Shown: in pieces, positions 1-64,000 of the stretch
How the letters are laid out: the number at the start of each line of letters is the position of its first letter
Position numbering within the stretch: the first letter of the stretch is position 1
Virus record (IMG/VR): IMGVR_UViG_3300023083_000001
Location: 124,001-188,000 of that record
Length of the DNA stretch: 64,000 nucleotides
Reading direction: 5' to 3' (one strand)
Made by a program: the position numbers and the translations under genes
Notes under the pieces: model-generated
Seen by the model: only the letters and a program-made list of their open reading frames with translations
Told to the model about the DNA's origin: nothing
Database searches by the model: none

Positions 1-510
1 GTGGCTGGTAAAGTCTAGTTGGTTACCCGCATCGCGCATGTAAGAATAGTACAAACCTGCACTGTCGCCGTCGGTACCCGAACGCAACATCACCAACGTA
101 CCGTTGTCTTCCAACATCACCGCAACGTTACCGTAAGGAGACGCCGAGCTACCTGATTCAAACGAACCAGTGATGCCAGGCGGCAGATACTCACGGTCAC
201 CGTAGAACGAAAACGGCACGCCGCTGTTGTTATCCAGCAGTTGATCCAGTCTGCTGTCGAACTCAGGACCTGTATAGGTCCCGATAGAAGCCAGGCTCGC
301 TTGGTGGATGTTCTGCGCTAACTTCGACGTGTGTTTAGTGACTTCGCCACGCAGGATAGCGATGACTTGAGCTGGAGTTTGACCTTCTAGCTTATCGGAC
401 ACGTCGGCATGTTCGGCATTACCACCTGTCTTCGACAAGGCCTTTTCAAACTCGACCTTGAAGTCAGTCATTTTCTGCTTAATGTTAGCAATGGTACTTG
501 ATACCGACAT
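1..510 (-). CDS. Long tail-fibre/baseplate-periphery protein (phiKZ gp131-135-like family); 5' part only, runs off the window
   Basis: Not in the ORF track. ATG at 510 with GGGAG SD; translates MSVSSTIANIKQK...YLPPGITGSFESG...EDNGTLVMLRSGTDG...YYSYMRDA, a clear paralog of 2656..5535 (YLPPGVSGSFESG...EDDGTLVYLRNGTNG...YYAYMRDA). Confidence 0.8.
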   Translation of the reverse strand, partial: MSVSSTIANIKQKMTDFKVEFEKALSKTGGNAEHADVSDKLEGQTPAQVIAILRGEVTKHTSKLAQNIHQASLASIGTYTGPEFDSRLDQLLDNNSGVPFSFYGDREYLPPGITGSFESGSSASPYGNVAVMLEDNGTLVMLRSGTDGDSAGLYYSYMRDAGNQLDFTSH

Positions 511-533
511 TGCTCAAACTCCCGCTAAATCAA

Positions 534-1178
534 TTATTGAATTGCTGCCAGTTCTACTGCACCTGCTGCGAAACAATCGGCCAGGGATGTGCAGAACGAA
601 TCCATGGCAACAAAGCGCTTGTTGATCTGTTCCAACAGTAACGCTCTGGAAGCGGCGTCACCTTCACGGATAGCCGCGGCTACGTCGGCGTTGGATTCGA
701 CAACATACTTCATACCGTACAGATCGTAAGCATCATGCAAGTGAGGCGATGGAACGAACTGGGAAGGAACCCCAATCAGATCACCCCAAGCGACTGGACG
801 TTCGTCATTCTGCAAAGCTTCAAGCGCTTGGATGATGGCGTACTTGGAATACGAGAACTCACCACCGACCATCTGCGCACTGAAGAGCAGCGTTGTGCTG
901 ACGTCCAGGTTGCTGACTTGCACAGCGGTGTAAACAGCTTGACCTGTACGATCAGCCGCTTCCTTGTAATAGTGAACCAGTTTGTAGTCATCGATCGGTT
1001 TGAGAGTCTTACCGCTGACAACATCAACCAGTACAACACTACCACCAAAGAACGGACCGTAGTTGGCGCAGAAGATTCGGCCCTTACGAGTTCCGATCGT
1101 GTGTGCTTCGTTAATGACCTTGTTAGCCGCGCTGGTACCCAACAGGTCCAGCGGATACTTGAAAATTGTGTCTGCCAT
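534..1178 (-). CDS. Virion tail-associated protein, paralog of 5555..6304
   Basis: YPLDLLGTSAANKV...PFF...PSQFVPSPHLH motifs shared with 5555..6304; lies in the tail operon. Confidence 0.7.
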   Translation of the reverse strand: MADTIFKYPLDLLGTSAANKVINEAHTIGTRKGRIFCANYGPFFGGSVVLVDVVSGKTLKPIDDYKLVHYYKEAADRTGQAVYTAVQVSNLDVSTTLLFSAQMVGGEFSYSKYAIIQALEALQNDERPVAWGDLIGVPSQFVPSPHLHDAYDLYGMKYVVESNADVAAAIREGDAASRALLLEQINKRFVAMDSFCTSLADCFAAGAVELAAIQ

Positions 1179-1217
1179 TACAGATATCCCAAATTGGTGA
1201 ACTTGGCGTTCAGAAGA

Positions 1218-1934
1218 TTACGACACCCAGCCCGAAGGGAGTGTGTTAGCTGATGTCGGGTTGTTACCCACAGCCGGAATAGCTGAGCCTTTGGGAGTCA
1301 CCGAAATTCGGTAGTTATCCAGACGGCTAACCTTGCTGATATTCACAGCAGTAATAGCGCTAGCGCCCGTGACGACAGTACCCAAGAACATCCGTGAACT
1401 GGTCTCAACCAATTCAGTGGCCGAAACCAGATACGTGGCAACTGTACCGTTCCACTTCAAGTAGACGAAGAACGTCTTGTTGGAAGCAGGGGAGGAGATA
1501 GTTGCCAGATCAATATCAATGATCGGGGCCGTACGCACATACCCCGCCATGGCCACGGGAATCACACCCGTGAACTTGAGGACGAACGCCGCAGATGAGA
1601 TCGGCAATGCAGCTGTAGTGAAATCCCCGTATCGATAGAACGGCAATACACCTTCAGGGATACGTCGAACCAACGCGTCCACAACAGCCTCGCGTTCTAT
1701 GCTGCCAACATCAGCAGCAGTCGTCCCATGCGCGTTTACCTGGGCAATGTGAGCTGTTGTGGTATCGGTAGCAGCCTTAACCAAAGTCGTGGCTGTAACG
1801 GTGCCTATCAAGGATGCGTTCGCAGACGCTAGGGCTGTCGCAGGCTTCTTCTGCACAGCAGCGAGGAGTGTGGTCCTCAATCGGTTGAACTTACTTTCCA
1901 TCTGCGCGATGAGTTGATCAAACGCTGCACTCAT
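1218..1934 (-). CDS. Short tail-fibre family protein (gp131-135-like)
   Basis: Shares the N-domain and C-terminal domain (NKTFFVY...KVSRLDNYRIS.T..GSAIP) with neighbouring ORFs. Confidence 0.7.
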   Translation of the reverse strand: MSAAFDQLIAQMESKFNRLRTTLLAAVQKKPATALASANASLIGTVTATTLVKAATDTTTAHIAQVNAHGTTAADVGSIEREAVVDALVRRIPEGVLPFYRYGDFTTAALPISSAAFVLKFTGVIPVAMAGYVRTAPIIDIDLATISSPASNKTFFVYLKWNGTVATYLVSATELVETSSRMFLGTVVTGASAITAVNISKVSRLDNYRISVTPKGSAIPAVGNNPTSANTLPSGWVS

Positions 1935-1949
1935 GTGAAATACTCCTGA

Positions 1950-2651
1950 TCAACTTTTCCAGCTGGCGTCTAATGCCGCCGGTGCTGTAGGTAGACCAGT
2001 GGTGACTGGAATGGAACTACCGCGCCCAGTTGCGGACAGTCGATAATTGTCGAGTTTGGTTACTTTCTCAAGCAGTACCGATGAGATCGCACTGATTGAC
2101 GTCACCACCTGACCGATATAGATCTGAGTAGCGGATTCCACCAAGTACGTTTCACTGAACAGATAGCTGGCCACGTTATTGCTGACCACCGCGTACGCGT
2201 ACAGTCGCTTACTGGCGTTCAACACAATCGACTGCGCGGGCAGTAAGTAATAACTTCCCCAACACAGAAACGGAATGGCCTGAGTAAATGTCAATGTCAA
2301 GCCGCTGCTCGTCACTGGCAAAGCCGCAGCATCCAGTGTCCCGTATTGCGTCACTGGCAAACCACCCTGGAGAGCCTTAGGCGCTAAAAGCGCATTGACT
2401 TCAGCAGGGGTGGGTGCGTTGAGCAGTACTGGTGTTAACTTGTGTGGGTTGTTGACAGCATTGTTGTGGGGTGTCATCGGAGCATCAGCGTCCGTCTTCA
2501 TCTGAGCCGGTGTACGGTTGTTCAAAGCTGTACTGTTATCCGACGTCCCCACCCGAGGGGCAGGGCGTGTCAAGATGCGAGTGATCTGATTGGTGAAGGA
2601 TTTAATCTCCACCTTCAGATTCTCCAGCCTCACTTGGAGGTCTGTCGCCAT
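1950..2651 (-). CDS. Short tail-fibre family protein (gp131-135-like)
   Basis: NNPHKLTP repeat and C-terminal KVTKLDNYRLSATGRGSSIP shared with paralogs. Confidence 0.7.
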   Translation of the reverse strand: MATDLQVRLENLKVEIKSFTNQITRILTRPAPRVGTSDNSTALNNRTPAQMKTDADAPMTPHNNAVNNPHKLTPVLLNAPTPAEVNALLAPKALQGGLPVTQYGTLDAAALPVTSSGLTLTFTQAIPFLCWGSYYLLPAQSIVLNASKRLYAYAVVSNNVASYLFSETYLVESATQIYIGQVVTSISAISSVLLEKVTKLDNYRLSATGRGSSIPVTTGLPTAPAALDASWKS

Positions 2652-2655
2652 TACA

Positions 2656-5535
2656 TCAACTCCATTCTAGAGGTTTGGCGGAACTCGGATTACCTACCGA
2701 TACTGGAATAGCTGAGCCTACAGATGTTGCACTGAGGCGAGCGTTACCGAGGCGAGTTACCTTTTCCACATTAATCGACGTGATCCCTTGACTGTCTGTT
2801 GTCAGTTGACCGAGATACATGTTGATGTTGGACTCAGCGGACGCAGCCAACTCGACTTTGTACGACGCAACGTTACCAACCAGGCGGGCGTAGATGTAGA
2901 ACGTTTTGTTAGCAGGATCCGATGTAACCGTTTTAAGGTCCACACTGGTTACCGGCATTGCAAAATACTTCCCGTTCAACACTAACGGAGTCTCTTCGGA
3001 GAAATAAACCGAATAACCTTCCGGCACATCCTGCGCTGCCAATACAGTCCATGCCGATTGAGGAGCCACCGTCGCTCCAGTCAACGCATCAAACTCGCTG
3101 TCGGTAGTAGCCAACCGTTGATGGATTAGCTTAGCCGCATCATCGCCGTATCCAGCCGCCCCATATGTCGCGTAACACACACCAAACCCAAGTTGCGGGT
3201 GTGCGAAGAAGTTACGTGACTGACCGTAGTTGTTAAAACCACGATATTTATAAGCTGCATCCGTCACGAAATTACCGGTTGCTTTCTCTACCCGGAACAT
3301 GAATGACATCAGCGCATTCGTACCAGTGCCATTTGCGTTAGCGCATGACGTAATCCCGACCAACCAGGATGTTGCCGTTGCGTAGATCGCAACGTTACCA
3401 CCCAGACGTAGATTAGCAGCCTGAGGACCTACAGTAAGGCCAATCCCGATAGTGGTGTTGAGCATTGGACCAATGCCGTTGGCCAACGTTACCGCCGATA
3501 TGTTGCCACTTGCATCGTAGGTGACGTTTACTTTAGCAATCGAGAAATAAATGTTCCGGTCAGTACTGCAAAATGCATACACCACAAACGGAGGACAACC
3601 ATTCCTCGGAATAATCAACTCGATGTATTGGTTAAGCGAAGTCTTATTAAGTGCCGCCTCAGCCGCCGCCTGGTACGCGGAGCAGATCGATTGCATCACC
3701 GTTTCAGTTACGGTGACTGTTCCTGTTTGCGTCAGATCAAAGTTCAAACGCTCTGCGCCTGACAGCTTGATGCTTCTGCTGACAAACCGTAGACCAGTCA
3801 ATGAAACATTCGATCCATCAACTTCATTCACCGTACCTGTGAATGGAACTTCGGAGATACCATCGTCCATCAGATATCTACGGAATGTTGAAGGACGGTA
3901 ACCGACCAGATCTGACAGGTAGATTGATTTGTAAGTGTAGTTGGGACTACCTTCCAACAGGGTCTGTGCGAAGGCTTTTCTGAACGACGCGTCACCCTGA
4001 CCATCACTCATTAGAATCAGTTTGTTAGGACCCAGTAACATAGGCGTAACCAAGTTACTACCCAATGCTGACCCAAACTGAGGATTCTGCACAACACTAC
4101 GCACCATCGTCGTACGGGCAGACGTGGCTTTCAACGCATCGAACTTGTTGGTCCAGCCTGTAACTTTACCGTGCTCGGTTATAACCGTGTCGATGGTGTT
4201 TCTGATCATGATGCGGAACACGTTACCACTTTCATCGAAGACGTAGTTGGAACGTTGTTGACTTGCCGACATCAGTGCGTCTAAAGAACTTGCTGCGAAC
4301 ACAGGACCTGCGTACATGGTCGAAGTATCCACCACCGTACTTTGGGTGTCGTAACCAGAATCCAATGTAGCTGTTTTGGTCACAGGGTCGTAAGTCCAGC
4401 TCACCGCCCAGGTCGCAACAATTGCGTTATTCGCACTGGCGTAACGACAAGTGGCCCACATTTTGGTGCGGATAAGCCCTGCGGCGTTGGCAGCGGAGAC
4501 CAGAGTAGGGGGTTGGTAATAGAACAGGTTCAAAGATGTAAACGAACCTGACCACAACACCATGGGATTCAACGCAGCATTGTTACTTGAGCCGATATCA
4601 CACAGGTGGATAGCGTCTTTGGTGTATGTGATTCCATTAAAGCCTTTGGTTGTAATCCCTGTGACTTTAGTTAGGGTAACATTCCCGCCGTTCAAACCAG
4701 CCAGCGTTGCTACTGGCACGGTATAAACGTTGAACTCAATTGCAGTGTTGCCTGCGGCGGTGTAGGTCACGCCGAAGAAATAAACGGTATCCCCAATGAC
4801 GAAGGCCTCGCCAATGCCGTTACCCAACGCTGCGTACTGTGCGGCAGTCAAAATACCACCAGTGTGGTAACGGTCGTCGTATGTTCCGTTGGTGAGCGAC
4901 ATGAAGAAGTCGCCTGCCACACCGTTAGCATTTTGCAGACGACCTATCAACACGGTTGATGAGGTGGCGATGATGTCAGACGCAGTGTACCCTGCGGGGA
5001 AATATGACGGTTGGTATCGACGGTTGGTTTTGATACTTTGACGGTCGGAATACAACGCCGCATCACGCATGTAAGCGTAATAGACACCTTTAGTCGAACC
5101 ATTCGTACCGTTACGCAGATACACCAACGTACCGTCGTCTTCTACAAACCCGCCACTTGCCCGATAGGCCACGGCAGTAGTCCCTGATTCAAACGAACCC
5201 GAGACCCCAGGTGGTAGGTAACCGGAGCTGCCATACCGCGAGACAGGAACGACGCCTTCAGGCAGCAGCGTGTTCAACGAGGCATTGAATGCAGTGAGGC
5301 TTTGAACACCAATCTGAGCTGCGGTCTCACCATGAGCTGCGCCCGTCTTAGCGACGTGAGTGTCGGTGACGGCGCGGACGCTGGCTGTCAGTTGACTCAA
5401 ATTCAGATTACCCACTTTCAAGGCAACATCTGCCAAGGTCGAGGTCTTGCGCTTACTCTTGCAAACTTGAGTCGTCAGCGTGAACAATCTTGAGATTGCT
5501 GCTTTCTGCTCAGCAATACGTTCAGATAAACTCAT
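2656..5535 (-). CDS. Long tail-fibre/receptor-binding candidate (gp131-like, beta-rich)
   Basis: 959 aa, rich in G/S/T/Y; same N- and C-domains as the short paralogs plus about 730 aa of extra central sequence. Confidence 0.75.
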   Translation of the reverse strand: MSLSERIAEQKAAISRLFTLTTQVCKSKRKTSTLADVALKVGNLNLSQLTASVRAVTDTHVAKTGAAHGETAAQIGVQSLTAFNASLNTLLPEGVVPVSRYGSSGYLPPGVSGSFESGTTAVAYRASGGFVEDDGTLVYLRNGTNGSTKGVYYAYMRDAALYSDRQSIKTNRRYQPSYFPAGYTASDIIATSSTVLIGRLQNANGVAGDFFMSLTNGTYDDRYHTGGILTAAQYAALGNGIGEAFVIGDTVYFFGVTYTAAGNTAIEFNVYTVPVATLAGLNGGNVTLTKVTGITTKGFNGITYTKDAIHLCDIGSSNNAALNPMVLWSGSFTSLNLFYYQPPTLVSAANAAGLIRTKMWATCRYASANNAIVATWAVSWTYDPVTKTATLDSGYDTQSTVVDTSTMYAGPVFAASSLDALMSASQQRSNYVFDESGNVFRIMIRNTIDTVITEHGKVTGWTNKFDALKATSARTTMVRSVVQNPQFGSALGSNLVTPMLLGPNKLILMSDGQGDASFRKAFAQTLLEGSPNYTYKSIYLSDLVGYRPSTFRRYLMDDGISEVPFTGTVNEVDGSNVSLTGLRFVSRSIKLSGAERLNFDLTQTGTVTVTETVMQSICSAYQAAAEAALNKTSLNQYIELIIPRNGCPPFVVYAFCSTDRNIYFSIAKVNVTYDASGNISAVTLANGIGPMLNTTIGIGLTVGPQAANLRLGGNVAIYATATSWLVGITSCANANGTGTNALMSFMFRVEKATGNFVTDAAYKYRGFNNYGQSRNFFAHPQLGFGVCYATYGAAGYGDDAAKLIHQRLATTDSEFDALTGATVAPQSAWTVLAAQDVPEGYSVYFSEETPLVLNGKYFAMPVTSVDLKTVTSDPANKTFYIYARLVGNVASYKVELAASAESNINMYLGQLTTDSQGITSINVEKVTRLGNARLSATSVGSAIPVSVGNPSSAKPLEWS

Positions 5536-5554
5536 GGTTGAGATCCTTAGAAAC

Positions 5555-6304
5555 TTAAATGGCTTCCAGCTGATCGCCTGCCGCTGTGTAGGAATCGGTC
5601 ATGCTGGTGACCAAATGTTCGATATCGTCAGCCGATACGCCGAAGCCCAACGCTTCCAACTTCGCGTCTACTTCATCGGCGGTGTAGAACTCCGACAGCA
5701 GGATAGGTGGGTTATCCAGGAACGTCTGGGTCTTCTCACGAATCGCTGCCGCTACGTCGTACGTGGCGATGACGACTTCATTCATCCCGGTGACGTCAGT
5801 CGCAGGGTGGCCGTGAGGTAGAGGTGGGAACGTTTCAGGCTTGTCGCTGACCAGCTCGTAGCTGACCGAACGTGGGTCGACCAAACGATTCGACAGGATC
5901 TCGAGGATCGTGTTCTCGTCCAGTGTCCAGGTACCGCCAAGTGTTTGGTATTCGGTGAATTCGATCTGACCAGCGAGCGCTCGGTCGTAGAACAGAATAC
6001 TGGCGTAGATACCACCCTTCACGTTCTCGACTTCAAAGCTTGCCTGGATAAAACGGTGACCTGGCGCCCAGTCCGTACCACGCACCAACATACGCCCAGT
6101 CGTGGTATGTTTGATCTTCATCGAATCGCGGAAGAACGGTGTAGCAAATGGGATGACAAAATGGAAGTTGATCTCTCCATCGTTATCTTCAGGTGCAGGC
6201 GGTGGATTGAGTGTCTGTTTTTCACCTACGACTTTGTTAGTGGCCGCAGCCCCAGTCAGGTCAAGCGGATAAAGATAGGCTGTTACGTCTGTGGTGGCCA
6301 TCAT
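5555..6304 (-). CDS. Virion tail-associated protein, paralog of 534..1178
   Basis: YPLDLTGAAATNKV...PFF...PETFPPLPHGH; GGAG SD. Confidence 0.7.
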   Translation of the reverse strand: MMATTDVTAYLYPLDLTGAAATNKVVGEKQTLNPPPAPEDNDGEINFHFVIPFATPFFRDSMKIKHTTTGRMLVRGTDWAPGHRFIQASFEVENVKGGIYASILFYDRALAGQIEFTEYQTLGGTWTLDENTILEILSNRLVDPRSVSYELVSDKPETFPPLPHGHPATDVTGMNEVVIATYDVAAAIREKTQTFLDNPPILLSEFYTADEVDAKLEALGFGVSADDIEHLVTSMTDSYTAAGDQLEAI

Positions 6305-6319
6305 AGGTCTCCATTAAAA

Positions 6320-6366
6320 TATGGGACTCAGCGTGTATAACCTAAGACGCTGAGCATATCATTTTT
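6320..6366. promoter_or_regulatory. Putative face-to-face late promoters around a hairpin
   Basis: TATG on + at 6320-6323; inverted repeat CTCAGCGT/ACGCTGAG at 6327-6354; AAAAATGATATG on - (CATA at 6355-6358). TATG is the known phiKZ late-promoter motif. Confidence 0.45.
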
Positions 6367-6380
6367 CGATGAGGTGCAGT

Positions 6381-7637
6381 ATGTATACCTGCGTAAGAGC
6401 AATTGTTTGCCCACGTGGCGTAAACGCAAGATTCAGCGAGACGCAGGTGGGTGGCATCGCAGTACGTGACCTCCTCACTCAGAACATGTCCGTACAGTTG
6501 GTGTTGAAACATCCTGCAATTAATCACGAGGTAGGTTTGAACCTCACCACTGTCGCTGATTTGATCTACAGCATCAGACCCGACATTACGGTGAACGACT
6601 GGTTGTTTGCATTGGGGAATAAAACCCTCCCCACAACCGACACGGTCTTGAAGAAGACGGTCAGTCTGATTCGTTACAACGATGCGTTCATGGCAGGGTA
6701 TCACTTGAACCGTCAACATCCTTTGGCAGCAGCTGATTCGCAGCTACCTGATTCAGAATTGACTGACATCCTGATGACCAAGAATGGGATCACGTACAAA
6801 GAGCTTTATGAAAGCTGCCTGATCTCCGTCAACGGTCTTCTACACTTGACTGATTATTCCACACGTGGACTTCGGGTCAAGGACGCAGGGCAGTCAGTGC
6901 GGTATGCCAACAAGAACTCGATCGGCATGATCAGTTTCCGGGAAGTGGGCAAGTTGAGCTTCTTTCCTATTAAAGGAGATTCGCTCAAACCGTTCGCTAC
7001 CGATGCGCCCCTGAAGAATGGGTTCACCATTTCTCTTCCCAATGTCGATCTGTCAAACAAGATCGCAATGTTGTCAATTGGCGGTGTATTACATTTTGCC
7101 GATGACTGTTACCGCGTGACAGGCGATCATTCGATCCTGGTCGAATGGTGGAAGATTCCATTCGCTCATCGGTACTTTGACGCCGAACCTTTTATCGACA
7201 TGCGGACCTTCGAAGCCACGTTGGTGCGTAACCCACGTCACGGCAGCGCCTTGGACCTTGACCAAGCCATGACCGATGCATCTATCCGTGCCTACATGGA
7301 GCTGTCGCAAACATTCCTGATCCTGCTTGAGGCAGACCACTTCTATTACGAACGTCACGCCACAGAGATGACAGGGCTGCAAGGGCGGTACTACTCATAC
7401 GAGCGGCCTGACCTACCTCTGCAACTGGAGAATGGTTTCCTTCCACCGTACGTGGCTACACCTGAGAATGGCGTTTACGTGATTGCTCTGGACGACAACC
7501 TGATTCCCCGTTATGTCCATGACACCAAGCCAATTACTGACGATCATTACTTCAACAAAGCTAAACGTTCGTCTCGTCCCGGTTACTATTCAGCAGGGTA
7601 TCTGTTGGAGATGGGGCGTGAGTATTTGAGCGCCTAA
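6381..7637 (+). CDS. Conserved phiKZ-like virion structural protein (baseplate candidate)
   Basis: Long ORF; start moved to ATG 6381 behind GAGG SD; tail-gene context. Confidence 0.55.
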   Translation: MYTCVRAIVCPRGVNARFSETQVGGIAVRDLLTQNMSVQLVLKHPAINHEVGLNLTTVADLIYSIRPDITVNDWLFALGNKTLPTTDTVLKKTVSLIRYNDAFMAGYHLNRQHPLAAADSQLPDSELTDILMTKNGITYKELYESCLISVNGLLHLTDYSTRGLRVKDAGQSVRYANKNSIGMISFREVGKLSFFPIKGDSLKPFATDAPLKNGFTISLPNVDLSNKIAMLSIGGVLHFADDCYRVTGDHSILVEWWKIPFAHRYFDAEPFIDMRTFEATLVRNPRHGSALDLDQAMTDASIRAYMELSQTFLILLEADHFYYERHATEMTGLQGRYYSYERPDLPLQLENGFLPPYVATPENGVYVIALDDNLIPRYVHDTKPITDDHYFNKAKRSSRPGYYSAGYLLEMGREYLSA

Positions 7638-7642
7638 ACAAA

Positions 7643-7680
7643 ATAGAATGCCAGGAGGTCACCCTCCTGGCTCTATGCTG
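7643..7680. terminator. Bidirectional hairpin terminator
   Basis: GCCAGGAGG-TCAC-CCTCCTGGC then TCTATGCTG, between convergent genes. Confidence 0.7.
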
Positions 7681-7947
7681 TTAGAAAGGTAGATCAAACC
7701 ACGGATTACCGTTGGCTTCATGACTACACGTAGCCCGGTTACCCGTTCGGACCACAGGTATTCCGTTCCATGTCATCCAACCAGATCCTTCAGCCATCAC
7801 AGGCCCTGCGTGAGCGCCCGTACCGTGCCCAGCAACGCCGTCCCCTAACAAGGAGATAGGTTTGCCGAAGATGGTCCATGGGATAGCTCCAGGGCCTGTG
7901 ATGACACCACCAGCGATCGATTCGCTAACCAGTGAAATAGCAACCAT
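7681..7947 (-). CDS. PAAR-like tail spike tip protein
   Basis: 88 aa with GKPISLLGD..GH....H...M.EGS...NGIPVVRTG.RATCSH, the PAAR repeat pattern with His/Cys metal ligands; TAATG overlap with the spike gene. Confidence 0.85.
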   Translation of the reverse strand: MVAISLVSESIAGGVITGPGAIPWTIFGKPISLLGDGVAGHGTGAHAGPVMAEGSGWMTWNGIPVVRTGNRATCSHEANGNPWFDLPF

Positions 7948-8765
7948 TATGTCGACCCTTGGAAACGAGGTGTTTTAAGAGTAGTGAGTGCCGAAGTCCA
8001 CGTCTGCTTCGTACCACCCACCGTAATACTGGCCAGAGTACCAGCGTCCATCAACAGTTGTTTACCCGCAGAGATCTTGATGTCGCGCACAGCTTTAGCC
8101 ATGATGTCTTGCGGGGCGTACATGTTGATGTCTTTCTGATCCAGCTTGACGAACGTACCTTTACTGTTCTGCAAATGAATCAGGTTCAACTTACTGACCA
8201 GATTGATGAAGTTACCAATGTCGTCAGTCAGCGTGAACTCACCTACAGCGAAGTCAAAGAACATTTCGTACAGGTAAGGTTCACCGTTAGCCTTGCACGA
8301 CCGGAACGCCAACTTCTTGCTATGACTGGAGAATTCGAACCAGTACATGTTGTCAGTATTTAGAACGGTGGACTTCTCGTCCTTAGTAGCGCTGATACCG
8401 AAGACGATGGTTTCCAGCTTACGCAGGTTATCGTCAAGCCCCAACGTGGACCAGTAATACTTGTCATTGTCCGCCACTTGCCACAACTGGATACGCTCAC
8501 CACGACGCACATCGGGTGCTGTCAGGCGATTACTACCCATTGGTAGCCAAAAGGCTCTGAGGGTGTTATCACTGATGATCCCGCCCTGAACTTCAACGTC
8601 GTTGAGGTCCTTGGTCTTAAATTGCATCTGTTCCGGGTTACTGGTGACCTCACCATCGCGCATGGTCGACCATTCAGTGGGGAACCAAGCGATCTCTTTA
8701 GATTGAAGATCCTTGTTCTCCGCAACCATGCCCAGCGCTACAGGTCTGAAAACAGAAACATCCAT
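7947..8765 (-). CDS. Baseplate central spike (phiKZ gp164-like; OB-fold plus beta-helix)
   Basis: RLTAPDVRRGERIQLW OB-fold motif, beta-strand repeats at the C-terminus, directly upstream of PAAR. Confidence 0.8.
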   Translation of the reverse strand: MDVSVFRPVALGMVAENKDLQSKEIAWFPTEWSTMRDGEVTSNPEQMQFKTKDLNDVEVQGGIISDNTLRAFWLPMGSNRLTAPDVRRGERIQLWQVADNDKYYWSTLGLDDNLRKLETIVFGISATKDEKSTVLNTDNMYWFEFSSHSKKLAFRSCKANGEPYLYEMFFDFAVGEFTLTDDIGNFINLVSKLNLIHLQNSKGTFVKLDQKDINMYAPQDIMAKAVRDIKISAGKQLLMDAGTLASITVGGTKQTWTSALTTLKTPRFQGST

Positions 8766-8836
8766 GGGGACTCCTGGAGTGTAATTTAACGAAGTAGCCT
8801 AATGTTACAGCCGAATGACCAAGGAGTCATCCAGAG

Positions 8837-11266
8837 ATGTTTTTCGAATATATTAAGATGGTGGGATGTAACCGAACTTCCTTGAACGGGAAGAACGAGA
8901 TTGTCATCCGACCTACCAGTAAGACCCAGATGGTTCTTGGTACCAACTCAAGTGGTAAGTCCAGTCTCATCGAGATTGCATTCTCGCCTTTACCACCCGA
9001 TGAGAAGTGGTTTGACAAGCCTGGCTCCTTGGAGCAGACCATCAGTCATAAAGGCCGGGTTTACAAACTCGTCTCACGCTTTGGTGAGAAGAATTCTTAC
9101 TCTTTCATAGTAGATGGCGGGGAAAACCTGAACAAAGGTCGTAACGTCACGATGCAGTTGGAGTTGGTCAAAGAGTACTTCGGCTACACCAAAGACATCC
9201 ACGCATTCCTGACTGGCCGTGTGAAGTTCACCACCATGAACTCCAAGCAGCGTCAGGACTGGATCAGCCGTTTCTCAGCGGTAGACTTCAGCTTTGCGTT
9301 CTCGGTCTACAATCGTTTCAAACGTGAACTCACGGCAAACAACAACATCGCAACCTACCTCACCAAACAGTTGAATGATGCACGTCAGCGTCTGATGGAT
9401 CCGGTTGATATCACAGCCATGCGTATAAAGGCTGATGAGGCTCATGAAACACTTGAGCTGTTGATGCGTGAACCACGCCATGGGCAAAGTGCATTGAGCG
9501 ATGAAGACCTGGCTCAATTAGTTGAGACTTCGTTGGATCAACTCAGCCACTTTATCATGACCGAGTATCCGTACACCGAGAACGTCGGTGATCTGGAAGG
9601 TCTGGTCAATCTGCGTGCTAATGCCGAGATGTCACTACACCAACTGCAAGGTGAGTTGAAGGCACGCGGTGAACGTCTGTCCGATTGCGAGCATAAGAAG
9701 CAGCGGATGGAAGCATTGGGGCAATACAGTCCTGAAGAGCTACAAGCTTCCATGGACTCCATCAAGGCGATGTTAGACGCTATCCCACCACAAGTGAGCG
9801 AAGTACCTCCAAGTCTCTTGCGTGACCATCAGAAGGTCATCAACGAGCTACGTCCGATCATTGGTAAACTCGGTGCGGTACGTAAGACCAACAACGACGT
9901 CATGGAGGTTAACAACCGTCTCCTGGAGCGTAAGTTGATGTTGGGTCGCTACATGGGTGCGGTGGAAGACTTCACTCGACAGATCCATCAGATCCATCAA
10001 TGTGAAGTGGTGTCCTGCCCTTCCTGCAAGACTGAGTTCAAACCCGGTATCGAACCCGGTAAGCTTGAAGAACTGGAATCTCGCATGGGGAAAGGTCAAG
10101 CGCTGATCAATGAGCTGGAAGCTGAAGTCGATCACATCGACGAAGAGTTTCAAAGCACTGCGCACATTGCTTCGGTTTATGCCGAACTGGATCAAGTGCG
10201 TGAACGTTACCAGAACGTGTGTCCTGGGTTGTTTCAATACCTGGACACATTCGGCTGGACAAAGCTGGGTCGTGGCTTGAACGAGAAGATAGCCCTGTTC
10301 GCTAAGGACTGTGACCGTCAGGAAGACCGCGATCAGAAGCAGCGTCAATATGACACGTTGAAGTCACGGCTCGATCAGGTAAAAGCCGAAGCTGGCCAAA
10401 CCGTGCAAGTGATCGAAGACTACAAAGCAGCGCTTGAAGATTACAACGCCTTGTACCTGGTCCATCAGAAAGCCAGCGGCCGTAAACAAGGTCTGGATAA
10501 GGCATTGTTGAGTTGGCAGAAGTACATCGACCTGTTTGAACGCTCTGAGCAACTGTACGAGAACTTACGATGTGAGATGATCAACTACTGCAATCATCAA
10601 GGTGACTTGATGGTCGATGAAATGATCAAGAAGACCAAAGTTACCATGGGTGTTCTTGAATCAGCGTTGGCAGAGAATGATCAGAACCTTAATATCGTCC
10701 AGGACTTGGAAGCCCAGGTCAAGAGAGCACGGATTGAGGAAGAGTCACGTCGTGTTCTGGTAGAAGCTTTGTCTCCCAAGACTGGGTTGATTGCAGAGCA
10801 GATCACTGCGCAGATGTCATCGATTGTGGGTGCGGTTAACCAGATGATCAAACGCGTGTGGGGATATCCGTTGTTCATCAAGTCAGGTGATCCTGAAGAT
10901 ACCGAGATGGACTACAAACTTCCCGTAGTGGTCGACGGTAAAGAACGTGCAGACATTGCCGTGGGTAGCAGTTCAGTTAAGGACGTCGTTGATCAGGCGT
11001 TTCGTTGGACAGGTTACTACTGCATGAACCTGACCGACTATCCGTTGTTCCTGGATGAGTTCGGTTCAACCTTTGATGAAGCGCACCGTCACAACCTGAT
11101 TCCGTTGATCAAGGATCTGGTAGACGATGCTCGGTTCTCTCAGGTGTTGATGATCAGTCACTCGTTGGATGGACAGACGTCTTTCCCAATGTCACAGACC
11201 ATCATTCTCGATGATCGTAATATCAACTACCCGCATGCTTACAATCAACACGTGGAGTTCGCTTAG
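8837..11266 (+). CDS. sbcC: SbcC/Rad50-like SMC ATPase (phiKZ gp165-like)
   Basis: Walker A GTNSSGKS, coiled coils, zinc hook CPSC, Walker B LFLDE, H-loop ISH. Confidence 0.9.
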   Translation: MFFEYIKMVGCNRTSLNGKNEIVIRPTSKTQMVLGTNSSGKSSLIEIAFSPLPPDEKWFDKPGSLEQTISHKGRVYKLVSRFGEKNSYSFIVDGGENLNKGRNVTMQLELVKEYFGYTKDIHAFLTGRVKFTTMNSKQRQDWISRFSAVDFSFAFSVYNRFKRELTANNNIATYLTKQLNDARQRLMDPVDITAMRIKADEAHETLELLMREPRHGQSALSDEDLAQLVETSLDQLSHFIMTEYPYTENVGDLEGLVNLRANAEMSLHQLQGELKARGERLSDCEHKKQRMEALGQYSPEELQASMDSIKAMLDAIPPQVSEVPPSLLRDHQKVINELRPIIGKLGAVRKTNNDVMEVNNRLLERKLMLGRYMGAVEDFTRQIHQIHQCEVVSCPSCKTEFKPGIEPGKLEELESRMGKGQALINELEAEVDHIDEEFQSTAHIASVYAELDQVRERYQNVCPGLFQYLDTFGWTKLGRGLNEKIALFAKDCDRQEDRDQKQRQYDTLKSRLDQVKAEAGQTVQVIEDYKAALEDYNALYLVHQKASGRKQGLDKALLSWQKYIDLFERSEQLYENLRCEMINYCNHQGDLMVDEMIKKTKVTMGVLESALAENDQNLNIVQDLEAQVKRARIEEESRRVLVEALSPKTGLIAEQITAQMSSIVGAVNQMIKRVWGYPLFIKSGDPEDTEMDYKLPVVVDGKERADIAVGSSSVKDVVDQAFRWTGYYCMNLTDYPLFLDEFGSTFDEAHRHNLIPLIKDLVDDARFSQVLMISHSLDGQTSFPMSQTIILDDRNINYPHAYNQHVEFA

Positions 11267-11299
11267 CATACAGGGCGGGGAAACCCGCCCTGTATGCTA
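11264..11299. terminator. Perfect 16-bp hairpin with GAAA loop (CATA..TATG type)
   Basis: TAGCATACAGGGCGGG-GAAA-CCCGCCCTGTATGCTA, with no U-tract. Confidence 0.7.
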
Positions 11300-11310
11300 C
11301 CCAACTAACT

Positions 11311-11335
11311 TACAATCACACATTCTCTTATCGAA
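11311..11335 (+). promoter_or_regulatory. Putative early (vRNAP) promoter
   Basis: TACAATCACACATTC-TCTTAT-CGAA; the motif recurs six times ahead of accessory genes. Confidence 0.6.
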
Positions 11336-11365
11336 CCTCAATACCAAACCCGTGGAGGGTACGCT

Positions 11366-11779
11366 GTGAATAAGCATGAACTCAAAGTGATGTACTTGAA
11401 ATTCTTAAAGGATACAGGGCTACGTGTGGAAGAAGTTGCGTTGGGGTTCGGTGGCGCGTTAGTGATGATGGGTCTACGTGATGAGACCAGTGATCTGGAT
11501 CTGGATATTCCTGAATGGCGTTATCAGTTGTTCAAAGTTAATGAGTATCCGATCCACACCACGCCTATCGGTGAGTGCATGGATTACAACGGGTTCATCT
11601 CGGTGCATCGATCCACTTCGCAAGATTGCGTTTACATCGAAGGGGTGCGCGTGTACAGCCCCATGTTGCTGTTAGAATCTAAACGCTTCTTGTCGACGCA
11701 CCCTGATCGTAAGCAAACCAAGAAGGCACAAGACCTAATCGACATCGAACGCTTGAGAACTTACATCGTTAATCAGTGA
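11366..11779 (+). CDS. Minimal Pol-beta-family nucleotidyltransferase-like protein
   Basis: GFGGALVMMGLRDETSDLDLD (GG..D.D motif) and C-terminal K...D.; GGAGGG SD with GTG start. Confidence 0.7.
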   Translation: MNKHELKVMYLKFLKDTGLRVEEVALGFGGALVMMGLRDETSDLDLDIPEWRYQLFKVNEYPIHTTPIGECMDYNGFISVHRSTSQDCVYIEGVRVYSPMLLLESKRFLSTHPDRKQTKKAQDLIDIERLRTYIVNQ

Positions 11780-11780
11780 G

Positions 11781-11830
11781 CGGCATACAGGGAGAGGCTC
11801 ACGCCTCTCCCTGTACACTTCTTTTTTTGT
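11781..11830. terminator. Asymmetric bidirectional terminator
   Basis: TACAGGGAGAGGC-TCAC-GCCTCTCCCTGTA; + side ends TACACTTCTTTTTTTG, - side ends TGTATGCCG. Confidence 0.75.
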
Positions 11831-11834
11831 GCTG

Positions 11835-12479
11835 TTACGTCCCAGGTGCACTGCCTTCAAGTTCAGCGATGCGCGCTTGCAGTTGTTGAACCAGATCCAC
11901 CAACGCCTGGTTGGATTGGGTCAGGTTAGCAATGTCTGAGCGAGCCGTCTGTAAAAGCACGAAGTCGGTCGTACGGTTCTTGATCGCTGCGTTACGAGCA
12001 GCCAGGTTCTGTACGTACTGATCTTGAGTGATAGCATCGGTCGTAGGAGCGCGAGCGATGAACACTGTTGACCCAACGCCGATGTCTTCAGACACTGCAC
12101 GCTGAATCGCCTGAGTCAGGCGAGTCGTATCGTAAGTATCCGGTAAGATCCCACAATCCACTGTAGCCACCAACCAACTGTGCGGCACCACACCCATGTT
12201 AGGATAGGAGTCTACGTAGGTAGTTGGGACGTACAGAGGTTTGAGGGTATCGGACAGCAGCGTGAGGATCAACGCACCCGCAGCAGCGTCTTCAGCGTAA
12301 GACGCATCAGTCAGACCAGCGGGTGTATAAACAAGCTTGACCGGATCAATGCCACGAGAGATCAACTCTTCAAAAGAACGAATCGCTCCCACGTGGTAGA
12401 TGATGCTCGGATTGGCAACGAAAGGAATCCTTAATAGGAACAGACCCTTCGAGCCAATTGGAGGCACGATGTTAGCCAT
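11835..12479 (-). CDS. Conserved phiKZ-like hypothetical/virion protein with C-terminal coiled coil
   Basis: 214 aa ORF, co-oriented and 3 nt from the upstream gene. Confidence 0.6.
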   Translation of the reverse strand: MANIVPPIGSKGLFLLRIPFVANPSIIYHVGAIRSFEELISRGIDPVKLVYTPAGLTDASYAEDAAAGALILTLLSDTLKPLYVPTTYVDSYPNMGVVPHSWLVATVDCGILPDTYDTTRLTQAIQRAVSEDIGVGSTVFIARAPTTDAITQDQYVQNLAARNAAIKNRTTDFVLLQTARSDIANLTQSNQALVDLVQQLQARIAELEGSAPGT

Positions 12480-12482
12480 GGA

Positions 12483-13811
12483 TTACGCCCCTTGCGTAAG
12501 TGCATCAACGCTGTACTTGGTAGCGACCAAGTAGAGGAACTTGTTAAAGCTCCGGGCTACGTAGACAACACCGTCCCGCGTCAAGCGGTTGTAGTTCTTC
12601 GGCACGCCGGTGTTAGGCGTCATCTCTTCAGCAATCATCAGCATCTCAGCCAACATCATGATGAACTCACGCGTGTCATCGCTCATGCGCCAGAAGTCGA
12701 CCGAGGTGGTCGGCACGTTGAGGTAGTCCGGGAACTCCTCGTTAAACATGTCGATGCCGTCACGGTTTTCAGGACCACCCACAATCCCTAACATCAGGGA
12801 GCGGAACTGTGAAGGTACGATGCACAGCTTTGCGTTGACATGCGCTTGAGTGTACTTGACACCCTTTGCCGTCTTACCGCACAGATCCATTGCCTTCACA
12901 GTGGAGGTGATGCCAGAGAAGTAACCGGTGTCACGGATCTCGTTAGGAATGCCGAAGTCATCCCACATCGGTGTGATGATGTACTCCGTTGACGTAAAAA
13001 GGTCAGGGAAGATCTCCGCCCATTCATCACGGGTGTGTGTGGAGTTCTTCAGGATCTCGTTACGGATCGCTTCTTTGACCGAGTCGAGGTTATCGCCGGC
13101 AGCGCCGTAGATGATCGTGATCCAGTTGGTGTCAATGGTCAACGTCTTGTCGTTACGGTCCTGCCAGGTGAAAACGTCGTTACGCATGACGGTTTCTGGG
13201 AACACACCACGGGCACCGTTGATGCGTGAGAACACTTCAGTCTGGTCAACCGCTTTGATCAATGCATCGACATCATTGTAATCATCAACGAACTTGTCTA
13301 CCGGCAATACCGGGGACACCACCAGAATGGCAAACTCATCAAACTGGTTAGCGAACGAGTCATCGGCAAACCAGATCTTCCAGGTATCGGTACCCGACTT
13401 CTGATACGGGGAGATCTCGATGTACTCCGGCGCAAAGAACGCACCGAACTGAATCTGACGACCCGAATCAATGAAATCGTAACTGGTACCCCAGGCTGCA
13501 ATGAACGCTTGCTGCAAGGAATCTTTCTGATCGGTGAACTTACCAGCCTTGGCCTGAGTGTAAACCCAGTTGACGGCTTTGAGCACTTGATAGGCGGTTG
13601 CATCATCAAGCTGTGTCGCCACTTCATTCTTACGGTAAGAGAAGCTGATCAGCGTCTCACCTGGGAATTCGGAGTGTACGTGCTGGGTCTTTTCACGCGC
13701 AAACGACTTGGACCAATCAGACAATTCGCCGATCGGTGCAATGACGCCAAGGGTGTTGTCAACCAGCGGCCCGATCTGAGCAAACGCTTTTAAAATATTC
13801 ACTATGTACAC
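12483..13811 (-). CDS. Conserved phiKZ-like virion structural protein
   Basis: 442 aa, GAGG SD with GTG start, typical codon usage. Confidence 0.6.
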   Translation of the reverse strand: MYIVNILKAFAQIGPLVDNTLGVIAPIGELSDWSKSFAREKTQHVHSEFPGETLISFSYRKNEVATQLDDATAYQVLKAVNWVYTQAKAGKFTDQKDSLQQAFIAAWGTSYDFIDSGRQIQFGAFFAPEYIEISPYQKSGTDTWKIWFADDSFANQFDEFAILVVSPVLPVDKFVDDYNDVDALIKAVDQTEVFSRINGARGVFPETVMRNDVFTWQDRNDKTLTIDTNWITIIYGAAGDNLDSVKEAIRNEILKNSTHTRDEWAEIFPDLFTSTEYIITPMWDDFGIPNEIRDTGYFSGITSTVKAMDLCGKTAKGVKYTQAHVNAKLCIVPSQFRSLMLGIVGGPENRDGIDMFNEEFPDYLNVPTTSVDFWRMSDDTREFIMMLAEMLMIAEEMTPNTGVPKNYNRLTRDGVVYVARSFNKFLYLVATKYSVDALTQGA

Positions 13812-13896
13812 CTCAACGAACGAGCGGCAAAAGGTATGATGTTAACCAGAGTATAAATATACACCGGACAGTCCTAAACTATATTATTTTTCGAGA

Positions 13897-14418
13897 ATGA
13901 TCGAGGGATTCAAAGTGTCTTCTACCTTGATGCTCATAGTGAAATCTCTTTGGCCGTTCTTAAAAGAGATCTTGCTAAAGGACAAGGGGTTCCGGGATCT
14001 TATTGCTGAGAACGTAGTGGCCACGTTCCTCAGTGGCTGTCTGCTCGCTCTTTTTGCCTTGTTTGTGTACACGGCTAATCTGGCCGATAAGAACTTTGAT
14101 GAAGTTAACCGACTGACCCAGGATGCTGGACACACGGCTAAAATCGTCGAGGATCAAAAGCACACGATAGAGGTGCAAGCTGAAGAGTTAAAGAAGTTTC
14201 GTGAAAGGTACCCAACGCCATTGGCGGTGGAACCTCAGCCTGTGGTTAAGCCAACTGCACCTGAGCCTACCTCTCACACTCCCGAACCTATTCCTGTAAA
14301 ACCAGACAGACCACCCACCAGACCGACTAGGCCTAGTATCAAGCCTAAGGATCCGCAAGGGTCTTTAAAGTCCTACGTCGAACAGCGTTTAAATAAGCTT
14401 GAACAGGACGGTAAGTAA
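13897..14418 (+). CDS. Putative i-spanin (Rz-like inner-membrane protein)
   Basis: One transmembrane segment (VVATFLSGCLLALFALFVY), coiled coil, long Pro-rich linker, C-terminal helix. Confidence 0.55.
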   Translation: MIEGFKVSSTLMLIVKSLWPFLKEILLKDKGFRDLIAENVVATFLSGCLLALFALFVYTANLADKNFDEVNRLTQDAGHTAKIVEDQKHTIEVQAEELKKFRERYPTPLAVEPQPVVKPTAPEPTSHTPEPIPVKPDRPPTRPTRPSIKPKDPQGSLKSYVEQRLNKLEQDGK

Positions 14419-14421
14419 GTC

Positions 14422-14784
14422 ATGATCAATCCGCGCTTTTTAATTCAACTACCACTGATGCTCCTCGGGTCATGCCAACCACTCACTCCGAATACGACGA
14501 TCTTCGTCTATACGGGCAGTACGCGTGCACCCGAGGTCAGGACGAGCGACAACCCACCTAACATACCCACTCTTGCGCAGAAGCCTAAACAGACGACTGC
14601 TAAAGAGTGCAAGAAGTTGGAGGTAGCCGCGATGCGTGCATATCAGCAACCCGCTGGGCCTGATTTATCCAAGGTCAACCCAACAGATGACCATGCGGTA
14701 GTGGACGCAGTGTTGGACAATAACGCGTTACTTCGCGCTGAGCTAACACGATTGCAGGAACAGTTTCTGTGTACCCTTGAGTGA
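14422..14784 (+). CDS. Putative o-spanin (outer-membrane lipoprotein)
   Basis: Signal peptide with lipobox LLGS-C, Gln at +2, Pro-rich linker, two further Cys residues. Confidence 0.55.
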   Translation: MINPRFLIQLPLMLLGSCQPLTPNTTIFVYTGSTRAPEVRTSDNPPNIPTLAQKPKQTTAKECKKLEVAAMRAYQQPAGPDLSKVNPTDDHAVVDAVLDNNALLRAELTRLQEQFLCTLE

Positions 14785-14844
14785 CGTGTGTCAAAAAACA
14801 CCAGATCCACCAATGCTCTAAGCGCCATTATCAAGGGAATCGAG

Positions 14845-16323
14845 ATGTCTTCTGAAGTCGTAACCGCAACCAGCGCTATCCTCTATTGCGATGGAGGTTT
14901 TCAGCCGGACAGCAAGATCAGTGGATGGGGAGTCCACGGCTACACGTATCTGGACGATGAACCCAAAAAAGGTACCGGTAACCCTAAAGCCATTCCCACC
15001 GACAAAGGTTACATGTTCGGTGAACGGATTGGTAACAAGGTCACCGTGGTTGAATACGTCGACATTGTCGCCGGTAAGAAAGACGCTCGCAGCAGCAATG
15101 AAGTAGAGCTACATGCTTTGCTCGACGCTGTGACGTGGCTCAAGGACAATCCGCACATCAAGAAAGTCCTGATCCTCACGGATTCACGTTTTGTTGTACA
15201 AGGTACCAACGATCACTTACCCAAGTGGCCTGGGAACAACTGGCTCAACAAGAAAGGTGAGCCAGTCAAGTACCGTCCAACCTGGGAGAAGGTTGGTGAA
15301 GTAGTAGCTCATCTGAAGACATCGGTTGACTTCACTCTGGACTGGGTGAAGAGTCATGAAGGCGAGCCGGGCAACACCGCAGCTGATGCGCTGGCCTGGA
15401 AAGGTAAGGTGTTGGCACGCAACGACGATCCAACGGTTGTGACCAAAGTGAATGCGGCACAAGGCTACTGGGGTATCAAGAACACAGCGCCCCGCATTCT
15501 GCAATCACCGCGTTGGTATTTCTCGACAGTGGATGACCAGTTCCGTAGCGATACAGGTGCTCACATCTACTACGTCGGTGCTCACGGTACCAAAGACAAG
15601 GAAGACGATCTGTACGGCAAGCGCTATGCAGATAACTTCCTGGGTGTGGTCATGGTTAACGATCCAGATCCTGTCATGGAATGCCTGCGTTTGAATGCGA
15701 TGAGTAAAGATCCTCGCAAACGCGGCGCGATCGTGATTGCTCACTTGGACATGATCTTCTCCCCGAAGGTCTACAAGGAGTTGTCTGACTACAACACCAC
15801 CTTCATGTATTCGCAACACAAACAGATTGACCTGCTTGATGCTCGCGACAACGAGATCATGGTGGAGCTTCGACCTACAGGTCTTGGTTTCCGTGGGGTC
15901 GGTCAGTGGAAGAGTTTAACCCGCGTACTGACCGAAGTGCAGAAGGGTGATCCGTACTACAGTGTGACTGATATCACGGACTTACTGTATGAGGAGCAAG
16001 GGGGTAAGAAGCCCGTTCGCAAACTCAAAGCAACGATAAACCAGATTGTCAAGTACATGGATTTCGATGTGACATTCAATCTGGAAAAAGAAAGCGGTGA
16101 GCCTAAACCGTTCATCGACAAGGTCCGTTTGATCCTGGGTGGCGATATACTCTCACGCAATCAGTTGGCCGCGCTTTCCGAAGATATCAAATCGGTAAAG
16201 GTTGTTACGTGGCGTGAATCTGATAACGTGGGTCGTTACGCGACTTTGATAGAACTGACGTCGGGAGACGTGGGTCTGTGGGCTAGAACAGAAGCCAACA
16301 TCTTTTTCAGGACCAAGCAATAA
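14845..16323 (+). CDS. Ribonuclease HI with large C-terminal extension (phiKZ gp155-like)
   Basis: YCDGG...SSNEVELHA...TDSRFV...WVKSHEGEPGNTAADALA catalytic motifs; start probably 14845 (track gives 14788). Confidence 0.9.
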   Translation: MSSEVVTATSAILYCDGGFQPDSKISGWGVHGYTYLDDEPKKGTGNPKAIPTDKGYMFGERIGNKVTVVEYVDIVAGKKDARSSNEVELHALLDAVTWLKDNPHIKKVLILTDSRFVVQGTNDHLPKWPGNNWLNKKGEPVKYRPTWEKVGEVVAHLKTSVDFTLDWVKSHEGEPGNTAADALAWKGKVLARNDDPTVVTKVNAAQGYWGIKNTAPRILQSPRWYFSTVDDQFRSDTGAHIYYVGAHGTKDKEDDLYGKRYADNFLGVVMVNDPDPVMECLRLNAMSKDPRKRGAIVIAHLDMIFSPKVYKELSDYNTTFMYSQHKQIDLLDARDNEIMVELRPTGLGFRGVGQWKSLTRVLTEVQKGDPYYSVTDITDLLYEEQGGKKPVRKLKATINQIVKYMDFDVTFNLEKESGEPKPFIDKVRLILGGDILSRNQLAALSEDIKSVKVVTWRESDNVGRYATLIELTSGDVGLWARTEANIFFRTKQ

Positions 16324-16349
16324 CTTAAACCGATCGTAGAGGGTTCTCT

Positions 16350-16769
16350 ATGAGCGCCATCAAGATACAGACTGCCACTCAGATGTCCGGCAGTCAGAAC
16401 CAAGAAGCGCCCGTAAAGGTATTGCCCAGCAAGAGGTTAAGTATTAAACGAATGATCTTCGTTGCGTCTTTATACTTCAAGATGGTCGATATAAAAAATC
16501 CAACCCGAGACCACCTCACCGTGGTCAATCAAAAGTTCGGTCTCGCTTACGGTGGGAATGCGCTTCTTTTCCCAGCAGCCATCTCAGGAATGATTTGGGA
16601 TCATGTCACTCTGGCGGATATCTTTAAAAAGTATGCGTCGGGGCAGCAGTCGGCTGAAGCGTGCATTAACGAAGTGATCGAACAGGCACCAAGCTGGGTT
16701 AAATACGATGCAGGAGATGCAATTCGACAGGATGTGAAAGCAGTCTTCGATTGCGTGCTTGCAGGATAA
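16350..16769 (+). CDS. Hypothetical protein
   Basis: GAGG SD; followed by a terminator hairpin. Confidence 0.65.
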   Translation: MSAIKIQTATQMSGSQNQEAPVKVLPSKRLSIKRMIFVASLYFKMVDIKNPTRDHLTVVNQKFGLAYGGNALLFPAAISGMIWDHVTLADIFKKYASGQQSAEACINEVIEQAPSWVKYDAGDAIRQDVKAVFDCVLAG

Positions 16770-16774
16770 AACAA

Positions 16775-16812
16775 CATACATGGGAGGTGGACAAAGCCAC
16801 CTCCCATGTATG
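16775..16812. terminator. Bidirectional 16-bp hairpin (CATA..TATG type)
   Basis: CATACATGGGAGGTGG-ACAAAG-CCACCTCCCATGTATG between convergent genes, with no U-tract. Confidence 0.7.
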
Positions 16813-16820
16813 CCCTGTCG

Positions 16821-17678
16821 TCACTTAATCTGTTCAGCCAAGCTGTCGGCTGTCAGACTCATTGCTTCAGTTTGCTGCTGCACTGCATCGCGCAATACGG
16901 CACCTGCGGTCAGTGTCACGCCGAGCTTGTAGAACAGTTCGGAGAGCTGAGCGGTTACGGTACCGGACAGTTGACGGTTCTCTTCACTTTCCAACACCTC
17001 TTTGAGGTTGGCAGTGAGTTCAGTCAAGCGGTCCAGCTGCGACTGTACCTTCGTGAAGTCGATCGCACCCAGGCTGTTATTCAGCTTGTCGATCAGGGTG
17101 TACGCATCGATCAGGTCAGCGTTACGGTCGACCACACTGCCCAACGGCGCCTGAGCTTTGGTACCTTTGCCGAAGAAAGACTGCATGCCCTGATAGTCAT
17201 CCTGGCTGACCATGGACAAGCTTCTTTCCAGATCGCGGATACCTGATTGAGCTTGCAGCCGGTCAGGTTCATTGATGATGGTAGCCAGCTTGGTGATCGC
17301 CACTTTCAAGGTGGCGTCGATGGTTTCCACTTTCGGCAGGATGGTGTTCGCCAGATACTTCAGGTACGGCAACCACTTACCTTCAAAGCCAGGTTGGATG
17401 CTGACGTACAGGTTGCGGTTCTCTTGGTAAGAACGCGCAGTCACTGCCTTGAGCATGATCGTGGCTTTGATCTGACGGGGAGTGAAGTTACCCACCTTAA
17501 GACCATTGACGAAAAGACCCAGTCGAGCGACAAAGTCAGTGAACGAGGATTTGATGGAATCCACGAACGCAAGGCCCCTGGATTCGGTGGAGATCAGGCT
17601 GCCGCGAGCCACGAGGAACTCAAGGGTACTCGCCTCCTGTTCTGCGGCTTCATTGAGGATACTCGGACGTTGCGACAT
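16821..17678 (-). CDS. Virion (head) protein with short propeptide
   Basis: Start moved to ATG 17678 behind GGAG; acidic N-terminus ending in S-T-E, a prohead-protease-type site. Confidence 0.6.
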   Translation of the reverse strand: MSQRPSILNEAAEQEASTLEFLVARGSLISTESRGLAFVDSIKSSFTDFVARLGLFVNGLKVGNFTPRQIKATIMLKAVTARSYQENRNLYVSIQPGFEGKWLPYLKYLANTILPKVETIDATLKVAITKLATIINEPDRLQAQSGIRDLERSLSMVSQDDYQGMQSFFGKGTKAQAPLGSVVDRNADLIDAYTLIDKLNNSLGAIDFTKVQSQLDRLTELTANLKEVLESEENRQLSGTVTAQLSELFYKLGVTLTAGAVLRDAVQQQTEAMSLTADSLAEQIK

Positions 17679-17783
17679 ACTTAAGACTCCAACGATGTTA
17701 AGAATAGATAAACCCATAGCAGATGCTATTTAATTACCAGGTAGCTATATCCTGTGTAAACAATTTTCCCGGAGTACCGCCCA

Positions 17784-19259
17784 GTGAGTTACGCAGATCT
17801 TTTCAAGAAGAAAGCTGACCCGTTTTACCCAATGCCTAACACGGGCACGATTCTCGACATCTCTGCCGGTAACTGGGTAGATGGTCACAAAGGACAGAAG
17901 ATCCTGAACGGTGGCTTCGCACTCTTCTGGGCAATTGCTGCATTGCCAAACATGTTCAAGTCCACCATCGCTGCGTTCTGCTCTGGCGCGGTGTTGCGAG
18001 CGTTTCCTGATTCCACTCTGCATGTGCACGACACCGAAACCACGATGGTGATCGAGCGCGTCGAGCGTATGACTCGGATGGCCATGGGTGTACGCAGCGC
18101 GTACAACCGTGTACCTGAGAACCTGATGGATGCTGGCCGTATGTTCTTCACCCGTTCGGTGGATTATGACGGGACTGAGTTGATGGAGCTGATCAAAGGT
18201 TTCTCCAAGGAACGTAAGAAGTCCGAGAAGAAGATTGACCTGGAAATCCTCCACCCAGGCACCGGTGGGCTTTATGCCTATTACAATCCAGTGTTGGAAT
18301 TCTGGGATTCGTTCTCTGGCCTTAAAGCTGAAAACGCTGAGACCATGCTGACAGAAGGTAAGGTAGGCCACAAAGACCTGAACATGCTGGCCATGCGTGT
18401 CAACAGCGGCAAGAGCCAAATGGTTGAGCAAATCCCTGATCTGTGCGCTTCTTCTGCAATCTATCTGTTGGCCACCGCTCACGTCGGTCAGGCGTATCAG
18501 CTCGATCCGCACAAACCAAACGTCAAGACTTTGAAGTTCCTCAAAGGGGAAGTCAAACTCAAACGTGTACCTGAGAACTTCAGCTTCCAGACCGGCAACT
18601 GTTACGTCGTGACCGGTATGTCGACGATGATCAACGGCACCGGTAAGGACGCCAAACCGCAATACCCATACACCCCAGGTGATGAAGACGGTCAGAACGA
18701 CTTGATGGAAATCAAGCTGACCAATATGCGGGGTAAGTTCGGTATCTCTAACGTCGCACTGCCGCTGGTGATTTCGCAGAAAGACGGCTTGCTGCCTTAC
18801 ATGTCCAACTTCGAATACTTGAAAGCCGAAGCCGGTCGGTTTGGTATCGTGGGTAACGACCGTAACTATAGTTTGGCATTCACACCTGACGTCAAAATGC
18901 AGCGTACAGACATCCGTCAGAAGTTCCGCGAGAACGAGAAGTGCGTCACGGCTGCTTACCATCTTGTGAACATGCACTGGATGTTCACGTACTGGAACGA
19001 GTTCGATCAGGATCTGGTATGCGATCCCACCGAATTGTACGAAGAAATCAAACGGATGGGTTACGACTGGGATTTGCTCCTGGATACTCGTTATTGGTTC
19101 ATGCCGGTCATTGCCGGTGAAGGCATTCCATTTATCAGTACAATGGATCTGCTGCGTATGCGTACGGGTAAGTATCACCCGTATTGGTATCCAAAATCAC
19201 GCAAAGAAATGGGCCTACCCGAGATCGAGTCTCAAGGGAGTATCCCCGTTAAGAAATAA
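17784..19259 (+). CDS. uvsX: UvsX/RecA-like recombinase (phiKZ gp152-like)
   Basis: NTG..LDI..G, variant Walker A ALPNMFKST, DTE, Walker B FWDS, ATAH. Confidence 0.85.
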   Translation: MSYADLFKKKADPFYPMPNTGTILDISAGNWVDGHKGQKILNGGFALFWAIAALPNMFKSTIAAFCSGAVLRAFPDSTLHVHDTETTMVIERVERMTRMAMGVRSAYNRVPENLMDAGRMFFTRSVDYDGTELMELIKGFSKERKKSEKKIDLEILHPGTGGLYAYYNPVLEFWDSFSGLKAENAETMLTEGKVGHKDLNMLAMRVNSGKSQMVEQIPDLCASSAIYLLATAHVGQAYQLDPHKPNVKTLKFLKGEVKLKRVPENFSFQTGNCYVVTGMSTMINGTGKDAKPQYPYTPGDEDGQNDLMEIKLTNMRGKFGISNVALPLVISQKDGLLPYMSNFEYLKAEAGRFGIVGNDRNYSLAFTPDVKMQRTDIRQKFRENEKCVTAAYHLVNMHWMFTYWNEFDQDLVCDPTELYEEIKRMGYDWDLLLDTRYWFMPVIAGEGIPFISTMDLLRMRTGKYHPYWYPKSRKEMGLPEIESQGSIPVKK

Positions 19260-19270
19260 GGAAACTGTTC

Positions 19271-19558
19271 ATGTCTACCACCTCCCTGACCGGTAAGGTC
19301 TACAACCTGCTTGAAGAGCGAAAGCCTGAGTTGGCCGAGAACTTCAAGCATGGCTTCAATGGCACTTCCTCGACTGACGAAGAAGAAGTCAAACTCCTCA
19401 ACCGTTATTTTCGTGCAGTCCTCGCTACAGCGCCAGTTTCGACTGTCGATGAGCGTGGCTGCCTGATGGACAACTTGGCGCCTGATACTTGGCTCAAGTA
19501 TTTCAAGTCTCACGCCCTGCCGACCCTTCTGCGGTTCGATCTGCCTGCTCAGGAGTAA
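19271..19558 (+). CDS. Hypothetical protein
   Basis: AAGGA SD; in operon. Confidence 0.65.
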   Translation: MSTTSLTGKVYNLLEERKPELAENFKHGFNGTSSTDEEEVKLLNRYFRAVLATAPVSTVDERGCLMDNLAPDTWLKYFKSHALPTLLRFDLPAQE

Positions 19559-19564
19559 TCCAAG

Positions 19565-20299
19565 ATGAACGCTAAACGTAAGCAAGTCACGGCATTCATC
19601 TTGGAGAACATCGGCAAGATCGTACCGGAAGACAAAACTAACGTTGAGCTTCTGAAGAAGCAATTCGACGCAATGTCGGACGAAGAGTTTGAGGCACAAA
19701 TCAGGAAGTTCGCTCCGGCGAAGACTCCTGAGGAAATCGCTCAGCGTGAGTGTCTTCCTTTCTACATGCCAAACCTGGGTAAACACAGGGTTTCTATTGC
19801 ACGCAACTATGGCCTGGCTCGAGCTTTGGGGAGGAGTCTTGAGCACCGTCTAATCATGACGGACGGCGCCAGTGGTTTGCAGTACGTGACGCCTCACCCT
19901 TATCCGGTATACGACATGGCTGTACGTCGTCAAGCGCAGACGATCCCTAAGAAGCGCTCGATTCCTGAGCACAACCAACGGATCAACGATCTCACGGGTC
20001 AGCCTACCAATGATTCTAAAGGTAGCCGTATCTCTGCGCCTGAGCACGTGTCGCTTTCGTCTCGTCGGTTGGACAATACGTTGCTGGAGTTCCTTAAAGT
20101 ACGCGGTGGCGATAACGCAGCGTATCGGGAGTTCAAACGCTTGCTGACTGAACAAGGTGAAGTGAATATGTCCGACCTCTTGGGGTTGGGTATCGCCAAG
20201 TCTGTCGAGACAGCTGCGGTGTTCTTCAACTGCATCCACATCGGCAATAACCTCGATCCGAGCACACCGGTACCAGATGATGCCAGAGCCACTAAGTAA
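19565..20299 (+). CDS. Virion RNA polymerase beta subunit, C-terminal part (phiKZ gp149-like)
   Basis: RRQAQ..KK.SI...DLTGQPT..SKGSRIS.PE...L...TLLEFLKVRGGD matches the RNAP beta C-terminal region (TQQP..G.R..E...TL.E.L.VKSDD). Confidence 0.85.
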   Translation: MNAKRKQVTAFILENIGKIVPEDKTNVELLKKQFDAMSDEEFEAQIRKFAPAKTPEEIAQRECLPFYMPNLGKHRVSIARNYGLARALGRSLEHRLIMTDGASGLQYVTPHPYPVYDMAVRRQAQTIPKKRSIPEHNQRINDLTGQPTNDSKGSRISAPEHVSLSSRRLDNTLLEFLKVRGGDNAAYREFKRLLTEQGEVNMSDLLGLGIAKSVETAAVFFNCIHIGNNLDPSTPVPDDARATK

Positions 20300-20786
20300 C
20301 GTCGAGTTGATTCAACTCGCTGAAGATATCGCCATGCGTCAGGTGATCCACGCTGTACGTGGGGCGGCTATCTTGAAGCTTGGTATGGAAGCGCGGTTCT
20401 CCATTGTTTGGCGGACTACACTTCACTCCAATACTTCAGCTGCAAAAGTTTGGGCAAGACTTGAGTCCCAAGGGATTGAAATGGAAACACTGATGTCCAT
20501 GGTCGGTGAGTTCTGCTTACGTGCTGGACCGTTACCCGCCTCGTTCTACGAGAACATGGCAGCCAGTCTGTCGTGGGGTTCATCGTCAGCTTCATTACCT
20601 GACGAGATCAGAACGTTCTCAGCCAAGAATACGGATTACAAGGAAGTGTTGACACTCAATCCATGGTTGGTCTTTCTCTACCTGTTGTCAATGTCTGACA
20701 TTGTGCAACGGTTGGATACGGTCCTACCAAAGAACATGCGTTCCGGCGCAAACCTTACGACTCCTCCTAAGGGTGAAGAAGCATGA
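20277..20786 (+). CDS. Conserved hypothetical protein
   Basis: Overlapping member of the operon. Confidence 0.6.
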   Translation: MMPEPLSNVELIQLAEDIAMRQVIHAVRGAAILKLGMEARFSIVWRTTLHSNTSAAKVWARLESQGIEMETLMSMVGEFCLRAGPLPASFYENMAASLSWGSSSASLPDEIRTFSAKNTDYKEVLTLNPWLVFLYLLSMSDIVQRLDTVLPKNMRSGANLTTPPKGEEA

Positions 20787-21526
20787 GGCAACGAGCATTA
20801 GTCGATGTGGACTTACTGCTCGATACCAGATACGGCACAATCAAGCGTATCGACGAGACAATCGCCGATACGCTGGTTGGGTCTAATTTGTATCGACAAC
20901 GACATCACGATAATTTTGACCTCCTCACCAACGGTCTAATTGACCGTGCGGTGTACAAAGACCTGTATGCCAAACGTGACGAAGAAACGCTGTATCACTC
21001 ACGTATGACAGACTTCGTCTACCACCTGCGTCAGGACGTCTTACACGGCCTGGAGAACAAGGATCGAGGTGTATTGATCGAAGACCTTGAAGTCGACATC
21101 AACCTCTACCCCTACGATCTCGCCGATGAATCTGCTGAAACGATTCGCCGAGCGGTTGCGCATTATTTACCGGCTCCGGTTAATGTCAACGTCGTCAGAC
21201 TTTCACCTGAAGCGCTGAACCCGACGTACGTCGATAACTCCTACGAGATGTTGGCTTACTACAATCACGAGGATTGGTTGATCCCTCATCAAGAGGCGTT
21301 GATCAAACATCCTTTACCGACCACTGTCATGATCACACCCATGATCTCAACCAGCGGTGTAGTACCTGCACCTACCCAGGAAATCCGAGATCCGTTTTTA
21401 TGCCGCTCGGCTATCCTGGTAAAGTTTCTGGCACTGCAATATGTAGAAGCTGAGAAAGCCTGCTACAACCCGCTGGTGCGTGAGGAGATCATCCGGGCTC
21501 GTACTCAATCGTCTGAAGGGACGTAG
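20783..21526 (+). CDS. Conserved phiKZ-like protein with HAD-like N-terminal DxD motif
   Basis: ALVDVDLLLDTR; ATGA overlap with the previous gene. Confidence 0.55.
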   Translation: MRQRALVDVDLLLDTRYGTIKRIDETIADTLVGSNLYRQRHHDNFDLLTNGLIDRAVYKDLYAKRDEETLYHSRMTDFVYHLRQDVLHGLENKDRGVLIEDLEVDINLYPYDLADESAETIRRAVAHYLPAPVNVNVVRLSPEALNPTYVDNSYEMLAYYNHEDWLIPHQEALIKHPLPTTVMITPMISTSGVVPAPTQEIRDPFLCRSAILVKFLALQYVEAEKACYNPLVREEIIRARTQSSEGT

Positions 21527-21951
21527 TGATGGATAGACAGAGGTTGCTCACCCTGAGCATCTTCGCCTTGCAGCAGGTCTACATGAGGCAGTCGGAAGTT
21601 ATCGGGTTCGATGCGGTCTACCCGCTCAGCGATAGGTAGTGGTGCATCGTCGCTGACCATGAACGGATCACGGTTACCCAACATGTTCTGAATGGATTTA
21701 AATGCTTGCAACGCCAGTTTACCGTTGTTCGCATCCTTCTCTTCGATGTTGAGCTTACGGGTGGTCAATGCCGCGTTGTCCATGTCGCAGATCAGTTGAC
21801 GGACTTCAGCAAACTTGGCGGTCAGGTTAACGCCATTATCTGTGAGTTCGTCAAACATGCGAAAGCGCATGTGTTGGGTAAAGTTGACAACGTCACCCGG
21901 TTCTGTGGAATTAGGTTGTACAGTTCTGATATCTTCTCGATTACTTTCCAT
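21505..21951 (-). CDS. Hypothetical protein
   Basis: AGGAG SD; 3' end overlaps the convergent gene. Confidence 0.65.
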   Translation of the reverse strand: MESNREDIRTVQPNSTEPGDVVNFTQHMRFRMFDELTDNGVNLTAKFAEVRQLICDMDNAALTTRKLNIEEKDANNGKLALQAFKSIQNMLGNRDPFMVSDDAPLPIAERVDRIEPDNFRLPHVDLLQGEDAQGEQPLSIHHYVPSDD

Positions 21952-21974
21952 TGCTATTCTCCTAAGGAGTGGGT

Positions 21975-22487
21975 ATGTTTCTCAAACGATTGTTTCGGCG
22001 CTGGTTTCCAGAGGAAGTTACCGTCCCCTCTGAACCGGTCTGGCCGGAAGAAATCTGGGCACGAATGTACGCCATGGCAGACTATGCGCGCGGTTTACAA
22101 ATAGGTGAGTTGGGCATTCGTTACATGGACGTTGAAGTGGAAGTCACAACGTCAAGTATGCATCAGTTATTCAGACGCATTGAAACCATGCTCAGTTGCA
22201 TAGATATTCAGGGCGATCCTCCCGAATGGTGGGGTGCGCGTAATCGTGACAAGAAGTTACTAAGTCTGGCTGAGTTCTACTTCGACAGGCGTAATGGCTA
22301 TCGCTCGCCACAACAGGTGCACGATAAGTTAGTCGAAAAGGTCTCAGTCATACATCACCTAATTGAGTCTCAGGATATCAATGACCGTCACCTCTACTAT
22401 CACTACATGAAGCGTGAATTCTTTCAGGTGGTGAGTGATATTGTAGAAGTGTTAACGGCATCGATCGCTCTGAGTAAACCCGAGTAA
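21975..22487 (+). CDS. Hypothetical protein
   Basis: AAGGAG SD before ATG 21975. Confidence 0.65.
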   Translation: MFLKRLFRRWFPEEVTVPSEPVWPEEIWARMYAMADYARGLQIGELGIRYMDVEVEVTTSSMHQLFRRIETMLSCIDIQGDPPEWWGARNRDKKLLSLAEFYFDRRNGYRSPQQVHDKLVEKVSVIHHLIESQDINDRHLYYHYMKREFFQVVSDIVEVLTASIALSKPE

Positions 22488-22557
22488 TAAACCCGTTTGT
22501 CCTAATTGCCGAACCGTCACCTATGTGTGTAAGTTCGGACACGCTAAAGGATACGTA

Positions 22558-23031
22558 ATGAACAACAAGTCGACCTTCCGAGAGTTATTGCTCGATCCTG
22601 AGAAGAAAAGGAGTGAAGCTGAAAATGAGTTAGCCTATCTGTTCCGAGATATCATGCTCGCCCATGGCGTGAATCCCAGTGAATGGGACCGTAGGCTCGA
22701 TATGTACTATCGAAGGCTATACACCAACTCCAGAGGTGAGGTTGATCTGATCAAGGTCAATCAGGAAAAGAGTAACTTGGTTCGAGCTTTGGCCAAGGAC
22801 ACGTTACCTTGGAAACGTTTCAACACATCCCTCCAGCTGATGGGTCCTGAGAGTTACACGATCATCATCGAGCTGACGTACAGGGATGGGCGAACACATA
22901 CGCACAAGGTTAAGATTCGTAATCGTCTCGCCGAGATGTTGGCTTTACAACAAGCTATCGAAGCGCACGATGAGGATGAAGAACTGGACCCAAATCAGCT
23001 GACATTGAACTTGGACGATGATGATGAGTGA
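22558..23031 (+). CDS. Conserved phiKZ-like hypothetical protein with acidic tail
   Basis: AAGGA SD before ATG 22558; D/E-rich C-terminus. Confidence 0.65.
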   Translation: MNNKSTFRELLLDPEKKRSEAENELAYLFRDIMLAHGVNPSEWDRRLDMYYRRLYTNSRGEVDLIKVNQEKSNLVRALAKDTLPWKRFNTSLQLMGPESYTIIIELTYRDGRTHTHKVKIRNRLAEMLALQQAIEAHDEDEELDPNQLTLNLDDDDE

Positions 23032-23506
23032 ACCTGTCAAAGTACTCAACCCGGAAGAAGATGGGATTACCCACATTAACACATACACCAAGGGTAAGAC
23101 TCGCCTAGGTCGCCTGCTGACTAACCTGGCAGATATCCCTGTAACGCATCCCAAGTACGGCATGTTCCGCTGCGCTGAAGGTTTGTGGTATTACATGCGA
23201 ACCGGTTGCAAGTATGAGAACCTGCGTGCGTTGACTGGCTTTGATGCGAAGAAGCTCGGTGTAACATTGGAAGTCGTTTGGATGGATGACTTCGAAGAGC
23301 AATTCAAGATCGCGCTGCGTAACAAGATCCAATCACATCCAGAGTTACATGAGTTGTTCATCAACTCGACTTTGCCGTTTGAACATTACTACTTCTACGG
23401 CAGTAACAAACCCGGTATTGCGCCCAAAGTGATTGAACCAAAGAACGTGAAATGGCTGACTGAGTTCTTCACAGAGTTGCGTGGAGAATGGCGGACTAAA
23501 GAGTAA
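23024..23506 (+). CDS. NADAR (YbiA)-like protein
   Basis: LTNL...P......F.CAEGLWY...AKKLG...W...FKIALRNKIQSHPEL..L..ST resembles the NADAR pattern. Confidence 0.55.
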   Translation: MSEPVKVLNPEEDGITHINTYTKGKTRLGRLLTNLADIPVTHPKYGMFRCAEGLWYYMRTGCKYENLRALTGFDAKKLGVTLEVVWMDDFEEQFKIALRNKIQSHPELHELFINSTLPFEHYYFYGSNKPGIAPKVIEPKNVKWLTEFFTELRGEWRTKE

Positions 23507-23513
23507 TGTTCAA

Positions 23514-23555
23514 TCCGACGGGGAAACCCGTCGGAGCTACACTTCTTTTTTTTGT
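23514..23555 (+). terminator. Terminator with TACACTTCTTTTTTTT tail
   Basis: TCCGACGGG-GAAA-CCCGTCGGA then GCTACACTTCTTTTTTTTG. Confidence 0.8.
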
Positions 23556-23592
23556 TTATGATGTGTCTTAACAATCGAATTCTGAGGTAATC

Positions 23593-24588
23593 ATGGCAAG
23601 TCGTCTGGCTTCTACAGTGTTTCAAGGCAGCGCGAAAGATGCCATGGTGGTGGAGGACGCCTACAAAGTCTCCACAGCCGAAACTCGCAACAGTTTGTTT
23701 GACAGTGCCAAAGGTATCTACGGTGATGCAGTCAGTGGGTTGTACGCTAACAAAGGTTCTATCCGTGAACTGGCCGCCGTAGTCTTAGCAGCCAAAGCCG
23801 GGACCATCAGTAAGGCAGACATGCTGGAACGCTCCCTGAGCGCGTTAGGTTCGTCCCTGCCTAGTCTCTTAGGTCAACTGGGCGGAACGCTTAAGAACAC
23901 CATTGCAGGCTTTCTGCCGGACGGTGTTGGCGACACGATGGGTGTCGTCTACAATAACGCTCAGCTGATCCTCAGCGTGGCTAACATTTCCAACGCTCAG
24001 GACTCTGCGGAGTTCTTGGCTGAGTTAACCGGTAACAGCGATCTACTGAAGGTCGTGAACATCGGTGCCGAGAGTGCGATCTTTGGGGGTATCCTTAAAG
24101 AGTTGATGTCGTTTGGTATTCCTGAACTGATGGATGATGTTATCGATCAGATCCAGAATGAGACGGTCAAGGCTAACGCACTCGCTTACTTGTCGACCTC
24201 AGCTGTCAATGGTTCTGACTTGGTCATGACCAACAAGATCATTGATGTGATTGGTCTGACCGCTTTCCTTGAACAGAACCCGGACGCAATCAACCGTACA
24301 CTGTCAAGCTTCTTCTTTGGTACGCTGGATACCGTTGATACCTATCCTGCCAAACGCATCGAACTGCTTGCGTTACTGACTCGCATTGATGCTCATTGGT
24401 CTGAGTCCTTGCGCAATGGTGCTTACATCAAGAACCTGGAACCGTTTACAGTCTGTAGTCCTGATGCAAAGACCTTGATGCTGATGGCAGCGCCTGAACG
24501 CACGTTAACGTTGGCCGCTGCAAAGTATCCACGTAACAACATCAATTCAATCATCAAAGGTTTGTACCCAGACGCTTACATTCCCTGA
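23593..24588 (+). CDS. Putative virion structural protein
   Basis: 331 aa, GAGG SD, TATG about 35 nt upstream. Confidence 0.55.
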   Translation: MASRLASTVFQGSAKDAMVVEDAYKVSTAETRNSLFDSAKGIYGDAVSGLYANKGSIRELAAVVLAAKAGTISKADMLERSLSALGSSLPSLLGQLGGTLKNTIAGFLPDGVGDTMGVVYNNAQLILSVANISNAQDSAEFLAELTGNSDLLKVVNIGAESAIFGGILKELMSFGIPELMDDVIDQIQNETVKANALAYLSTSAVNGSDLVMTNKIIDVIGLTAFLEQNPDAINRTLSSFFFGTLDTVDTYPAKRIELLALLTRIDAHWSESLRNGAYIKNLEPFTVCSPDAKTLMLMAAPERTLTLAAAKYPRNNINSIIKGLYPDAYIP

Positions 24589-24630
24589 CAGCATACAGCC
24601 CCGGCCTTGGCCGGGGCTGTATGTCGTTTA
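24586..24630. terminator. Bidirectional CATA..TATG hairpin; near-copy of 59715-59761
   Basis: TGACAGCATACAGCCCCGGCC-TTG-GCCGGGGCTGTATGTCG. Confidence 0.75.
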
Positions 24631-26592
24631 TGGCCGATCGGTAGGTAGGGACAACGCTTTAATCAAGTCCCCTGTCATACCGCTCATCAAACCAGACGCA
24701 ACACGCGCTGCCGATTTCCATTGATTGAACTCAGCACGGCTACGCGCCATGTTAAGCTGCCATTTACGGGTGACGTTGATCTGAGTCTCCAAAGGAATAC
24801 TCGCCAAGGTCGCCAGGTAGTCCGTATACTTGTTGTCCTCACTGTACGTCGAGGCTGCAAGTGCACTCACCACACTGTTGTTACCCAAGTTACCACCACG
24901 CAGCGCTTGTTCTGCTAACGTGAACGCACCCTGTACGTTACTGAAGCCAGGGTTGATTGGCATGGACATGATGGTAGACAGATCCACAATCGTCACTGTC
25001 ACATCGATACCCAAGCACTTACCACCCTTAGCCCAACCTACATCGCCCACCCCCCGTTCGATGGAAATGGATTCAACCATCCCTTCACGGATTTGAGTAC
25101 GACCTTGGTTGAACACTTCCAGCAAGAACGGACCATCGTAACTAGCCCGGCCTGTCGCACGAGGTAGACCCAGTGCCAAGATAGCGGACAATGGCAAGAA
25201 GATGTTTTTCATCCTCACCCAGTCATCAGCTGCCCACGCTCTGAGTGGAATCGTAAAGCTGGTCCGGTTAAGGTCAGCTGAAGAGGATTCGTACAGTTTC
25301 TGGATGTCAGCAAATGCACCACCTGCCACCGCCATGAAGCCTTCGACCTGAGCAGCTTGTAGAACGCCGTTCATGATGTCTGTGGCTGCACCTACGATGG
25401 CTTGTACCGGTCCACCGATGTTACCATCGGCAAAGTTGAAACGTGCCATACGCGCCTTTGCAGACGCCCCGTTGATGGTGGACTGAATACTGGATTCAGT
25501 AGCGCTGTTATTGAAGCTTTCACTTTGCGTCCCCGTGTGGTTTACACGGAAGGTTACAAAGTCAGCACCCATCCTGGCTTCAGCTTTACCTTGCTGAACC
25601 ATCTCACTGACCCAGCTTTCTTCAGTGGTGTCTTCATCGGGTGTGCTTGGTTTCTTCGTGTCGTATTTACCTGAAAGTGCCAGGTAGGCTTTCTCGTATT
25701 CCTTGAGACTTGCCCCTGGATCTTTCAAGTCCTGGATACCGGCATCAATACCGTCGTACATGATCTTGGCAAACTCTTCAGCGCGCTTGGCTGGATCGTT
25801 TGTCAACCCTGCAAGTTTAGCGTCGAGCATCTCACGATACTTGTTAGCCAGACGTTGCGGTTTAGTGCTGATGCGGAACACATCGATACCACCGTCTTCC
25901 ATCACGATGTTACCGAGGATTCGGTGCATCTGCGCACCGTCGGCTTTATCAGGTACAGCCAATGGATCGAAGTAACGCTTCTGCTCATCGTTGACGTAGT
26001 GAGGACTCATCCCCATGTTAACGAACAGTGCATTGACCATGTTACTGACCGCGTACCAATAGAGGTACATGGTGGGTTTGAGGTAGTAGTACTTGGAGCG
26101 AGGCATACCGGTGAAGAAGTTGATCATCGATCCTGCCAGAATAAACGGCTGGAACGGAAGAGTTCCGATAACACCTGCTACTTGACCGACTTCAAACCAG
26201 ATACTCGGTGCACGACCAGTCCTTGCTACAGAGCCTGCATAGACGTTGTAGAAGTTCCCGAAGAAGGTTGTCATCGAGTTGAATTTAGGGACACCCGCAC
26301 GAATGTGGATCAGTTGCGAGTTATCGTCCAGTACTTCACTCCACCAACGGCCGACTCCATCGGAGCCACTGTAGATGGATTTGTGTTTCAGGTCACAGTT
26401 AGCTGTAAACTGTGAAAGGGGGTTCATTGCAAAATGGCCACCCATGGAGGTGTCGGTAAACTTCCGCGTGGCTGTCGTGTGGTAGCGTCGACGATTGTTC
26501 ACCGCATCGGACAATGCACTTGGAGGTGCAAGGAATGCATGTCCCGCCCATGTGCGGTCTAGCAAATACTTACGTGCCATATGGACGTCCAT
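24628..26592 (-). CDS. Tail/baseplate structural protein (phiKZ gp182-like)
   Basis: Directly downstream of the gp181-like gene; tube-initiator-like motifs (G.VESISIERG...IDVTVTIVDL). Confidence 0.7.
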   Translation of the reverse strand: MDVHMARKYLLDRTWAGHAFLAPPSALSDAVNNRRRYHTTATRKFTDTSMGGHFAMNPLSQFTANCDLKHKSIYSGSDGVGRWWSEVLDDNSQLIHIRAGVPKFNSMTTFFGNFYNVYAGSVARTGRAPSIWFEVGQVAGVIGTLPFQPFILAGSMINFFTGMPRSKYYYLKPTMYLYWYAVSNMVNALFVNMGMSPHYVNDEQKRYFDPLAVPDKADGAQMHRILGNIVMEDGGIDVFRISTKPQRLANKYREMLDAKLAGLTNDPAKRAEEFAKIMYDGIDAGIQDLKDPGASLKEYEKAYLALSGKYDTKKPSTPDEDTTEESWVSEMVQQGKAEARMGADFVTFRVNHTGTQSESFNNSATESSIQSTINGASAKARMARFNFADGNIGGPVQAIVGAATDIMNGVLQAAQVEGFMAVAGGAFADIQKLYESSSADLNRTSFTIPLRAWAADDWVRMKNIFLPLSAILALGLPRATGRASYDGPFLLEVFNQGRTQIREGMVESISIERGVGDVGWAKGGKCLGIDVTVTIVDLSTIMSMPINPGFSNVQGAFTLAEQALRGGNLGNNSVVSALAASTYSEDNKYTDYLATLASIPLETQINVTRKWQLNMARSRAEFNQWKSAARVASGLMSGMTGDLIKALSLPTDRP

Positions 26593-26595
26593 CCC

Positions 26596-26630
26596 AAAGA
26601 GAAAGAAACGGGTGGGAGTTACCCCACCCG
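26596..26630 (-). terminator. Intrinsic terminator/attenuator between the gp181-like and gp182-like genes
   Basis: CGGGTGGG..CCCACCCG followed on - by TTTCTTTCTCTTT. Confidence 0.6.
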
Positions 26631-26639
26631 ATCTGTGGT

Positions 26640-29600
26640 TTACGTTACAGCATTTGTCCGACGAGTATCCATCGGTTGACGTTGCATTGGCTCTGGAGTA
26701 TTAGCAGCCACCAACGGTTTAGCCGCTGGACTGTTCTGCAACGCTTGCAGCTGGTTACGGAGCATCTGACGCAATGTTTCATCCATGGACATTGAGACTT
26801 CCAGATGTTTCTGCAAGATCGGCGTGATGGTGTCAAAGGTGTTAGCCTGTTGAGCCACTTGCGTGTTCTGTGCAACCGTTGCCATGTTTCGGGTAGGACT
26901 AGGCGCTGGTACAGCGGCGCCTGCGATGCTGGTAGGGATGACAGGTTCATTGCCAGTTGTCGTTGTTTCACTGACTGGCATTGTAGCACCCACTGAAGGC
27001 GGCGCTCCTGTTGGCGTACCCGATGCACCGCCGTTAGCTGCCGCGGCAACTTCCATTGGTGTAGGTGGTGTCTGAGCAACGGCTTGACTCACGGTAACTG
27101 GACCGCTGCCGTCGTCGACAACTTGCGCACCACCTTCAGGTGTTTCCAGAGCGCCTCCCGGCGTAGGGTTAGCTGGAGCCGTATCGGTAGGCGTTGGACC
27201 TGCTGGCACATCGGTAGCAGCAACGGTAGCAGCAACTGGGGACAGAGGACCGCCTACAGTTTTGCGCACGTCGTTCATCCGACGATCCATTTCACCCAAC
27301 ACTTCACCAACGCTACGAGGTCCAGTTTTACCAATGAACACCGAGGCGTTATTCTTCACCACATCGTTAGCCATCCCGGCTTGACCGTTACCTACCACAG
27401 TGTGAGCTGGAACATTCTTCGGCGCTGACAAGAATCGTTTCGCACCACCCAGTCCCAAGAAGTGAGCCATGTACAAGTCAAGGTCGGAAACGCTGCCACC
27501 TAGAGTTTTGGACAGACCCTCGTAGTTCTCCTTCAGGTAGCACGCACCGAGAATGGCGTTAGCACGTGGATCTGTAGGAGGTGTATTTGGGTCGATGCCG
27601 TAGGTCGCTCCATATTTCTTTATCATCGACCTCCAAGTACTGCCGATGAATTGGAACAAACCGTTAGCAATACCACTCGAGGCTTTAGGGTCCCAGCGTG
27701 ATTCAATACCAGCCACGTTACCAGCGATCACCGGATCGAAACCGACCATCTTCGCTGCCGCCTGAATCAACGGACCCATGGCACCCCAACCCTTACCGCT
27801 CGCATCCGGTAACGAGTTAATGTCACCACCCGTACCGCCGCCAGGATGTTCCACCTTGGTGCCTTTAGGACCTACCATCAGCAGGGACCCATCAGCTACA
27901 CCTTTGGAGGTTTCACCTGGAGCACCGCCTGCTACTTGCTTACCACTGTAGATCTTCCCGTAGTTTGCAAGCGTAGGACCTGTCTGACCCACACCTGGAC
28001 TGACCGACGATGAACGCTGGTTACCCAGCGCCGTGTTGGTCAACGTAGTGCCGTAACTGGCTTCAGCCCCGGCGATACGTTTAGCAGTTGCCAACCCTTG
28101 GACATTCATGACCTTGTTTTCGTCTTGCTGATCCAATACGTCTAGATAAGCTTTGACCGATCCTGGAAGTGTCTCCAGTTCGAAACCAGGCCAAGGGGAG
28201 TTGGTGATCGTCCACACGCTGGTTTGACCCATCATGGTGTCAGCCATTGTCCGTGTTACTTCATCGAGCACTTCATGCATCAAAGTACCGGTGAGGTTAC
28301 GCGCACCGTCCCGTGCATCGCCATTGTAACGGCGGCGTACCGAGATAGCGTATTGCAACATGACTGGAATGAAACGATAGTTCAACCAACGCAGCATGTC
28401 AGCTTTCTGATTCTCATCGGCCGGCCGGAAGATGTCGGATACTTTCTGTTCCAGAGCAACCGAGTCACCACCCATGACGGCTTTAGAAGTACCGCTGTAC
28501 TGGATAGTACCCCAATACACTTCTTCAACCTTCTGGAGCTGTTGACATTTGCTCAGGTTCATTTCCTTCAAACCGTACGTCTTGTAACGTACCGCTGTCG
28601 GGATATCCAAAGACTTCAGCTGAGACACCGCTGGAGCCACACCACCGTACACTGCTCCTGGAATCGAACTCGCTGCTGCCGCGGCAACTTCCAGACCTTT
28701 AGCAATTTCAGCTGCGCTACCTGTTCCATCTCGTGAAACACCTACAGTAGCGTTACGTGCAGCAACTTCGACACTACCTGCTGCTACCGCACCTGCAACG
28801 TTGGCAATCTCATCTGTCTGTTTGTCTTCACGGCGACTACGAACCATCTTGACCGCATCAGCTACATCGTCAGCATCTGTGTCCAGTGAGGAGTCGAATG
28901 GCGACGTGCTGGTGTCGTTGTAGATGTCCTGCATGTTACCCAGGTCAACCACGTTCAAGAATGAATCCAGATCCCCGTTACCAATCCCTTGGTCAGCAGA
29001 TGATAGTTCGGCCGTCTGACGGATACGTTGCATCGCGGTACAGTGAGCCAGGAACACAGGACGGAATCGGCTAGACATCCACCGGAACATACTTTCCTGC
29101 TGATCAGGGTCACTGATACTGAACACTTTCAATACTGCTTGGATGTCGATCTTCGAAGGATCCAACTGAGCCGTCCCGTCTCGGCCAATATCAACACCAG
29201 AGCGACAGAGGGATTCCAGTTGAATAATCTTCTCGACGCGTTCCTGATTGGTAGGTGCTACACCGTACTGCGTCATCCGCAGATAGAGCAGAGGGAATTT
29301 CTTCGCTTGAGAGGACTTGTAATACCGATAACCGAGGTAACCGATACCCGCCACCGCCGCTGCACCCAAGATCAATGGAAGACCCAGCGCACTGACGACC
29401 GCTGTACCAGCAGTTGCCAAGCCCGAACCAATCGCCGCAGCACCTGACCATAGTGCACCACCTACAAGAGGCGCTGCATAACCGATACCACGACCTATCG
29501 CACCCACACCTGGAATCTTACCGAGCTTCTTACCAATCCAGCTACCCGCACGTGCCAAGCGGCCTTTTGGTTTGATACCTGGCTTACGACCTTTACGACC

Positions 29601-32600
29601 ACGCTTCTCACCACGAATCTCCGAGAGGTCAGCTGCATCTTCCAGCAGGCTAGATTCCCCAGCTTCTTCAGTGGCTTCGACTAAGTCGTCCAGTTTGTGA
29701 TCGAGATTCTTGTTCAGTTTCTCGATGGCTTCGATGATGTCGGCATTGTCACTGGCTGCTGCGCTGTCTTTACCCTCAGCCGCTTCTTTACGACGTTTGA
29801 GGATATCTTGCCATGACCAATCGCGAGAACCATCCCCGTCCACGTCACCATGGACCCCTTCCTTATCCCACTTGTTTCTCAGGAAGCTCAGGATCGATTG
29901 CTGGGTTTTCAACTGCTCGCCTTGAATCTCTACGGCAGCGATTGCCAGTTCATCATCCAGCATTCCAACAGCTGCACCTCGGCCACGACCTTTATTGAAG
30001 AGGCTGCCGATACCACTGCCGATTGCTTTCGCACCTTTCCACAGCCCTTTATAGAAACCGAGAGCAAGCTTCCCGTAAGCCTTAGCACCTTTGAGGGCAA
30101 GCTTACCAATACCAACACCAAGGTTGATGCCAGCACGGCCCACCGTGAAGAGCACAGAACCGTTACGGGTGTAGAAGGACTTGTACTTATCAATCTCTTC
30201 CTGACTGACAATCTCACGAAGCTCTTTGTCACCCGGTTCCATCATGTAGACTGGACCTTTGATGTCTTTGAGGGACATGATCGGCGCGCCGTCTTTATCC
30301 CGGTACACGCCTTTCTTCATCAAGACAGAACGGATACGTGGTTCTTCATCACCAGGTAGATACGCATCGAACTGAGCAAATTGGTCAACGAGTGTTTGTG
30401 CGCCCCATTTAGCAGCTTTCCACATCAACCCGTAAGTACCACCAACGTAAGCCTTTACACCACGAGCAGCCAGGCCGGTCAGCGCAGCACCTTTACGCAG
30501 ACCCCATCCAGCCAGAGATTCACCCTTGCCGTTATAGAGACCTTTGTCGAAGTCTTCCTGCGTCAGTACGAGTTCGTCAGAATCGACGTTCTGCACCGGA
30601 CCGGTAATATCCTTGATCGATTCGATGACCTTCTTGCTGTTGACGTCAAAGTACTTACCCTTGCGGATATCTCTGGCTGTCATGACAGGTTCTGGATCAC
30701 CCAACAGATGGACATCTGAAACGCCCAAGCCGTTGATGCTACCGAATGGAAGCTTGGCTGCACCTAATGCTGCACGTGTTCCCAGACCCAGGCCTTTGCC
30801 GATCATGCCGTAAGTAAAGCCGAAGTATTTACCCAGCCCGCGAGCAGTGCCAGTGATTGCCCCACCGATAACCTTCCTTGCAGAAGGACGACGTTGCCAC
30901 CAGCGCTTACCACCGGCTTCAGCAGGCGCTTCGTCAGGTGTGGATGGACTCGCATCAGGTGTAGCTGCCGCGGCAGCCTCAGGACCATCCAGAGACGCTT
31001 CGAGGATGTACTCAAGCCACTGATTGGATTGCTGACTGAGCGACAGCATGTTATCCAACCGAAGATGTGTCTCAACATCAGACGTCATCAGCAGATCAGG
31101 CCATTCCACAGAGGCTTGTACTTGCACCGACTGAGGGACGACTGGCGCTGTGCCGATTGGGCTCGGTCTAGGTTTTATTGGACGGTTGTCAACAACTGGA
31201 ACACCCTGCTGTGGTTTGCCGGTGGCTTGTTGTTCACGTTCTTTCTGTAAACGTTTGCGCTCGTACTCAGCTTTCTGCTTGACGCGTTCCTGAATGCTGC
31301 CTGTGTAAACAGGTTTGTCTTCAGGTTTGTTGGTGAGGTCTTTCTCTTCACCTTCATTAACGATCAAGTCGTTAAGCGCGTCCATGTCGATGACGTCGTT
31401 GTAATCGCCGTTGTGTCTGGACAAGCCCAGTTCACGCCAGCTGCGACGACCCACCACGTTTTGCAGAACATCCATCCGACCACCAAAGTCAGGCAGACGT
31501 TCGGACAACTCAAGAAACTTACTGCGTGTCGATGCGGTAAGGTCTTGGGTCTTCTGAGAATTGTCGATCTGATTACCACCTGGATCCAGACCAAACGTAT
31601 CGGCGAAGAAGTCAATCAACTCCTCAGCAATTTCCTCAGGTACGGTGTTCCAGGTGTTGACCTTGACGTAACGCTCCGGTTTGAAGTCGTTAGCCGCAGT
31701 CATGTCTTTCATCAACTGACGACGCAAAGCACGTTTAGCTTCAACCGACAGATCGTTAGCGTTCATCTCACGCAGGATGCTATCGACCTCGGAACGAATC
31801 CCTTGACCGTTGTTATCCTTGAGCGCTAGGCGCACGTGTGACTTGTTCAGCTCGCTACGATTGACCAAGCTGTTACTGTAGTGGCTGTAGGCTTGTTCTT
31901 CTTGGTCCTCACCCGTTGCCAGGATACCCAGCTTCCTGTCCATGCTTGCCAAGAAGCTTGGAATGACATCCGTAACGGCACGGTGAAACATGTTGTCAAA
32001 GATAGCTGGCTGATCCAGCGAGTCAAGTTTCGCACCCTGGACGCTGGACGTAGGGGAGTGGCGGTCGAGCAATGCCTTGATCGCTTCTTCGCCAAGACCC
32101 AACAGACCTTCACGAGTAGTGTCGCTTTTGGCGTACTCGTTCAGACGTTGTGGGATACCGGTGAGGTTCTTACGCAGCCAGTTGCCCCCGGCCTGCACAC
32201 CTGGGATCTGTTCGATGTACGGAGCCGCTTTATCAGCCAACGTACCGCCAAGCAGTTCAAGACCACTGGAAGCTGCATCACCAATTAGCCCACCTGCCAT
32301 GGTACCAAACATCTGGGCACGGGTTTGGCCGAACTGTTCACCTTGACCCAGTTGTTGATGGACTTCTATTGCGCCGCTGAGCAGATCCCCTGCATTCTTC
32401 TTGATGCCGTTGAAGTAGTTGGAGGTGAAGTTACCCGCCGAACGCATCGCACCCGCAGCCAGTCGCTGTTGCAACTGTTGCTTGAGCACTTCAGTGGAGC
32501 GCATCTTGACGAAGTCAGGAAGCCCGGTGTTCTTCTGAATACCATCCAGATACGTCTTGGACAGGGAGAAGAACTCCTGCTGCGCTTTGAGCGTACGGAT

Positions 32601-33272
32601 CGAGACGTCGAGGTGACGGTACTTCAGCTCCAGCGATTTACGCTGGTAGTTGATAGTGACAGAATCCTGATACCCGACCAGACGGCCAATACCACGACCC
32701 ATGGTGGTGAGTACATCCATCTCGCTGGCGAAACGTTTGTTTTCACGGGTATCTTTGACGGCGTCACGGAATTCGCTTTTGACTTTGTCGTTAGCTTGTT
32801 GGGCAAACAACTTGTCCAAGCCAGCAATGTTGCTGGTCAGTTCGTCAGGCTGGCTATCACCTGACCCGGTGCTGTGATCATTCTCAGCCGCTTCTAATGC
32901 ATCGCGTACACTTTTAGGAAGAGCACGCTTTACCGCTGGACTCATCTGCGCGAACTTGACGTTCATGGAACGCAGGTATGGCTGAAGATCGGTAGCCTTA
33001 TCTTTCAGGATATCGCCAGCGGCATTGTCCAGCGCATCGTATGCGTTGAAAGCCTGGCTGTAGCCTTTAGGCAATGCCATTGCAAGCATACGGCGCAATA
33101 GGCCCTTATCCAGCATACGGTCTTTAACCGTACTGATCGCACTTTTCGCAGCCGCTTCTATCGGCGACCGATTGTCGCTACTGGGTGCAAAGGGATCACT
33201 AAAGTCGAGATCGTCGAAGTTCAGATCGTCAAGATCATCCGTCCCAAGATCGACATTATCCTTATTAGCCAT
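26640..33272 (-). CDS. Tail-associated lytic transglycosylase / tape-measure-like protein (phiKZ gp181-like)
   Basis: About 2210 aa; SLT motifs IESRWDPKA..GLFQFIGSTW..YMAHFLG near the C-terminus; Gly/Ala transmembrane stretch; start probably 33272. Confidence 0.9.
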   Translation of the reverse strand: MANKDNVDLGTDDLDDLNFDDLDFSDPFAPSSDNRSPIEAAAKSAISTVKDRMLDKGLLRRMLAMALPKGYSQAFNAYDALDNAAGDILKDKATDLQPYLRSMNVKFAQMSPAVKRALPKSVRDALEAAENDHSTGSGDSQPDELTSNIAGLDKLFAQQANDKVKSEFRDAVKDTRENKRFASEMDVLTTMGRGIGRLVGYQDSVTINYQRKSLELKYRHLDVSIRTLKAQQEFFSLSKTYLDGIQKNTGLPDFVKMRSTEVLKQQLQQRLAAGAMRSAGNFTSNYFNGIKKNAGDLLSGAIEVHQQLGQGEQFGQTRAQMFGTMAGGLIGDAASSGLELLGGTLADKAAPYIEQIPGVQAGGNWLRKNLTGIPQRLNEYAKSDTTREGLLGLGEEAIKALLDRHSPTSSVQGAKLDSLDQPAIFDNMFHRAVTDVIPSFLASMDRKLGILATGEDQEEQAYSHYSNSLVNRSELNKSHVRLALKDNNGQGIRSEVDSILREMNANDLSVEAKRALRRQLMKDMTAANDFKPERYVKVNTWNTVPEEIAEELIDFFADTFGLDPGGNQIDNSQKTQDLTASTRSKFLELSERLPDFGGRMDVLQNVVGRRSWRELGLSRHNGDYNDVIDMDALNDLIVNEGEEKDLTNKPEDKPVYTGSIQERVKQKAEYERKRLQKEREQQATGKPQQGVPVVDNRPIKPRPSPIGTAPVVPQSVQVQASVEWPDLLMTSDVETHLRLDNMLSLSQQSNQWLEYILEASLDGPEAAAAATPDASPSTPDEAPAEAGGKRWWQRRPSARKVIGGAITGTARGLGKYFGFTYGMIGKGLGLGTRAALGAAKLPFGSINGLGVSDVHLLGDPEPVMTARDIRKGKYFDVNSKKVIESIKDITGPVQNVDSDELVLTQEDFDKGLYNGKGESLAGWGLRKGAALTGLAARGVKAYVGGTYGLMWKAAKWGAQTLVDQFAQFDAYLPGDEEPRIRSVLMKKGVYRDKDGAPIMSLKDIKGPVYMMEPGDKELREIVSQEEIDKYKSFYTRNGSVLFTVGRAGINLGVGIGKLALKGAKAYGKLALGFYKGLWKGAKAIGSGIGSLFNKGRGRGAAVGMLDDELAIAAVEIQGEQLKTQQSILSFLRNKWDKEGVHGDVDGDGSRDWSWQDILKRRKEAAEGKDSAAASDNADIIEAIEKLNKNLDHKLDDLVEATEEAGESSLLEDAADLSEIRGEKRGRKGRKPGIKPKGRLARAGSWIGKKLGKIPGVGAIGRGIGYAAPLVGGALWSGAAAIGSGLATAGTAVVSALGLPLILGAAAVAGIGYLGYRYYKSSQAKKFPLLYLRMTQYGVAPTNQERVEKIIQLESLCRSGVDIGRDGTAQLDPSKIDIQAVLKVFSISDPDQQESMFRWMSSRFRPVFLAHCTAMQRIRQTAELSSADQGIGNGDLDSFLNVVDLGNMQDIYNDTSTSPFDSSLDTDADDVADAVKMVRSRREDKQTDEIANVAGAVAAGSVEVAARNATVGVSRDGTGSAAEIAKGLEVAAAAASSIPGAVYGGVAPAVSQLKSLDIPTAVRYKTYGLKEMNLSKCQQLQKVEEVYWGTIQYSGTSKAVMGGDSVALEQKVSDIFRPADENQKADMLRWLNYRFIPVMLQYAISVRRRYNGDARDGARNLTGTLMHEVLDEVTRTMADTMMGQTSVWTITNSPWPGFELETLPGSVKAYLDVLDQQDENKVMNVQGLATAKRIAGAEASYGTTLTNTALGNQRSSSVSPGVGQTGPTLANYGKIYSGKQVAGGAPGETSKGVADGSLLMVGPKGTKVEHPGGGTGGDINSLPDASGKGWGAMGPLIQAAAKMVGFDPVIAGNVAGIESRWDPKASSGIANGLFQFIGSTWRSMIKKYGATYGIDPNTPPTDPRANAILGACYLKENYEGLSKTLGGSVSDLDLYMAHFLGLGGAKRFLSAPKNVPAHTVVGNGQAGMANDVVKNNASVFIGKTGPRSVGEVLGEMDRRMNDVRKTVGGPLSPVAATVAATDVPAGPTPTDTAPANPTPGGALETPEGGAQVVDDGSGPVTVSQAVAQTPPTPMEVAAAANGGASGTPTGAPPSVGATMPVSETTTTGNEPVIPTSIAGAAVPAPSPTRNMATVAQNTQVAQQANTFDTITPILQKHLEVSMSMDETLRQMLRNQLQALQNSPAAKPLVAANTPEPMQRQPMDTRRTNAVT

Positions 33273-33326
33273 AATGCGTCTCTCTTTATGGGGTGACACT
33301 GTTCATACAACTTGGAGGGAAGCGTC

Positions 33327-35006
33327 TTGAAAACTGACATGCTGCCTGCTATACTTTGGATTCTGCATGCGAGTGACGATGACCTTAAACACATCGCAAC
33401 CATTACTCGCCTCGATATCTTCGAAGGTGCGACGACTGACTTTCACGATGACGGTTTGTTCTCGACTCGAATCTTTGGCGTCATTGGCTCTGATAGCCGT
33501 GATCAGGTATACGGTAAGATCAATCTGGGTGTCGAGATTCTCCATCCAAAGATCTACCGCGACCTGACGTCTTTGCGTGAGCTGTACAAACACATTCTCG
33601 ACGGTACCGCCATGGCCAAGTTTGATTCGGCCATTGGTGACTTCTACCCTAGTACCGATGAAGATGCGCAGACTGGTTATTCGTTCTTCATGACCAACCT
33701 GCCAAAGCTTGTGCTTAAACGCAACAAGTCTCCAGCACGTAATGAACGTATCAACTTCATCGAGCGGTGGCGTCACCGCATGACCATGAAGAATGCGATC
33801 GTGATGCCAGCCGGTTTGCGTGACATCGAAGTCGATGATACTGGACGTCCTACGAAGAACGAGATCAACGATCTCTACTTCAAGCTGTTGGCTATCAGTA
33901 AGAACGTTGTTGTGTCCAAAGACATGAACTCACCGGCTTACGATCAGATCCGTCGTTCTCTGACGGCGACGATGTACGAGATCTACAAGTACATCGAACG
34001 GATCATTGGCGGTAAGGACGGCTTCCTGAAAGACAACTGGGCTAGCCGCCGGGTGCGTGAAGGTACACGTAACGTACTGACCTCGATGAACACCTCCGGT
34101 AGTAACCTGGATGCGCCTAACGTACCTGGTTTTGATTGCACCACCTTGGGTGTGTATCAGGCAGCGACGTCATTGGCGCCATTGGTTATCCACTGGCTGC
34201 GGCGCGGCTTCCTTGAGAAGATCATGACAGCGGGTGAAGGTGACATCCCTCTGGTCAACACCAAGACCTTGAAACCTCACTGGGTTAGCCTAACACCTTA
34301 CGAGCGAGATCGCTGGTCGACTGAGGATGGTCTGCGAGATGTGATCAATACCTTGGTGGATGTGGAAGCACGTCATCGACCTGTGATCATCGGCGGTTGC
34401 TACCTGGCGTTGGTGTATAACGGTAAAGGTACATTCCGGGTCTTTGATGACATCGAGGATCTGCCAAGCAACCTGAGCGCTACCGACGTTCATCCGTTGA
34501 CGCTGATGGAGCTGATCTACCTGTGTGGCTACTCGAAGTGGAGCAAGTACTTCACTGACGTTGTGCGGTATCCGATCACGGGCGATGACTCCACCTACCC
34601 TTCTCGCATTTACGTCAAGTCGACTTCGGTCGGTGAGATCCGGCGTGAGTTGGACAGCAACTGGCTGGAACTGCCTGGCGATGAGTTCCTCGTTACCGAA
34701 TACCCGAAACAAGGTCTGACCACCTACCATGAGTCCGAGTCTCCTCACCCGTCTCGCTTGAACGGTCTGGGTGCTGACTTTGACGGTGACACCGGTAGTG
34801 CTACATCGATCATGGTCAATGATTCTCTGCGTGAAACTGAAGCGTACCTGAAGACTCGTGTGGCCTGGATCACTCCTTCTGGCCGGATGCGCGCAAGCGT
34901 TGTCTACGATACTTCTGAATTAGTTGTTCGTAACTTGACTGGGCGATTCAATCACGTCGTCCAGGCGAAGGACATCATGAAACAAGTTGGCGTTACTCAG
35001 GCGTAA
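33327..35006 (+). CDS. Virion RNA polymerase beta' subunit (phiKZ gp180-like)
   Basis: DGLFS.RIFG, catalytic GADFDGD, RYP; TTG start at 33327 behind GGAGGG. Confidence 0.92.
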   Translation: MKTDMLPAILWILHASDDDLKHIATITRLDIFEGATTDFHDDGLFSTRIFGVIGSDSRDQVYGKINLGVEILHPKIYRDLTSLRELYKHILDGTAMAKFDSAIGDFYPSTDEDAQTGYSFFMTNLPKLVLKRNKSPARNERINFIERWRHRMTMKNAIVMPAGLRDIEVDDTGRPTKNEINDLYFKLLAISKNVVVSKDMNSPAYDQIRRSLTATMYEIYKYIERIIGGKDGFLKDNWASRRVREGTRNVLTSMNTSGSNLDAPNVPGFDCTTLGVYQAATSLAPLVIHWLRRGFLEKIMTAGEGDIPLVNTKTLKPHWVSLTPYERDRWSTEDGLRDVINTLVDVEARHRPVIIGGCYLALVYNGKGTFRVFDDIEDLPSNLSATDVHPLTLMELIYLCGYSKWSKYFTDVVRYPITGDDSTYPSRIYVKSTSVGEIRRELDSNWLELPGDEFLVTEYPKQGLTTYHESESPHPSRLNGLGADFDGDTGSATSIMVNDSLRETEAYLKTRVAWITPSGRMRASVVYDTSELVVRNLTGRFNHVVQAKDIMKQVGVTQA

Positions 35007-35033
35007 GTCTGAGTAGACGTCAGGAGCAAGCAC

Positions 35034-38000
35034 ATGGCCGAATTGTTACCCATTGAGAGTTATAATCGGCGCTTCAGTCTGTTTAAAACCAGCCAACTGG
35101 ATGCGCCGGTGGTTTATCCGATTGCACGGATCAGCCTGCCCAAACTCTCTGCTCTGCATTTCGTGACATTGGATGGCGTGACTGTAGGTCCTCAGTCCTC
35201 TGATCCTCTGATGCGATCGATCCCTGGTGTGGTGTACGTCGACCACTTGACAACGTACCACTCACCGATCGGTAACCCGATCAAAGCTTTCACCAGTCCA
35301 GATGCATTGATCAACAACTATCGTCGTGTCAACCGTGCCTTCAGACCTCTGCGTAACTTGGATCGTCTGGAAACTGACACACGGTCGTTGGTGATCTTCA
35401 ACTACTCGATCCTGGCGCATGTTGTTAAATACGCCTTGAGCTTTCGGGCCAGTTACTTTGCCTGGTACAACGTTTATAAGGAAGTGGTCACCAACGTCAA
35501 TCGGATTGCTGAAATCAGCAACCGTAATCAGTTTATCGAGATCAACCTGCCTGACCGCATTCCTTCGCTCAGTGATCTGCGCGAATACGCGGTGCGGCAA
35601 ACCAGCGACACGTTGGGCAAGTTCCGTTCTCCTGAGTTGAAGACGTTTGCTGATCTGTTCATGTGGGCAGGTAAAACACGCAACGCCAGTCTGCTGGGTA
35701 AGATCGATCCTAAACACTACAGCAAGGTCAACTTGCTGGTTCGTCGTTTGAATGGTTGGGTCGTGATCAATCTGGGTTGGCTGGATCAGTTCCGCAAAGG
35801 TGATGAAGTCAGTCTGGAGTCCAAGCTTGAGTCTGCGGTCGATATCACTAAGTCCCTGGAAACCCTGGGTTTTGAATCGGTCGACTATTCGGTTGAAGCG
35901 GTTAACATGGCGCCACAGTTGTTTCAGCTGCGTATGCTGAAAATGCTGACGGTCATTCATCAGGCCACCAGTCCAATTGCGACACAGACTGCGGCTAACG
36001 TCATTGACGAACCTCTGGTTGAGAACAACCTGGATGATGACGAGAAGATCGACGCACTAGATCTCTCATTCCAAGATGAACCTTACGTTCCTGAAAGTGA
36101 TGAGTTGGGGGATGATGAACTCAGCTTGGCGGCTCTTGAGAAAGAGTTGGAAGAACTGGACCACATCAAGGAACTGAGTCAGGGCGTTGAATCAATTGAC
36201 GATGACGATAACGTAGTCGATGCCAAGTCTGTCGACGTGGACATGTTCAGCCAGAATGGTGGGATTGTTGCGAAGGAAGGCGAAGCACTGATCCGTAAGG
36301 CTGATGAGCTGGCTGCCCAAGGATTGTTGACGCCGGCTGAATGGCGGCGTCTGATGCGTGTGTCGGAAGTCTTTGAGAACCTCCCTAACCCTTACGGCGG
36401 TGGTGAGACAATCAAGGAAGGCATGGTTACCAGTCAAGAGGATATCCTGATCAAACCTGAGGTCTTAACGACCGATGCGGTGGTGACGGACAAGTCTCTG
36501 GCCAGTAGCCGTGTTGACATCATGGAACGTCAGTACATCGACAAGGTCCTCAAGAAAGACATCCTGCGCTGCGTGACGTCCATGCAGAAAGCGGCGGTGG
36601 CGATCACGGGTTACTCGATTGACCGTTTCACGGATTTGACCAACGACAAAGAAACCCACACTGTCCGGTTCACTCCGGTGGTCGGTGTCCCATCTACCAT
36701 CAAGTTCGACATTCCGGTTCTAAAGCCTGACGGTACGTTCCTGTACAACGGCACCAACTACCGCATGCGTAAGCAACGGTCGGACTTGCCAATCCGTAAG
36801 GTCTCTCCAACACGGGTTGCTTTGTCAAGCTACTACTCGAAGGTCTTTGTCGAAAGGTCTGAGCGTAAGACATTCAACTATGGCAAATGGCTGATCGATC
36901 GTTTGATCATCAAATGCCAGGACCGTGAAGATCCGTACGTCTCTGACGCTGTGGTTCGTCGCGCGGTCGATCGCAAGGCCGATGTCCCGTTGATGTACTC
37001 GACCATCGCTGAGCGGATTGCATCCTTTAAGGTTGGTGGTTTGCAGCTGTGGTTTGATTACCGTCAGCGTGTCGAGAAGTTTGATTACACCAAAGAAGAA
37101 CGTGCGTTCGAGAAGAAGGGTTGGGTACTGTGTGGTCGTGAGACTTCAGGTCAAGCGCTGATCATGGACCCAAGCGGTATGATCTATCGGATCATCCCTG
37201 ACGCTCAAGGTGGTACGGCTCACGAACTCGATACGATTGAATCGCTGACCGGCTTGGATACAGCGGACACACCAACCTACATGGCGGAGATGAAGATCTA
37301 CTCCAAAGCTATTCCGGTGGGTGTGGGTCTGGCTTACCTGTTGGGCTTGAGCGGCTTGATAGAATTGGTGGGTGTGCAGCCACGTCGTGTTCCTGTGGGT
37401 GAACGTCTGAACACTCAGGCGGATGAGTTTGCAATACGCTTTAAGAACGAATCGTTGTTGTTCAAACGCAGTGACATGAAAGCCATGATGTTGTTCAGTG
37501 GCTTTAACCTGTACCACGCTCTGGTCCGTACCTACGACGTCGATCTGTTTGATCAGAAAGATGTTTACAGTGCAATCTTTGACCGGGCAGGTGTGGGTAG
37601 TCGTTACCTGCGTGAGATCGACTCGCTCAACACGTTGTTCGTCGACCCTATCACGGAAGATCTATTGAAGTGGATGAAGGAACCTACCACTTACGTCGGC
37701 CTGTTGGTTCGTTCTGTGGAAATGCTGGTCAACGATACGGTCAAGGCCCGTCGGGTAGATCGTGATGGTCTGGTAGAAAGTCTGGAACGTGTACGTGGTT
37801 ACGAACGTGTTGCTGGTGTGGTGTATGAAACGTTGTCTAAGGCTGTGCGTTTGTATAACGCTCGGGCCAGTACCGGTAAGTCTTCGGTGCAGGTCAATCC
37901 AAACGACACGATGAACACCATCATCCAGGATCCAACCACTTCACCTGTCAACAACATCAACCCTATCCACGCCTTGCGTGAACGGGAAGTGATCACCTTC

Positions 38001-39377
38001 GGTGGTCGTGGTGGTCGTAGTCGTCGGGCGATGGTTGCATCGACGCGTTTGTTTACCGATGAAGACATGGGCTTTATCTCCGAAGGTACGGTTGACTCTG
38101 GTGACGTGGCTATTATCACTTACCTGTCTCCGAACTCGAACGTGACGTCAGTACGCGGTACGGTGCGGATGTATGACGCCAAACGTGACGGTGCTTCGTC
38201 GATCATGTCCACTGCGGCTCTGCTGAGTTTTGGTGCAGACGGCGATGATCCGAAACGTGTGAACTTTATCACAGTGCAACACGGCCACGGGATTCAATCG
38301 GCTGGTGGTGAAGTGCAGGGCGCTCGGACGGGTATGGAGCGAGTCATTGCTTCCAGGATGACGCCTGAGTTTGCCACGACTGCTAAAGGTCCTGGTGAAA
38401 TCACAGAGCTGTCAGAGAACCACTTGGTAGTAACGTACAAGGACGGTGTCATCGATCGTTTCCCATTGGGTCTGCTACACACGAGCGCTGAGGGTTCTAC
38501 TTACCCGAACACGATCAAGACCGGTTTGAAGTTGGGTGACAAGGTTGAGCAGTATGACGTCATGACTTACAACGCCGGGTTCTTCAAACCAAGTTCTATC
38601 GATAAACGTCGTGTGGACTACATGAACGGTTGCGTAGGTCGGGTAGCACTTCGTGAAGCAACGTACACCGTAGAAGACAGTAGTTCTTTGGCGGTAGCGT
38701 TCGCTCAACGGATGACTACGTTGGTGTCCAAGCCTAAAACGATCATCGTTGATTTCCGTGAAGGTGTGGAAGGGTTGGTTAAAGTCGGCGATAAGGTTGA
38801 CCTTGATACAATTCTATGCACCATCCAGGGCGCTGTTTCGTCTGATGCTGGCCTCTATGACGATGCGACTCGCGAGACTCTGGCACGTTGGGCTGCGATG
38901 GCTCCAAGAGCCAAAGCTGTCGGGGTGGTTGCCAAGATCGATGTCATGTACAACGGTGACATTGACGACATGTCGGAAACCTTGCAGGTCATCGCATCGG
39001 AATCTGAACGTGAACGCAAACGTTCCGCCAGGCGCTTGGGTGAGGAATATCGCACCGGTCAAGTACCACGTCAAGTCAGGATCGATGGGCATAATCTGGA
39101 ACGTGACCAGGCTATCATCATGGTTTACATCACCACTCCTGTTGCCATGGGTATCGGCGATAAGCTGGTGATTGCTAATCAGATGAAGAGTACCGTCGGT
39201 GAGATCCTCTTTGGAGACAACCGAACAGTAGAAGGTGAGACGATCGATCTGATCTTCGGAGCCAAGTCTTGCGTCGACCGGATTGTTACCAGTCCTTTCA
39301 CGATCGGTACAACCAACACTGTCCTGCGGTTCATCGGGGAAGAAGCCTTCAAGATGTATTTTGAAGGTAAAGAGTAA
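35034..39377 (+). CDS. Virion RNA polymerase beta subunit, N-terminal part (phiKZ gp178-like)
   Basis: DGTFLYNG, EGTVDSGDV, DDPKR, TGME, EDS, GDKL...QMKSTVG, IDLIF; uninterrupted. Confidence 0.92.
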   Translation: MAELLPIESYNRRFSLFKTSQLDAPVVYPIARISLPKLSALHFVTLDGVTVGPQSSDPLMRSIPGVVYVDHLTTYHSPIGNPIKAFTSPDALINNYRRVNRAFRPLRNLDRLETDTRSLVIFNYSILAHVVKYALSFRASYFAWYNVYKEVVTNVNRIAEISNRNQFIEINLPDRIPSLSDLREYAVRQTSDTLGKFRSPELKTFADLFMWAGKTRNASLLGKIDPKHYSKVNLLVRRLNGWVVINLGWLDQFRKGDEVSLESKLESAVDITKSLETLGFESVDYSVEAVNMAPQLFQLRMLKMLTVIHQATSPIATQTAANVIDEPLVENNLDDDEKIDALDLSFQDEPYVPESDELGDDELSLAALEKELEELDHIKELSQGVESIDDDDNVVDAKSVDVDMFSQNGGIVAKEGEALIRKADELAAQGLLTPAEWRRLMRVSEVFENLPNPYGGGETIKEGMVTSQEDILIKPEVLTTDAVVTDKSLASSRVDIMERQYIDKVLKKDILRCVTSMQKAAVAITGYSIDRFTDLTNDKETHTVRFTPVVGVPSTIKFDIPVLKPDGTFLYNGTNYRMRKQRSDLPIRKVSPTRVALSSYYSKVFVERSERKTFNYGKWLIDRLIIKCQDREDPYVSDAVVRRAVDRKADVPLMYSTIAERIASFKVGGLQLWFDYRQRVEKFDYTKEERAFEKKGWVLCGRETSGQALIMDPSGMIYRIIPDAQGGTAHELDTIESLTGLDTADTPTYMAEMKIYSKAIPVGVGLAYLLGLSGLIELVGVQPRRVPVGERLNTQADEFAIRFKNESLLFKRSDMKAMMLFSGFNLYHALVRTYDVDLFDQKDVYSAIFDRAGVGSRYLREIDSLNTLFVDPITEDLLKWMKEPTTYVGLLVRSVEMLVNDTVKARRVDRDGLVESLERVRGYERVAGVVYETLSKAVRLYNARASTGKSSVQVNPNDTMNTIIQDPTTSPVNNINPIHALREREVITFGGRGGRSRRAMVASTRLFTDEDMGFISEGTVDSGDVAIITYLSPNSNVTSVRGTVRMYDAKRDGASSIMSTAALLSFGADGDDPKRVNFITVQHGHGIQSAGGEVQGARTGMERVIASRMTPEFATTAKGPGEITELSENHLVVTYKDGVIDRFPLGLLHTSAEGSTYPNTIKTGLKLGDKVEQYDVMTYNAGFFKPSSIDKRRVDYMNGCVGRVALREATYTVEDSSSLAVAFAQRMTTLVSKPKTIIVDFREGVEGLVKVGDKVDLDTILCTIQGAVSSDAGLYDDATRETLARWAAMAPRAKAVGVVAKIDVMYNGDIDDMSETLQVIASESERERKRSARRLGEEYRTGQVPRQVRIDGHNLERDQAIIMVYITTPVAMGIGDKLVIANQMKSTVGEILFGDNRTVEGETIDLIFGAKSCVDRIVTSPFTIGTTNTVLRFIGEEAFKMYFEGKE

Positions 39378-39382
39378 TCGCA

Positions 39383-39417
39383 CCACTCCCGGCTCGAAAG
39401 CCGGGAGTGGCTGTATG
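39383..39417 (+). terminator. Hairpin followed by CTGTATG
   Basis: CCACTCCCGGCT-CGAA-AGCCGGGAGTGG, with no U-tract. Confidence 0.65.
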
Positions 39418-39438
39418 TACACACATGAGGTAACAGTA

Positions 39439-39630
39439 ATGTCTCCAACGGAATTGAATAACCTGCCTATCGTTGGCACCGCTATCCAGCTTATCAGCGA
39501 GATCGCTCTGGAGGTCGTTGGTAACGACGTGGCGTCTGAAGTAGGCGGTCAGAAGATCACTCAATCGTCTGTCAAGATCCTGGCAGCCGCTTCCCTGAAC
39601 AAAGTACTGAGCGAGAAACTTTATGCTTGA
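39439..39630 (+). CDS. Small hypothetical protein (63 aa)
   Basis: GAGGT SD before ATG 39439; the longer track ORF overlaps the RNAP gene and the hairpin. Confidence 0.6.
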   Translation: MSPTELNNLPIVGTAIQLISEIALEVVGNDVASEVGGQKITQSSVKILAAASLNKVLSEKLYA

Positions 39631-41017
39631 TCCAAACGCTCTCAGCGCCGCGATCGCCGTGGTGCAGGACCAAGGTAGCCGTGGAGTGATGCTTGGTACT
39701 GTCGCTGACACTCCACTCTCTCTTCTGGTACGCGATACACCAATCATCGGTATCGATGCGCAAGCCTCGAACTACGATTCGGTTATCGCGACCATGGTCG
39801 ACATCAGCCGCGATCCGGCTCACGCCGCTACCATGCAAGACGTCGTACAGCTGGCCGCAGGCGGCGTACGTCGTTCGTTGGACTTCACCCGTAATACGGT
39901 CATGCCGCATTTGCGCAACTTGATCGAACAATACGGCGTCAGCATCCAAGCCATGGGCGCTGCTCCCCTGCCGTACGACATGGACATCGTTTACCAGCCT
40001 GAGGTTTACAAGACCTCCGTCGCTGCTGCATTCCTGGAACGTTGGGAAGCTGTCCCTGCCATGAGTGCACCTGCACCCGTGTCGTTGGGTCTGTACACGC
40101 CTGAAGAAATCTTTGCACTGGCCAAGCTGACTGATGATGGTGGTTTCAACACCTCTCTCGAGAAGCTGCTCAACGCCAATGAAGGTCGTGGTGTCCAGGC
40201 TATCATCAATGTCATTAAAGGCATTGATTCGGTCACCTCGATCGATGACAACTACGCCTTACCTTTGGCGTTGGTGCTTGCCAACATGGACACGCCGAAA
40301 GAAGGCGTGCAGATGACGTACAGCAACTACAACAGCACACGTGCCTTACTGGCCATGTTGGCTGGTAAGAAAGCGCTGAATGTGATTGCACGTCTGAATC
40401 ACGCACTCAATGTAAACGGTATCTACATGCCGGGTATGTTGGTAGCGGGTAAGATCAACCTGTGTGGTGAAGTCTACAAAACCATGCTGGACAAAGGTCT
40501 GACCGCTGAAGCGTTGATCGGTAACGAACTGCTCAATCGCAAGTATCGTTCGCTGCAACTGACTGACCCTGCGGTGATTGCTGAACTGACCGAAGTCTAC
40601 AACCGTGATCGCGGTGTGCGTGAGCAGGCTTATCTGCTGACCAAGCGTCAACGTGCTCGTACTGTTCTGATGAACGTGCTGCGTGAAGACCAGAAGCGCA
40701 TTGCTGCATCTGGCGAGTTCACCGTTGAAGGCGACACTGCTGAGAAGTCCTGGGGGCGTTTGAAAGATTTCCTCGACAAGCTCATGACTACGCTGTGGGC
40801 AGATTCCGAGCCTACCACGTTGATCGCTGCGGCAACCTGCGCTGTCTGGTACGCACACACCGATGCTTCGAAGATCATCGACATCATGTTCGACATCGAG
40901 AAGTCCAATCCTGGTCTGCCTTCCAAAGAAGTCGCGACCCTGGCTACCTTGCGTTACATCAGCGAATGGGTTGCCAGTCAGATCGTAGTTGGTGGTAATC
41001 CTGCTGAAGGCGTCTGA
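39623..41017 (+). CDS. Conserved phiKZ-like protein (gp177-like position)
   Basis: 464 aa; synteny between vRNAP and protease genes. Confidence 0.6.
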   Translation: MLDPNALSAAIAVVQDQGSRGVMLGTVADTPLSLLVRDTPIIGIDAQASNYDSVIATMVDISRDPAHAATMQDVVQLAAGGVRRSLDFTRNTVMPHLRNLIEQYGVSIQAMGAAPLPYDMDIVYQPEVYKTSVAAAFLERWEAVPAMSAPAPVSLGLYTPEEIFALAKLTDDGGFNTSLEKLLNANEGRGVQAIINVIKGIDSVTSIDDNYALPLALVLANMDTPKEGVQMTYSNYNSTRALLAMLAGKKALNVIARLNHALNVNGIYMPGMLVAGKINLCGEVYKTMLDKGLTAEALIGNELLNRKYRSLQLTDPAVIAELTEVYNRDRGVREQAYLLTKRQRARTVLMNVLREDQKRIAASGEFTVEGDTAEKSWGRLKDFLDKLMTTLWADSEPTTLIAAATCAVWYAHTDASKIIDIMFDIEKSNPGLPSKEVATLATLRYISEWVASQIVVGGNPAEGV

Positions 41018-41027
41018 GGGCTGAGTC

Positions 41028-41750
41028 ATGCGAGCATCTGACTACAAGCGCTCGAAGACCCGTGTGGATGCCTGCTTGAAACGAGTAGGCGATTCCCTCA
41101 TTGCTCTGGAACCTTTGCGGATTCACATCCCTGAACGTTTTGCTGAGCGTGATCTAGCTGTGATTGAGGACGTCTCATGCGTCCTCGGTTTCCTGGCGAT
41201 CATCACTGAGGACAACTATTACGCAGCGTCCACGGTTACGGGGATGTTCTACACTGACCCAGATCGGGTTGGACGCTGCGTGGTGGATGACAAGGGTTAC
41301 ATCGAGCTAAGTTACGATAAAGGTTCACGGGTTATCTCCAACACCAACATCGTAATGATCGACAACATGATCCATCGGGTTTATACCGAGATGTACGGTA
41401 AGGGTAACATTCCGTGGTATTACAGCTACGAAGACCTACCGCGCATGTTTTACGAGACAGGTAAGTACAACGGCGTGAAGCTGGGTGCCGATCTGTCGAT
41501 CCTGGAGTACGCCGCAGCGCAGTTGTGCCGTGATCCAGACGATCCTACCAAATACTACCGTCAACGTCCTAACGCCAAGGCTGAGAGCGTCACAAACCCA
41601 CCTTACTTCGTAGGGTTGCGGAACGTGGCCTTTGGTGCAACTAACCTTGCATCCAAACTTCCTGGTTCTTATTTCGATGATGGCATGACTAGCGTGTTGA
41701 CGCGTCCATCCGATCGCAGTGAGCGACTGGAGACGATGCTTCGGCAATAA
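41028..41750 (+). CDS. Conserved phiKZ-like protein (gp176-like position)
   Basis: Synteny, directly before the protease; GNIPWY..YRQ..GSYF motifs. Confidence 0.6.
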   Translation: MRASDYKRSKTRVDACLKRVGDSLIALEPLRIHIPERFAERDLAVIEDVSCVLGFLAIITEDNYYAASTVTGMFYTDPDRVGRCVVDDKGYIELSYDKGSRVISNTNIVMIDNMIHRVYTEMYGKGNIPWYYSYEDLPRMFYETGKYNGVKLGADLSILEYAAAQLCRDPDDPTKYYRQRPNAKAESVTNPPYFVGLRNVAFGATNLASKLPGSYFDDGMTSVLTRPSDRSERLETMLRQ

Positions 41751-41761
41751 AGGAATTCATC

Positions 41762-42556
41762 ATGGCCAACGTTGCAATGCTTCAACAGAGTGGCCCGGTT
41801 ACGTCTTACAGCAACATTGCTTTGGCAGGCAGTTGTAAGCAGGGCATCCTCAAAAAACTCGACAATGGTTACTGCGAAATTATCCTCGGTGCGTTTGCAG
41901 CGTTTGGTAATGGTGGCTGGTTGTACGATGCGCGCACCGCCATGCGCTACATCGAGCAGGATCGAGACTTCCTGGCGTTGCTTCAGTCAGGTCGTCTGCG
42001 CAGTGAGTGGGGTCACCCGCGCCGTCTACCGGGTATGACTGACCAAGACTGGTTCATCCGTATCTGCGAGATCATGGAGAACAACGTTTCTTCTCACATC
42101 CGCAAGATCAGTGTTTCGATGAACACTGTGCGTGATGAGCGTGGTCGTATGGTTGTGGCTGTGATCGGTGAGGTTCGTCCATCGGGTCCTCATGAAGGCA
42201 GCTTCCAGCGCATGCTGGATAACCCGGATGAAGATGTCAACTATTCCATCCGCTGTTTTGCCAACAAAAACTTCAAGATGATGACCAAGCACATCAACCG
42301 GATCATCACTTGGGACAGCGTGTTCGACCCTGGTATCAAGGTCGCCACCAAGTACAAAACGCCAAGCCTGGAATCGCGTGCGGTTACTCAGGTGTTGGAC
42401 GATGTCGAGTTCAACCTCGACCAGTTGCGCCAAGGTCTTCTTGATCCTGCCAACGCAGCCAGCTTTGAGAACATGTCACCGTTCGTCAAGGTACTCGATG
42501 GTCTTTACGAAGACACTCGCGTCAGTATCGCAATGCCAACCACTTTGAAATGGTAA
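41762..42556 (+). CDS. Prohead protease (phiKZ gp175-like)
   Basis: EWGHP (catalytic His), NVSSHI, YSIR (catalytic Ser), TWD.V..PGI; C-terminal SLE/SFE autocleavage-type sites. Confidence 0.9.
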   Translation: MANVAMLQQSGPVTSYSNIALAGSCKQGILKKLDNGYCEIILGAFAAFGNGGWLYDARTAMRYIEQDRDFLALLQSGRLRSEWGHPRRLPGMTDQDWFIRICEIMENNVSSHIRKISVSMNTVRDERGRMVVAVIGEVRPSGPHEGSFQRMLDNPDEDVNYSIRCFANKNFKMMTKHINRIITWDSVFDPGIKVATKYKTPSLESRAVTQVLDDVEFNLDQLRQGLLDPANAASFENMSPFVKVLDGLYEDTRVSIAMPTTLKW

Positions 42557-42586
42557 GCTACTTTACCCACAACTGGAATTAAGTTA

Positions 42587-43996
42587 ATGGACCTGAGCCA
42601 ACTGATGCGAGACTACGCCGTTGAAAGCGGCGAGATGATCGTAGAACAAGTACCTGAGAATACTCAGGAGATGTTGAACGATCTGTTGATTCAAGAAACC
42701 ATCGCCGCTGGCGAGCCGACTGTTACTGCTCAGCTGGATCAGGCTGAAACCAGCGAAGACATCGCTGATCAGTTGGACGACCTGGCTGATCGCGCTGACG
42801 CAGTCATCGCTACCCAGGCTGATCCTGAAACCGCAGTATCCGCCGATGTGCTCAACGTCTCGATCGAATCGCTGCACCGCGAGTTCAACGTCGTCATGCG
42901 TGCTCACAAACTGCAAGAGGTCTTCAAGGCTTCCAGCTTTGAATCCGCTGGCAGCGACAGTGATCGCCTGACCGGTTTGGCAGCTGATGCTCGCCGCACC
43001 GCTGTGGTTACCCGCGGTCACGCTAAAGCACTGAAGGATCTCAGTGCTGAAGCAGGCGACATCCTGCGCTTCCTGCGTCAGGACAAAGCACGTTTGCAGA
43101 AAGCCAACGCGACTTTGGGCGCAGCCGTGGGTAAGTTGAACGGTCAATTGGCTGATCTGAAAGATGATCCGAAGATCATCAACCACGAAGGCATTGGTCG
43201 TTGGTTGACCGTGGAAGGCAAGCCGATCAAGAGCTTGAAAGACGCGGTTGAAGACGAAGCCAAATGGCTGGGTAAAGCGCACGACGCGGTTGATAAACTG
43301 GTGACCGAGTTGAAAGTCGCCGCGACCAAGCTCAAGGGCGACCCAACCCTCAGCGTCGATACGTTGCTGCCTGCCTCGATGTTCACGGCTGTCAACGGCC
43401 TGAGCACTGGTACCGGTGCGCTGATGGGTAACATCACCATCACGGGCGTAAGCACTGGCGAGAAAGTTTTCAAATACAAACGCGAGAACGAGTTCGTCGT
43501 CAGCAAAGGTAAAATTGCCAAAGCTGTCGGCTGGGGCATATTGGCAACTATCGGTTGGGGATTGGTCGGTGGTCTCGGCATCGCTATCGGTGGCGTCTTG
43601 ACTGGCGGTCTTATTTCAGGATTGGCTGGGACCTCGGTTGGGGTGGCGGCCACTAACCTGGCTGTTCGGACGGCTGGTGCGGTTTCTGCCGCCAAGTCTT
43701 ACGATGAAGATGTCAATAAATCTGAAGCTCAATCGGTGGCTAACCCTTCCGATCTGAAATCGGCATTGACCACGATCTTGGGTTACACCAAGTTCACCAA
43801 CTTCCACATGGATGTGGATGGTACTGGCGAACTTGTACAGATGTTGGATGCTATTGACGAGTTCAAAGGGGCTCGCGTCGCCTCTGGCGCCATCTTCGAT
43901 GCACTGAGTCGCTGCATGGAGATCTCTGAGATCATCTACGATCAAGCTATCTACACTACCACCAGCGCCGCTACACTGGCTTCTAAAGCAGTCTAA
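42587..43996 (+). CDS. Internal head (ejection) protein with acidic propeptide and Gly-rich hydrophobic segment
   Basis: Acidic N-terminus with AVE/SIE/SFE/SAE sites; GWGILATIGWGLVGGLGIAIGGVLTGGLISGLAG segment. Confidence 0.7.
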   Translation: MDLSQLMRDYAVESGEMIVEQVPENTQEMLNDLLIQETIAAGEPTVTAQLDQAETSEDIADQLDDLADRADAVIATQADPETAVSADVLNVSIESLHREFNVVMRAHKLQEVFKASSFESAGSDSDRLTGLAADARRTAVVTRGHAKALKDLSAEAGDILRFLRQDKARLQKANATLGAAVGKLNGQLADLKDDPKIINHEGIGRWLTVEGKPIKSLKDAVEDEAKWLGKAHDAVDKLVTELKVAATKLKGDPTLSVDTLLPASMFTAVNGLSTGTGALMGNITITGVSTGEKVFKYKRENEFVVSKGKIAKAVGWGILATIGWGLVGGLGIAIGGVLTGGLISGLAGTSVGVAATNLAVRTAGAVSAAKSYDEDVNKSEAQSVANPSDLKSALTTILGYTKFTNFHMDVDGTGELVQMLDAIDEFKGARVASGAIFDALSRCMEISEIIYDQAIYTTTSAATLASKAV

Positions 43997-43997
43997 G

Positions 43998-44048
43998 CGA
44001 CATAGTCCCCTCCTACTGGCGTGAACCAGTAGGAGGGGCTTTATGCTG
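43998..44048. terminator. CATA..TATG-type hairpin
   Basis: CCCCTCCTACTGG-CGTGAA-CCAGTAGGAGGGG then CTTTATGCTG. Confidence 0.7.
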
Positions 44049-44072
44049 CATTATAATCGTAGTTAAAAAATC

Positions 44073-44098
44073 TATGGTCACACATTGTAGTATTAGAC
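44073..44098 (+). promoter_or_regulatory. Putative early promoter
   Basis: TATGGTCACACATTG-TAGTAT-TAGA. Confidence 0.5.
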
Positions 44099-44124
44099 AC
44101 AGGCAACAATCAGAGGAAATTGGC

Positions 44125-44661
44125 ATGTTCCCCAGAGAGCCAGCAACTTACATCATGACACATCGCCCATCTGGCGTGTATTACATTGGTTCTACAGGTA
44201 ATCTTAATTTAAGAGTAGCTCAACACAAATACAAAATCATTAACGGGGAACATAACTCAACGCAGTTCAAAGCACTCTCATCGCGTTGGGAAGATATTTC
44301 TATCGAGTATGAACTTGCGGTTGATTACCACAACGCTGAGAGTCTAGAAATAGCTCTACTGAAAACAAACATCAAAGACCCATTGTGTTCTAACGCAATG
44401 ACCACTGTCCAAGAATGGGCTAAGGCTACCACGCACTTTGACGAAGCTCGTCGTAAATCAGCTGACACGCGGAGGGGTAAACCCAGAGATGAGTTGACTC
44501 GTTCTAAAATAAGCGCGGCTAAGAGTCGCCGTATAGTTGGCGACGGAGTCGAATACGCATCAGCGTTGGAAGCTTCTCAGAAATTAGGAATACCGTACAG
44601 AACTGTTCGATCTAGATTGGGCAGTAATAATGGCTTAGGTAAGCTCTGGTACTACTTGTAA
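44125..44661 (+). CDS. Free-standing GIY-YIG homing endonuclease with NUMOD3 and HTH tail
   Basis: ATYIMTHRPSGVYYIGSTGNL..R...H, conserved Glu, RSKISAAK, EYASALEASQKLGI; more AT-rich than flanking genes; GAGGA SD before ATG 44125. Confidence 0.88.
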   Translation: MFPREPATYIMTHRPSGVYYIGSTGNLNLRVAQHKYKIINGEHNSTQFKALSSRWEDISIEYELAVDYHNAESLEIALLKTNIKDPLCSNAMTTVQEWAKATTHFDEARRKSADTRRGKPRDELTRSKISAAKSRRIVGDGVEYASALEASQKLGIPYRTVRSRLGSNNGLGKLWYYL

Positions 44662-44724
44662 CCCAACCCCAAATAGAAACAATAATGTCTCTATCAACTC
44701 GAAATTCCCGTGGAGGGAACTATC

Positions 44725-45150
44725 ATGAAAACTACACACGAACTGTTCATCGAAACTTTCAACAACATCACCGTCAAAGTTCCATTCAATCCTGAGTGGA
44801 ACAATGGCACTGGTTACTTCAACGGTCTGGCAGAAGCGAACCTGGGTCTGCCCGTCGGTACTCGTTTCACCACCGTCACCGAAGGTGAGAACGATCGCAA
44901 GATCGTCGGCATCGTTACAGGTGCGGGTAACGTGGTCTTCTTCGAACGTTACACTGCTGGCAAGAACGGCGTTATCACGCTGAACCTGCCACGCGCATTG
45001 ACCGGTCTGTACGACACTGGCGTACAGTCTCCGATGATCTTCGAACTGGCTGTCGGTGGTACTGGCGGTTGGAACGCTAACATCGGTAAGGTGCTGGACC
45101 GCTACGTTGAGGCTGGTTTGAAAGAAGCCAAACTGGTTGAGGTTGAATAA
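44725..45150 (+). CDS. Early hypothetical protein (WNNGTGYFNG motif)
   Basis: GGAGGG SD before ATG 44725; strongly biased codons. Confidence 0.7.
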   Translation: MKTTHELFIETFNNITVKVPFNPEWNNGTGYFNGLAEANLGLPVGTRFTTVTEGENDRKIVGIVTGAGNVVFFERYTAGKNGVITLNLPRALTGLYDTGVQSPMIFELAVGGTGGWNANIGKVLDRYVEAGLKEAKLVEVE

Positions 45151-45166
45151 TCTCAATCTAAAGAAA

Positions 45167-45191
45167 TACAGTAACACATCACCACCTTGAA
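45167..45191 (+). promoter_or_regulatory. Putative early promoter
   Basis: TACAGTAACACATCA-CCACCT-TGAA. Confidence 0.55.
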
Positions 45192-45237
45192 TCAAATCCC
45201 TAATTGTTCGCAATACCACCATTTGGAGTAATACCGC

Positions 45238-45501
45238 ATGTCCACTGAAATCATGAACGTTACCGCTGAAGTTGTTCGCAATGCAAACTTCGTTACCAAG
45301 CTCAAAGGCCTGGCTACCGCTCACCCGATCGGCGCTCTGGTTGTTGGTACCGGCACCGTTGCTCTCGCCAGCTACGGCGCGTACAAGATCACCCGTTCCA
45401 TCTTCGGCCGTAAGTCTGCACCTGTGCAGATCAAAGCTCAAGTCGCACCAGCACCTGCCCCAGTCGTCACCCCAGCGCCGGCTGCAACTGAAGCTGCGTA
45501 A
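45238..45501 (+). CDS. Small early membrane protein with Pro/Ala tail
   Basis: GGAG SD; transmembrane segment IGALVVGTGTVALASYGAY. Confidence 0.7.
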   Translation: MSTEIMNVTAEVVRNANFVTKLKGLATAHPIGALVVGTGTVALASYGAYKITRSIFGRKSAPVQIKAQVAPAPAPVVTPAPAATEAA

Positions 45502-45508
45502 ACCAGAG

Positions 45509-45554
45509 ACACTCAGGAGCCGAAAGGTTCCTGAGTGTTCTTTCTTTTTTTTTG
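45509..45554 (+). terminator. Intrinsic terminator
   Basis: ACACTCAGGAGCC-GAAA-GGTTCCTGAGTGT then TCTTTCTTTTTTTTT. Confidence 0.85.
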
Positions 45555-45567
45555 TAAGTAAACCAAA

Positions 45568-45593
45568 CATAATCACACATTACCAGATTAGAC
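45568..45593 (+). promoter_or_regulatory. Putative early promoter
   Basis: CATAATCACACATTA-CCAGAT-TAGA. Confidence 0.6.
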
Positions 45594-45618
45594 AATACTC
45601 ATCGATGGAGCAGTACGC

Positions 45619-46068
45619 ATGACACAGCCTCGCCGTAGTACAATAAACAAGTCGATTGATCTTCAAGCTTCTCTGGCTATTGTCAGTCTGCTTGAGTTAC
45701 ATCTCGCCAAAGAAGAAAGCTACGGCTATCATATTGAAGTCGAGATCTACAACCACACAATCACGTTGGCTCAAGGAAACCCTGATAGTAAGGACTCACC
45801 AGGCACTGAACGTGTGGCTGCGATCACATTCCCTTACCGGGTGTCCAGTGAGATTATTATCGAGTTCGGTTTGGCTACCAGTTTCGAAACGATGGAAGAG
45901 CTGGACACCGATCCAAGACCTATGGCGTTGTATGACACCAAACGTCTTTGCGAATCATCCATCGATTCCATGGAAGTCAAGTCGGTGAGTTTCAATCACA
46001 ACGACTTCGACGGCGCTGTTAACTTTCTGTACAAATGGCTGTTCCCAGAAATCCCTGCATCTGCGTAA
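45619..46068 (+). CDS. Early hypothetical protein
   Basis: GGAG SD; follows the promoter motif. Confidence 0.65.
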   Translation: MTQPRRSTINKSIDLQASLAIVSLLELHLAKEESYGYHIEVEIYNHTITLAQGNPDSKDSPGTERVAAITFPYRVSSEIIIEFGLATSFETMEELDTDPRPMALYDTKRLCESSIDSMEVKSVSFNHNDFDGAVNFLYKWLFPEIPASA

Positions 46069-46163
46069 TAAGTTACAAACGTTGTAAGTCCTGTGTTCAG
46101 AGGTAACCCGCCTCGACACGAATACCTAACCCGTGTAAACCCGTAAAGTAAGGAAGTGTTCCA

Positions 46164-46625
46164 ATGACTGCTAAACTCCCAGCTGATAACATCCGCGCCA
46201 TTGCTGATGCCCTGAAGCCTGCAATCGAAATCGATCCAACCACCGGCGTCGCCAAAGCCGACACCGCTGAAGATATCTTTGCTCAGTTCCTGCCGGCCAC
46301 CATCACCCTCGACACCGTCAAAGACGTCCAGGGCGCGATGCTCGACTTCTCCGCTGCCCAGACCCTGGCGCACGGCGAGTTGCAGATCAACCACATGCAC
46401 AAACACCCTGAGCTGAAATCCGGTTCGCTGTCGACCAAGATCGGCTACAGCAGCTTCGAATCCAGCATCAAGCGCGAAACCTCCGGCGTCGCCATGGGCA
46501 AAGCCTGGAAGAAACAAGGCGTTGCTGTTACTGACGTCGTGCTCGGCACCGGCCGCAAGAAGTCTGACTACAACACCGCTGTCGCCTATCTGGGCGAGCA
46601 CGCAGAATCGGTCTTCGCTAACTAA
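46164..46625 (+). CDS. Hypothetical protein, predicted highly expressed
   Basis: AAGGA SD; strong C-ending codon bias like the sheath gene. Confidence 0.75.
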   Translation: MTAKLPADNIRAIADALKPAIEIDPTTGVAKADTAEDIFAQFLPATITLDTVKDVQGAMLDFSAAQTLAHGELQINHMHKHPELKSGSLSTKIGYSSFESSIKRETSGVAMGKAWKKQGVAVTDVVLGTGRKKSDYNTAVAYLGEHAESVFAN

Positions 46626-46682
46626 GCGAAACTGGTATGTTAGCAACCCTGGAAGGGCCAACCTCTGGGGAAGCTGACACGT

Positions 46683-46732
46683 CATACATCGGGGGAGCAA
46701 TCCCCCGATGTATGCTCCATCTTTATTTTTTG
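46683..46732 (+). terminator. 14-bp CATA..TATG hairpin plus delayed U-tract
   Basis: CATACATCGGGGGA-GCAA-TCCCCCGATGTATG...CTTTATTTTTT. Confidence 0.75.
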
Positions 46733-46760
46733 TTGATGATCGTTTATTTAGGAGAATGTC

Positions 46761-47033
46761 GTGAGTCGTAATATCGCCGCCGCCAAGAACTACTTCCAAT
46801 CCCCTGCGTTGTTCTACGTGTTCGTTCTGCAATACACGGACGGCACTGTAAGACAACGGCTGTTGGGGATTACTGAACGCCATTACCAATCCCTACAGCT
46901 CGCTCAGGTGTGGAACAATAACATCAGTCAAGAGCTTACCGCAGTGGAACGCATTGTCGGTACGGACTCAGCGACAGATGCACGTGAAGTGTTGTTGCGT
47001 CTATATGAAGGAATGACCAAAAACGGGAAGTGA
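46761..47033 (+). CDS. Hypothetical protein
   Basis: AGGAG SD, GTG start. Confidence 0.6.
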   Translation: MSRNIAAAKNYFQSPALFYVFVLQYTDGTVRQRLLGITERHYQSLQLAQVWNNNISQELTAVERIVGTDSATDAREVLLRLYEGMTKNGK

Positions 47034-47311
47034 TCATGTTCAAGTTTTCTCAATACAACTTTGGCTTGTCCCGCAATGACTTGATTGAGTTTGAGTTCAA
47101 GGACAAGGAAGAGTTATTTGCTCATTACCTGTTTGCCAATTACGCCAAGCGTACCATCTTCCACCGCTTCTCTCTTAAGGACACACCTAACTACGGTGTG
47201 GTTATCCTGGGGGAGTATTACGGTGGTACTGAGTGGCACAAGCTTGGCCGTATCGAAGGTGACGTGAGTCAGCTCGATATTCCTTTTAACGAAACCAGTT
47301 GGATGGTCTGA
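47030..47311 (+). CDS. Hypothetical protein
   Basis: GTGA overlap, tight operon. Confidence 0.6.
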   Translation: MIMFKFSQYNFGLSRNDLIEFEFKDKEELFAHYLFANYAKRTIFHRFSLKDTPNYGVVILGEYYGGTEWHKLGRIEGDVSQLDIPFNETSWMV

Positions 47312-47803
47312 ATGAAACCTCGTTACGTAGAACTCGCACAATTGCTCGAAGCGATATCCCAAGCTGAAGCAAAAGCCCAGGGTGCCTTTACTCCGGTGCA
47401 TGAAATTCAATACCTGCCCATGGGCGGCGAAGATCAGCGCACCACCAACAGCCACTGGGTTGGTTATCATTTCTTCAAAGAAATCCCTGAGGAGAAAGCT
47501 CGGGTTGTCACAGTTGGTTATGTCACTGGACCGAGGACCTGGGAAGTCTGTGTCGGTCGAGCAGGGGCGTTTAAGGCAGCAGATGGGAGAGCGTCATGGC
47601 CTCGCACCATCCGTAAGGATTCGGTAAGCGATCAGGAACAGATCAGTCAGCCAGACGGCGTTACTAAATCGCTCACCAACTCTGACGGCGAAGATACCAG
47701 CTTGCGGTTCATATTCAGCCTGAAGGAAACAGAGTCAGTTGCCAAACTGGTGACGGCCTTTCTGATCCACTTGGAAATCCCATCAACTCTAAACTACCTG
47801 TAA
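47312..47803 (+). CDS. Hypothetical protein
   Basis: Abuts the previous stop codon. Confidence 0.6.
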   Translation: MKPRYVELAQLLEAISQAEAKAQGAFTPVHEIQYLPMGGEDQRTTNSHWVGYHFFKEIPEEKARVVTVGYVTGPRTWEVCVGRAGAFKAADGRASWPRTIRKDSVSDQEQISQPDGVTKSLTNSDGEDTSLRFIFSLKETESVAKLVTAFLIHLEIPSTLNYL

Positions 47804-47813
47804 GGGTTAGCCA

Positions 47814-48137
47814 ATGAAATTGGTATTTGAAGATCTTCGTAGTTACAGTGAGATTGAAAAAGCAATCTTCCGTCAGGAGAAACTTCGTATTGTCTTTCGT
47901 ACAGATCAAAACGACAAACCTCGCATGGACGGTGTGACCGAACTCGATATTGAGATCACTGACACGATGACTGTGGCAGAAGCAATCTTCGCCATCCGAG
48001 GGGCATTTGTTCGCCGCCCGCCTTTCGCTACACTTATTGGACGTACCGGGATTGTTCCCCATGGGCAAGCGCTGATTAAAGATCTGCGTTTCCGTGAACC
48101 CTTAATGACCCGACTGAAGGAGCAAGGAGATGTTTGA
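47814..48137 (+). CDS. Hypothetical protein, possible beta-grasp fold; paralog of 48558..48863
   Basis: E.A..RQ...R..FR.D.N...TV...G..P.G..LIK shared with the paralog. Confidence 0.6.
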   Translation: MKLVFEDLRSYSEIEKAIFRQEKLRIVFRTDQNDKPRMDGVTELDIEITDTMTVAEAIFAIRGAFVRRPPFATLIGRTGIVPHGQALIKDLRFREPLMTRLKEQGDV

Positions 48138-48540
48138 GCTAAAACAACATTGCGCATTGATTCTTTCAGATAGTCCTGAGACGGATGAACTGATTATCAA
48201 GTCGTATGGGTTTACCGGTACGAAGCGGATCGAAGTTCCTGTGGGTTTTCAATGGCAGAAAGCTTTCCGTAATGAAGAAAGTCACGACATTTACATCGTC
48301 CGGCTTGATGAACAGGACCTGGATTGGCTGAGTCGTTTTGGCTTCTCTGGTACTAGAGAAGGTATCTGGACGGCCACCGGTGAAATCTACAAACGTTACT
48401 TCATTCCAGAGGATGGTAGACGACCTGAGACAATGGATGTCTGGTTCGACATCGTAGCCGTCGGCACTCCTAACGTACTGGTCCTCAAGAAGCGGCGTGG
48501 CACGGACGTTACTCCAGATTGGTTTATCACCCGTCCCTGA
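48130..48540 (+). CDS. Hypothetical protein
   Basis: Overlapping member of the operon. Confidence 0.6.
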   Translation: MFELKQHCALILSDSPETDELIIKSYGFTGTKRIEVPVGFQWQKAFRNEESHDIYIVRLDEQDLDWLSRFGFSGTREGIWTATGEIYKRYFIPEDGRRPETMDVWFDIVAVGTPNVLVLKKRRGTDVTPDWFITRP

Positions 48541-48557
48541 TTCAGAGGAGAATGAAA

Positions 48558-48863
48558 ATGTCTGACCTCAATCTCACCGTTGAGAACTGCATGACGCTGG
48601 ATGCACTTGAATCTGCCTTGATCCGTCAAGTAGGCATTCGTGTGATCTTCCGCTCTGATCGCAACACAATTATCCACGATCCTAAGTACGCTTCGGAATG
48701 TCTGAACTACGAGTTAGACCTTGAAGGGGCGACAGTAGGAAGCTGGCGTGAATGGATTACTCGAGCTACGGGTAGTACACCGGTGTTCGTTTCTCCACGG
48801 GGTGTGATTCCCGCTGGACACACTCTGATCAAGAGTATCCAGTTCCCACCGATCGGTGACTGA
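48558..48863 (+). CDS. Hypothetical protein, paralog of 47814..48137
   Basis: GAGGAG SD before ATG 48558; shared motifs. Confidence 0.6.
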   Translation: MSDLNLTVENCMTLDALESALIRQVGIRVIFRSDRNTIIHDPKYASECLNYELDLEGATVGSWREWITRATGSTPVFVSPRGVIPAGHTLIKSIQFPPIGD

Positions 48864-48869
48864 TGCAAA

Positions 48870-48909
48870 CACCAGGGCTTCGGCCCTGGTGATACACTTC
48901 TTTTTTTGT
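48870..48909 (+). terminator. Terminator with TACACTTCTTTTTTT tail
   Basis: CACCAGGGC-TTCG-GCCCTGGTG then ATACACTTCTTTTTTTG. Confidence 0.85.
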
Positions 48910-49017
48910 TTTGTTATGACCTACTGAGAGCTTCTCTAAGCCTCTTCTTTACATTACAGCCATACTGATCGGTTGTTTAGTTTATAATGCCTTAGGATTG
49001 ATTGCAGAAGGCCATAG

Positions 49018-49053
49018 GGCATAAAGCCCGGCACTAGGCCGGGCAGTATGTTG
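49018..49053 (-). terminator. CATA..TATG-type hairpin after the tube gene
   Basis: GGCATAAA-GCCCGGC-ACTAG-GCCGGGC-AGTATG. Confidence 0.65.
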
Positions 49054-49060
49054 AGTCGTG

Positions 49061-49927
49061 TTACGGTGTAACCAGTTGACGCTTGAGGTTGACGATCTGC
49101 TCGCTGTAACCAACGTTGCTGATCGCCGTGACATTGCTGTCCACCGCAGAGATGAAGTTCGGCTGGTACTGAGGATCGATACCGGTAACACGAACAGCGT
49201 CCATGAACGATTGAGCCAGCTTGTCCACCGCGTAACCCACTTTCTGCCAGCCAGTCCAGGTCAGGTTGTAGGTGACGGTTTCGCCGTCTGCCTGCATTTG
49301 ACGCGAACCAGTGTTCTCACCGATGTCGCCAGTGATCCAGAAGTTGGTGATCAGCCAAGCGCGCTGAACTTTACGGAAGGTCTTGTCTGGCTCGTAAGCC
49401 AAGATAGTACCGCCGTACATGTCGGCCAGCTGGTCGGTGAATGCGTCGGTTACGCCAGAAAGCAGCGCATGGCCAACGTCAGGGTCACCAATCAGGTAAC
49501 GCGTCATGTCTTCCAGGAAGCGGATGACCGGCATGTTGTCTTTCTCAACAACGGTGCTGGTGATCTGCGAACGTGCACGGGATACACGGGACGGAGTCTG
49601 GAAGACCTCGCCTGCTTGACCCAGCTGCGTTTCCTGGTTAGCAACGTTCAACGTCTTGTTGAAGCCAGTCCAAGACTGCATCATGTTTTCGATGAGGTTC
49701 TTGTACGCCGCGATGTACTCGGTGGCGTTTGGCATCAACGTCAGGCCAACCGGCGCCTGCAAGACCTTGATGATCATCGGCTTACGGATGTAGTCCGTGG
49801 CCGACGGGTAATACGCCAGGTCCGTGATGTAACCATTCTGACCCTGGACACCCAGGTTAGTGATCGGCATCTGGGCGTTTTTGGCGTACGCTTTGTTCGC
49901 GATCTGCGTATCCTTATAGCGTGCCAT
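49061..49927 (-). CDS. Tail tube protein (phiKZ gp30-like)
   Basis: 288 aa directly after the sheath gene (TAATG overlap, GAGGAGG SD); EPD...V.RAWLITN motif. Confidence 0.85.
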   Translation of the reverse strand: MARYKDTQIANKAYAKNAQMPITNLGVQGQNGYITDLAYYPSATDYIRKPMIIKVLQAPVGLTLMPNATEYIAAYKNLIENMMQSWTGFNKTLNVANQETQLGQAGEVFQTPSRVSRARSQITSTVVEKDNMPVIRFLEDMTRYLIGDPDVGHALLSGVTDAFTDQLADMYGGTILAYEPDKTFRKVQRAWLITNFWITGDIGENTGSRQMQADGETVTYNLTWTGWQKVGYAVDKLAQSFMDAVRVTGIDPQYQPNFISAVDSNVTAISNVGYSEQIVNLKRQLVTP

Positions 49928-52005
49928 TATGCAGCCTCCTCAGTCCGGCGACGTTGAGCAATGATCGCCAGATTTTCAACTGTGCGGATGTTCTCGCCAG
50001 CCATTGCGATATCCAGGTGCCATGGGAAGCCCAACGCTTCGTCCAACGCGGTGTAGTAGGCATTCGGGGTAACATCAACCCGATTGTCATACTTACCGGT
50101 GGTCTTGACGGTGACCTTGTCGTTGACCATGTCCAGGAACTGGTCATCGGTCAGTTGCGAATCGCCTGACATTTCACGCCACACGATGTTGCCGATGCGG
50201 GTGAGGTTGCACGCGATCTGCACGTTGAGGTACGAATGCAACACCGAAGTGTGGTCTTCGTAGATCGACTGCATGCCAGCCCAGAACAGACGGGACATGT
50301 CGTAGAACTCAGCGTAGTTCAGGCCGTTAGCCCAATCGGTGTTACGCACGCTGTCGTCGCGAGTGGTCGCGTTGTGGTTGCGATAACGCGTGACGATGTT
50401 TTGCTCACCACGACCGAAGGCGTAGGTGTTGTTCATCTCGCCGTTCTCAGCGCCCATGTAACGAGCACCCAGGATGAGAATGAATTCCAGGAACGGAACC
50501 AGGCCATCGTAGTTGTCGTTGATCAGGTAGCCGGCGTTCGAGAACATCGCAACGCGGCACGCCTTGGTGCCGAACTCAGCCGATTCCGAGATTGCACGGA
50601 AGTGCGAGCGCAGCGTAACGGCGATCGACGCATCTTGCGATGGCGTGTTGATCGCTTTGCTCACGTCCTGTGTGCAAACGTGTGGATACACGTCTGGACG
50701 CAGCGCCAGGAAGTTCGCAAACTTCTTCTTGGTGTCCACAGGGAAACCCGAGTCCCAGATCGAATCGTACGGCATGCGCGCGATGTTCTTGAACGGGATT
50801 TCAGACGTAGCAACGCCGTCGAGCATTTCGTCGAACACGGTGTTGAAGTTAGCTGCGGAGACGTCACCGTCAGCACCGCCCACCATGTAGTGGTTGCTCA
50901 TCTCGCCGAACAACAGACCGCCTTGCGCAGGACCTTCAACAACGAAGGTAGCGTAAGGGTTGCCGTTGATGTCAACGCCGGTCAGGAAGTTGAACAGGTT
51001 GACGTCAGCAAACTCTTCACCGGTGTGCGCAGCTTCGAGAGCAGCGAACTTGGTGAGCATTTCTGCGATTTCGTCGTTGTAGACGTGGATCTTTTCGAAC
51101 GGACCGAAACCGGTGAAGTTAGCTTCATCAGTCGATTCGTACGAAGGGATGATCTTCTTGTCCACGTAGAACTCGACTTCGGTATCGAGGTCGATAGTCC
51201 CTTTCTTGAACGAGAAGTCCACGAAGCCATCGCCACCCAGGGTACGAGTAACCTGTGCAGTCGATTTGGCCGAAGCGCGGCTAACCACTTGCATGCGATA
51301 CAAGAACGCACCCAGGGTTTCTTGCAGCTCTTCGTCAGCAGCATCGACGCTGTTGATGGTCGGTGCGATCAGACGGAAACCGAGGTTGTCGCCCTTACCG
51401 CCAACGAAGCGAGCCAGCACGTCGGACACCGGCGTCTGTACAGACAGGCTACCGTCTGCGGCAACCATCGTGCCTTCAGTGGTGTTAGCCGAACCAAAGC
51501 TCGAGGTTGGGTCTTCAGCAGAAACCGGACCGATGGCCACTTTACGCCACTGAGCACGGATACCCGGAATGGTTTCGCCGGTAGGGATCTTCTCACCCTG
51601 TGCGTTCAGCTTCAGGCTGTTATCGCCGTTACGCTCGTACAGTGGAACCACGTCTTCAACGTAGTCCAACACAAGACGAGCACCCGACTGCTTAGCACCC
51701 GGTGCGCGCAGACCCACGAACAGACATTTGCCGCCGGCAGTAAAGTGCGAGCGGATGAACTGCGATTGGTGGGTGAAGAAGGGAGACTTCGGATTGAGGA
51801 TCTCGCCACCGTACAGCAGAGTGAGCGAAGAAGCATCCACGTAGCGAGCACGGTTGGTTTCACCCCAAGGAGCGAAACTTGCAAACAAAGGAAGACGAAT
51901 CGGTAGAGACTCGGACGGCATGGCGATGTTAACCGCCCCCTCGTCCTTAATGCCTCGGAACTCAGTCCTTGGCAAAGAGCTGTAAGCACTTACATTGGTG
52001 GACAT
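49927..52005 (-). CDS. Tail sheath protein (phiKZ gp29-like)
   Basis: 692 aa; GIKDEG...LP.F, GG.DG, WDSGFP..TK; strong codon bias; synteny. Confidence 0.9.
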   Translation of the reverse strand: MSTNVSAYSSLPRTEFRGIKDEGAVNIAMPSESLPIRLPLFASFAPWGETNRARYVDASSLTLLYGGEILNPKSPFFTHQSQFIRSHFTAGGKCLFVGLRAPGAKQSGARLVLDYVEDVVPLYERNGDNSLKLNAQGEKIPTGETIPGIRAQWRKVAIGPVSAEDPTSSFGSANTTEGTMVAADGSLSVQTPVSDVLARFVGGKGDNLGFRLIAPTINSVDAADEELQETLGAFLYRMQVVSRASAKSTAQVTRTLGGDGFVDFSFKKGTIDLDTEVEFYVDKKIIPSYESTDEANFTGFGPFEKIHVYNDEIAEMLTKFAALEAAHTGEEFADVNLFNFLTGVDINGNPYATFVVEGPAQGGLLFGEMSNHYMVGGADGDVSAANFNTVFDEMLDGVATSEIPFKNIARMPYDSIWDSGFPVDTKKKFANFLALRPDVYPHVCTQDVSKAINTPSQDASIAVTLRSHFRAISESAEFGTKACRVAMFSNAGYLINDNYDGLVPFLEFILILGARYMGAENGEMNNTYAFGRGEQNIVTRYRNHNATTRDDSVRNTDWANGLNYAEFYDMSRLFWAGMQSIYEDHTSVLHSYLNVQIACNLTRIGNIVWREMSGDSQLTDDQFLDMVNDKVTVKTTGKYDNRVDVTPNAYYTALDEALGFPWHLDIAMAGENIRTVENLAIIAQRRRTEEAA

Positions 52006-52024
52006 CAGGAGTTACTCCCAAACA

Positions 52025-52119
52025 TGTTCTGCGCAGAACAGTGAAATCGAGGAATGTTATGGCCAGCAAACTCCAGCCAGGCGTATAGCCTAACATGTGG
52101 AGTCAGCATAGTATTTTTT
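52025..52119. promoter_or_regulatory. Divergent control region: 16-bp palindrome and face-to-face TATG motifs
   Basis: TGTTCTGCGCAGAACA at 52025-52040; GAATGTTATG on + (TATG 52058); AAAAAATACTATG on - (CATA 52107-52110). Confidence 0.45.
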
Positions 52120-52178
52120 GTTTCTGTTTACAGCAGCAATTGTAACTTTTTAACTTACATAGGTAGGAGACAAGAACA

Positions 52179-53081
52179 ATGTTCGAGACCCCATATCAGA
52201 CCACACCTTGCAAGCGTTTTTCTTTGGAGAAAGCTGCCACTGGGGTCCGTAAACTGGAAATCAACGATGAGCTGTTGCAACCGCCTGGTGCACATACCGG
52301 TGTGAAGATCATTCCACCTGGTCTGGGTGACTTCCCGCCGTTTCAGCAACCCATCACAAAATCTGAAATCCCAACCCTTGAAGCATCCGTGGTTCTCGAT
52401 GGCCGTCAGCTATTAAGAGCCGATGGTCGGGCAGTAAAAGAAGACGTACTCAACCACGCTGTCCTTTCTGCCAACCTGACCTCCATGTGGATCGATGGCG
52501 GCGCAGCCATGCGTAAGGACATGCTCAACCTCGGTGAGTTTCCAGCCAAGGTGTTTGGTTCATGGTTGGGTCAGGCGTTGGCATTGCGTTTGAGTCTCGA
52601 CCTTGGTCAGTCCGCAATGTTGCGTGCCGTGACTTCTATTTATTACATCCAGCTGTTTGATCCGCTGCCGGAGAATGCCACTGACGATGACCGCGACAAG
52701 ATCTTGATCCGCGCTGTCAGGTCAACGCCTGGTGTGGATTATGACACCTTGCTGGGTATCCTCGGAACAATCCCGGTGTTGAGCGATATCAACGATTACG
52801 TCGCGTATGTGAAGAAAGTCATCGACTCTCCACGCACCGAACAATTGAACATTTCGCTCATCTACACAGCACTGGGACACAGCTGGGGTCCACAGTATCG
52901 GGAAGCCGTCGCTGTGGCATTGGAATACCCACCTATTTTTCTGTCTCTGGTCTACACCACCTGCAAGCAACGCAGCTACACCAAGACAGGTCTGGGTAAG
53001 ATTATTGAACGCGTGGTCTATCGCGACAATGACCGTGAGTTCGTCAAGAACGTCAATCACCTAACGGGTACTGTGGGGTAA
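52179..53081 (+). CDS. Virion structural protein (phiKZ gp28-like)
   Basis: MF.TPY.TT start and ALEYPP.F; divergent from the sheath gene, as in phiKZ. Confidence 0.7.
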   Translation: MFETPYQTTPCKRFSLEKAATGVRKLEINDELLQPPGAHTGVKIIPPGLGDFPPFQQPITKSEIPTLEASVVLDGRQLLRADGRAVKEDVLNHAVLSANLTSMWIDGGAAMRKDMLNLGEFPAKVFGSWLGQALALRLSLDLGQSAMLRAVTSIYYIQLFDPLPENATDDDRDKILIRAVRSTPGVDYDTLLGILGTIPVLSDINDYVAYVKKVIDSPRTEQLNISLIYTALGHSWGPQYREAVAVALEYPPIFLSLVYTTCKQRSYTKTGLGKIIERVVYRDNDREFVKNVNHLTGTVG

Positions 53082-53084
53082 CAC

Positions 53085-55712
53085 ATGGTCAGTTCAACCG
53101 ACTTTCTGGTCGATCATGCGTACCGAAATGTCTGGTGTTCGCCCAGTCAGGATCGGCAGCATATCGTGGCTCCGAAACGAGTCACCAAGCGTAATGGTGC
53201 GATAGCAAACGTTTCGATCGGGATGCGGGTGTGGAACTTACCTTCTCCTACCGACTGGTACCACGTCTTTGCCATCGGAGACCTCCCACCTGAATTGGTG
53301 GGGATGGAACAGATCAAGGATAAGTGGGTATCGGCACGGGGTCATTCGATTGCAACTTCGTTGTTGATTGACACGTACCTGAATAACGGCTTGCGCATTC
53401 CTACGATGCACGTCTACTTCCTGTACACCTACGGCGGCTCAATGATGGTGGCTATTAAAGACACCAAGCAAGTAGCTGACCTGGGTATCGTGCAGCCGTT
53501 CATTCGCTGGCGCAGTAGTTCGTACTTTGATGACCCTACCAGCTCCATCCCGAAGAACAGTGGGATTGAGATCGAAGGGATTACGCCGGCTACACAAGCG
53601 GCGTTCAGCCTCTTTCAAGCGAAGTGGCGTGCTGCCAAGTTAAAACCCGGTTATGCCATGGCGTACGTCAATGGTCGTCGGGTCAAGGACCTGAACGCTA
53701 CCACTGTCAAGTTGGGCGACCACATCGAGTATGTCCGTGACGCTTCTGTGAAAGAAGTCATGGAGATCAAACTCAAGGCGCTGAAATCATTCGACAGTAT
53801 CCGGGACAACAAAGGGAAGTACCTGATCCCTCGTCCTGGTCTGGGTGTCGAGATCGACTACGCTGATGATGTCGATGTGTTCCTGTTAAACTACAAGTTG
53901 GCTGCGGCGTATAACGGCCTGTACTACAACCAGAACCAAGTCGACGCAGTACGGATGGTGACTCACCGCGATTATTCGCTGCCGAGCACGTACGTAAACA
54001 GTCTGGTCAACATGACGGCTGACTGGATCTGGAATGACGACCTGCGCGCTGAAGTGATCGTTCGCCACAGCGGATGGAAACGTAAGTTGGTGGATGAGGC
54101 TCACCGGATCAAGGAGTTGTTCAAACTCCCCGAAGCTAAACGTCTGGATGCAATGATCGGTACACAATCGGTCAGCGTCTGGAAAGCTGCGGAACTGGAA
54201 AACAGCCCTTATGTCAAACTCATGGGCGCTGCTGACGGTACGATCACTCGCGGTATGGTCGAACAGGCGTATGGTTACAATGCCATCTCTCGCCTGATTG
54301 GCGACACTCCGTTTAAGATCCCTGCTCCAAATAACGGTTGGGTACAACTACCTCGTGGTCTGTGGGAACTGTCCACGGTCTTCGAATACGACACTGCGGG
54401 TAAGTTGATCAACTGGTACGTCCACGACAACTCGTTGCAGTACCCGATCCGTAACCCATTGACCTGCCGTTACATCGAAGCTTACTCAGGTCGGGGCGGG
54501 ATTGGTTTGACCACGGTCTACGACAAGAAGGTCGTGCCACTGACTACGGGTGTTGACTACCGCTATTACCAGGCGGACATCAACAACGGTGTACCCAAGA
54601 ACAACTGGAAAGATGTCACAGGCGATACCAAGTACGTCACAGTTGCTAATGGCGTAGCTACGTGGAATGTGGACCTGACTAAGAACAACGTGGCTGTGAA
54701 GAACTCGCAGAACTTCCTGGCGTACACGGTTGATCTGAACTACCAAGACGACCTGTTGGCGTTTAGCGTCAATGCAACGGAAATCAAGGTAGGGTTGGTT
54801 CCTGGTGGTGGTGTCTTGGACATTCCTCCAGGGCAGATGGATATCTTCCTCAATGGACATGGTCTGGTCTACAATGTGGACTACTACATCGAGTGGCCGA
54901 TGGTCTGCATCGTTAACAAATCGTACCTGATCGACGGTCCGGTGCAGAAGGTTACCGTTCGTGGTCGTGGGTTCTGTAACACGGACTTGACGTTGGAACA
55001 TGTCAAGGATTCAGGTTGGGTCAAATACGGTCAGATCAGTCACAACGCAGCCTTCAACGTGCGTGATGACAAAGTCACCGTGGTTGAGATCGCCGGCGCG
55101 ATCTACGACCGCTCGGAAGTGAAGTTCAGTGAAGACGGTTTGCAAGTGATGACGACAGTCCTCAATGGATCGCCGTATCAGATCAAGCAGCCGATCATTC
55201 CGATGATGGGTTACACGGATACCGACACGTACACATTGCGTGCTCAAGCTGAAGCGATTGATGCTGAAGTGGAAGGGTATCTGTCCATCGGTTTGCCTGA
55301 ACCTAAACCTACCGGTCCTAATCCGATCCCGGCCTGGTACGCAGTCTTCAGTCCATTCACCACGAAGTTGATCTGGGACATGCTCAACGGCATCTTGCCG
55401 ATGGATGAGTTCAAGGGCGAGTACAGTCTGGACTTCCTCAAGGAAAGGCTGATTGGGTATGAGTGGATCTTGCAGTTTGATCCCGCTCTTAAAGGTGTCG
55501 ATGAGAATTACATCGTCATCGATCCACACCCTGAATCTGTTCCGATTGAGCTGAACATCTACCAGTACCGGCTGCTGGATCGTGCTCTCCAGGTTTTCCT
55601 CAACAATAACGTGACTCTGAACCGCCATACCGTCATCGTTGAAGAAGGCTTTGAACACGAGACTGATGACCACCCACATCCGCACCGCACGTGGGAAGAA
55701 GTCGGAGCATAA
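53085..55712 (+). CDS. Virion structural/baseplate protein (phiKZ gp27-like)
   Basis: 875 aa; NVWCSP.QD.Q, MVTHRDYS, YGYNA; synteny. Confidence 0.72.
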   Translation: MVSSTDFLVDHAYRNVWCSPSQDRQHIVAPKRVTKRNGAIANVSIGMRVWNLPSPTDWYHVFAIGDLPPELVGMEQIKDKWVSARGHSIATSLLIDTYLNNGLRIPTMHVYFLYTYGGSMMVAIKDTKQVADLGIVQPFIRWRSSSYFDDPTSSIPKNSGIEIEGITPATQAAFSLFQAKWRAAKLKPGYAMAYVNGRRVKDLNATTVKLGDHIEYVRDASVKEVMEIKLKALKSFDSIRDNKGKYLIPRPGLGVEIDYADDVDVFLLNYKLAAAYNGLYYNQNQVDAVRMVTHRDYSLPSTYVNSLVNMTADWIWNDDLRAEVIVRHSGWKRKLVDEAHRIKELFKLPEAKRLDAMIGTQSVSVWKAAELENSPYVKLMGAADGTITRGMVEQAYGYNAISRLIGDTPFKIPAPNNGWVQLPRGLWELSTVFEYDTAGKLINWYVHDNSLQYPIRNPLTCRYIEAYSGRGGIGLTTVYDKKVVPLTTGVDYRYYQADINNGVPKNNWKDVTGDTKYVTVANGVATWNVDLTKNNVAVKNSQNFLAYTVDLNYQDDLLAFSVNATEIKVGLVPGGGVLDIPPGQMDIFLNGHGLVYNVDYYIEWPMVCIVNKSYLIDGPVQKVTVRGRGFCNTDLTLEHVKDSGWVKYGQISHNAAFNVRDDKVTVVEIAGAIYDRSEVKFSEDGLQVMTTVLNGSPYQIKQPIIPMMGYTDTDTYTLRAQAEAIDAEVEGYLSIGLPEPKPTGPNPIPAWYAVFSPFTTKLIWDMLNGILPMDEFKGEYSLDFLKERLIGYEWILQFDPALKGVDENYIVIDPHPESVPIELNIYQYRLLDRALQVFLNNNVTLNRHTVIVEEGFEHETDDHPHPHRTWEEVGA

Positions 55713-55757
55713 ACCCAAGGAGCAGGTAATCCTGCTCCTCACATCGAGTTAGAGATT

Positions 55758-57479
55758 ATGGCCGAGGTTGAGAAAAAGTTATCGAACGGTGACACCGTCA
55801 TCTACTTTGAAGGTAAGCGCCGTAAGATCGAATTCAATTTGGACGACATCTACAAATACCGTCTGGTTGATGACGGTAGCGCCATTGTTCGTGGTAAAGG
55901 CACTTACGTCCCCATGGAAGGTGATCGGGTCTGGGATTGGCAACTGGGTTTCTTCCGCGTTGCGCGGGTAGACCTGACTGACTATCACGTCGACTTGACT
56001 TTCTGGGAAGCACCGCAGGCCGGTAGCGATATCGACCTGGAAGACAAGCTGTTGGGTGTTGGTCCTGGTTACACGTCTGAGTCGTACCGTGTTTACATCG
56101 ACAGCACGGTGTTCCCACACCGTCTGGACATGAACAGTCGCCTGCGCGCGTACGGCAGTGGCGCCAAGGAAGTACGGATCTTCATGGGTGTGAACGTTAC
56201 CGACACCGGTGAAGTCATCTCCCAGTACTACAATGCCAACACCATGGATTACGTCGGTGATGCAATCCCGTTGGAAGTGGTTCGTACCGATGATCCAAAC
56301 AACCTGGCGATCAAGTCTCCACGGTCAGCTTGGACTACCAAGGATGTAGCCGACGGTGAGTTGGTCACGGCTGTGGTTTACAATGACCAAGGCAGTGTGA
56401 CTGACATGTTCAAACTGTTGGTGCAAAACACCAACGTTGTTCGTCACCCGGAAGACGCGGATAAACGTGTCCGTGCTATCGAGTTGATCAGTCCATACTT
56501 GTCGAGCAGCGAGCCTAACACGTTGCTGGTACCTCTAAACGTCACTGTCGCTACATTGGCAATGCGGGCGAAGGTCACCTACATTGATGGCAGCACCGCC
56601 ACCCTGGACGTCACTGATGAAACCGCTAATGGAAAGTTCATTCTCGGCGGTTTGAAGTACTGGTCACCATCGGTGTCTGGCCAGGAACAGGAATTGACCT
56701 TGTTCTATCAGCTGTCGGATGGGGAAGAGTACTCCTATCTGCAAGGTGAGACTGCCAATGGCAAAGTCAAGCAGACGTACAAGATCCGCGCCAAAGATGT
56801 GGACTACGCATACAGCCTCAAGCTTTATGCATTCCCGGCTTGGATCAGCGGCGTTCAAGGCTACGGTCTGGAATACTGGCTGTACGATCTGACTCGCAAG
56901 GTGGCCCGTAAAGTGCCGAAAGCGGCTATCAGCCTGGGTACCGATGGTGCTCCATTCGACGGTCTGGATTACACCTCGACTCAACACGTGAAGTTTGGCG
57001 TGGACTTGTCGGTAGTCGATGTCGCTTACGGCGACGCTACACACGCACAGTCGATGCAGATTGCATTGCTGCGTGATGGTGGTGTGAACCTGAGCAACTG
57101 GAAAGTGAAGTTTGCTGGCAACCAAACCGACTGGTTCGGCGATGGCCTCGTGGCTAAAGTCAAAGCAGGCAGCAATGGTTTGAGCACCGTCAACTTCGGC
57201 CTGGGTCTTACTGACCAAGCCGCGTGGCTTGAGAAAGTGTATTACAGCGCTTCGCCGTTGTACGACATCCAGACCGAACCCCGTGCACCTGCTCCAACGC
57301 ACTTCATCGTAGTTACGAAAACGCGTACTGTCGAAGTGCTGATCAGTCAGTGGAAAAACGACATCACGTTCATCAACGATCTGACCGAAGGCCAGACGAT
57401 TTACCTGAAGTGGATCAAACGCCTCGCAGGCGGCGATCTACAGCTAGGTGTCTCGGGCTTCCCGGTTCATCAGGTGTAA
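55758..57479 (+). CDS. Virion structural/baseplate protein (phiKZ gp26-like)
   Basis: 573 aa, beta-rich, located before the terminase; synteny. Confidence 0.7.
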   Translation: MAEVEKKLSNGDTVIYFEGKRRKIEFNLDDIYKYRLVDDGSAIVRGKGTYVPMEGDRVWDWQLGFFRVARVDLTDYHVDLTFWEAPQAGSDIDLEDKLLGVGPGYTSESYRVYIDSTVFPHRLDMNSRLRAYGSGAKEVRIFMGVNVTDTGEVISQYYNANTMDYVGDAIPLEVVRTDDPNNLAIKSPRSAWTTKDVADGELVTAVVYNDQGSVTDMFKLLVQNTNVVRHPEDADKRVRAIELISPYLSSSEPNTLLVPLNVTVATLAMRAKVTYIDGSTATLDVTDETANGKFILGGLKYWSPSVSGQEQELTLFYQLSDGEEYSYLQGETANGKVKQTYKIRAKDVDYAYSLKLYAFPAWISGVQGYGLEYWLYDLTRKVARKVPKAAISLGTDGAPFDGLDYTSTQHVKFGVDLSVVDVAYGDATHAQSMQIALLRDGGVNLSNWKVKFAGNQTDWFGDGLVAKVKAGSNGLSTVNFGLGLTDQAAWLEKVYYSASPLYDIQTEPRAPAPTHFIVVTKTRTVEVLISQWKNDITFINDLTEGQTIYLKWIKRLAGGDLQLGVSGFPVHQV

Positions 57480-57488
57480 GTCGATACT

Positions 57489-57522
57489 CTGGGGGAGGGA
57501 ACTCCCCCAGGTGTCTATGCCG
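57489..57522 (+). terminator. Hairpin followed by TCTATGCCG
   Basis: CTGGGGGAG-GGAA-CTCCCCCAG; TATG at 57516 could also be the terminase promoter. Confidence 0.55.
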
Positions 57523-57536
57523 CTAGGAAAATAACC

Positions 57537-59717
57537 ATGGCGATCCTTTACGAATCGGATTGGGCAAAGTACCCCACCGCGATTGTTGACCTTGACAGTA
57601 CCAATGAAAGTTGGGTCAAACAGTGCGCCAAATACAAACAAATGGGAGTGAAACATTGGTACTTCCCTTTGGCTCTTTATACGCCTTCGCTGGCAGGGAT
57701 CGATCCTCATCGTAAGGATCTGACTGAAGCGCAGATGGTTGCCATTCTGAACGAATGCGCCTGGAACCCGTGGTACGTGATCCGTGAAGTCATCCGGGTC
57801 CCTGCAACGTCCGGTGGTGGTTCCAACCCACTGGGTGCTAACCGCGGTAACATCGCCATGTTCTGGTGCGTGCTGAACTCCTTCATTACTTACGTTCAGC
57901 AAATCCGTCAGACCGGTAAGTCTTTGAACACTCGTGTACTGGTGTTGTTGTTCCACCTCTTCATGGCGAGAGGTTCTCAGCACATTCTCTTTACCAAGGG
58001 TGACTTGCGTAAGGATGAGATCAAGTACTACAAGTTGATGCGGACGTTGATCCCAAACTGGATGTGGGAACTCACCAAGGAAGACACCGATAACCAACAC
58101 GAGTTCACCACCGCCGCTAACGGGAACAAGACCAAGTCCTACGTTCCACAAGGTGACCCTGAAACAGCGAACAGTGTTGGTCGTGGTACCACGCCTACAT
58201 TTGTTAACGTCGACGAACCACCGTTCTTGCCGTACGCTGAGATTTCGATCCCATCCCTGATCGCAGCCACCACGGCCTCTTTCGACGAAGCACGTCGTAA
58301 AGGTAAGATGCACGCCATTCTTTACACCACAACTGCTGGTGACTTGTCCACTGACTCAGGTCGTTATGTTTACGACATGATCAAGAAGAAAGCGATGTTC
58401 TTCACCGAACTGTTGTTTGACTGCAAGAACCGTGCTGATGCCGTGAAGATGATTCTGGCTAACAGTCGCTCTGATGTACCACACGTGGACATTTCGTTTA
58501 ACCACTTGCAGTTGGGTTACAGTGACCAATGGTTGCGTGAAAAGATTGCGGCTGTACCTGCTAAACGCGATCAGATCAAACGAGACTACTTGGGACAATG
58601 GACATTCGGTAGTACCTCGAACCCGATCCCTGAAAAGATCATGAACAAGATTCGGGACAATACCAACGAATGGCCCATCGTTACCAAGGATGAAACGCAA
58701 GGTTACACGATGCGTTTTCACGTACCGATTGACGAATGTAAACGTCGCCGTTCAGTGATGGGTATGGATACCTCGAACGCGGTAGGTCGAGATGCCATTA
58801 CCGGTGTCTTTGTGGATGTGGAGACCGGTGAGACGTTGTGTGCGTTCATGGTGAGTGAAGCAACCCTTCACAGATTCACTGAGTGGCTCGCACAGATGTT
58901 TGTCGACTTCCCTTACATGACGATGATCCCTGAAGCCAAGTCCTCCTGGCACGGCATCATGGACCACCTGCTGGCACTGTTGCCAATGAAGGGTATTGAC
59001 CCAGGTCGTCGTATCTACAGTCGGATTGTGCACAACGCAAACGGCAGTGAATCGGAACGTCGTGATTACCGTGACTTCTCAACTGGCGTACCTACTGAGC
59101 GTAAGTACTTCCCTTTCCGTAATGACTTCGGTTTCCCAACCAACGGTCCATTGCGCGAAACGTTGTACGTAACGATCCTTCGGGAAGCCACTCGTGATAG
59201 CGCCACGTTAATTCGTGACTCGATCATTATCGATGAGCTGTCCAGTCTGGTAGAACGTAACAACCGTATCGACCACAAAGCCTCAGGACACGATGACCAC
59301 GTCATTTCCTGGCTCATGGCTAACTGGTTACTGCGCAACAGCTACAACCTCAGCCACTACGGTATCGATCCTGCGAAAGTGTTGTCCAGGGTTAAAGTCA
59401 CCGCAGCGGGAGATAATCCAAAAGAGCAGGCGAAGTTGATCAAGGAAGAACGACTGAAACTTGAGATCATGGCGTTGGAGGAAAGGTACGAGAACGCTCA
59501 AGGGATCATGGAGCAGAAGTACCTGGCCGCCAAGATTGCATCCTTGAAGACAGACCAACGGACTGTGGACGATGATGCCGGCGGCGGTAGTATCGATAAG
59601 ACGTCGCATAACGCCAAGGTCACCAAGCAGAACGAACGAGCGCTCAATGCTCCTCGTAACCGTGAAGGTGTCTTTAGCGGCAGTGGTGGTCTTCGGTTTA
59701 ACATGAGACCACGTTGA
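57537..59717 (+). CDS. terL: Terminase large subunit (phiKZ gp25-like)
   Basis: Walker A RQTGKS, Walker B VNVDE, motif III TTTA, nuclease GMDTS...HDDHVISW; uninterrupted. Confidence 0.92.
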   Translation: MAILYESDWAKYPTAIVDLDSTNESWVKQCAKYKQMGVKHWYFPLALYTPSLAGIDPHRKDLTEAQMVAILNECAWNPWYVIREVIRVPATSGGGSNPLGANRGNIAMFWCVLNSFITYVQQIRQTGKSLNTRVLVLLFHLFMARGSQHILFTKGDLRKDEIKYYKLMRTLIPNWMWELTKEDTDNQHEFTTAANGNKTKSYVPQGDPETANSVGRGTTPTFVNVDEPPFLPYAEISIPSLIAATTASFDEARRKGKMHAILYTTTAGDLSTDSGRYVYDMIKKKAMFFTELLFDCKNRADAVKMILANSRSDVPHVDISFNHLQLGYSDQWLREKIAAVPAKRDQIKRDYLGQWTFGSTSNPIPEKIMNKIRDNTNEWPIVTKDETQGYTMRFHVPIDECKRRRSVMGMDTSNAVGRDAITGVFVDVETGETLCAFMVSEATLHRFTEWLAQMFVDFPYMTMIPEAKSSWHGIMDHLLALLPMKGIDPGRRIYSRIVHNANGSESERRDYRDFSTGVPTERKYFPFRNDFGFPTNGPLRETLYVTILREATRDSATLIRDSIIIDELSSLVERNNRIDHKASGHDDHVISWLMANWLLRNSYNLSHYGIDPAKVLSRVKVTAAGDNPKEQAKLIKEERLKLEIMALEERYENAQGIMEQKYLAAKIASLKTDQRTVDDDAGGGSIDKTSHNAKVTKQNERALNAPRNREGVFSGSGGLRFNMRPR

Positions 59718-59761
59718 CAGCATACAGCCCCGGCCGTGAAGCCGGGGCTGTATGTCGCTTA
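59715..59761. terminator. Bidirectional CATA..TATG hairpin; near-copy of 24586-24630
   Basis: TGACAGCATACAGCCCCGGCC-GTGAA-GCCGGGGCTGTATGTCG. Confidence 0.75.
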
Positions 59762-60979
59762 TCGACGCTGCGAGTTCATCGTGAATGTGCGCAACAGAAT
59801 GTATAATAACACTGCGTTACGTACTGATGCGATCAAGACCTTGTTCTTCGACTTGGTGGCAACCACCGAAATCTGTTCCGTCAGGTCACGTAACTCCAGG
59901 ATCATCGGGTTAGTTGTGCGACTGGCCTGGTAGAGTGAGCGCATCTTCTTGAGCAGGCCTGGAATGTCACTGCTCGATGCCATGGTACCTGGATTCTTGG
60001 TCAGGTAGTCAAAGGCGTGTTGTAGTGTCAATTCACAGATCCGCTGAACGCGTGGGTCGGCTTTGGGTGATGCGTTGTTTGCCATGTAGGTCAACACTTG
60101 CACCAAGTTGGACTTAGGCATTGTGGGGACTGTCTTGACAATGACACCGACCAGTTCAGGGATGATGAAGTTGTTCTTGTCGTGGATCAACTCCAACAGG
60201 TACCGCATGTACTGACTGATCAACCTGGTCTTATCCCTGACCTTGAGTTCCCCATCCAGTTCCAGCGTACTGCTGGTGTTTCGGATCTGGAGTTCAGGGG
60301 AGTTCTTCACAGCCGTGAACACGTCCATGATGTTCTTGATGATGTCTTTGATACGACCCTGGATATCGTTGACGATCTTGTCGATGTCTTGATCAAAGGT
60401 CACCAACTTGCTGTACCAGAGGCCGCCTTTACGCACGATATCGTCAGAACGGTTCTTCAGCAGTTCGTACCAACTCCCGTAGACCTTGATGCCAAATCGT
60501 TTGGTCAGTTGGGAATACGTGGCCTGCGCCACGATTGGATCTGCATCGAAACGGAAGAAGTGCGCAAGGATCGAGGTAATGAACTTGTATTGCAAAATCA
60601 ATGCGGTCGCCAGCGCACCTTCGTACTTGTCATCGTCGTTCAGCTTGTCTGAGGTCAGGAACTTGTGGATTACCCAGAGACAGGAGAGGTTCATGACATC
60701 GGAAGATACATGTCTATGAGTGACCACTTCCGGTAATGCGTAGAGATCATCTTCCAACGCTTGTTCATCAACGTCGAGGATCTCATCAAACCAACGGTTG
60801 CGGTCTTCATCTTTGAAACGAACCGGGTTTACGCCGAGCAGGTTACCGCCGAAGAATGCAATGTGGGTATCGTTTTTGGTAACGAAACGCCGTTCATAAT
60901 TCTGGATTTTATACAGCAGCTTCTGATCGAAGACCAGATGGGAGCAGTGATGCTCGAATACTTCTTTAATATTCTTCAT
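59759..60979 (-). CDS. Conserved phiKZ-like virion protein (gp32-like)
   Basis: H..FFGGNLLGV..VRF...D, VSSD..NL, F.IK.YGSW motifs; start 60979 or 60997. Confidence 0.65.
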   Translation of the reverse strand: MKNIKEVFEHHCSHLVFDQKLLYKIQNYERRFVTKNDTHIAFFGGNLLGVNPVRFKDEDRNRWFDEILDVDEQALEDDLYALPEVVTHRHVSSDVMNLSCLWVIHKFLTSDKLNDDDKYEGALATALILQYKFITSILAHFFRFDADPIVAQATYSQLTKRFGIKVYGSWYELLKNRSDDIVRKGGLWYSKLVTFDQDIDKIVNDIQGRIKDIIKNIMDVFTAVKNSPELQIRNTSSTLELDGELKVRDKTRLISQYMRYLLELIHDKNNFIIPELVGVIVKTVPTMPKSNLVQVLTYMANNASPKADPRVQRICELTLQHAFDYLTKNPGTMASSSDIPGLLKKMRSLYQASRTTNPMILELRDLTEQISVVATKSKNKVLIASVRNAVLLYILLRTFTMNSQRR

Positions 60980-61034
60980 GTAAAAGGTCTCGCCCATCTG
61001 GGGATGTTAATCACAGGATTAGAGTTAAAATAGT

Positions 61035-61059
61035 TACAGTCATACATTCTCTACTTGAA
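61035..61059 (+). promoter_or_regulatory. Putative early promoter
   Basis: TACAGTCATACATTC-TCTACT-TGAA. Confidence 0.6.
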
Positions 61060-61088
61060 TTCCAACACAATCGTCCCTGGAGGCGTAT

Positions 61089-61268
61089 ATGAAAAGCAAT
61101 GAAGTAGGTCATGTGCAACCCCTCACTCGCAGTGACGATTGTGATTGCGACGAATGTAACGCATCGGCAACGCTGCGTCTGACTGTAGCTGTTCCGAATG
61201 GGGTGTCTTATAAAGACTTCTGCTCGAGCTGTTACCGTGACCACACTTACGAACAAAAATCCGCTTAA
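61089..61268 (+). CDS. 59-aa zinc-finger protein (not in the ORF track)
   Basis: GGAGG SD; MKSNEVGHVQPLTRSDDCDCDECNASATLRLTVAVPNGVSYKDFCSSCYRDHTYEQKSA. Confidence 0.75.
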   Translation: MKSNEVGHVQPLTRSDDCDCDECNASATLRLTVAVPNGVSYKDFCSSCYRDHTYEQKSA

Positions 61269-61288
61269 ACACTAAGTAGTAGAGGAAG

Positions 61289-62179
61289 ATGAAAATGCTG
61301 TTAGCAGATAACACTTCAAACCAACCTTACGTGGCAACCGCTTTCCAGATCGTGCAACAACAGTACCTGAGTGAAAAGCCCATGAACAGTAAAGCGGTCA
61401 CGGACTTTAACGAGGATGAACTCGAACGCCTGCTGGCGGAACTACATCTCGAAGATCAAGGTATCTCCACTATGATCAGTGAACACGAAGTCACGGTGCG
61501 TCACAACCAACTGGCTGTTCAACGCAATGTCGAACAGAACTCGATTTCCGATACAGGTCAATCTCGTCATCAGGTCATTCGAGCGCAGGTTGAAGCTGAC
61601 CTGGATCGGATCTACGGTAAGGATGTGGTTGAAGTACAGGAAGTCGTTACCGGTCTGCCTGAGACAAACAACTGCGTCTCTGAAGTGCGCGTGCTGCGCA
61701 ATGGTGATGTCGGCCACACCAACATGGCTGTGATCGTCAACGACTGGTCAGAAGGCGTCTGGGAAGCTCCTAAGCGCATGATTGGCGTTGAGGTCTATCG
61801 TCAATTACCGGAAGACCTGAAAGATGCGTTGATCGCGAACTCAAGCTACATCCACGAGTTCACTCAACACCAGGCCGATGCTGGTATCAGTCGTCCCGCG
61901 ATCAAAATCGTCGACAAGTCGTTGATCGAATGGCTGGCTATCGTTGATCGCGAAACGCCTGACTTCGCCAAGCTGGAAATCGAATCGCGTAACGGTCGTG
62001 AATCGATGGAAGCGGTACGACGTTATCTGTTCGAAGACGAACGTCACACCCCTGGTGGCCTGAACACCGTCGTGGCCGAAGAATTTGAAAGCCTGGGATA
62101 CACAGTAGCATACAACCGTCTCGACGGCGTGCTGCTCTTTGCAATGAAATCAGGGTCTGTTCGCTGGACCGCAGTCTGA
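61289..62179 (+). CDS. Early hypothetical acidic protein
   Basis: 296 aa, GAGGA SD. Confidence 0.65.
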   Translation: MKMLLADNTSNQPYVATAFQIVQQQYLSEKPMNSKAVTDFNEDELERLLAELHLEDQGISTMISEHEVTVRHNQLAVQRNVEQNSISDTGQSRHQVIRAQVEADLDRIYGKDVVEVQEVVTGLPETNNCVSEVRVLRNGDVGHTNMAVIVNDWSEGVWEAPKRMIGVEVYRQLPEDLKDALIANSSYIHEFTQHQADAGISRPAIKIVDKSLIEWLAIVDRETPDFAKLEIESRNGRESMEAVRRYLFEDERHTPGGLNTVVAEEFESLGYTVAYNRLDGVLLFAMKSGSVRWTAV

Positions 62180-62185
62180 TCAATC

Positions 62186-62226
62186 AGCCCGGTGGAAACA
62201 CCGGGCTTTATGTTCCTTTTTTATTG
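62186..62226 (+). terminator. Terminator
   Basis: AGCCCGGTG-GAAA-CACCGGGCT then TTATGTTCCTTTTTT. Confidence 0.8.
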
Positions 62227-62234
62227 TAAAGGGT

Positions 62235-62259
62235 TGTAGTCACACATTACCCAACTGAA
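62235..62259 (+). promoter_or_regulatory. Putative early promoter
   Basis: TGTAGTCACACATTA-CCCAAC-TGAA. Confidence 0.6.
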
Positions 62260-62290
62260 CACAAACCCACATCCCTGAAAGGATATTGCA

Positions 62291-62593
62291 ATGCCTCGTC
62301 AAATTGTCTTCACTGATTCTATCGAACTGCTCGCACACGTGGACCGTATCGAGCATCGTTTCATCCCTCTGGATAATGATGAACTGGCGGTCAAGACTAC
62401 CTTGGTCTTTGCCGAGCACGAGTTCCACGTCACCACCAAGTCCCACGCACCACACACCAAGAACCATACGGCCATGGCCAGCAACATCAACGAAGCTCTC
62501 GACCAGGTCGAGATTGCTGTCCGTGAAGGGAAGATCGTCAACCTCGGTCGTACAGACATCTCCTTCGCTGAGAAAGAAGTCGAAGAAGACTAA
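62291..62593 (+). CDS. Early hypothetical protein
   Basis: AAGGA SD; has its own promoter motif and terminator. Confidence 0.7.
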   Translation: MPRQIVFTDSIELLAHVDRIEHRFIPLDNDELAVKTTLVFAEHEFHVTTKSHAPHTKNHTAMASNINEALDQVEIAVREGKIVNLGRTDISFAEKEVEED

Positions 62594-62606
62594 TCGCATC
62601 TGACTA

Positions 62607-62649
62607 CTCAGCGCACAGTTTTCTGTGCGTTGGGCTCTCTTTCTTTTTG
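62607..62649 (+). terminator. Terminator
   Basis: CTCAGCGCACAG-TTTT-CTGTGCGTTGGG then CTCTCTTTCTTTTTT. Confidence 0.75.
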
Positions 62650-62668
62650 TTAACAGGAGTTCTTTATA

Positions 62669-62941
62669 ATGCGCAAGTCCAAGGTTTACTTCGGTCGTAA
62701 CAAACGTGTCACTCAGTTTGGTAAAGTAGCCAACACTCAGGTCTGGGGTGTTCCAGTGATGCTTCGGCATTACTTCACCGTTCAGATGAAGCGCTACTTC
62801 GACATACAGCAAATGAAGCTGAACATCAACGGCAGTTACGGCTCGACGGTGCAACGTCCTGCGGTCGATCCGGGGAAGATGGAGCAGCTCCTGAATGAAC
62901 GCCGTCAACTTAAACAGAAATTCATGTCAGGTAACTTCTAA
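62669..62941 (+). CDS. Small basic hypothetical protein
   Basis: AGGAG SD; contains KLNINGSYG. Confidence 0.65.
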   Translation: MRKSKVYFGRNKRVTQFGKVANTQVWGVPVMLRHYFTVQMKRYFDIQQMKLNINGSYGSTVQRPAVDPGKMEQLLNERRQLKQKFMSGNF

Positions 62942-63537
62942 TGAGTTCTAACATTGCAGACTTCGGTAAGGCCCGGCGCACCAGGACCGCCAACAGCATT
63001 GACGAAACGCTGAAGAGATTCAGCCCGTTACTACCTGTGTTGGTAGAGAAGGGTGATGAAGTGGCTGAATATTTCAATTTGTTCGTCGTGAACGGAATGG
63101 AACTCGGCGGGGCGGAACTACGTCGCTGGTGTAATTTTGGCTGGGAACTTCCTGCCGGCGGTCCGGTGTTTGTGCAGTTCTCAGTCACCTGTAAAGTCCA
63201 AGGTAAGGAAGGTGCCTTCTTCAAAGTAGATCTGGTTCATAAACCAACTGACGTACCAGATCTCGATGCGCAGGGGAGTCATGCGGTAGCTTTTGGGAAG
63301 GCAGTCTTGGCACGGCTGAAAGATACCCACGACCGATGGAGTGCGCTCACATTTCACGTGTTGGGTGAGATTGTGAACAAGGTAATGTTGTCAGCCAGAC
63401 AAGGACGTATCGTCAAGTTTGAAGACAACGAAGGATACCACTTGCTGATACGTGACTTAACCAACAAAGATCTTTACCTGAAGATCTACCTGGGTGGTTG
63501 TTTCATCCACGGCGGCGTTGTTGAGGAGACTAAATAA
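62941..63537 (+). CDS. Hypothetical protein
   Basis: TAATG overlaps at both ends. Confidence 0.65.
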   Translation: MSSNIADFGKARRTRTANSIDETLKRFSPLLPVLVEKGDEVAEYFNLFVVNGMELGGAELRRWCNFGWELPAGGPVFVQFSVTCKVQGKEGAFFKVDLVHKPTDVPDLDAQGSHAVAFGKAVLARLKDTHDRWSALTFHVLGEIVNKVMLSARQGRIVKFEDNEGYHLLIRDLTNKDLYLKIYLGGCFIHGGVVEETK

Positions 63538-64000
63538 TGAGCCGTGAAGTACGTCGCGTTAAAGCAGATTGGAAACATCCGTCCACGGGATTCTACCACA
63601 ACGGCGAAATCAACTACGTTCCTCTTTACGATGGATCCAAGTACCAACGTGAAGTTGATCGGTGGGATGAGGAAAACGCCAAATGGGAAAATAAGGAATA
63701 TCCCAGCTGGGCGGACGAAGACGACAAAAAACTGACCTTCACTGAGTGGGATGGTGAACGTCCTGACGCTAAGGACTACATGCCGGTTTGGACAGATGAA
63801 GAGAAAACTCACTTCATGCTCTACGAGACTACCACTGAAGGTTCTCCGAAAAGCCCGGCGTTCGAAACGATTGAAGAACTGGCGCGTTGGTTGACTGATA
63901 ACCAAGCAACTACGTTTGGGCGGATGACCACCACGTACGACAGGTGGTTGGAGTTCTGCAAAGCGGGATGTGAGTCGGGCGGTTTCACGATGAGTTCACG
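63537..64000 (+). CDS. Hypothetical phage protein, 3'-truncated by the window (not in the ORF track)
   Basis: GAGGAG SD, TAATG overlap; MSREVRRVKADWKHP...MLYETTTEGSPKSPAFETIEELARWL, open to the window end. Confidence 0.75.
   Translation, partial: MSREVRRVKADWKHPSTGFYHNGEINYVPLYDGSKYQREVDRWDEENAKWENKEYPSWADEDDKKLTFTEWDGERPDAKDYMPVWTDEEKTHFMLYETTTEGSPKSPAFETIEELARWLTDNQATTFGRMTTTYDRWLEFCKAGCESGGFTMSS

What the first reader, a model, noticed from the sequence alone, without database searches (positions are those of the whole stretch)
6320..6366. Face-to-face TATG motifs bracketing a hairpin at a divergent junction
Seen: the + TATG (6320) lies left of the - TATG (6358), with an 8-bp inverted repeat between them. 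Known: phiKZ late promoters have TATG at the start site. Inference: the two divergent mRNAs overlap by about 30 nt at their 5' ends and each begins with the same hairpin. The same geometry recurs at 13835/13883 (TATA variant), 33287/33307 and 52058/52110, and three of these carry GTATA in the overlap. This may couple or mutually repress divergent structural operons.
Basis: partly seen in the sequence, partly recalled or inferred. Interest (0 to 1): 0.6.

Follow-up and report, generated by a model that had tools for sequence, protein, structure and literature searches.

The report
Facing TATG late promoters sharing hairpin
Between two oppositely oriented virion genes of an uncultured phiKZ-like giant phage, two phiKZ-type TATG start motifs point at each other across a small hairpin. 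The layout is commoner than chance and conserved in relatives, so it is probably a compact two-way late promoter, but no RNA data exist to prove the start sites.

Summary
In detail: +TATG at 6320-6323, an 8-bp stem (6327-6334 / 6347-6354), and -TATG (CATA) at 6355-6358. These lie in the 76-bp spacer between a gp131-like tail gene (leftward) and a gp130-like structural gene (rightward) of a complete 258-kb phiKZ-like phage from leaf litter.

It is not chance. Seven of 18 divergent spacers in this genome have a +TATG left of a CATA, against 1.4-1.5 expected from shuffles. TATG ranks first of 240 4-mers for this layout, also outside the window. Six relatives pooled give 20 against 11.3 (P=0.004).

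In 17 relatives of this junction (45-71% protein identity), AAAATnATATG on the - strand is invariant and the + TATG is kept in 16. The hairpin between them changes sequence but persists. On the leftward RNA it starts at +1 or +2 in 14 of 16.

Best reading: overlapping face-to-face late promoters, with predicted starts 32 bp apart, and a 5'-terminal stem-loop serving mainly the tail operon. The leftward promoter is well supported. The rightward one is less so, because it is absent in some clades, and the + TATG at 33287 is specific to this genome.

GTATA in the loop is not conserved. Mutual repression is untested, and no RNA runs exist. This is a new variant of known kinds.

The parts
5555..6304 (-). 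Leftward gene, gp131-like tail (tail-tip) protein and first gene of a leftward tail operon. The start is ATG 6304 or, more likely, 6301.
   Evidence: PHROG phrog_2163/13857. Synteny with phiKZ PHIKZ131 'tail tip protein'. Relatives align on the CAT at 6299-6301.
6306..6312 (-). Shine-Dalgarno sequence of the leftward gene (GGAGACC on the - strand).
   Evidence: Sequence; conserved in 17 relatives.
6320..6323 (+). Rightward TATG, candidate late promoter/initiator with predicted +1 at G6323. This gives a 58-nt leader to ATG 6381.
   Evidence: It is an island of invariance (CATA columns in A2, 16 of 17 sequences) flanked by variable columns.
6327..6354 (.). Inverted repeat: 8-bp arms 6327-6334 and 6347-6354 with a 12-nt loop 6335-6346. 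It forms a hairpin in both predicted RNAs.
   Evidence: Stems differ between relatives but persist; the loop is not conserved.
6355..6358 (-). Leftward TATG, candidate late promoter/initiator with predicted +1 at 6355. This gives a 51-54-nt leader, and the stem-loop starts at +1.
   Evidence: Invariant in all 27 distinct relatives examined. A TATG is also present at the orthologous place in DT01, LucasX, Xoo-sp14, PA7 and phiKZ.
6359..6366 (-). A-tract upstream of the leftward TATG (AAAAATGA on the - strand). On the + strand it is the T-run ahead of the rightward gene's ribosome-binding site.
   Evidence: AAAATnATATG is invariant in alignment A2.
6371..7637 (+). Shine-Dalgarno GAGGTG (6371-6376) and the gp130-like virion structural gene (ATG 6381).
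   Evidence: phrog_3337; homologues annotated as structural proteins; PHIKZ130.
13835..13883 (.). Second face-to-face pair: +TATG 13835-13838 and TATA 13880-13883 (- strand).
   Evidence: The + TATG block GCGGCRAAAGGTATGA is conserved in G002 and G003. The right-hand motif is TATA in this genome and G003 but a true TATG in G002, and a different hairpin lies between the motifs in each genome.
33287..33307 (.). Third pair: +TATG 33287-33290 and -TATG 33304-33307, with predicted starts 14 bp apart. It lies between the gp181-like giant tail protein gene and a virion RNA polymerase beta gene.
   Evidence: Only the - TATG (GTTCATACAACTT) is conserved in relatives; the + TATG is specific to this genome.
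52058..52110 (.). Fourth pair: +TATG 52058-52061, imperfect hairpin (ACTCCA 52070-52075 / TGGAGT 52098-52103) and -TATG 52107-52110, upstream of the tail sheath gene (49927-52005, -).
   Evidence: Both TATGs and a sequence-variable hairpin are conserved in G002, G003 and L182-L194.

Best explanation
Positions 6320-6366 are the core of a compact two-way late-promoter region between two divergent virion genes of a phiKZ-like phage. Each strand carries a phiKZ-type TATG initiator, which in phiKZ is recognised by the phage's non-virion RNA polymerase and starts transcription at the G. The two motifs face each other, with predicted +1 sites 32 bp apart (6323 on + and 6355 on -). The leftward tail-operon mRNA and the rightward gp130-like mRNA would therefore be complementary over their first 33 nt. 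This shared segment is a palindrome, so each RNA starts with a stem-loop. On the leftward RNA the stem begins at nucleotide +1, the position at which 5'-terminal stem-loops protect bacterial mRNAs from 5'-end-dependent decay. The geometry probably arises because this promoter type needs almost nothing upstream of the start, while each mRNA needs a leader of 30 nt or more. In spacers of 50-130 bp, each start is thus pushed towards the neighbour's ribosome-binding site. Likely consequences are steric exclusion or transcriptional interference between the two polymerases and possible duplex formation between the two 5' ends. Shown: the sequence anatomy, its enrichment, its conservation and the persistence of the hairpin. 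Inferred: that the TATGs are start sites, that the hairpin acts at RNA level, and any interference.
For: Anatomy. Enrichment of the face-to-face order only at divergent spacers: 7/18 vs 1.4-1.5 expected. TATG ranks 1 of 240 4-mers, also in held-out spacers. Six relatives pooled give 20 vs 11.3 (P=0.004), and for spacers of 130 nt or less 10 vs 2.8, while the back-to-back order is not enriched. Sense TATG peaks 30-40 nt upstream of start codons in both tandem and divergent spacers, whereas sense CATA 10-30 nt upstream is seen only at divergent ones, so it belongs to the neighbour's promoter. Conservation at this junction: AAAATnATATG (- strand) is invariant in 17/17 and the + TATG is kept in 16/17 amid variable flanks. 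A hairpin is present in nearly every relative with different stem sequences (A-U vs G-C 7:7 at pair 5; 75% of cells paired vs 26-56% in slid controls). The - RNA version is as stable or more stable in most relatives, and its stem starts at +1/+2 in 14/16. Orthologous phiKZ junction: a TATG sits upstream of gp131, followed at +1 by a small palindrome. The sheath junction (52058/52110) and the 13835 junction keep both motifs plus a variable hairpin in G002 and G003. phiKZ late promoters are TATG with +1 at G, necessary but not sufficient, with downstream sequence important (PMC4666361, PMC12809450). The genome encodes several split RNA polymerase beta/beta'-like genes. A strain variant (X2) has no change in 6261-6529, against about 1% elsewhere.
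Against: No transcript data exist for this phage, and TATG is only 4 bp. The + TATG is absent at this junction in the G002-like clade, L065, DT01, Xoo-sp14 and PA7/phiKZ. The + TATG also lies in the leftward mRNA's leader next to its Shine-Dalgarno sequence, so its conservation could serve that RNA. In single relatives the face-to-face excess is not significant. RNAalifold found no common-register structure on the MAFFT alignment, and the shuffle control of the named helix was not significant (54/500). phiKZ P119L, the model late promoter, has no facing CATA or hairpin downstream. TATG also occurs as the 3' flank of terminator hairpins and inside a second promoter-like motif, so the 4-mer has other roles in this genome.
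Confidence: 0.55

Rival explanations
1. Only the leftward (- strand) TATG at 6355-6358 is a promoter, for the tail operon, and the hairpin is its 5'-terminal stem-loop. The + TATG at 6320 is conserved as part of that mRNA's leader, between the hairpin and the Shine-Dalgarno sequence. The rightward gene is transcribed from somewhere else.
For: The - TATG is universal, from this clade to phiKZ, while the + TATG is missing in several clades. The hairpin is thermodynamically better on the - RNA in most relatives and starts at its +1. At 33287 the + TATG is not conserved. At 52058 the + TATG sits inside a longer conserved block of the sheath leader.
Against: Within the 45-71% identity clade the four TATG bases are kept in 16/17 sequences, while the 7-9 nt between them and the Shine-Dalgarno sequence vary in sequence and length. 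The genome-wide and cross-genome excess of the face-to-face order needs both motifs. The rightward structural gene has no other non-coding DNA upstream and no other promoter-like motif there.
Confidence: 0.25
2. The palindrome with its A- and T-rich flanks is a promoter-proximal attenuator or two-way insulator. The hairpin followed by CAUAUCAUUUUU (+) or CCCAUAUUUUAAU (-) would stop part of the transcripts early, producing short 5' RNAs like those reported in phiKZ leaders.
For: The layout is symmetric: A-run, hairpin, T-run. Short, prematurely terminated leader RNAs are described for phiKZ (PMC10914365). The phiKZ gp131 leader holds a hairpin followed by TTTTATT, which resembles the phiKZ terminator motif.
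Against: This phage's own terminators are stereotyped: GC-rich stems directly followed by (C/T)T(G/T)TATG, seen in 11 of 18 convergent spacers. The junction hairpin is instead followed by CATAT in both directions, with the T-run 7-9 nt away. The pattern scan finds no terminator here. Stem stability is moderate (-9 to -13 kcal/mol).
Confidence: 0.07
3. The element acts at DNA level. The palindrome, possibly extruded as a cruciform, or the ATATG...CATAT dyad is a binding site for a regulator or for the polymerase itself, rather than an RNA structure.
For: Dyad symmetry includes the conserved outer arms GACTC...GAGC and both TATGs. Loops of several relatives contain an extra TAT[AG]. The 14-bp palindrome GTTCTGCGCAGAAC in the sheath leader is conserved in sequence, which suggests operators exist in these regions.
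Against: The spacing between the two TATGs varies from 26 to 36 nt among relatives, and inner stems change freely, which fits a structural rather than a sequence-specific requirement. Pairs that would be G.U in the - RNA are mismatches in DNA and in the + RNA, which argues for selection on RNA.
Confidence: 0.08
4. Chance: two 4-mers and a short inverted repeat happen to fall in an AT-richer spacer.
For: 4-mers are frequent. In individual related genomes the excess is not significant. Two face-to-face cases outside the window flank non-structural genes and have no conservation data.
Against: No shuffle reached the observed count. TATG is the top-ranked 4-mer, also in held-out data. The excess replicates in six other genomes. 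The motifs are invariant across relatives at 45-71% protein identity.
Confidence: 0.03

Closest known systems
phiKZ late promoters (non-virion RNA polymerase, 5'-TATG-3' with +1 at the G; P119L is the model)
   Same: Same 4-bp motif, located upstream of virion genes in a phiKZ-like genome that encodes split beta/beta'-like polymerase genes. The orthologous phiKZ junction (gp130<-|->gp131) has a TATG at the corresponding place. There is no conserved upstream consensus, as in phiKZ.
   Different: Start sites are not mapped here. P119L has no facing TATG and no hairpin downstream. In this clade an A-tract (AAAATnATATG) accompanies the leftward motif, and a TATA variant seems tolerated at 13883.
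Face-to-face (convergent, overlapping) promoter pairs of temperate coliphages: 186 pR/pL (62 bp apart) and P2 Pe/Pc, the classic cases of transcriptional interference (own knowledge; see PMC6593788, PMC3675496)
   Same: Two promoters on opposite strands whose transcripts overlap at their 5' ends within tens of bp, so polymerases must exclude or collide with each other.
   Different: Those are sigma-70 promoters forming a lysis/lysogeny switch with repressors. Here both genes are virion genes, presumably of one temporal class, read by a non-canonical phage polymerase, and no interference has been measured.
Overlapping 5' UTRs of divergent bacterial genes, processed by RNase III (PMC3551857)
   Same: Divergent genes whose mRNAs share a complementary 5' segment.
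   Different: The overlap here is short (15-47 nt), palindromic, and recurs at several junctions of one phage.
5'-terminal stabilising stem-loops (ompA-type leaders; own knowledge: Emory, Bouvet and Belasco 1992)
   Same: A stem that begins at or within 1-2 nt of the predicted 5' end of the leftward mRNA in 14 of 16 relatives.
   Different: Stabilisation is not tested, and the position depends on the unproven start site.
phiKZ-type intrinsic terminators (GC hairpin followed by TTAT[G/T]; bioRxiv 10.1101/2023.10.13.562163)
   Same: A hairpin flanked by TATG/CATA motifs. The same 4-mer is used in this genome's terminators.
   Different: The order is opposite. Terminators are CATA-hairpin-TATG (motifs pointing outward) at convergent or tandem gene ends. 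The finding is TATG-hairpin-CATA (pointing inward) at a divergent junction, with a weaker, AT-richer stem.

Membership tests
phiKZ-type late promoter | 5'-TATG-3' on the non-template strand | tested here: met
   6320-6323 (+) and 6355-6358 (-). All four bases are conserved in relatives.
phiKZ-type late promoter | Transcription starts at the G of TATG | not testable with these tools
   No RNA run holds this phage. The start-site tables of the phiKZ and 201phi2-1 studies are not held.
phiKZ-type late promoter | Lies upstream of late (virion) genes | tested here: met
   Tail protein and structural protein families. The orthologues PHIKZ131 and PHIKZ130 are annotated as structural. Face-to-face pairs elsewhere in the genome also flank a DprA-like gene and a ribonucleotide reductase gene.
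phiKZ-type late promoter | The phage encodes a phiKZ-like multisubunit non-virion RNA polymerase | tested here: inconclusive
   Beta-like genes lie at 33327-35006 and 35034-39377 (phrog_2986, phrog_3148). Further Rpb2_6-like and Rpb1_2-like reading frames lie outside the window. I did not assign them to the virion or non-virion set, and I did not look for the gp68 or gp123 homologues specifically.
phiKZ-type late promoter | A TATG at the orthologous position in phiKZ itself | tested here: met
   This holds for the leftward (gp131-side) motif only: CCTATGTGAATTTCAC lies 63 nt upstream of the gp131 ATG. phiKZ has no counterpart for the rightward motif.
Face-to-face interfering promoter pair (186 pR/pL, P2 Pe/Pc type) | Two active promoters on opposite strands with overlapping transcripts | not testable with these tools
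   The geometry is met if both TATGs are starts (32 bp between +1 sites). Activity is unproven.
Face-to-face interfering promoter pair (186 pR/pL, P2 Pe/Pc type) | Activity of one promoter lowers that of the other | not testable with these tools
   This needs reporter or in vitro assays.
phiKZ-type intrinsic terminator | GC-rich hairpin directly followed by TTAT[G/T] / (T)TATG | tested here: not met
   The hairpin is followed by CATAT on both strands, and the T-run starts 7-9 nt after the stem. The terminator scan finds none. Canonical examples in this genome look different.
phiKZ-type intrinsic terminator | Located downstream of a gene end | tested here: not met
   It lies between two gene starts, and the synteny is kept in all relatives.
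5'-terminal stabilising stem-loop | Stem begins within about 0-2 nt of the mRNA 5' end | tested here: met
   This is conditional on the predicted start. The first paired nucleotide is +1 or +2 in 14 of 16 relatives on the - RNA, while the + RNA has 4 unpaired nucleotides first.
Rfam RNA families | Match at gathering score | tested here: not met
   No family matches anywhere in the window.

The most novel reading that the evidence does not exclude
The inward-facing TATG pair with an intervening palindrome is a functional unit of the non-virion RNA polymerase's promoter code. The downstream palindrome, or the opposing TATG, would supply the missing 'downstream determinant' that makes a 4-bp TATG a real late promoter. 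The polymerase would choose one direction per initiation event, so that two divergent virion operons are set in a fixed ratio by a single shared element, possibly through a transient cruciform that exposes TAT[AG] in the loop, by analogy with N4 hairpin promoters.
Probability: 0.1. Interest if true: 0.75.

Novelty: new variant of a known kind. Interest (0 to 1): 0.5.

Why it matters
The field's open question is what, beyond four bases, defines a late promoter for the phiKZ non-virion RNA polymerase. In phiKZ, TATG is necessary but not sufficient, and downstream sequence matters without any visible consensus (PMC4666361, PMC12809450). A conserved, recurrent layout would give concrete templates for in vitro transcription and structural work. 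That layout is two inward-facing TATGs, 14-47 bp apart, often around a hairpin whose sequence is free but whose presence is kept. It would also predict built-in interference, or fixed ratios, between divergent virion operons in nucleus-forming jumbo phages. In addition, it shows that late promoters of uncultured jumbo phages can be located by comparative genomics, although the review literature says middle and late promoters cannot be predicted bioinformatically (PMC7598289). If only the leftward promoter is real, the result is still a well-defined late promoter plus 5' stem-loop for the tail operon, conserved from this clade to phiKZ.

Tried and rejected
- RNA evidence: the single run search found only three DNA metagenome runs (leaf litter) and no RNA. 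Laying their contigs showed no variant in 6261-6529, which fits constraint but tells nothing about covariation.
- Published start-site tables: the supplements of the phiKZ and 201phi2-1 ONT-cappable-seq papers are not held, nor is Ceyssens 2014. I could therefore not check whether facing starts are already listed for phiKZ.
- Megablast of the region against phage records gave nothing. The first single-protein scan of viral contigs also gave nothing. Alignment-based scans succeeded later.
- RNAalifold on the MAFFT alignment predicted no consensus structure, because the stems are not in one register. The named Q-type helix is 75% paired, but its shuffle control is not significant. I therefore rest the hairpin claim on per-sequence folds.
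- GTATA as a shared element was rejected as a conserved feature. It is absent from relatives at all three junctions. The longer TTAGGYTATAC match between two loops is specific to this genome.
- The facing CATA/hairpin as a general requirement of late promoters was rejected for phiKZ P119L, which has neither.
- Canonical terminator and sigma-70 promoter readings of the junction: none found.
- Rfam: no hit.
- The face-to-face excess in single relatives (DT01, LucasX, Xoo-sp14, PA7, G002, G003) is individually not significant. Only the pooled test is.
- Gene calls used for the statistics are my own heuristic (codon-usage scoring plus ribosome-binding-site start refinement), not a curated annotation. 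Some spacers over 300 nt hold missed genes and were excluded.

Full report
**Source and context.** The window is bases 124001-188000 of a single 258,357-bp contig. The contig is classed as complete with direct terminal repeats and comes from a leaf-litter metagenome. Its GC content is 50.7%. PHROG matches identify a tail sheath, a gp181-like 2219-aa tail protein with a transglycosylase domain, split RNA polymerase beta-like genes and an SbcC-like gene. These, together with synteny to phiKZ, mark it as a phiKZ-like (nucleus-forming type) jumbo phage. Annotated phages are distant, with under 40% identity in the sheath. Metagenomes hold relatives at 41-71% protein identity.

**The observation.**
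- TATG at 6320-6323 on the + strand.
- Stem arms CTCAGCGT at 6327-6334 and ACGCTGAG at 6347-6354, with loop GTATAACCTAAG.
- CATA at 6355-6358, which is TATG on the - strand.
- A T-run at 6362-6366.

The element sits in the 76-bp spacer between a leftward gene (5555-6304; tail protein, the orthologue of phiKZ gp131) and a rightward gene (ATG 6381 behind GAGGTG; the orthologue of phiKZ gp130, a structural protein). The three other sites are also as stated. The hairpin is stable for its size: -13.5 kcal/mol with z -4.2 on the + RNA, and -12.3 kcal/mol with z -3.0 on the - RNA.

**Is it more than chance?** I called genes over the whole genome with a heuristic (codon-usage scoring plus ribosome-binding-site start refinement) and classified the intergenic regions.

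| Spacer type (300 nt or less) | Pattern | Observed | Expected from dinucleotide shuffles |
|---|---|---|---|
| Divergent (n=18) | +TATG left of CATA (face-to-face) | 7 | 1.4-1.5 (no shuffle of 1000 reached 7) |
| Divergent (n=18) | CATA left of TATG (back-to-back) | 3 | 1.5 |
| Tandem | face-to-face | 8 | 7.2 |
| Convergent | face-to-face | 3 | 1.4 |

Using real sequence as the control, TATG ranks first of the 240 non-palindromic 4-mers for this arrangement. It stands ahead of the CTCC/GGAG pair that the two ribosome-binding sites create, and it ranks first again in the 12 divergent spacers outside the window (4 of 12).

Six other genomes give an independent test: DT01, LucasX, Xoo-sp14, PA7, and two complete IMG/VR relatives G002 and G003. 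No single genome is significant. Pooled, they show 20 face-to-face cases against 11.3 expected (P=0.004). For spacers of 130 nt or less the figures are 10 against 2.8 (P<0.001), and back-to-back pairs are again at expectation.

Sense-strand TATG peaks 30-40 nt upstream of start codons in both tandem and divergent spacers. A sense-strand CATA 10-30 nt upstream appears only at divergent ones, so it is the neighbour's TATG rather than a feature of the gene's own leader.

**Other contexts of the 4-mer.** TATG has at least two more roles in this genome, and these must be kept apart from the finding.
- The terminators are GC-rich hairpins whose base reads CATAC...GTATG or which are followed by (C/T)TTATG. 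They occupy 11 of 18 convergent spacers here and 9-13 in every relative. This matches the published phiKZ terminator motif of a hairpin plus TTAT[G/T]. In terminators the motifs point outward, which is the opposite of the finding.
- A conserved 15-mer, TACAGTCAYACATT, with TTAA and TTGAA blocks around it, occurs at 18 intergenic sites, all on the + strand and 36-67 nt upstream of starts. It looks like a separate promoter class, probably early, and sometimes contains CATA.

**Comparative evidence at this junction.** The divergent arrangement is syntenic in every relative, from 71% identity down to phiKZ. I aligned 17 distinct sequences of the 45-71% clade in - strand orientation (alignment A2). 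The invariant columns fall in three places:
- AAAATnATATG, which is the leftward TATG with an A-tract.
- The four columns of the rightward TATG, kept in 16 of 17 sequences; L065 has TGTG.
- The leftward Shine-Dalgarno sequence.

The 7-9 nt between the rightward TATG and that Shine-Dalgarno sequence vary in sequence and length. The 26-36 nt between the two TATGs are the most variable part. Nearly every sequence nevertheless folds into a hairpin there, with different stems: CTCAGCGT/ACGCTGAG, CTCAGC/GCTGAG, CCTCAA/TTGAGG, GGCGTC/GACGCC, ACCCTG/CAGGGT, CGACA/TGTCG and GCCA/TGGC.

On the alignment, the Q-type helix is 75% paired against 26-56% for slid controls, and one pair splits 7 A-U to 7 G-C. 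The shuffle control is not significant, and RNAalifold finds no common register. The structure is therefore conserved in kind rather than in exact position.

Two asymmetries point to the leftward RNA as the main object of selection. Its version of the hairpin is as stable or more stable in most relatives, because pairs that are G.U in it are C.A in the other strand. Its stem also begins at +1 or +2 of the predicted transcript in 14 of 16 sequences.

The leftward TATG is also present next to the rightward gene's ribosome-binding site in the 41% clade, DT01, LucasX, Xoo-sp14, PA7 and phiKZ. In phiKZ it is followed at +1 by the small palindrome GTGAATTTCAC. The rightward TATG is absent from the 41% clade, DT01, Xoo-sp14 and PA7/phiKZ, and present in LucasX, L125 and L126.

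**The other three junctions.**
- 52058/52110 (tail sheath): both TATGs, their flanks (GAGGAATKKTATGGYC and AAAATASTATGC) and a sequence-variable hairpin are conserved in G002, G003 and nine further contigs.
- 13835/13883: the + TATG block is conserved in G002 and G003. The right-hand motif is TATA in this genome and G003 but a true TATG in G002, so the 'TATA variant' is a plausible orthologue. Each genome has its own hairpin between the motifs.
- 33287/33307: only the - strand TATG, upstream of the gp181-like gene, is conserved. The + TATG is TATAAG or absent in relatives.

A further face-to-face junction at genome position 230167-230251 is conserved in G003. Two others, at 2680 and 34221, flank a DprA-like gene and a ribonucleotide reductase gene and have no conservation data. 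GTATA in the overlap is not conserved anywhere.

**Mechanism.** In phiKZ the late promoter is TATG with the G as +1. [quoted passage not shown] All four bases are required, nothing conserved lies upstream, and the downstream 50 bp matter about 30-fold without any visible consensus. Transferring this to the present phage gives +1 at 6323 (+) and 6355 (-). That implies a 33-nt complementary overlap, leaders of 58 and 51-54 nt, and the hairpin at the very 5' end of the leftward RNA.

The simplest cause of the geometry is economy. A promoter that needs nothing upstream, serving mRNAs that need a leader of 30 nt or more, ends up facing its neighbour whenever the spacer is shorter than two leaders. 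This fits the stronger excess in spacers of 130 nt or less. Polymerases at starts 14-32 bp apart would clash, so some mutual exclusion or interference is a reasonable inference, as in the face-to-face promoters of phages 186 and P2. Nothing here measures it.

I put 0.55 on both TATGs being start sites with the hairpin acting at RNA level. I put 0.25 on only the leftward promoter being real, and small weights on attenuator, DNA-level and chance readings.

**What is known and what is new.** TATG late promoters, terminator hairpins with TTAT[G], face-to-face interfering promoters, overlapping 5' UTRs and 5'-terminal stabilising stem-loops are all established. I found no report of inward-facing, overlapping TATG promoters in jumbo phages, but the start-site tables that could show them are not held. 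I therefore rate this a new variant of known kinds. phiKZ P119L has neither a facing CATA nor a hairpin, so the layout is not a general requirement for late promoters.

**Limits.**
- There are no transcript data.
- The gene calls are heuristic.
- The relatives are not phylogenetically independent.
- The discovery window contributes 3 of the 7 cases; the held-out and cross-genome tests address this.

Noticed in passing
window 11267-11296, 16775-16812, 24592-24623, 46683-46714, 59721-59754 (and about 20 more in the genome): Stereotyped two-way terminator-like hairpins: a GC-rich stem of 8-12 bp whose base reads CATACAG...CTGTATG(C). Stems differ between copies while the CATAC/GTATG flanks are fixed. 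They fill 11 of 18 convergent spacers here and 9-13 in each of six relatives, matching the phiKZ terminator motif (hairpin + TTAT[G/T]). Many single hairpins followed by YTTATGC sit 20-40 nt upstream of the next gene's start, so the same TATG might double as the next gene's start site.
   Followed up: partly
window 11311, 44073, 45167, 61035, 62235 (+ strand); 18 intergenic sites genome-wide: A conserved motif TTAA-N(~6)-TACAGTCAYACATT-N(~7)-TTGAAC lies only on the + strand, 36-67 nt upstream of start codons for most sites. It looks like a separate, strongly conserved promoter class, probably early (virion RNA polymerase). The variant with T contains CATA and so confounds simple TATG/CATA counts.
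   Followed up: partly
window 8766-8836: The next divergent junction (baseplate/PAAR-neighbour gene <-|-> SbcC-like gene) has no TATG. It carries a bipartite motif, ATTTAAC-N9-10-YAATRNTACAG, conserved in seven relatives. This resembles the phiKZ middle-promoter AAanTTAC element.
   Followed up: no
window 52026-52039: A perfect 14-bp palindrome, GTTCTGCGCAGAAC, lies in the tail-sheath leader between the + TATG and the sheath ribosome-binding site. It is conserved in sequence, not by compensatory change, in all relatives (one mismatch in the G002 clade). It is a candidate operator or RNA-protein site.
   Followed up: no
window 6335-6345 and 52083-52093 (- strand TTAGGYTATAC); also near 67905: The loops of two different promoter-proximal hairpins share an 11-mer (TTAGGTTATAC / TTAGGCTATAC), and a third leader has TTAAGGTATAC. 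About 0.07 exact intergenic matches are expected. The motif is absent from relatives at the same junctions, so it is specific to this genome and unexplained.
   Followed up: partly
L062, L065, L066, L110, L067 (junction-1 relatives), loop of the hairpin: The hairpin loops of several relatives contain an extra TATG or TATA on the + strand (6 of 16 distinct sequences, including this genome's GTATAA). This is more than a 10-nt loop should hold by chance. Its meaning is unknown.
   Followed up: no
window 33327: The virion RNA polymerase beta-like gene most likely starts at a TTG behind GGAGGG. The TTG and its context (GCGTCTTGAAA) are conserved in relatives.
   Followed up: no
window 61094 (approx.): A short reading frame starts at ATG behind a strong GGAGG, downstream of the TACAGTCATACATT motif, in a 291-bp 'spacer'. 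It is probably an uncalled small gene.
   Followed up: no
L195 16418-16482 (phiKZ 134417-134481): The phiKZ gp131 leader holds, after the TATG, a hairpin ACGCTA...TAGCGT followed by TTTTATT. This resembles the phiKZ terminator motif inside a 5' UTR and may be a leader attenuator.
   Followed up: no

What the first reader, a model, noticed from the sequence alone, without database searches (positions are those of the whole stretch)
7643..59761. U-less terminator class: GC hairpin followed by TATGYY, mostly after late or core genes
Seen: hairpins at 7650, 11264, 11781(-), 16775, 24589, 39383, 44007, 49026, 57489 and 59718 lack a U-tract on the side facing the ending gene. They instead end in (G/T/C)TATG(C/T), usually (C/T)G next. 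At convergent junctions the motif is often on both strands (CATA-stem-TATG). Inference: a sequence-specific termination or RNA-processing signal read by the phage non-virion RNAP, reusing the late-promoter tetramer. Alternatively it drives re-initiation or antisense transcription. Exception: 26609 is a late hairpin with a U-rich tail.
Basis: partly seen in the sequence, partly recalled or inferred. Interest (0 to 1): 0.7.

Follow-up and report, generated by a model that had tools for sequence, protein, structure and literature searches.

The report
Hairpin-plus-TATG terminators of a jumbo phage
The GC hairpins followed by TATG are real and far beyond chance, and they are this uncultured phiKZ-like jumbo phage's version of a conserved terminator motif already mapped by RNA 3'-end sequencing in phiKZ and 201phi2-1, so the finding is sound but mostly not new.

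Summary
The window is part of a 258-kb phiKZ-like (Chimalliviridae-type) jumbo phage genome from a leaf-litter metagenome.

- **Observation.** All 11 sites exist as described.
- **Enrichment.** Genome-wide, 79 of 176 sides of intergenic hairpins carry TATG, against 6 of 244 genic hairpin sides. TATG is the most enriched tetramer there (8x). The full consensus is C-T-K-TATG-Y-Y-G.
- **Orientation.** The motif prefers the side facing an ending gene (53/85 vs 26/91, p=9e-6). It covers 19 of 23 minus-strand gene ends and sits on both arms at convergent junctions.
- **Conservation.** It is kept at orthologous gene ends of a relative with about 50% protein identity, while the stems change.
- **Prior description.** The consensus is in register with the published phiKZ terminator motif (stem, then YTTATKYYGT).
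- **RNA ends in phiKZ.** In phiKZ's published tables, 24 of 41 gene-facing hairpin-TATG sides have a mapped RNA 3' end 2-5 nt into the motif. None of 45 has a start site.

I conclude these are often-bidirectional, hairpin-dependent terminators in which TATGYYG replaces the U-run. Specificity for the non-virion polymerase is not shown, and re-initiation or antisense firing is not supported. It is a new member of a known kind. The overlap with the late-promoter word TATG remains an open mechanistic question.

The parts
7650..7680 (+). Hairpin 7650-7671 followed by TCTATGCTG (TATG at 7674). It ends gene 6369-7637. The minus side has a U-rich tail facing gene 7681-7947.
11264..11299 (.). Palindromic CATACAG-stem-CTGTATG element. 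The stop codon of the SbcC-like gene 8837-11266 lies in the stem. TATG is on the plus strand at 11293 and on the minus strand at 11270.
11784..11832 (.). Convergent junction with hairpin 11786-11815. The plus side has the conserved U-type tail CACTTCTTTTTTTGT and ends gene 11366-11779. The minus side has TATGCCG and ends gene 11835-12479.
16775..16812 (.). Bidirectional CATACATG-stem-CATGTATG element between convergent genes 16350-16769 (+) and 16821-17717 (-).
24587..24628 (.). Bidirectional CAGCATACAG-GCCCCGGC-stem-CTGTATGTCG element between convergent genes 23593-24588 (+) and 24628-26592 (-). It is one of about 10 near-identical copies in the genome.
39383..39417 (+). Hairpin followed by CTGTATGTA, after the virion RNA polymerase gene 35034-39377. 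Stem and flank are nearly identical in the relative G001.
44004..44048 (.). CATAG-stem-CTTTATGCTGC element after gene 42587-43996.
46681..46730 (.). CATACATC-stem-GATGTATGCT element followed by a T-rich run.
49020..49050 (.). Hairpin 49026-49044. The minus side TTTATGCCCTATGG faces the virion structural gene 49061-49927 (-). The plus side has AGTATGTTG.
55708..55739 (-). Hairpin 55718-55739 with GCATAA only on its 5' side, i.e. TATG on the minus strand. That side does not face an ending gene.
57488..57522 (+). Hairpin followed by TGTCTATGCCGC, after virion structural gene 55758-57479 and 18 nt before the terminase gene. The stem differs in G001 but TATGCCGC is kept.
59718..59757 (.). Bidirectional CAGCATACAG-stem-CTGTATGTCG element between the terminase gene 57537-59717 (+) and gene 59759-60997 (-). 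The orthologous junction in G001 keeps CAGCATA...TATGTTCG with a different stem.
62186..62225 (+). Hairpin followed by TTATGTTCC and then a T run (both types on one side).
23514..23553 (+). For contrast: a U-type terminator (hairpin plus CACTTCTTTTTTTTGT). Others are at 45505-45560, 48868-48910 and 62607-62650. All are on the plus strand.
26590..26632 (-).

Best explanation
These elements are the phage's main class of hairpin-dependent transcription terminators. A GC-rich RNA hairpin is followed 2-3 nt later by the conserved word TATG-Y-Y-G, which takes the place of the usual U-run. Transcripts most likely end inside or just after UAUG, about 5-8 nt past the GC core. Because CATA is the reverse complement of TATG, putting the word on both sides gives a palindrome that terminates in both directions. 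That arrangement is the rule at convergent gene junctions and is common elsewhere, where it would block antisense read-through.

Inferred mechanism: TAT|G and YY|G provide pyrimidine-then-G steps, the core of the universal elemental pause signal, at the right distance from the hairpin. The A/U-rich UAU weakens the RNA-DNA hybrid. Pausing and release would then follow without a U-tract, and without needing one particular polymerase. The TATG next to the hairpin does not act as a late promoter, plausibly because the GC stem occupies the region that would have to melt.
For: **Shown in this genome**
- TATG is enriched at hairpin flanks: 79/176 intergenic sides against 6/244 genic sides. It is the top tetramer at 8x, and G is preferred after TAT (84 G vs 24 T) although T would be more U-like.
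- The extended consensus is CTK-TATG-YYG.
- The motif side faces an ending gene in 53/85 cases against 26/91, p=9e-6. Of 79 TATG sides, 32 are compatible with termination only and 5 with promotion only.
- 19 of 23 minus-strand gene ends use it.

**Shown in relatives**
- G001 (165 orthologues, mean 49.5% identity) and phiKZ give the same statistics.
- Orthologous gene ends keep the element: T-T 25, T-other 8, none-none 97. Stems are only 26-60% identical per position, while positions -3/-2 and +4..+6 are about 70% identical.
- The same palindromes occur in phages DT01 and Xoo-sp14 (26 and 37 hits against 0-2 for the control pattern). AR9 has 11 hits against 6 control hits, and none of them is a GC hairpin.

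**Experimental, from the literature**
- 61 phiKZ termination sites share stem + YTTATKYYGT (PMC10914365), and 201phi2-1 'motif A' (n=59) resembles it (PMC11512511).
- Using part of the phiKZ supplementary tables, I find mapped 3' ends at 24/41 gene-facing and 5/38 non-facing hairpin-TATG sides. They cluster at +2, +4 and +5 from the T of TATG. No start site falls at any of 45 such sides.
- 201phi2-1 terminators bearing these motifs stop host polymerase in vivo.

**Inference:** the pause reading rests on the consensus pause G-10 Y-1 G+1 (PMC6336406, PMC6062546).
Against: - There are no RNA data for this phage: no RNA run was listed, so the 3' ends here are inferred by homology.
- ONT 3'-end positions are good to about 2 nt only, and they cannot separate true termination from trimming or cleavage.
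- 26 TATG sides do not face any ending gene, and 21 of them point antisense in co-directional arrays. 'Antisense insulation' is an assumption, although 9% of mapped phage terminators (all six phages of that study pooled) are antisense to genes.
- The pause consensus does not explain why T and A of TATG are invariant.
- Only part of the phiKZ tables was read (termination sites to 168 kb, start sites for 19.9-118 kb).
Confidence: 0.75

Rival explanations
1. One reading: the stop signal is read specifically by the non-virion RNA polymerase. Its beta-lobe pocket binds non-template TATG at late promoters. It would re-bind the same word during elongation and halt the enzyme just after the hairpin, so promoter core and terminator core are one word.
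For: - TATG is the phiKZ late-promoter core with G as +1, and it is bound base-specifically by gp123.
- This genome encodes homologues of gp68, gp71-73, gp74 and gp123.
- 9 of 16 named pocket positions are identical in the gp123 homologue despite 27.6% overall identity.
- G, not T, is preferred after TAT.
- TATG is strongly purged from coding sequence on both strands: 0.48 and 0.55 of the synonymous-shuffle expectation, z -19 and -10.
- AR9, which has a different promoter word, lacks these palindromes.
Against: - The pocket is described as incomplete in the transcribing complex.
- 201phi2-1 terminators bearing these motifs work with host polymerase.
- In phiKZ the position after TAT is G or T.
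- TATG-type terminators also follow early promoters in phiKZ (2 of 5).
- The AR9 contrast is confounded by its 28% GC (GC figure from my own knowledge, not computed here) and by a different host.
Confidence: 0.17
2. RNA processing or stability element. Polymerase reads through, a nuclease cuts in the single-stranded UAUGYYG, or 3' exonucleases trim back, and the hairpin protects the new 3' end. On this view the sites are maturation sites, not terminators.
For: ONT 3' ends cannot tell termination from processing. The conserved single-stranded word next to a stable hairpin could be a nuclease or RNA-binding-protein site.
Against: - The 3' ends lie 5-8 nt beyond the GC core rather than at the stem base.
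- Read depth drops across the sites by the papers' definition.
- The elements stop reporter expression downstream in a foreign context.
- From my own knowledge, phiKZ inhibits the host RNA degradosome (Dip protein).
Confidence: 0.1
3. A terminator hairpin immediately followed by a working late promoter (re-initiation for the next gene), or an antisense promoter at convergent and co-directional sites.
For: - TATG is the late-promoter core.
- 21 TATG sides both face an ending gene and precede a same-strand gene, for example 57516, 18 nt before the terminase gene.
- 21 sides point antisense.
Against: - 0 of 45 hairpin-adjacent TATGs are start sites in phiKZ, while hairpin-less TATGs are (23/59). 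Where a late start site lies near a hairpin (phiKZ 94330 and 101390), it uses a second TATG further downstream.
- 53 of 79 TATG sides have no same-strand gene downstream.
- Hairpin-less intergenic TATGs lack the YYG extension.
Confidence: 0.06
4. A DNA-level palindromic repeat (REP-like, cruciform or protein-binding site, or a small mobile element) unrelated to transcript ends.
For: About 10 near-identical copies exist per genome. The family variant is genome-specific: GCC(C)GGGCTGTATG here and GCC(C)GGGCTTTATG in G001.
Against: Many members have unrelated stems with compensatory pairing and only the flank conserved. They sit almost only at gene ends, with strand-specific preference for the ending gene. 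In phiKZ they coincide with RNA 3' ends.
Confidence: 0.02

Closest known systems
Conserved phiKZ terminator motif (Putzeys et al. 2024, PMC10914365): BCCYCCCCHWWDGGGRRGGBYTTATKYYGT, found at 61 ONT-cappable-seq termination sites
   Same: A GC stem-loop is followed, in the same register, by Y-T-(T/K)-TAT-K-Y-Y-G. It is often palindromic (CATAA-stem-TTATG), sits at gene ends and is bidirectional at convergent genes. My scan of phiKZ reproduces the statistics.
   Different: Here and in G001 the base after TAT is mostly G (84 G vs 24 T). The linker is CTG rather than CTT, so the flank is much less U-rich (T runs of 3 or fewer). ARNold-type criteria would not call these intrinsic terminators. The paper calls the conserved part 'TTAT' and does not mention TATG or the late promoter.
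201phi2-1 terminator motifs A and A/B (PMC11512511)
   Same: Motif A (n=59) is said to resemble the phiKZ motif. The A/B combination elongates the stem. I have not seen motif B's sequence, so equating it with the CATA arm seen here is my guess. These elements are functional terminators in a reporter assay.
   Different: They were tested only with host polymerase. The authors invoke antitermination. There is no analysis of the G or the YYG positions.
Canonical intrinsic (rho-independent) and bidirectional terminators of bacteria
   Same: A GC hairpin, with release a few nt past the stem. Bidirectional forms have complementary flanks (A-tract/U-tract there, CATA/TATG here).
   Different: There is no U-tract. 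A specific heptamer is conserved instead.
phiKZ late promoter TATG (Yakunina et al. 2015, PMC4666361; gp123 pocket, PMC12809450)
   Same: The same tetramer. The genome encodes the nvRNAP subunits, and pocket residues are partly conserved.
   Different: Promoter TATGs are hairpin-less and AT-flanked, and they need downstream sequence. Hairpin-adjacent TATGs are not start sites in phiKZ.
Consensus elemental pause G-10 Y-1 G+1 of multisubunit RNA polymerases (PMC6336406, PMC6062546)
   Same: TAT|G and YY|G are pyrimidine-then-G steps with a G-rich 3' stem arm about 10 nt upstream. The phiKZ 3' ends cluster at the bases before these G's.
   Different: This is a resemblance only. Pausing has never been measured for these polymerases, and the pause consensus does not require the TA.

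Membership tests
phiKZ/201phi2-1-type conserved terminator motif | GC-rich stem-loop of about 7-16 bp with a short loop | tested here: met
   Stems of 8-16 bp, loops of 3-6 nt, dG from -14.8 to -33 kcal/mol at all listed sites.
phiKZ/201phi2-1-type conserved terminator motif | 3' flank Y-T-T-A-T-K-Y-Y-G-T in fixed register after the stem | tested here: met
   The consensus of 78 hairpin-associated sites is C(64%) T(85%) K TATG Y(99%) Y(96%) G(64%) Y/T. It is in the same register as the published logo and as my phiKZ scan.
phiKZ/201phi2-1-type conserved terminator motif | Located at the ends of genes or transcription units, and bidirectional between convergent genes | tested here: met
   53/85 gene-facing sides against 26/91 non-facing sides. 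Most convergent junctions carry TATG or a U-run on each side.
phiKZ/201phi2-1-type conserved terminator motif | Mapped RNA 3' ends at the element | not testable with these tools
   No RNA run was listed for this metagenomic phage. The feature is met in phiKZ itself (24/41 gene-facing sides).
Canonical intrinsic terminator | U-tract (5 or more U in 8 nt) immediately after the stem | tested here: not met
   TATG-only gene-facing flanks have a longest T run of 1-3 and a mean of 3.6 T in 10 nt, against 6.6 for the U-type. The consensus scan does not flag them on that side.
phiKZ-type late promoter | TATG with transcription starting at the G | not testable with these tools
   There are no RNA data here. 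In phiKZ, 0 of 45 hairpin-adjacent TATGs have a mapped start site.
phiKZ-type late promoter | Sits upstream of a same-strand gene | tested here: not met
   Only 26 of 79 TATG sides have a same-strand gene downstream. 32 point into a convergent gene and 21 point antisense.
Sequence-specific hairpin-independent terminator (T7 class II type) | Acts without a hairpin through a fixed word on a single-subunit polymerase | tested here: not met
   The extended word TATGYYG is found essentially only next to hairpins. Hairpin-less intergenic TATGs show no YYG. The polymerases here are multisubunit.

The most novel reading that the evidence does not exclude
One four-base word, TATG, would be both 'start' and 'stop' for the phage's own multisubunit polymerase. 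In an AT-rich, meltable context, the beta-lobe pocket captures non-template TATG and starts RNA at the G. Two to three nt after a GC hairpin, the same capture of the non-template strand would stall the elongating enzyme so that the hairpin releases the transcript. The very strong purge of TATG from coding sequence in this lineage (about half of expectation on both strands) would then reflect avoidance of both accidental starts and accidental stops.
Probability: 0.17. Interest if true: 0.75.

Novelty: new member of a known kind. Interest (0 to 1): 0.4.

Why it matters
Nucleus-forming jumbo phages transcribe their genomes with two unusual multisubunit polymerases, and how those enzymes terminate has not been studied biochemically.

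This genome shows the family's conserved terminator word in a GC-rich background, where it is clearly not just a degenerate U-tract. G is preferred after TAT, pyrimidines are obligatory at +4/+5, and a G follows. The word is conserved across genomes whose proteins are only 25-50% identical. That gives a defined heptamer to mutate in vitro. It also gives a practical rule for annotating transcription-unit ends in uncultured Chimalliviridae, where standard terminator finders fail.

The coincidence with the late-promoter core, and the strong genome-wide avoidance of TATG, pose a testable question about how one word relates to both initiation and termination.

Tried and rejected
- **Close cultured relative:** megablast of the virion polymerase gene against the phage collection found nothing. 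Only protein-level relatives exist, at 38% identity or less.
- **RNA evidence for this phage:** two run searches listed only leaf-litter DNA metagenomes and no RNA run.
- **Known RNA families:** Rfam and tRNA scans of the window were empty.
- **Supplements:** the supplementary tables of the two journal papers are not held. The bioRxiv supplement was used instead and only partly read (parts 7, 12, 13), so the phiKZ counts cover termination sites to 168 kb and start sites for 19.9-118 kb. Some table rows have shifted sequences, so I used positions and strands only.
- **First hairpin criterion:** folding 50 nt upstream of every TATG at dG <= -12 was too loose, since 25% of genic sites passed. I replaced it with a compact-stem finder.
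- **Polymerase specificity:** I classified phiKZ termination sites by the class of the nearest upstream start site. The test is underpowered, with only 5 early cases, so no conclusion follows.
- **Gene size as a proxy for temporal class:** borderline result (p=0.05).
- **TATG as a start codon of small ORFs after the hairpin:** rejected. At convergent sites it would read antisense, and the hairpin occupies the ribosome-site position.
- **Gene calls:** these came from my own codon-score heuristic (294 genes, 89% coding), so a few small genes are missed. This can misclassify some sides as 'not facing a gene'.


Full report
**What the window is.** The window is bases 124001-188000 of a 258,357-bp virus record with terminal repeats. 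It was assembled from a leaf-litter metagenome. It has no close cultured relative. Its virion RNA polymerase gene (35034-39377) is at most 38% identical in protein to phiKZ-like phages of Pseudomonas and Xanthomonas. The window encodes virion polymerase subunits, tail sheath, baseplate, terminase, virion proteins and an SbcC-like protein. Elsewhere the genome encodes homologues of the phiKZ non-virion polymerase subunits gp68, gp71-73, gp74 and gp123, and of the major capsid protein.

**The observation.**
- All eleven sites are as described.
- I called genes with a codon-score heuristic (294 genes) and found compact hairpins genome-wide.
- Of the sides of the 88 intergenic hairpins with dG <= -12, 79 of 176 carry TATG between the loop and 9 nt past the stem. 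Only 6 of 244 sides of genic hairpins do.
- TATG is the most enriched tetramer at hairpin 3' flanks, 8-fold over intergenic background. After TAT the next base is G 84 times, T 24, A 14 and C 9, although TATC is the commonest form genome-wide.
- Anchored on TATG, the 78 hairpin-associated intergenic sites give C-T-K-TATG-Y-Y-G. Purines are almost absent at +4 and +5, and G is at +6 in 64%. Hairpin-less TATGs show no such extension.
- The gene-facing TATG-only flanks have no T run longer than 3, and the consensus terminator scan does not call them on that side.
Sites 46681 and 62186, and the 5' CATA arms at 44004 and 55711, also belong to the class.

**Orientation.**
- Among hairpin sides that face a gene ending within 80 nt, 53 of 85 have TATG, 19 have only a U-rich tail and 13 have neither. 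Among sides not facing an ending gene, 26 of 91 have TATG (odds ratio 4.1, p=9e-6).
- Of the 79 TATG sides, 32 are compatible only with termination (the next gene is convergent), 21 with either role, 5 only with promotion, and 21 point antisense within co-directional arrays.
- Convergent junctions nearly always carry TATG or a U-run on each side. Minus-strand gene ends use TATG in 19 of 23 cases.
- This distribution fits a stop signal much better than a start signal. The excess on non-facing sides is most simply bidirectional design, as in bacterial terminators with an A-tract upstream.

**Conservation.**
- A relative from IMG/VR (G001, 253,921 bp) shares 165 reciprocal-best orthologues at a mean 49.5% identity.
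- The state of orthologous gene ends is strongly conserved: TATG-type in both 25, none in both 97, TATG-type against other 8.
- Side by side, many stems are unrelated in sequence but still pair, while the flank is kept, for example TATGCCGC after 57488 and TATGCCG after 97431 and 218352.
- Per position, stems are 26-60% identical. Positions -3, -2 and +4 to +6 are about 70% identical.
- The whole-genome statistics replicate in G001 and in phiKZ.
- CATA-GC hairpin-TATG palindromes abound in phages DT01 and Xoo-sp14 (26 and 37 hits against 0-2 for a control pattern). Bacillus phage AR9, whose non-virion polymerase uses a different promoter, has 11 hits against 6 control hits, and none of them is a GC hairpin.

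**What is already known.**
- Putzeys et al. (PMC10914365) mapped 133 phiKZ termination sites by ONT-cappable-seq. They report that 61 share a stem-loop followed by YTTATKYYGT.
- The 201phi2-1 study (PMC11512511) finds a resembling motif A at 59 sites, plus a partner motif that lengthens the stem. It shows that eight tested terminators, five of which carry two co-occurring motifs, stop transcription in a host reporter assay.
- The consensus here is in register with that logo. Neither paper mentions TATG or the late promoter.
- The phiKZ late promoter is TATG with G as +1. It is necessary but not sufficient (PMC4666361). It is bound in the non-template strand by a gp123 pocket that is incomplete in the transcribing complex (PMC12809450).

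**Re-analysis of phiKZ data.**
- From the preprint's supplementary tables I took 76 termination sites (to 168 kb) and 59 start sites (19.9-118 kb) and laid them on my hairpin scan of phiKZ.
- Mapped 3' ends lie at 24 of 41 gene-facing and 5 of 38 non-facing hairpin-adjacent TATG sides.
- They cluster at +2, +4 and +5 from the T of TATG. That is at the U before the G, or at the pyrimidines before the next G, about 5-8 nt past the GC core.
- None of 45 hairpin-adjacent TATG sides coincides with a start site, whereas 23 of 59 start sites sit at a hairpin-less TATG.
- Where a late start lies close to a hairpin (94330 and 101390), it uses a second TATG further downstream.
- A test of whether TATG-type ends go with middle or late rather than early transcripts was underpowered, with 2 of 5 early cases being TATG-type.

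**Mechanism.**
- Shown: the element is a conserved hairpin plus heptamer at gene ends. Its homologue marks RNA 3' ends and not 5' ends.
- Inferred: it works like an intrinsic terminator in which TATGYYG supplies what the U-run normally supplies. TAT|G and YY|G are pyrimidine-then-G steps, the core of the consensus elemental pause of multisubunit polymerases (PMC6336406, PMC6062546). UAU weakens the hybrid. This would explain the preference for G and the activity with host polymerase.
- Not explained: why T and A are invariant.
Nine of 16 pocket positions are conserved in this phage's gp123 homologue, and TATG is purged from coding sequence to 0.48 (sense) and 0.55 (antisense) of the synonymous-shuffle expectation. 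The purge is similar in G001 and much weaker in phiKZ. Against the idea stand the closed pocket in elongation and the host-polymerase result.

**Verdict.** The termination reading is supported, the re-initiation reading is not, and polymerase specificity is open. The element is this lineage's member of a terminator motif already described in phiKZ and 201phi2-1. The new points are its clearly non-U-rich form, the extended TATGYYG word with obligatory pyrimidines, its conservation at orthologous sites with changed stems, and the explicit overlap with the late-promoter core.

**Limits.** There are no RNA data for this phage. Gene calls are heuristic. The phiKZ tables were only partly read, and their 3' ends have about 2-nt resolution.

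Noticed in passing
whole genome G000; window examples 11819-11832, 23540-23553, 45546-45557, 48897-48908: Runs of 8 or more T occur 16 times on the plus strand and never on the minus strand (23:0 in G001, 15:3 in phiKZ). All 20 TTCTTTTTT words are on the plus strand directly after a hairpin, within a conserved tail (C)ACTTCTTTTTTTTGT. U-type terminators are therefore a plus-strand-only class, and minus-strand genes rely on the TATG type.
   Followed up: partly
G000 7234, 17970, 37462, 54649, 102177, 191029, 201925, 213828, 218767 (none inside the window): A plus-strand-only promoter-like motif, AAAA-N-TTTACA-N2-CATACATTAC. It often lies 20-35 nt after a hairpin's T-run or TATG flank. It resembles the phiKZ early promoter (T-rich element plus TATATTAC box) seen in the published table. 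It is probably the early (virion polymerase) promoter of this phage.
   Followed up: partly
all coding sequence of G000 and G001: TATG is at 0.48 (z -19) and its complement CATA at 0.55 (z -10) of the expectation from synonymous-codon shuffling. G001 gives 0.46 and 0.55, and phiKZ only 0.89 and 0.93. Control tetramers TATC, GTAT, TGTA and ATGT are at 0.93-1.03. This lineage avoids the word inside genes far more than phiKZ does.
   Followed up: yes
window 24587-24628 and 59718-59757; G000 30035, 43091, 48344, 76063, 107893, 226309, 232999: About 10 hairpins per genome are near-identical copies, and the variant is genome-specific: GCC(C)GGGCTGTATG in this genome and GCC(C)GGGCTTTATG in G001, even at orthologous junctions. 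This suggests concerted evolution (gene conversion or cassette spread) of terminator copies.
   Followed up: partly
window 24620-24634, 49010-49023 (minus strand); G000 102105-102160, 107889: Some elements carry two TATG words in tandem after the stem (TATGTCGTTTATGG; TTTATGCCCTATGG). In phiKZ a second, downstream TATG is the one used as a late start site at two such places.
   Followed up: no
window 11264-11266; G000 17914, 54597, 97431, 200651, 218352: Stop codons are packed against or inside the element. TAG lies in the stem at 11264, and the pattern TAA-(N)-CGGCATA-stem recurs. Part of the apparent conservation downstream of TATGCCG (..YTTA) is therefore the reverse complement of a stop codon.
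   Followed up: no
window 52006-52178: The divergent region between the tail-sheath operon (minus) and gene 52179-53081 (plus) holds hairpin-less TATGs on both strands: 52058 on the plus strand, 52110 and 52161 on the minus strand. They lie 105-156 nt from the gene starts and are candidate late promoters.
   Followed up: no
window 26640-33299 (minus strand): A 2219-aa open reading frame, the largest in the window. It ends at the only U-rich minus-strand terminator in the window. Its function was not examined.
   Followed up: no

What the first reader, a model, noticed from the sequence alone, without database searches (positions are those of the whole stretch)
11814..48909. Second terminator class: unrelated stems share the tail TACACTTCTTTTTTT
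Seen: identical 15-nt tails at 11814, 23538 and 48893 follow hairpins of different sequence, with looser versions at 45539, 46719, 62209 and 62635. The U-run is displaced several nt from the stem, unlike canonical intrinsic terminators. The 11781 hairpin is asymmetric: this tail on the early-gene strand and TATGCCG on the late-gene strand. At 48.9-49.05 kb, convergent early and late units use two separate hairpins, one of each class. Inference: a polymerase-specific termination grammar.
Basis: partly seen in the sequence, partly recalled or inferred. Interest (0 to 1): 0.65.

Follow-up and report, generated by a model that had tools for sequence, protein, structure and literature searches.

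The report
Early-gene terminator tails in jumbo phage
In this phiKZ-like giant phage, a hairpin followed a few bases later by TTC-T7-9-GT marks the ends of early gene units on one DNA strand only, which suggests, but does not prove, that the phage's two RNA polymerases stop at different signals.

Summary
TACACTTCTTTTTTT occurs 3 times in the window and 4 times in the 258-kb genome. All copies are on the + strand, each after a different strong hairpin, and shuffles give 0.

The 15-mer is not the functional unit. It is the best-matching subset of about 26 hairpin tails whose conserved core is TTC-T7-9-GT, starting a median 6 nt after the stem. T runs of 7 or more number 24 on the + strand and 0 on the - strand.

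The same strand carries all 26 copies of a long promoter box, P1. P1 resembles the validated phiKZ early promoter and sits in front of the chimallin, PhuZ and non-virion RNA polymerase genes.

Every + strand gene block with a P1 has a T tail. Late units carry only hairpin+TATGC tails, which match the published phiKZ terminator motif. These late units are the virion genes on the - strand, and the virion polymerase, protease and terminase genes on the + strand.

The pattern repeats in a 243-kb relative with about 45% protein identity and in phiKZ itself (pooled odds ratio 5, p=1.7e-5).

So the tails close early units. Polymerase specificity remains an inference: hybrid tails exist, TATGC hairpins lie inside early units, and no RNA data exist for this phage.

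The parts
11786..11815 (.). Hairpin with a 13-bp stem and TCAC loop, between convergent early (+) and virion (-) genes
   Evidence: -28.5 kcal/mol, z -5.7 on +; z -8.1 on -
11816..11830 (+). T tail: CAC spacer, TTC, T7 (11822-11828), GT.
11780..11787 (-). TATGCCGC tail of the same hairpin read on the - strand (class 1, phiKZ-type)
   Evidence: motif in PMC10914365
11297..11332 (+). P1 early-type promoter box driving the 137-aa gene 11366-11779 that ends at the T tail
   Evidence: the cassette is absent at the syntenic place of G001
22329..22364 (+). P1 box upstream of the two small genes 22558-23506
23514..23535 (+). Hairpin with a 9-bp stem and GAAA loop
   Evidence: z -4.3
23538..23555 (+). 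T tail TACACTTC-T8-GT, at the syntenic place of a T9 tail in G001 whose stem has a different sequence
44059..44094 (+). P1 box, directly after the class 1 hairpin 44007-44038 that ends the virion RNA polymerase / head protease block
45153..45188 (+). P1 box
45508..45555 (+). Hairpin plus tail CTTTC-T9-GT, followed at once by the P1 box 45554-45589
46683..46733 (+). Hybrid tail: CATA...TATG hairpin, then CTCCATCTTTA-T6-GT
   Evidence: syntenic T tail in G001
48870..48891 (+). Hairpin with a 9-bp stem and TTCG loop, ending the run of small + strand genes
   Evidence: z -4.5; not found by the canonical scan
48893..48909 (+). T tail TACACTTC-T7-GT
49017..49052 (.). Second hairpin (49026-49044) of the convergent junction. 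It reads TTTATGCCC on the - strand after the virion gene 49061-49927, and AGTATGTT on the + strand.
61021..61056 (+). P1 box
62186..62222 (+). Hairpin plus hybrid tail TTATGTTCC-T6; the P1 box 62221-62256 follows
62612..62650 (+). Weak hairpin plus loose pyrimidine tail TTGGGCTCTCTTTCTTTTTGTT
59721..59754 (.). Example of a purely class 1 two-way hairpin (CATA-stem-TATG) ending a late + strand block (virion proteins, terminase) and a - strand gene; no T run

Best explanation
The tails are the U-tract part of hairpin terminators that close early transcription units of a phiKZ-like (Chimalliviridae) jumbo phage.

All early promoters (P1, consensus TAGTyAAAAnnnTTTACAGTCATACATTACC) point one way. 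By analogy with phiKZ they are read by the RNA polymerase carried in the virion. Their units contain small unknown genes, plus chimallin, PhuZ and the subunits of the second, non-virion polymerase. The units end at a GC-rich hairpin, a 4-10 nt pyrimidine-rich spacer, and then TTC-T7-9-GT.

TACACTTCTTTTTTT is one spelling of this tail. Its TA extends the stem, and CAC is a variable spacer that swaps with TATGC at orthologous sites.

Late and middle units, on either strand, end at hairpins followed by yTTATGCYG with no U-run. That is the known phiKZ terminator motif.

Inferred, not shown:
- The virion polymerase needs the weak rU:dA stretch to release.
- The non-virion polymerase stops at hairpin+TATG, perhaps by pausing when its beta-like subunit binds TATG in the non-template strand.
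- The distal position of the U-run reflects the geometry of the virion polymerase.

The confidence given is for the tails being terminators of early units. For strict polymerase specificity I would give about 0.3.
For: Shown here:
1. T runs of 7 or more number 24 on the + strand and 0 on the - strand, and 21 of the 24 follow an intergenic hairpin. Intergenic hairpins read on the + strand have a T run in 26 cases; read on the - strand, in 0.
2. All 26 P1 boxes are on the + strand. P1 shares its A-tract and ATTAC core with the phiKZ early box aaaaaaaTTTGAGATyTATATTAC, found upstream of gp54 and gp68.
3. Homologues of chimallin, PhuZ and all five non-virion polymerase subunits lie between a P1 and a T tail. 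Virion polymerase subunits and the major capsid protein do not.
4. Blocks with a P1 have a T tail in 14 of 14 cases, against 2 of 8 without (p=3.8e-4). In relative G001 the figures are 11 of 11 against 2 of 10 (p=2.2e-4).
5. The first terminator after a P1 is a T tail in 16 of 22 cases, against 10 of 32 elsewhere (p=0.005). G001 gives 11 of 16 against 11 of 27. phiKZ, using its own early box, gives 14 of 23 against 5 of 26 (p=0.004). The pooled odds ratio is 5.0, p=1.7e-5.
6. At least 13 T tails sit at syntenic places in G001, at about 45% protein identity, with different stems and the same TTC-Tn-G core.
7. In phiKZ, T-rich tails follow gp54, gp39, gp71-75 and gp123-125.
8. In the window, units ending in a T tail encode small unknown proteins. 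Units ending in TATGC encode virion proteins, virion polymerase subunits, the head protease and terminase.

From the literature:
- Early genes of phiKZ are unidirectional (PMC8244752).
- A conserved motif that can be found bioinformatically marks early promoters (PMC7598289).
- The non-virion polymerase subunits are early genes (PMC4666361).
Against: - No transcript 3' ends are available for this phage, which comes from a leaf-litter metagenome with no RNA runs.
- The classes overlap. TATG and a T run occur in one tail at five or more sites.
- 6 of 22 P1 units meet a TATGC hairpin first, and 10 T tails have no P1 directly upstream.
- Block size confounds the block test.
- Gene calls, thresholds and the P1 matrix are my own and were chosen after seeing the data.
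- In vivo, 201phi2-1 terminators of several motif types stopped the host polymerase (PMC11512511), so such hairpins need not be polymerase-specific.
- The exact T7GT string is weak or absent in other Chimalliviridae lineages: RSL2 1:2, Eowyn 2:2.
Confidence: 0.7

Rival explanations
1. These are ordinary intrinsic terminators that would stop any multisubunit polymerase. They go with early genes only because early genes travel as promoter-gene-terminator cassettes that carry their own terminator type (moron-like, or like the T4 PeSL cassettes). No difference between the polymerases is involved.
For: - With a liberal stem extension, 20 of 23 tails pass a lax canonical rule.
- The cassette P1 + 137-aa gene + T tail at 11297-11830 is absent at the syntenic place of G001.
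- Hairpins often abut a P1 box.
- 201phi2-1 terminators work with the host polymerase (PMC11512511).
Against: - This does not explain why none of about 20 - strand units has a U-run, although all need terminators.
- It does not explain why + strand late blocks lack U-runs.
- It does not explain why core early genes that are not mobile (chimallin, the non-virion polymerase operons) have T tails in this phage, G001 and phiKZ.
Confidence: 0.25
2. The U-rich 3' tail serves the RNA rather than termination. It would be a stability, chaperone-binding or export mark for early messages made before, or outside, the phage nucleus.
For: - The tail is restricted to early units.
- The sequence is conserved beyond a plain U-run, with C before and GT after it.
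Against: - There is no evidence for such a factor.
- The position right after a strong hairpin, about 40 nt past stop codons and at convergent junctions, is what a terminator needs.
- The tail would be in the RNA only if termination happens beyond it.
Confidence: 0.08
3. The T run is an upstream T-rich element of the early promoter that follows it, not part of a terminator.
For: - phiKZ early promoters have a T-rich part upstream of -19 (PMC8244752).
- Four T tails lie 14-19 nt before a P1 core, at genome positions 17947, 54627, 169545 and 186217.
Against: - Only 4 of 26 T tails are followed by a P1.
- 9 lie at convergent junctions with no + strand gene downstream.
- 22 of 26 P1 boxes have no T run.
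Confidence: 0.03
4. The T run is a strand-specific DNA signal for replication, nicking or packaging, or a compositional accident.
For: Strict restriction to one strand.
Against: - AT skew is small, and T5 runs are 78 against 60.
- The runs are tied to hairpins at gene ends and to promoter-defined units.
- The 15-mer is never seen in shuffles.
Confidence: 0.03

Closest known systems
Conserved phiKZ / 201phi2-1 terminator motif: stem-loop + yTTATKyyGT (PMC10914365, PMC11512511)
   Same: Same virus family. Both have GC-rich hairpins with 4-nt loops and a sequence-specific tail ending in GT. The window's other class (hairpin + yTTATGCYG) matches the motif letter for letter. T7GT tails also occur in phiKZ, 10 forward against 2 reverse.
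   Different: The published motif pools G and T at position K. As far as the held text shows, it is not split by strand, promoter class or polymerase. The tails studied here lack TTAT and carry a longer, more distal U-run.
Canonical bacterial intrinsic (Rho-independent) terminator
   Same: A GC-rich hairpin followed by a U-rich stretch, just past the stop codon.
   Different: U content peaks at positions 8-13 after the stem instead of 1-8. There are conserved non-U letters (C before the run, G after it). The tails occur on one strand only. The polymerases are phage-encoded and sigma-less.
Vaccinia virus early termination signal T5NT (own knowledge, not tested here)
   Same: A U-run signal (TTTTTGT fits T5NT) is used only for early genes, which are transcribed by a multisubunit polymerase packaged in the virion. 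Later classes ignore it.
   Different: The poxvirus signal needs no hairpin. It acts through the capping enzyme and NPH-I, and termination occurs 20-50 nt downstream. There is no homology; this is an analogy only.
T4-type PeSL cassettes (promoter-early stem-loop; own knowledge)
   Same: Repeated intergenic modules of a terminator hairpin next to an early promoter flank small, variable early genes. One such cassette here is present or absent between relatives.
   Different: PeSLs use host sigma-70 promoters. A role in recombination was not tested here.

Membership tests
Canonical intrinsic terminator | GC-rich stem-loop directly downstream of a gene | tested here: met
   Stems of 9-13 bp, -19 to -28 kcal/mol, z -4.3 to -5.7, lying 35-45 nt past the stop codon
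Canonical intrinsic terminator | U-tract of 7-9 nt starting 0-2 nt after the stem | tested here: inconclusive
   The T run starts a median 6 nt after the stem. The hairpins at 48870 and 46683 fail the standard scan. With a liberal stem extension, 20 of 23 pass a lax rule of 5 T in 8 nt.
Canonical intrinsic terminator | Transcripts end there | not testable with these tools
   No RNA runs hold this phage
phiKZ-type terminator motif (hairpin + yTTATKyyGT) | TTAT(G/T)YYGT directly after the stem | tested here: not met
   The three exact-tail sites read TACACTTCT7GT, and only the final GT is shared. The window's class 1 hairpins do meet it, for example 44007-44038 with CTTTATGCTG.
phiKZ-type terminator motif (hairpin + yTTATKyyGT) | Occurs in a phiKZ-like phage with two phage-encoded polymerases | tested here: met
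   phiKZ_gp29PR and DUF7193 domains, virion polymerase subunits in the window, and non-virion polymerase and chimallin homologues in the genome
Early (virion polymerase) regulon of Chimalliviridae | Same orientation as, and downstream of, the conserved early promoter box | tested here: met
   All 26 P1 boxes and all 26 T tails are on the + strand. Every block with a P1 has a T tail.
Early (virion polymerase) regulon of Chimalliviridae | Units contain genes that must be early (non-virion polymerase subunits, chimallin) | tested here: met
   the same arrangement in phiKZ
Early (virion polymerase) regulon of Chimalliviridae | Transcribed in the first minutes without protein synthesis | not testable with these tools
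   Needs an infection time course; the host is unknown
Poxvirus-type T5NT early terminator | Acts without a hairpin through a protein that reads U5NU in the RNA | not tested
   Only the string match was seen: TTTTTGT lies within the tail

The most novel reading that the evidence does not exclude
Chimalliviridae would carry two orthogonal stop codes. Hairpin + distal TTC-U7-9-GU would be required by the virion polymerase. Hairpin + TTATGCYG would be read only by the non-virion polymerase, through the same non-template TATG pocket it uses at promoters. Early transcription would then run through late-type terminators and vice versa, so read-through would be programmed by time.
Probability: 0.3. 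Interest if true: 0.8.

Novelty: new variant of a known kind. Interest (0 to 1): 0.6.

Why it matters
The termination behaviour of the two sigma-less multisubunit polymerases of jumbo phages is essentially unstudied. The reviews and transcriptome papers I could read treat the terminators as one pool.

A tail type confined to the early strand and tied to early promoters, seen in three genomes including the model phage phiKZ, gives a concrete, cheap test. It needs only a re-sort of published 3'-end tables by tail and promoter class, and in vitro tail swaps.

If the signals turn out to be polymerase-specific, the work would yield orthogonal terminator parts. It would also improve operon and temporal-class prediction for uncultured jumbo phages from sequence alone.

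Tried and rejected
- A near-identity search of the phage collection found nothing. The closest named phages share only about 39% identity in a conserved virion protein.
- No RNA runs hold the phage. The three DNA runs that hold it are leaf-litter metagenomes.
- Rfam gave no family in the window.
- The supplementary terminator tables of the phiKZ and 201phi2-1 papers are not held. Ceyssens 2014 is not held either. The published 3' ends could therefore not be sorted by tail class.
- The string T7GT is not a family-wide marker. The counts are Xoo-sp14 6:0, LucasX 3:0, pPa_SNUABM_DT01 1:0, RSL2 1:2 and Eowyn 2:2, close to the control in the last two.
- I rejected the T run as a promoter element, as a DNA-level strand signal and as a compositional accident (see the rival explanations).
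- I rejected the 15-mer as the unit of function, because positions -8 to -4 before the run carry almost no information.
- An apparent exception is explained. The T tail at genome position 255700 ends a block of head genes with no P1. However, its last two small genes follow a weak P1-like box (GCTACATTAC at about 254205), and the orthologous unit in G001 has a full P1.
Full report
**What the window is.** The window is bases 124001-188000 of a 258,357-bp virus record with direct terminal repeats. It encodes a phiKZ sheath-type domain, DUF7193, virion structural proteins, a head protease, terminase and large RNA polymerase beta-like subunits. The genome also encodes homologues of phiKZ chimallin, PhuZ, all five non-virion polymerase subunits and the virion polymerase subunits. 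It is therefore a phiKZ-like (Chimalliviridae) jumbo phage. It has no close named relative; the best match shares about 39% identity in a conserved virion protein. It comes from leaf-litter metagenomes.

**The observation.** TACACTTCTTTTTTT lies at 11814, 23538 and 48893, always on the + strand, and never appears in shuffles. A fourth copy lies just upstream of the window, and the - strand has none. Each copy follows a different strong hairpin.

**The family behind the 15-mer.**
- Genome-wide, T runs of 7 or more number 24 on the + strand and 0 on the - strand. A first-order Markov chain predicts about 9 and 15.
- 21 of the 24 runs follow an intergenic hairpin.
- Among intergenic hairpins of -9 kcal/mol or better, 26 have a T run when read on the + strand and none when read on the - strand.
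- Aligned on the run, the informative positions are TT and C just before it (24, 24 and 22 of 26) and G and T just after it (20 and 25 of 26). The five positions that spell TACAC carry almost no information.
- The signal is therefore TTC-T7-9-GT, starting a median 6 nt after the stem.
- The first TA of the 15-mer pairs in the stem at two of the three window sites.
- At orthologous sites TACAC swaps with TATGC.

**How unusual the spacing is.** U content after the stem rises from 0.3 at position 1 to at least 0.87 at positions 8-13. The standard scan, which wants 5 T in 8 nt starting 0-2 nt after the stem, misses the hairpins at 48870 and 46683. It finds no more sites than in shuffles. The spacer is about half U, however. 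With a liberal stem extension, 20 of 23 tails pass that rule. The U-run is shifted and lengthened rather than absent from the usual place.

**The other class.** Many hairpins are followed by yTTATGCYG on one or both strands, and often CATA...TATG forms the base of the stem. This matches the conserved phiKZ terminator motif BCCYCCCCHWWDGGGRRGGBYTTATKYYGT (PMC10914365), which also resembles motif A of 201phi2-1 (PMC11512511). TATG is in addition the phiKZ late promoter, with G as the start (PMC4666361). [quoted passage not shown] Hairpin-free A-rich...TATG boxes sit in divergent regions upstream of - strand virion operons here.

**The early promoter.** A 30-nt box, TAGTyAAAAnnnTTTACAGTCATACATTACC (P1), occurs 26 times, all intergenic and all on the + strand. 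It shares an A-tract and the ATTAC core with the phiKZ early box, which I recovered upstream of gp54 and gp68. The review literature says that the one motif findable by sequence in these phages is the early promoter (PMC7598289). It also says that phiKZ early genes are unidirectional (PMC8244752).

In this genome the following early genes lie in P1-headed units:
- Chimallin has a P1 222 nt upstream and a T tail 59 nt downstream.
- The gp68-70 homologues lie in a P1-to-T-tail unit.
- The gp71/73-74 homologues lie in a P1-to-T-tail unit.
- The gp123 homologue lies in a P1-to-T-tail unit.
- PhuZ has a P1 959 nt upstream, beyond a 277-aa gene on the - strand, and its T tail lies 4.8 kb downstream.
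- The gp55 homologue follows the chimallin T tail, as in phiKZ.
- The virion polymerase subunits and the major capsid gene do not lie in such units.

**Link between P1 and T tails.**
- Every + strand block with a P1 has a T tail (14 of 14). Blocks without a P1 mostly lack one (6 of 8 lack it; p=3.8e-4). Block size is a confounder.
- Unit by unit, the first terminator after a P1 is a T tail in 16 of 22 cases, against 10 of 32 for other + strand units (p=0.005).
- In the window, units ending in a T tail encode small proteins of unknown function, one of them homing-endonuclease-like.
- The - strand units encode baseplate, tail and head proteins.
- The + strand blocks without a P1 encode the virion polymerase subunits, protease, virion proteins and terminase. 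They end in TATGC hairpins with no T run.

**Replication in other genomes.**
- A complete 243-kb IMG/VR relative, G001, shares about 45% median protein identity over 172 shared genes. It has 19 T runs of 7 or more on one strand and none on the other. It also has 23-24 P1-like boxes on that same strand, the same TTC-T8-10-G core and a median 6-nt spacer.
- At least 13 of its T tails sit at places syntenic with those here, with different stems.
- Where G001 lacks the 137-aa gene and its P1, the junction carries a plain CATA...TATG hairpin without a T run.
- Two partial relatives show T7GT at 8:0 and 0:2.
- In phiKZ, intergenic hairpins with T-rich tails number 19 on the + strand and 2 on the - strand. 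They follow gp54, gp39, gp71-75 and gp123-125.
- With the phiKZ early box as marker, the first terminator is T-type in 14 of 23 cases, against 5 of 26 elsewhere (p=0.004).
- Pooled over the three genomes, the Mantel-Haenszel odds ratio is 5.0, p=1.7e-5.
- Other lineages show the exact string weakly or not at all.

**Interpretation.**
- Shown: the tails are conserved, strand-restricted elements adjacent to hairpins, and they preferentially close units headed by the early-type promoter.
- Inferred from phiKZ: those units are read by the virion polymerase.
- Inferred from the distribution only: the virion polymerase needs the U-run, while the non-virion polymerase is served by hairpin+TATG. The argument is that no - strand or late + strand unit has acquired a U-run, although long U-runs are otherwise avoided.
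- Against strict specificity: hybrid tails exist, TATGC hairpins lie inside early units, and phage terminators of several motif types are reported to stop a host polymerase (PMC11512511).

**Limits.** Gene calls, hairpin thresholds and motif matrices are my own and were set after looking at the data. No transcript ends exist for this phage, and the published 3'-end tables were not available to me.

**Verdict.** The polymerase-specific reading is plausible but untested. The kind of element is known: intrinsic-type terminators of phiKZ-like phages. The split into an early, one-strand U-run variant appears not to have been described in the literature I could search.

Noticed in passing
window 48941-49052 (+): A degenerate P1-like box (TTACATTACAGCCATACTG) lies between the two convergent hairpins. 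It is followed about 60 nt later by the hairpin 49026-49044 with the + strand tail AGTATGTT. This could bound a small RNA of about 70 nt.
   Followed up: no
whole genome (G000); window has 4 T runs of 7 or more and 0 A runs of 7 or more: Long T runs look counter-selected outside terminators. No A run of 7 or more occurs in 258 kb, against about 15 expected. Only 3 T runs of 7 or more that do not follow an intergenic hairpin occur, against about 9 expected for all such runs.
   Followed up: partly
window 52100-52125 (-) and other divergent regions: A-rich stretches ending in TATG(C/T), without a hairpin, lie upstream of - strand virion operons, for example AAACAAAAAATACTATGCTGAC before the sheath operon. 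They look like phiKZ-type late promoters.
   Followed up: partly
leaders after P1 boxes, e.g. window 11333-11365 and 61057-61088: A conserved 5' leader follows many P1 boxes...CTTGAA... and then CCGTGGAGG or GACCGAGGAGGTC just before the start codon. The k-mer CCGTGGAG is intergenic in 10 of its 12 copies.
   Followed up: no
window 11297-11830 against G001rc 233760-234240: The early cassette (P1, 137-aa gene of phrog_12854, T tail) is present here and absent at the syntenic junction of the relative. The relative has two small ORFs and a plain two-way TATG hairpin there.
   Followed up: yes
window 44001-64000: Sigma-70-like promoter matches are about half the shuffle expectation (8 against 15.9), which fits independence from the host polymerase.
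   Followed up: no
window 23554-23566 and G001rc about 2661-2675: Directly after the T tail at 23546, the string GTyTATGrTGTG is conserved between the two phages. It may be a TATG promoter for the next gene, 23593-24588.
   Followed up: no
genome 191009-191968 (window 67009-67968, outside the window): The P1 nearest to PhuZ points into a real 277-aa gene on the - strand (phrog_3179). An early transcript to PhuZ would therefore be antisense to that gene.
   Followed up: partly
window 44125-44661 (+): The first gene of a P1 unit has a weak homing-endonuclease match (phrog_314, E 3.9e-9).
   Followed up: no
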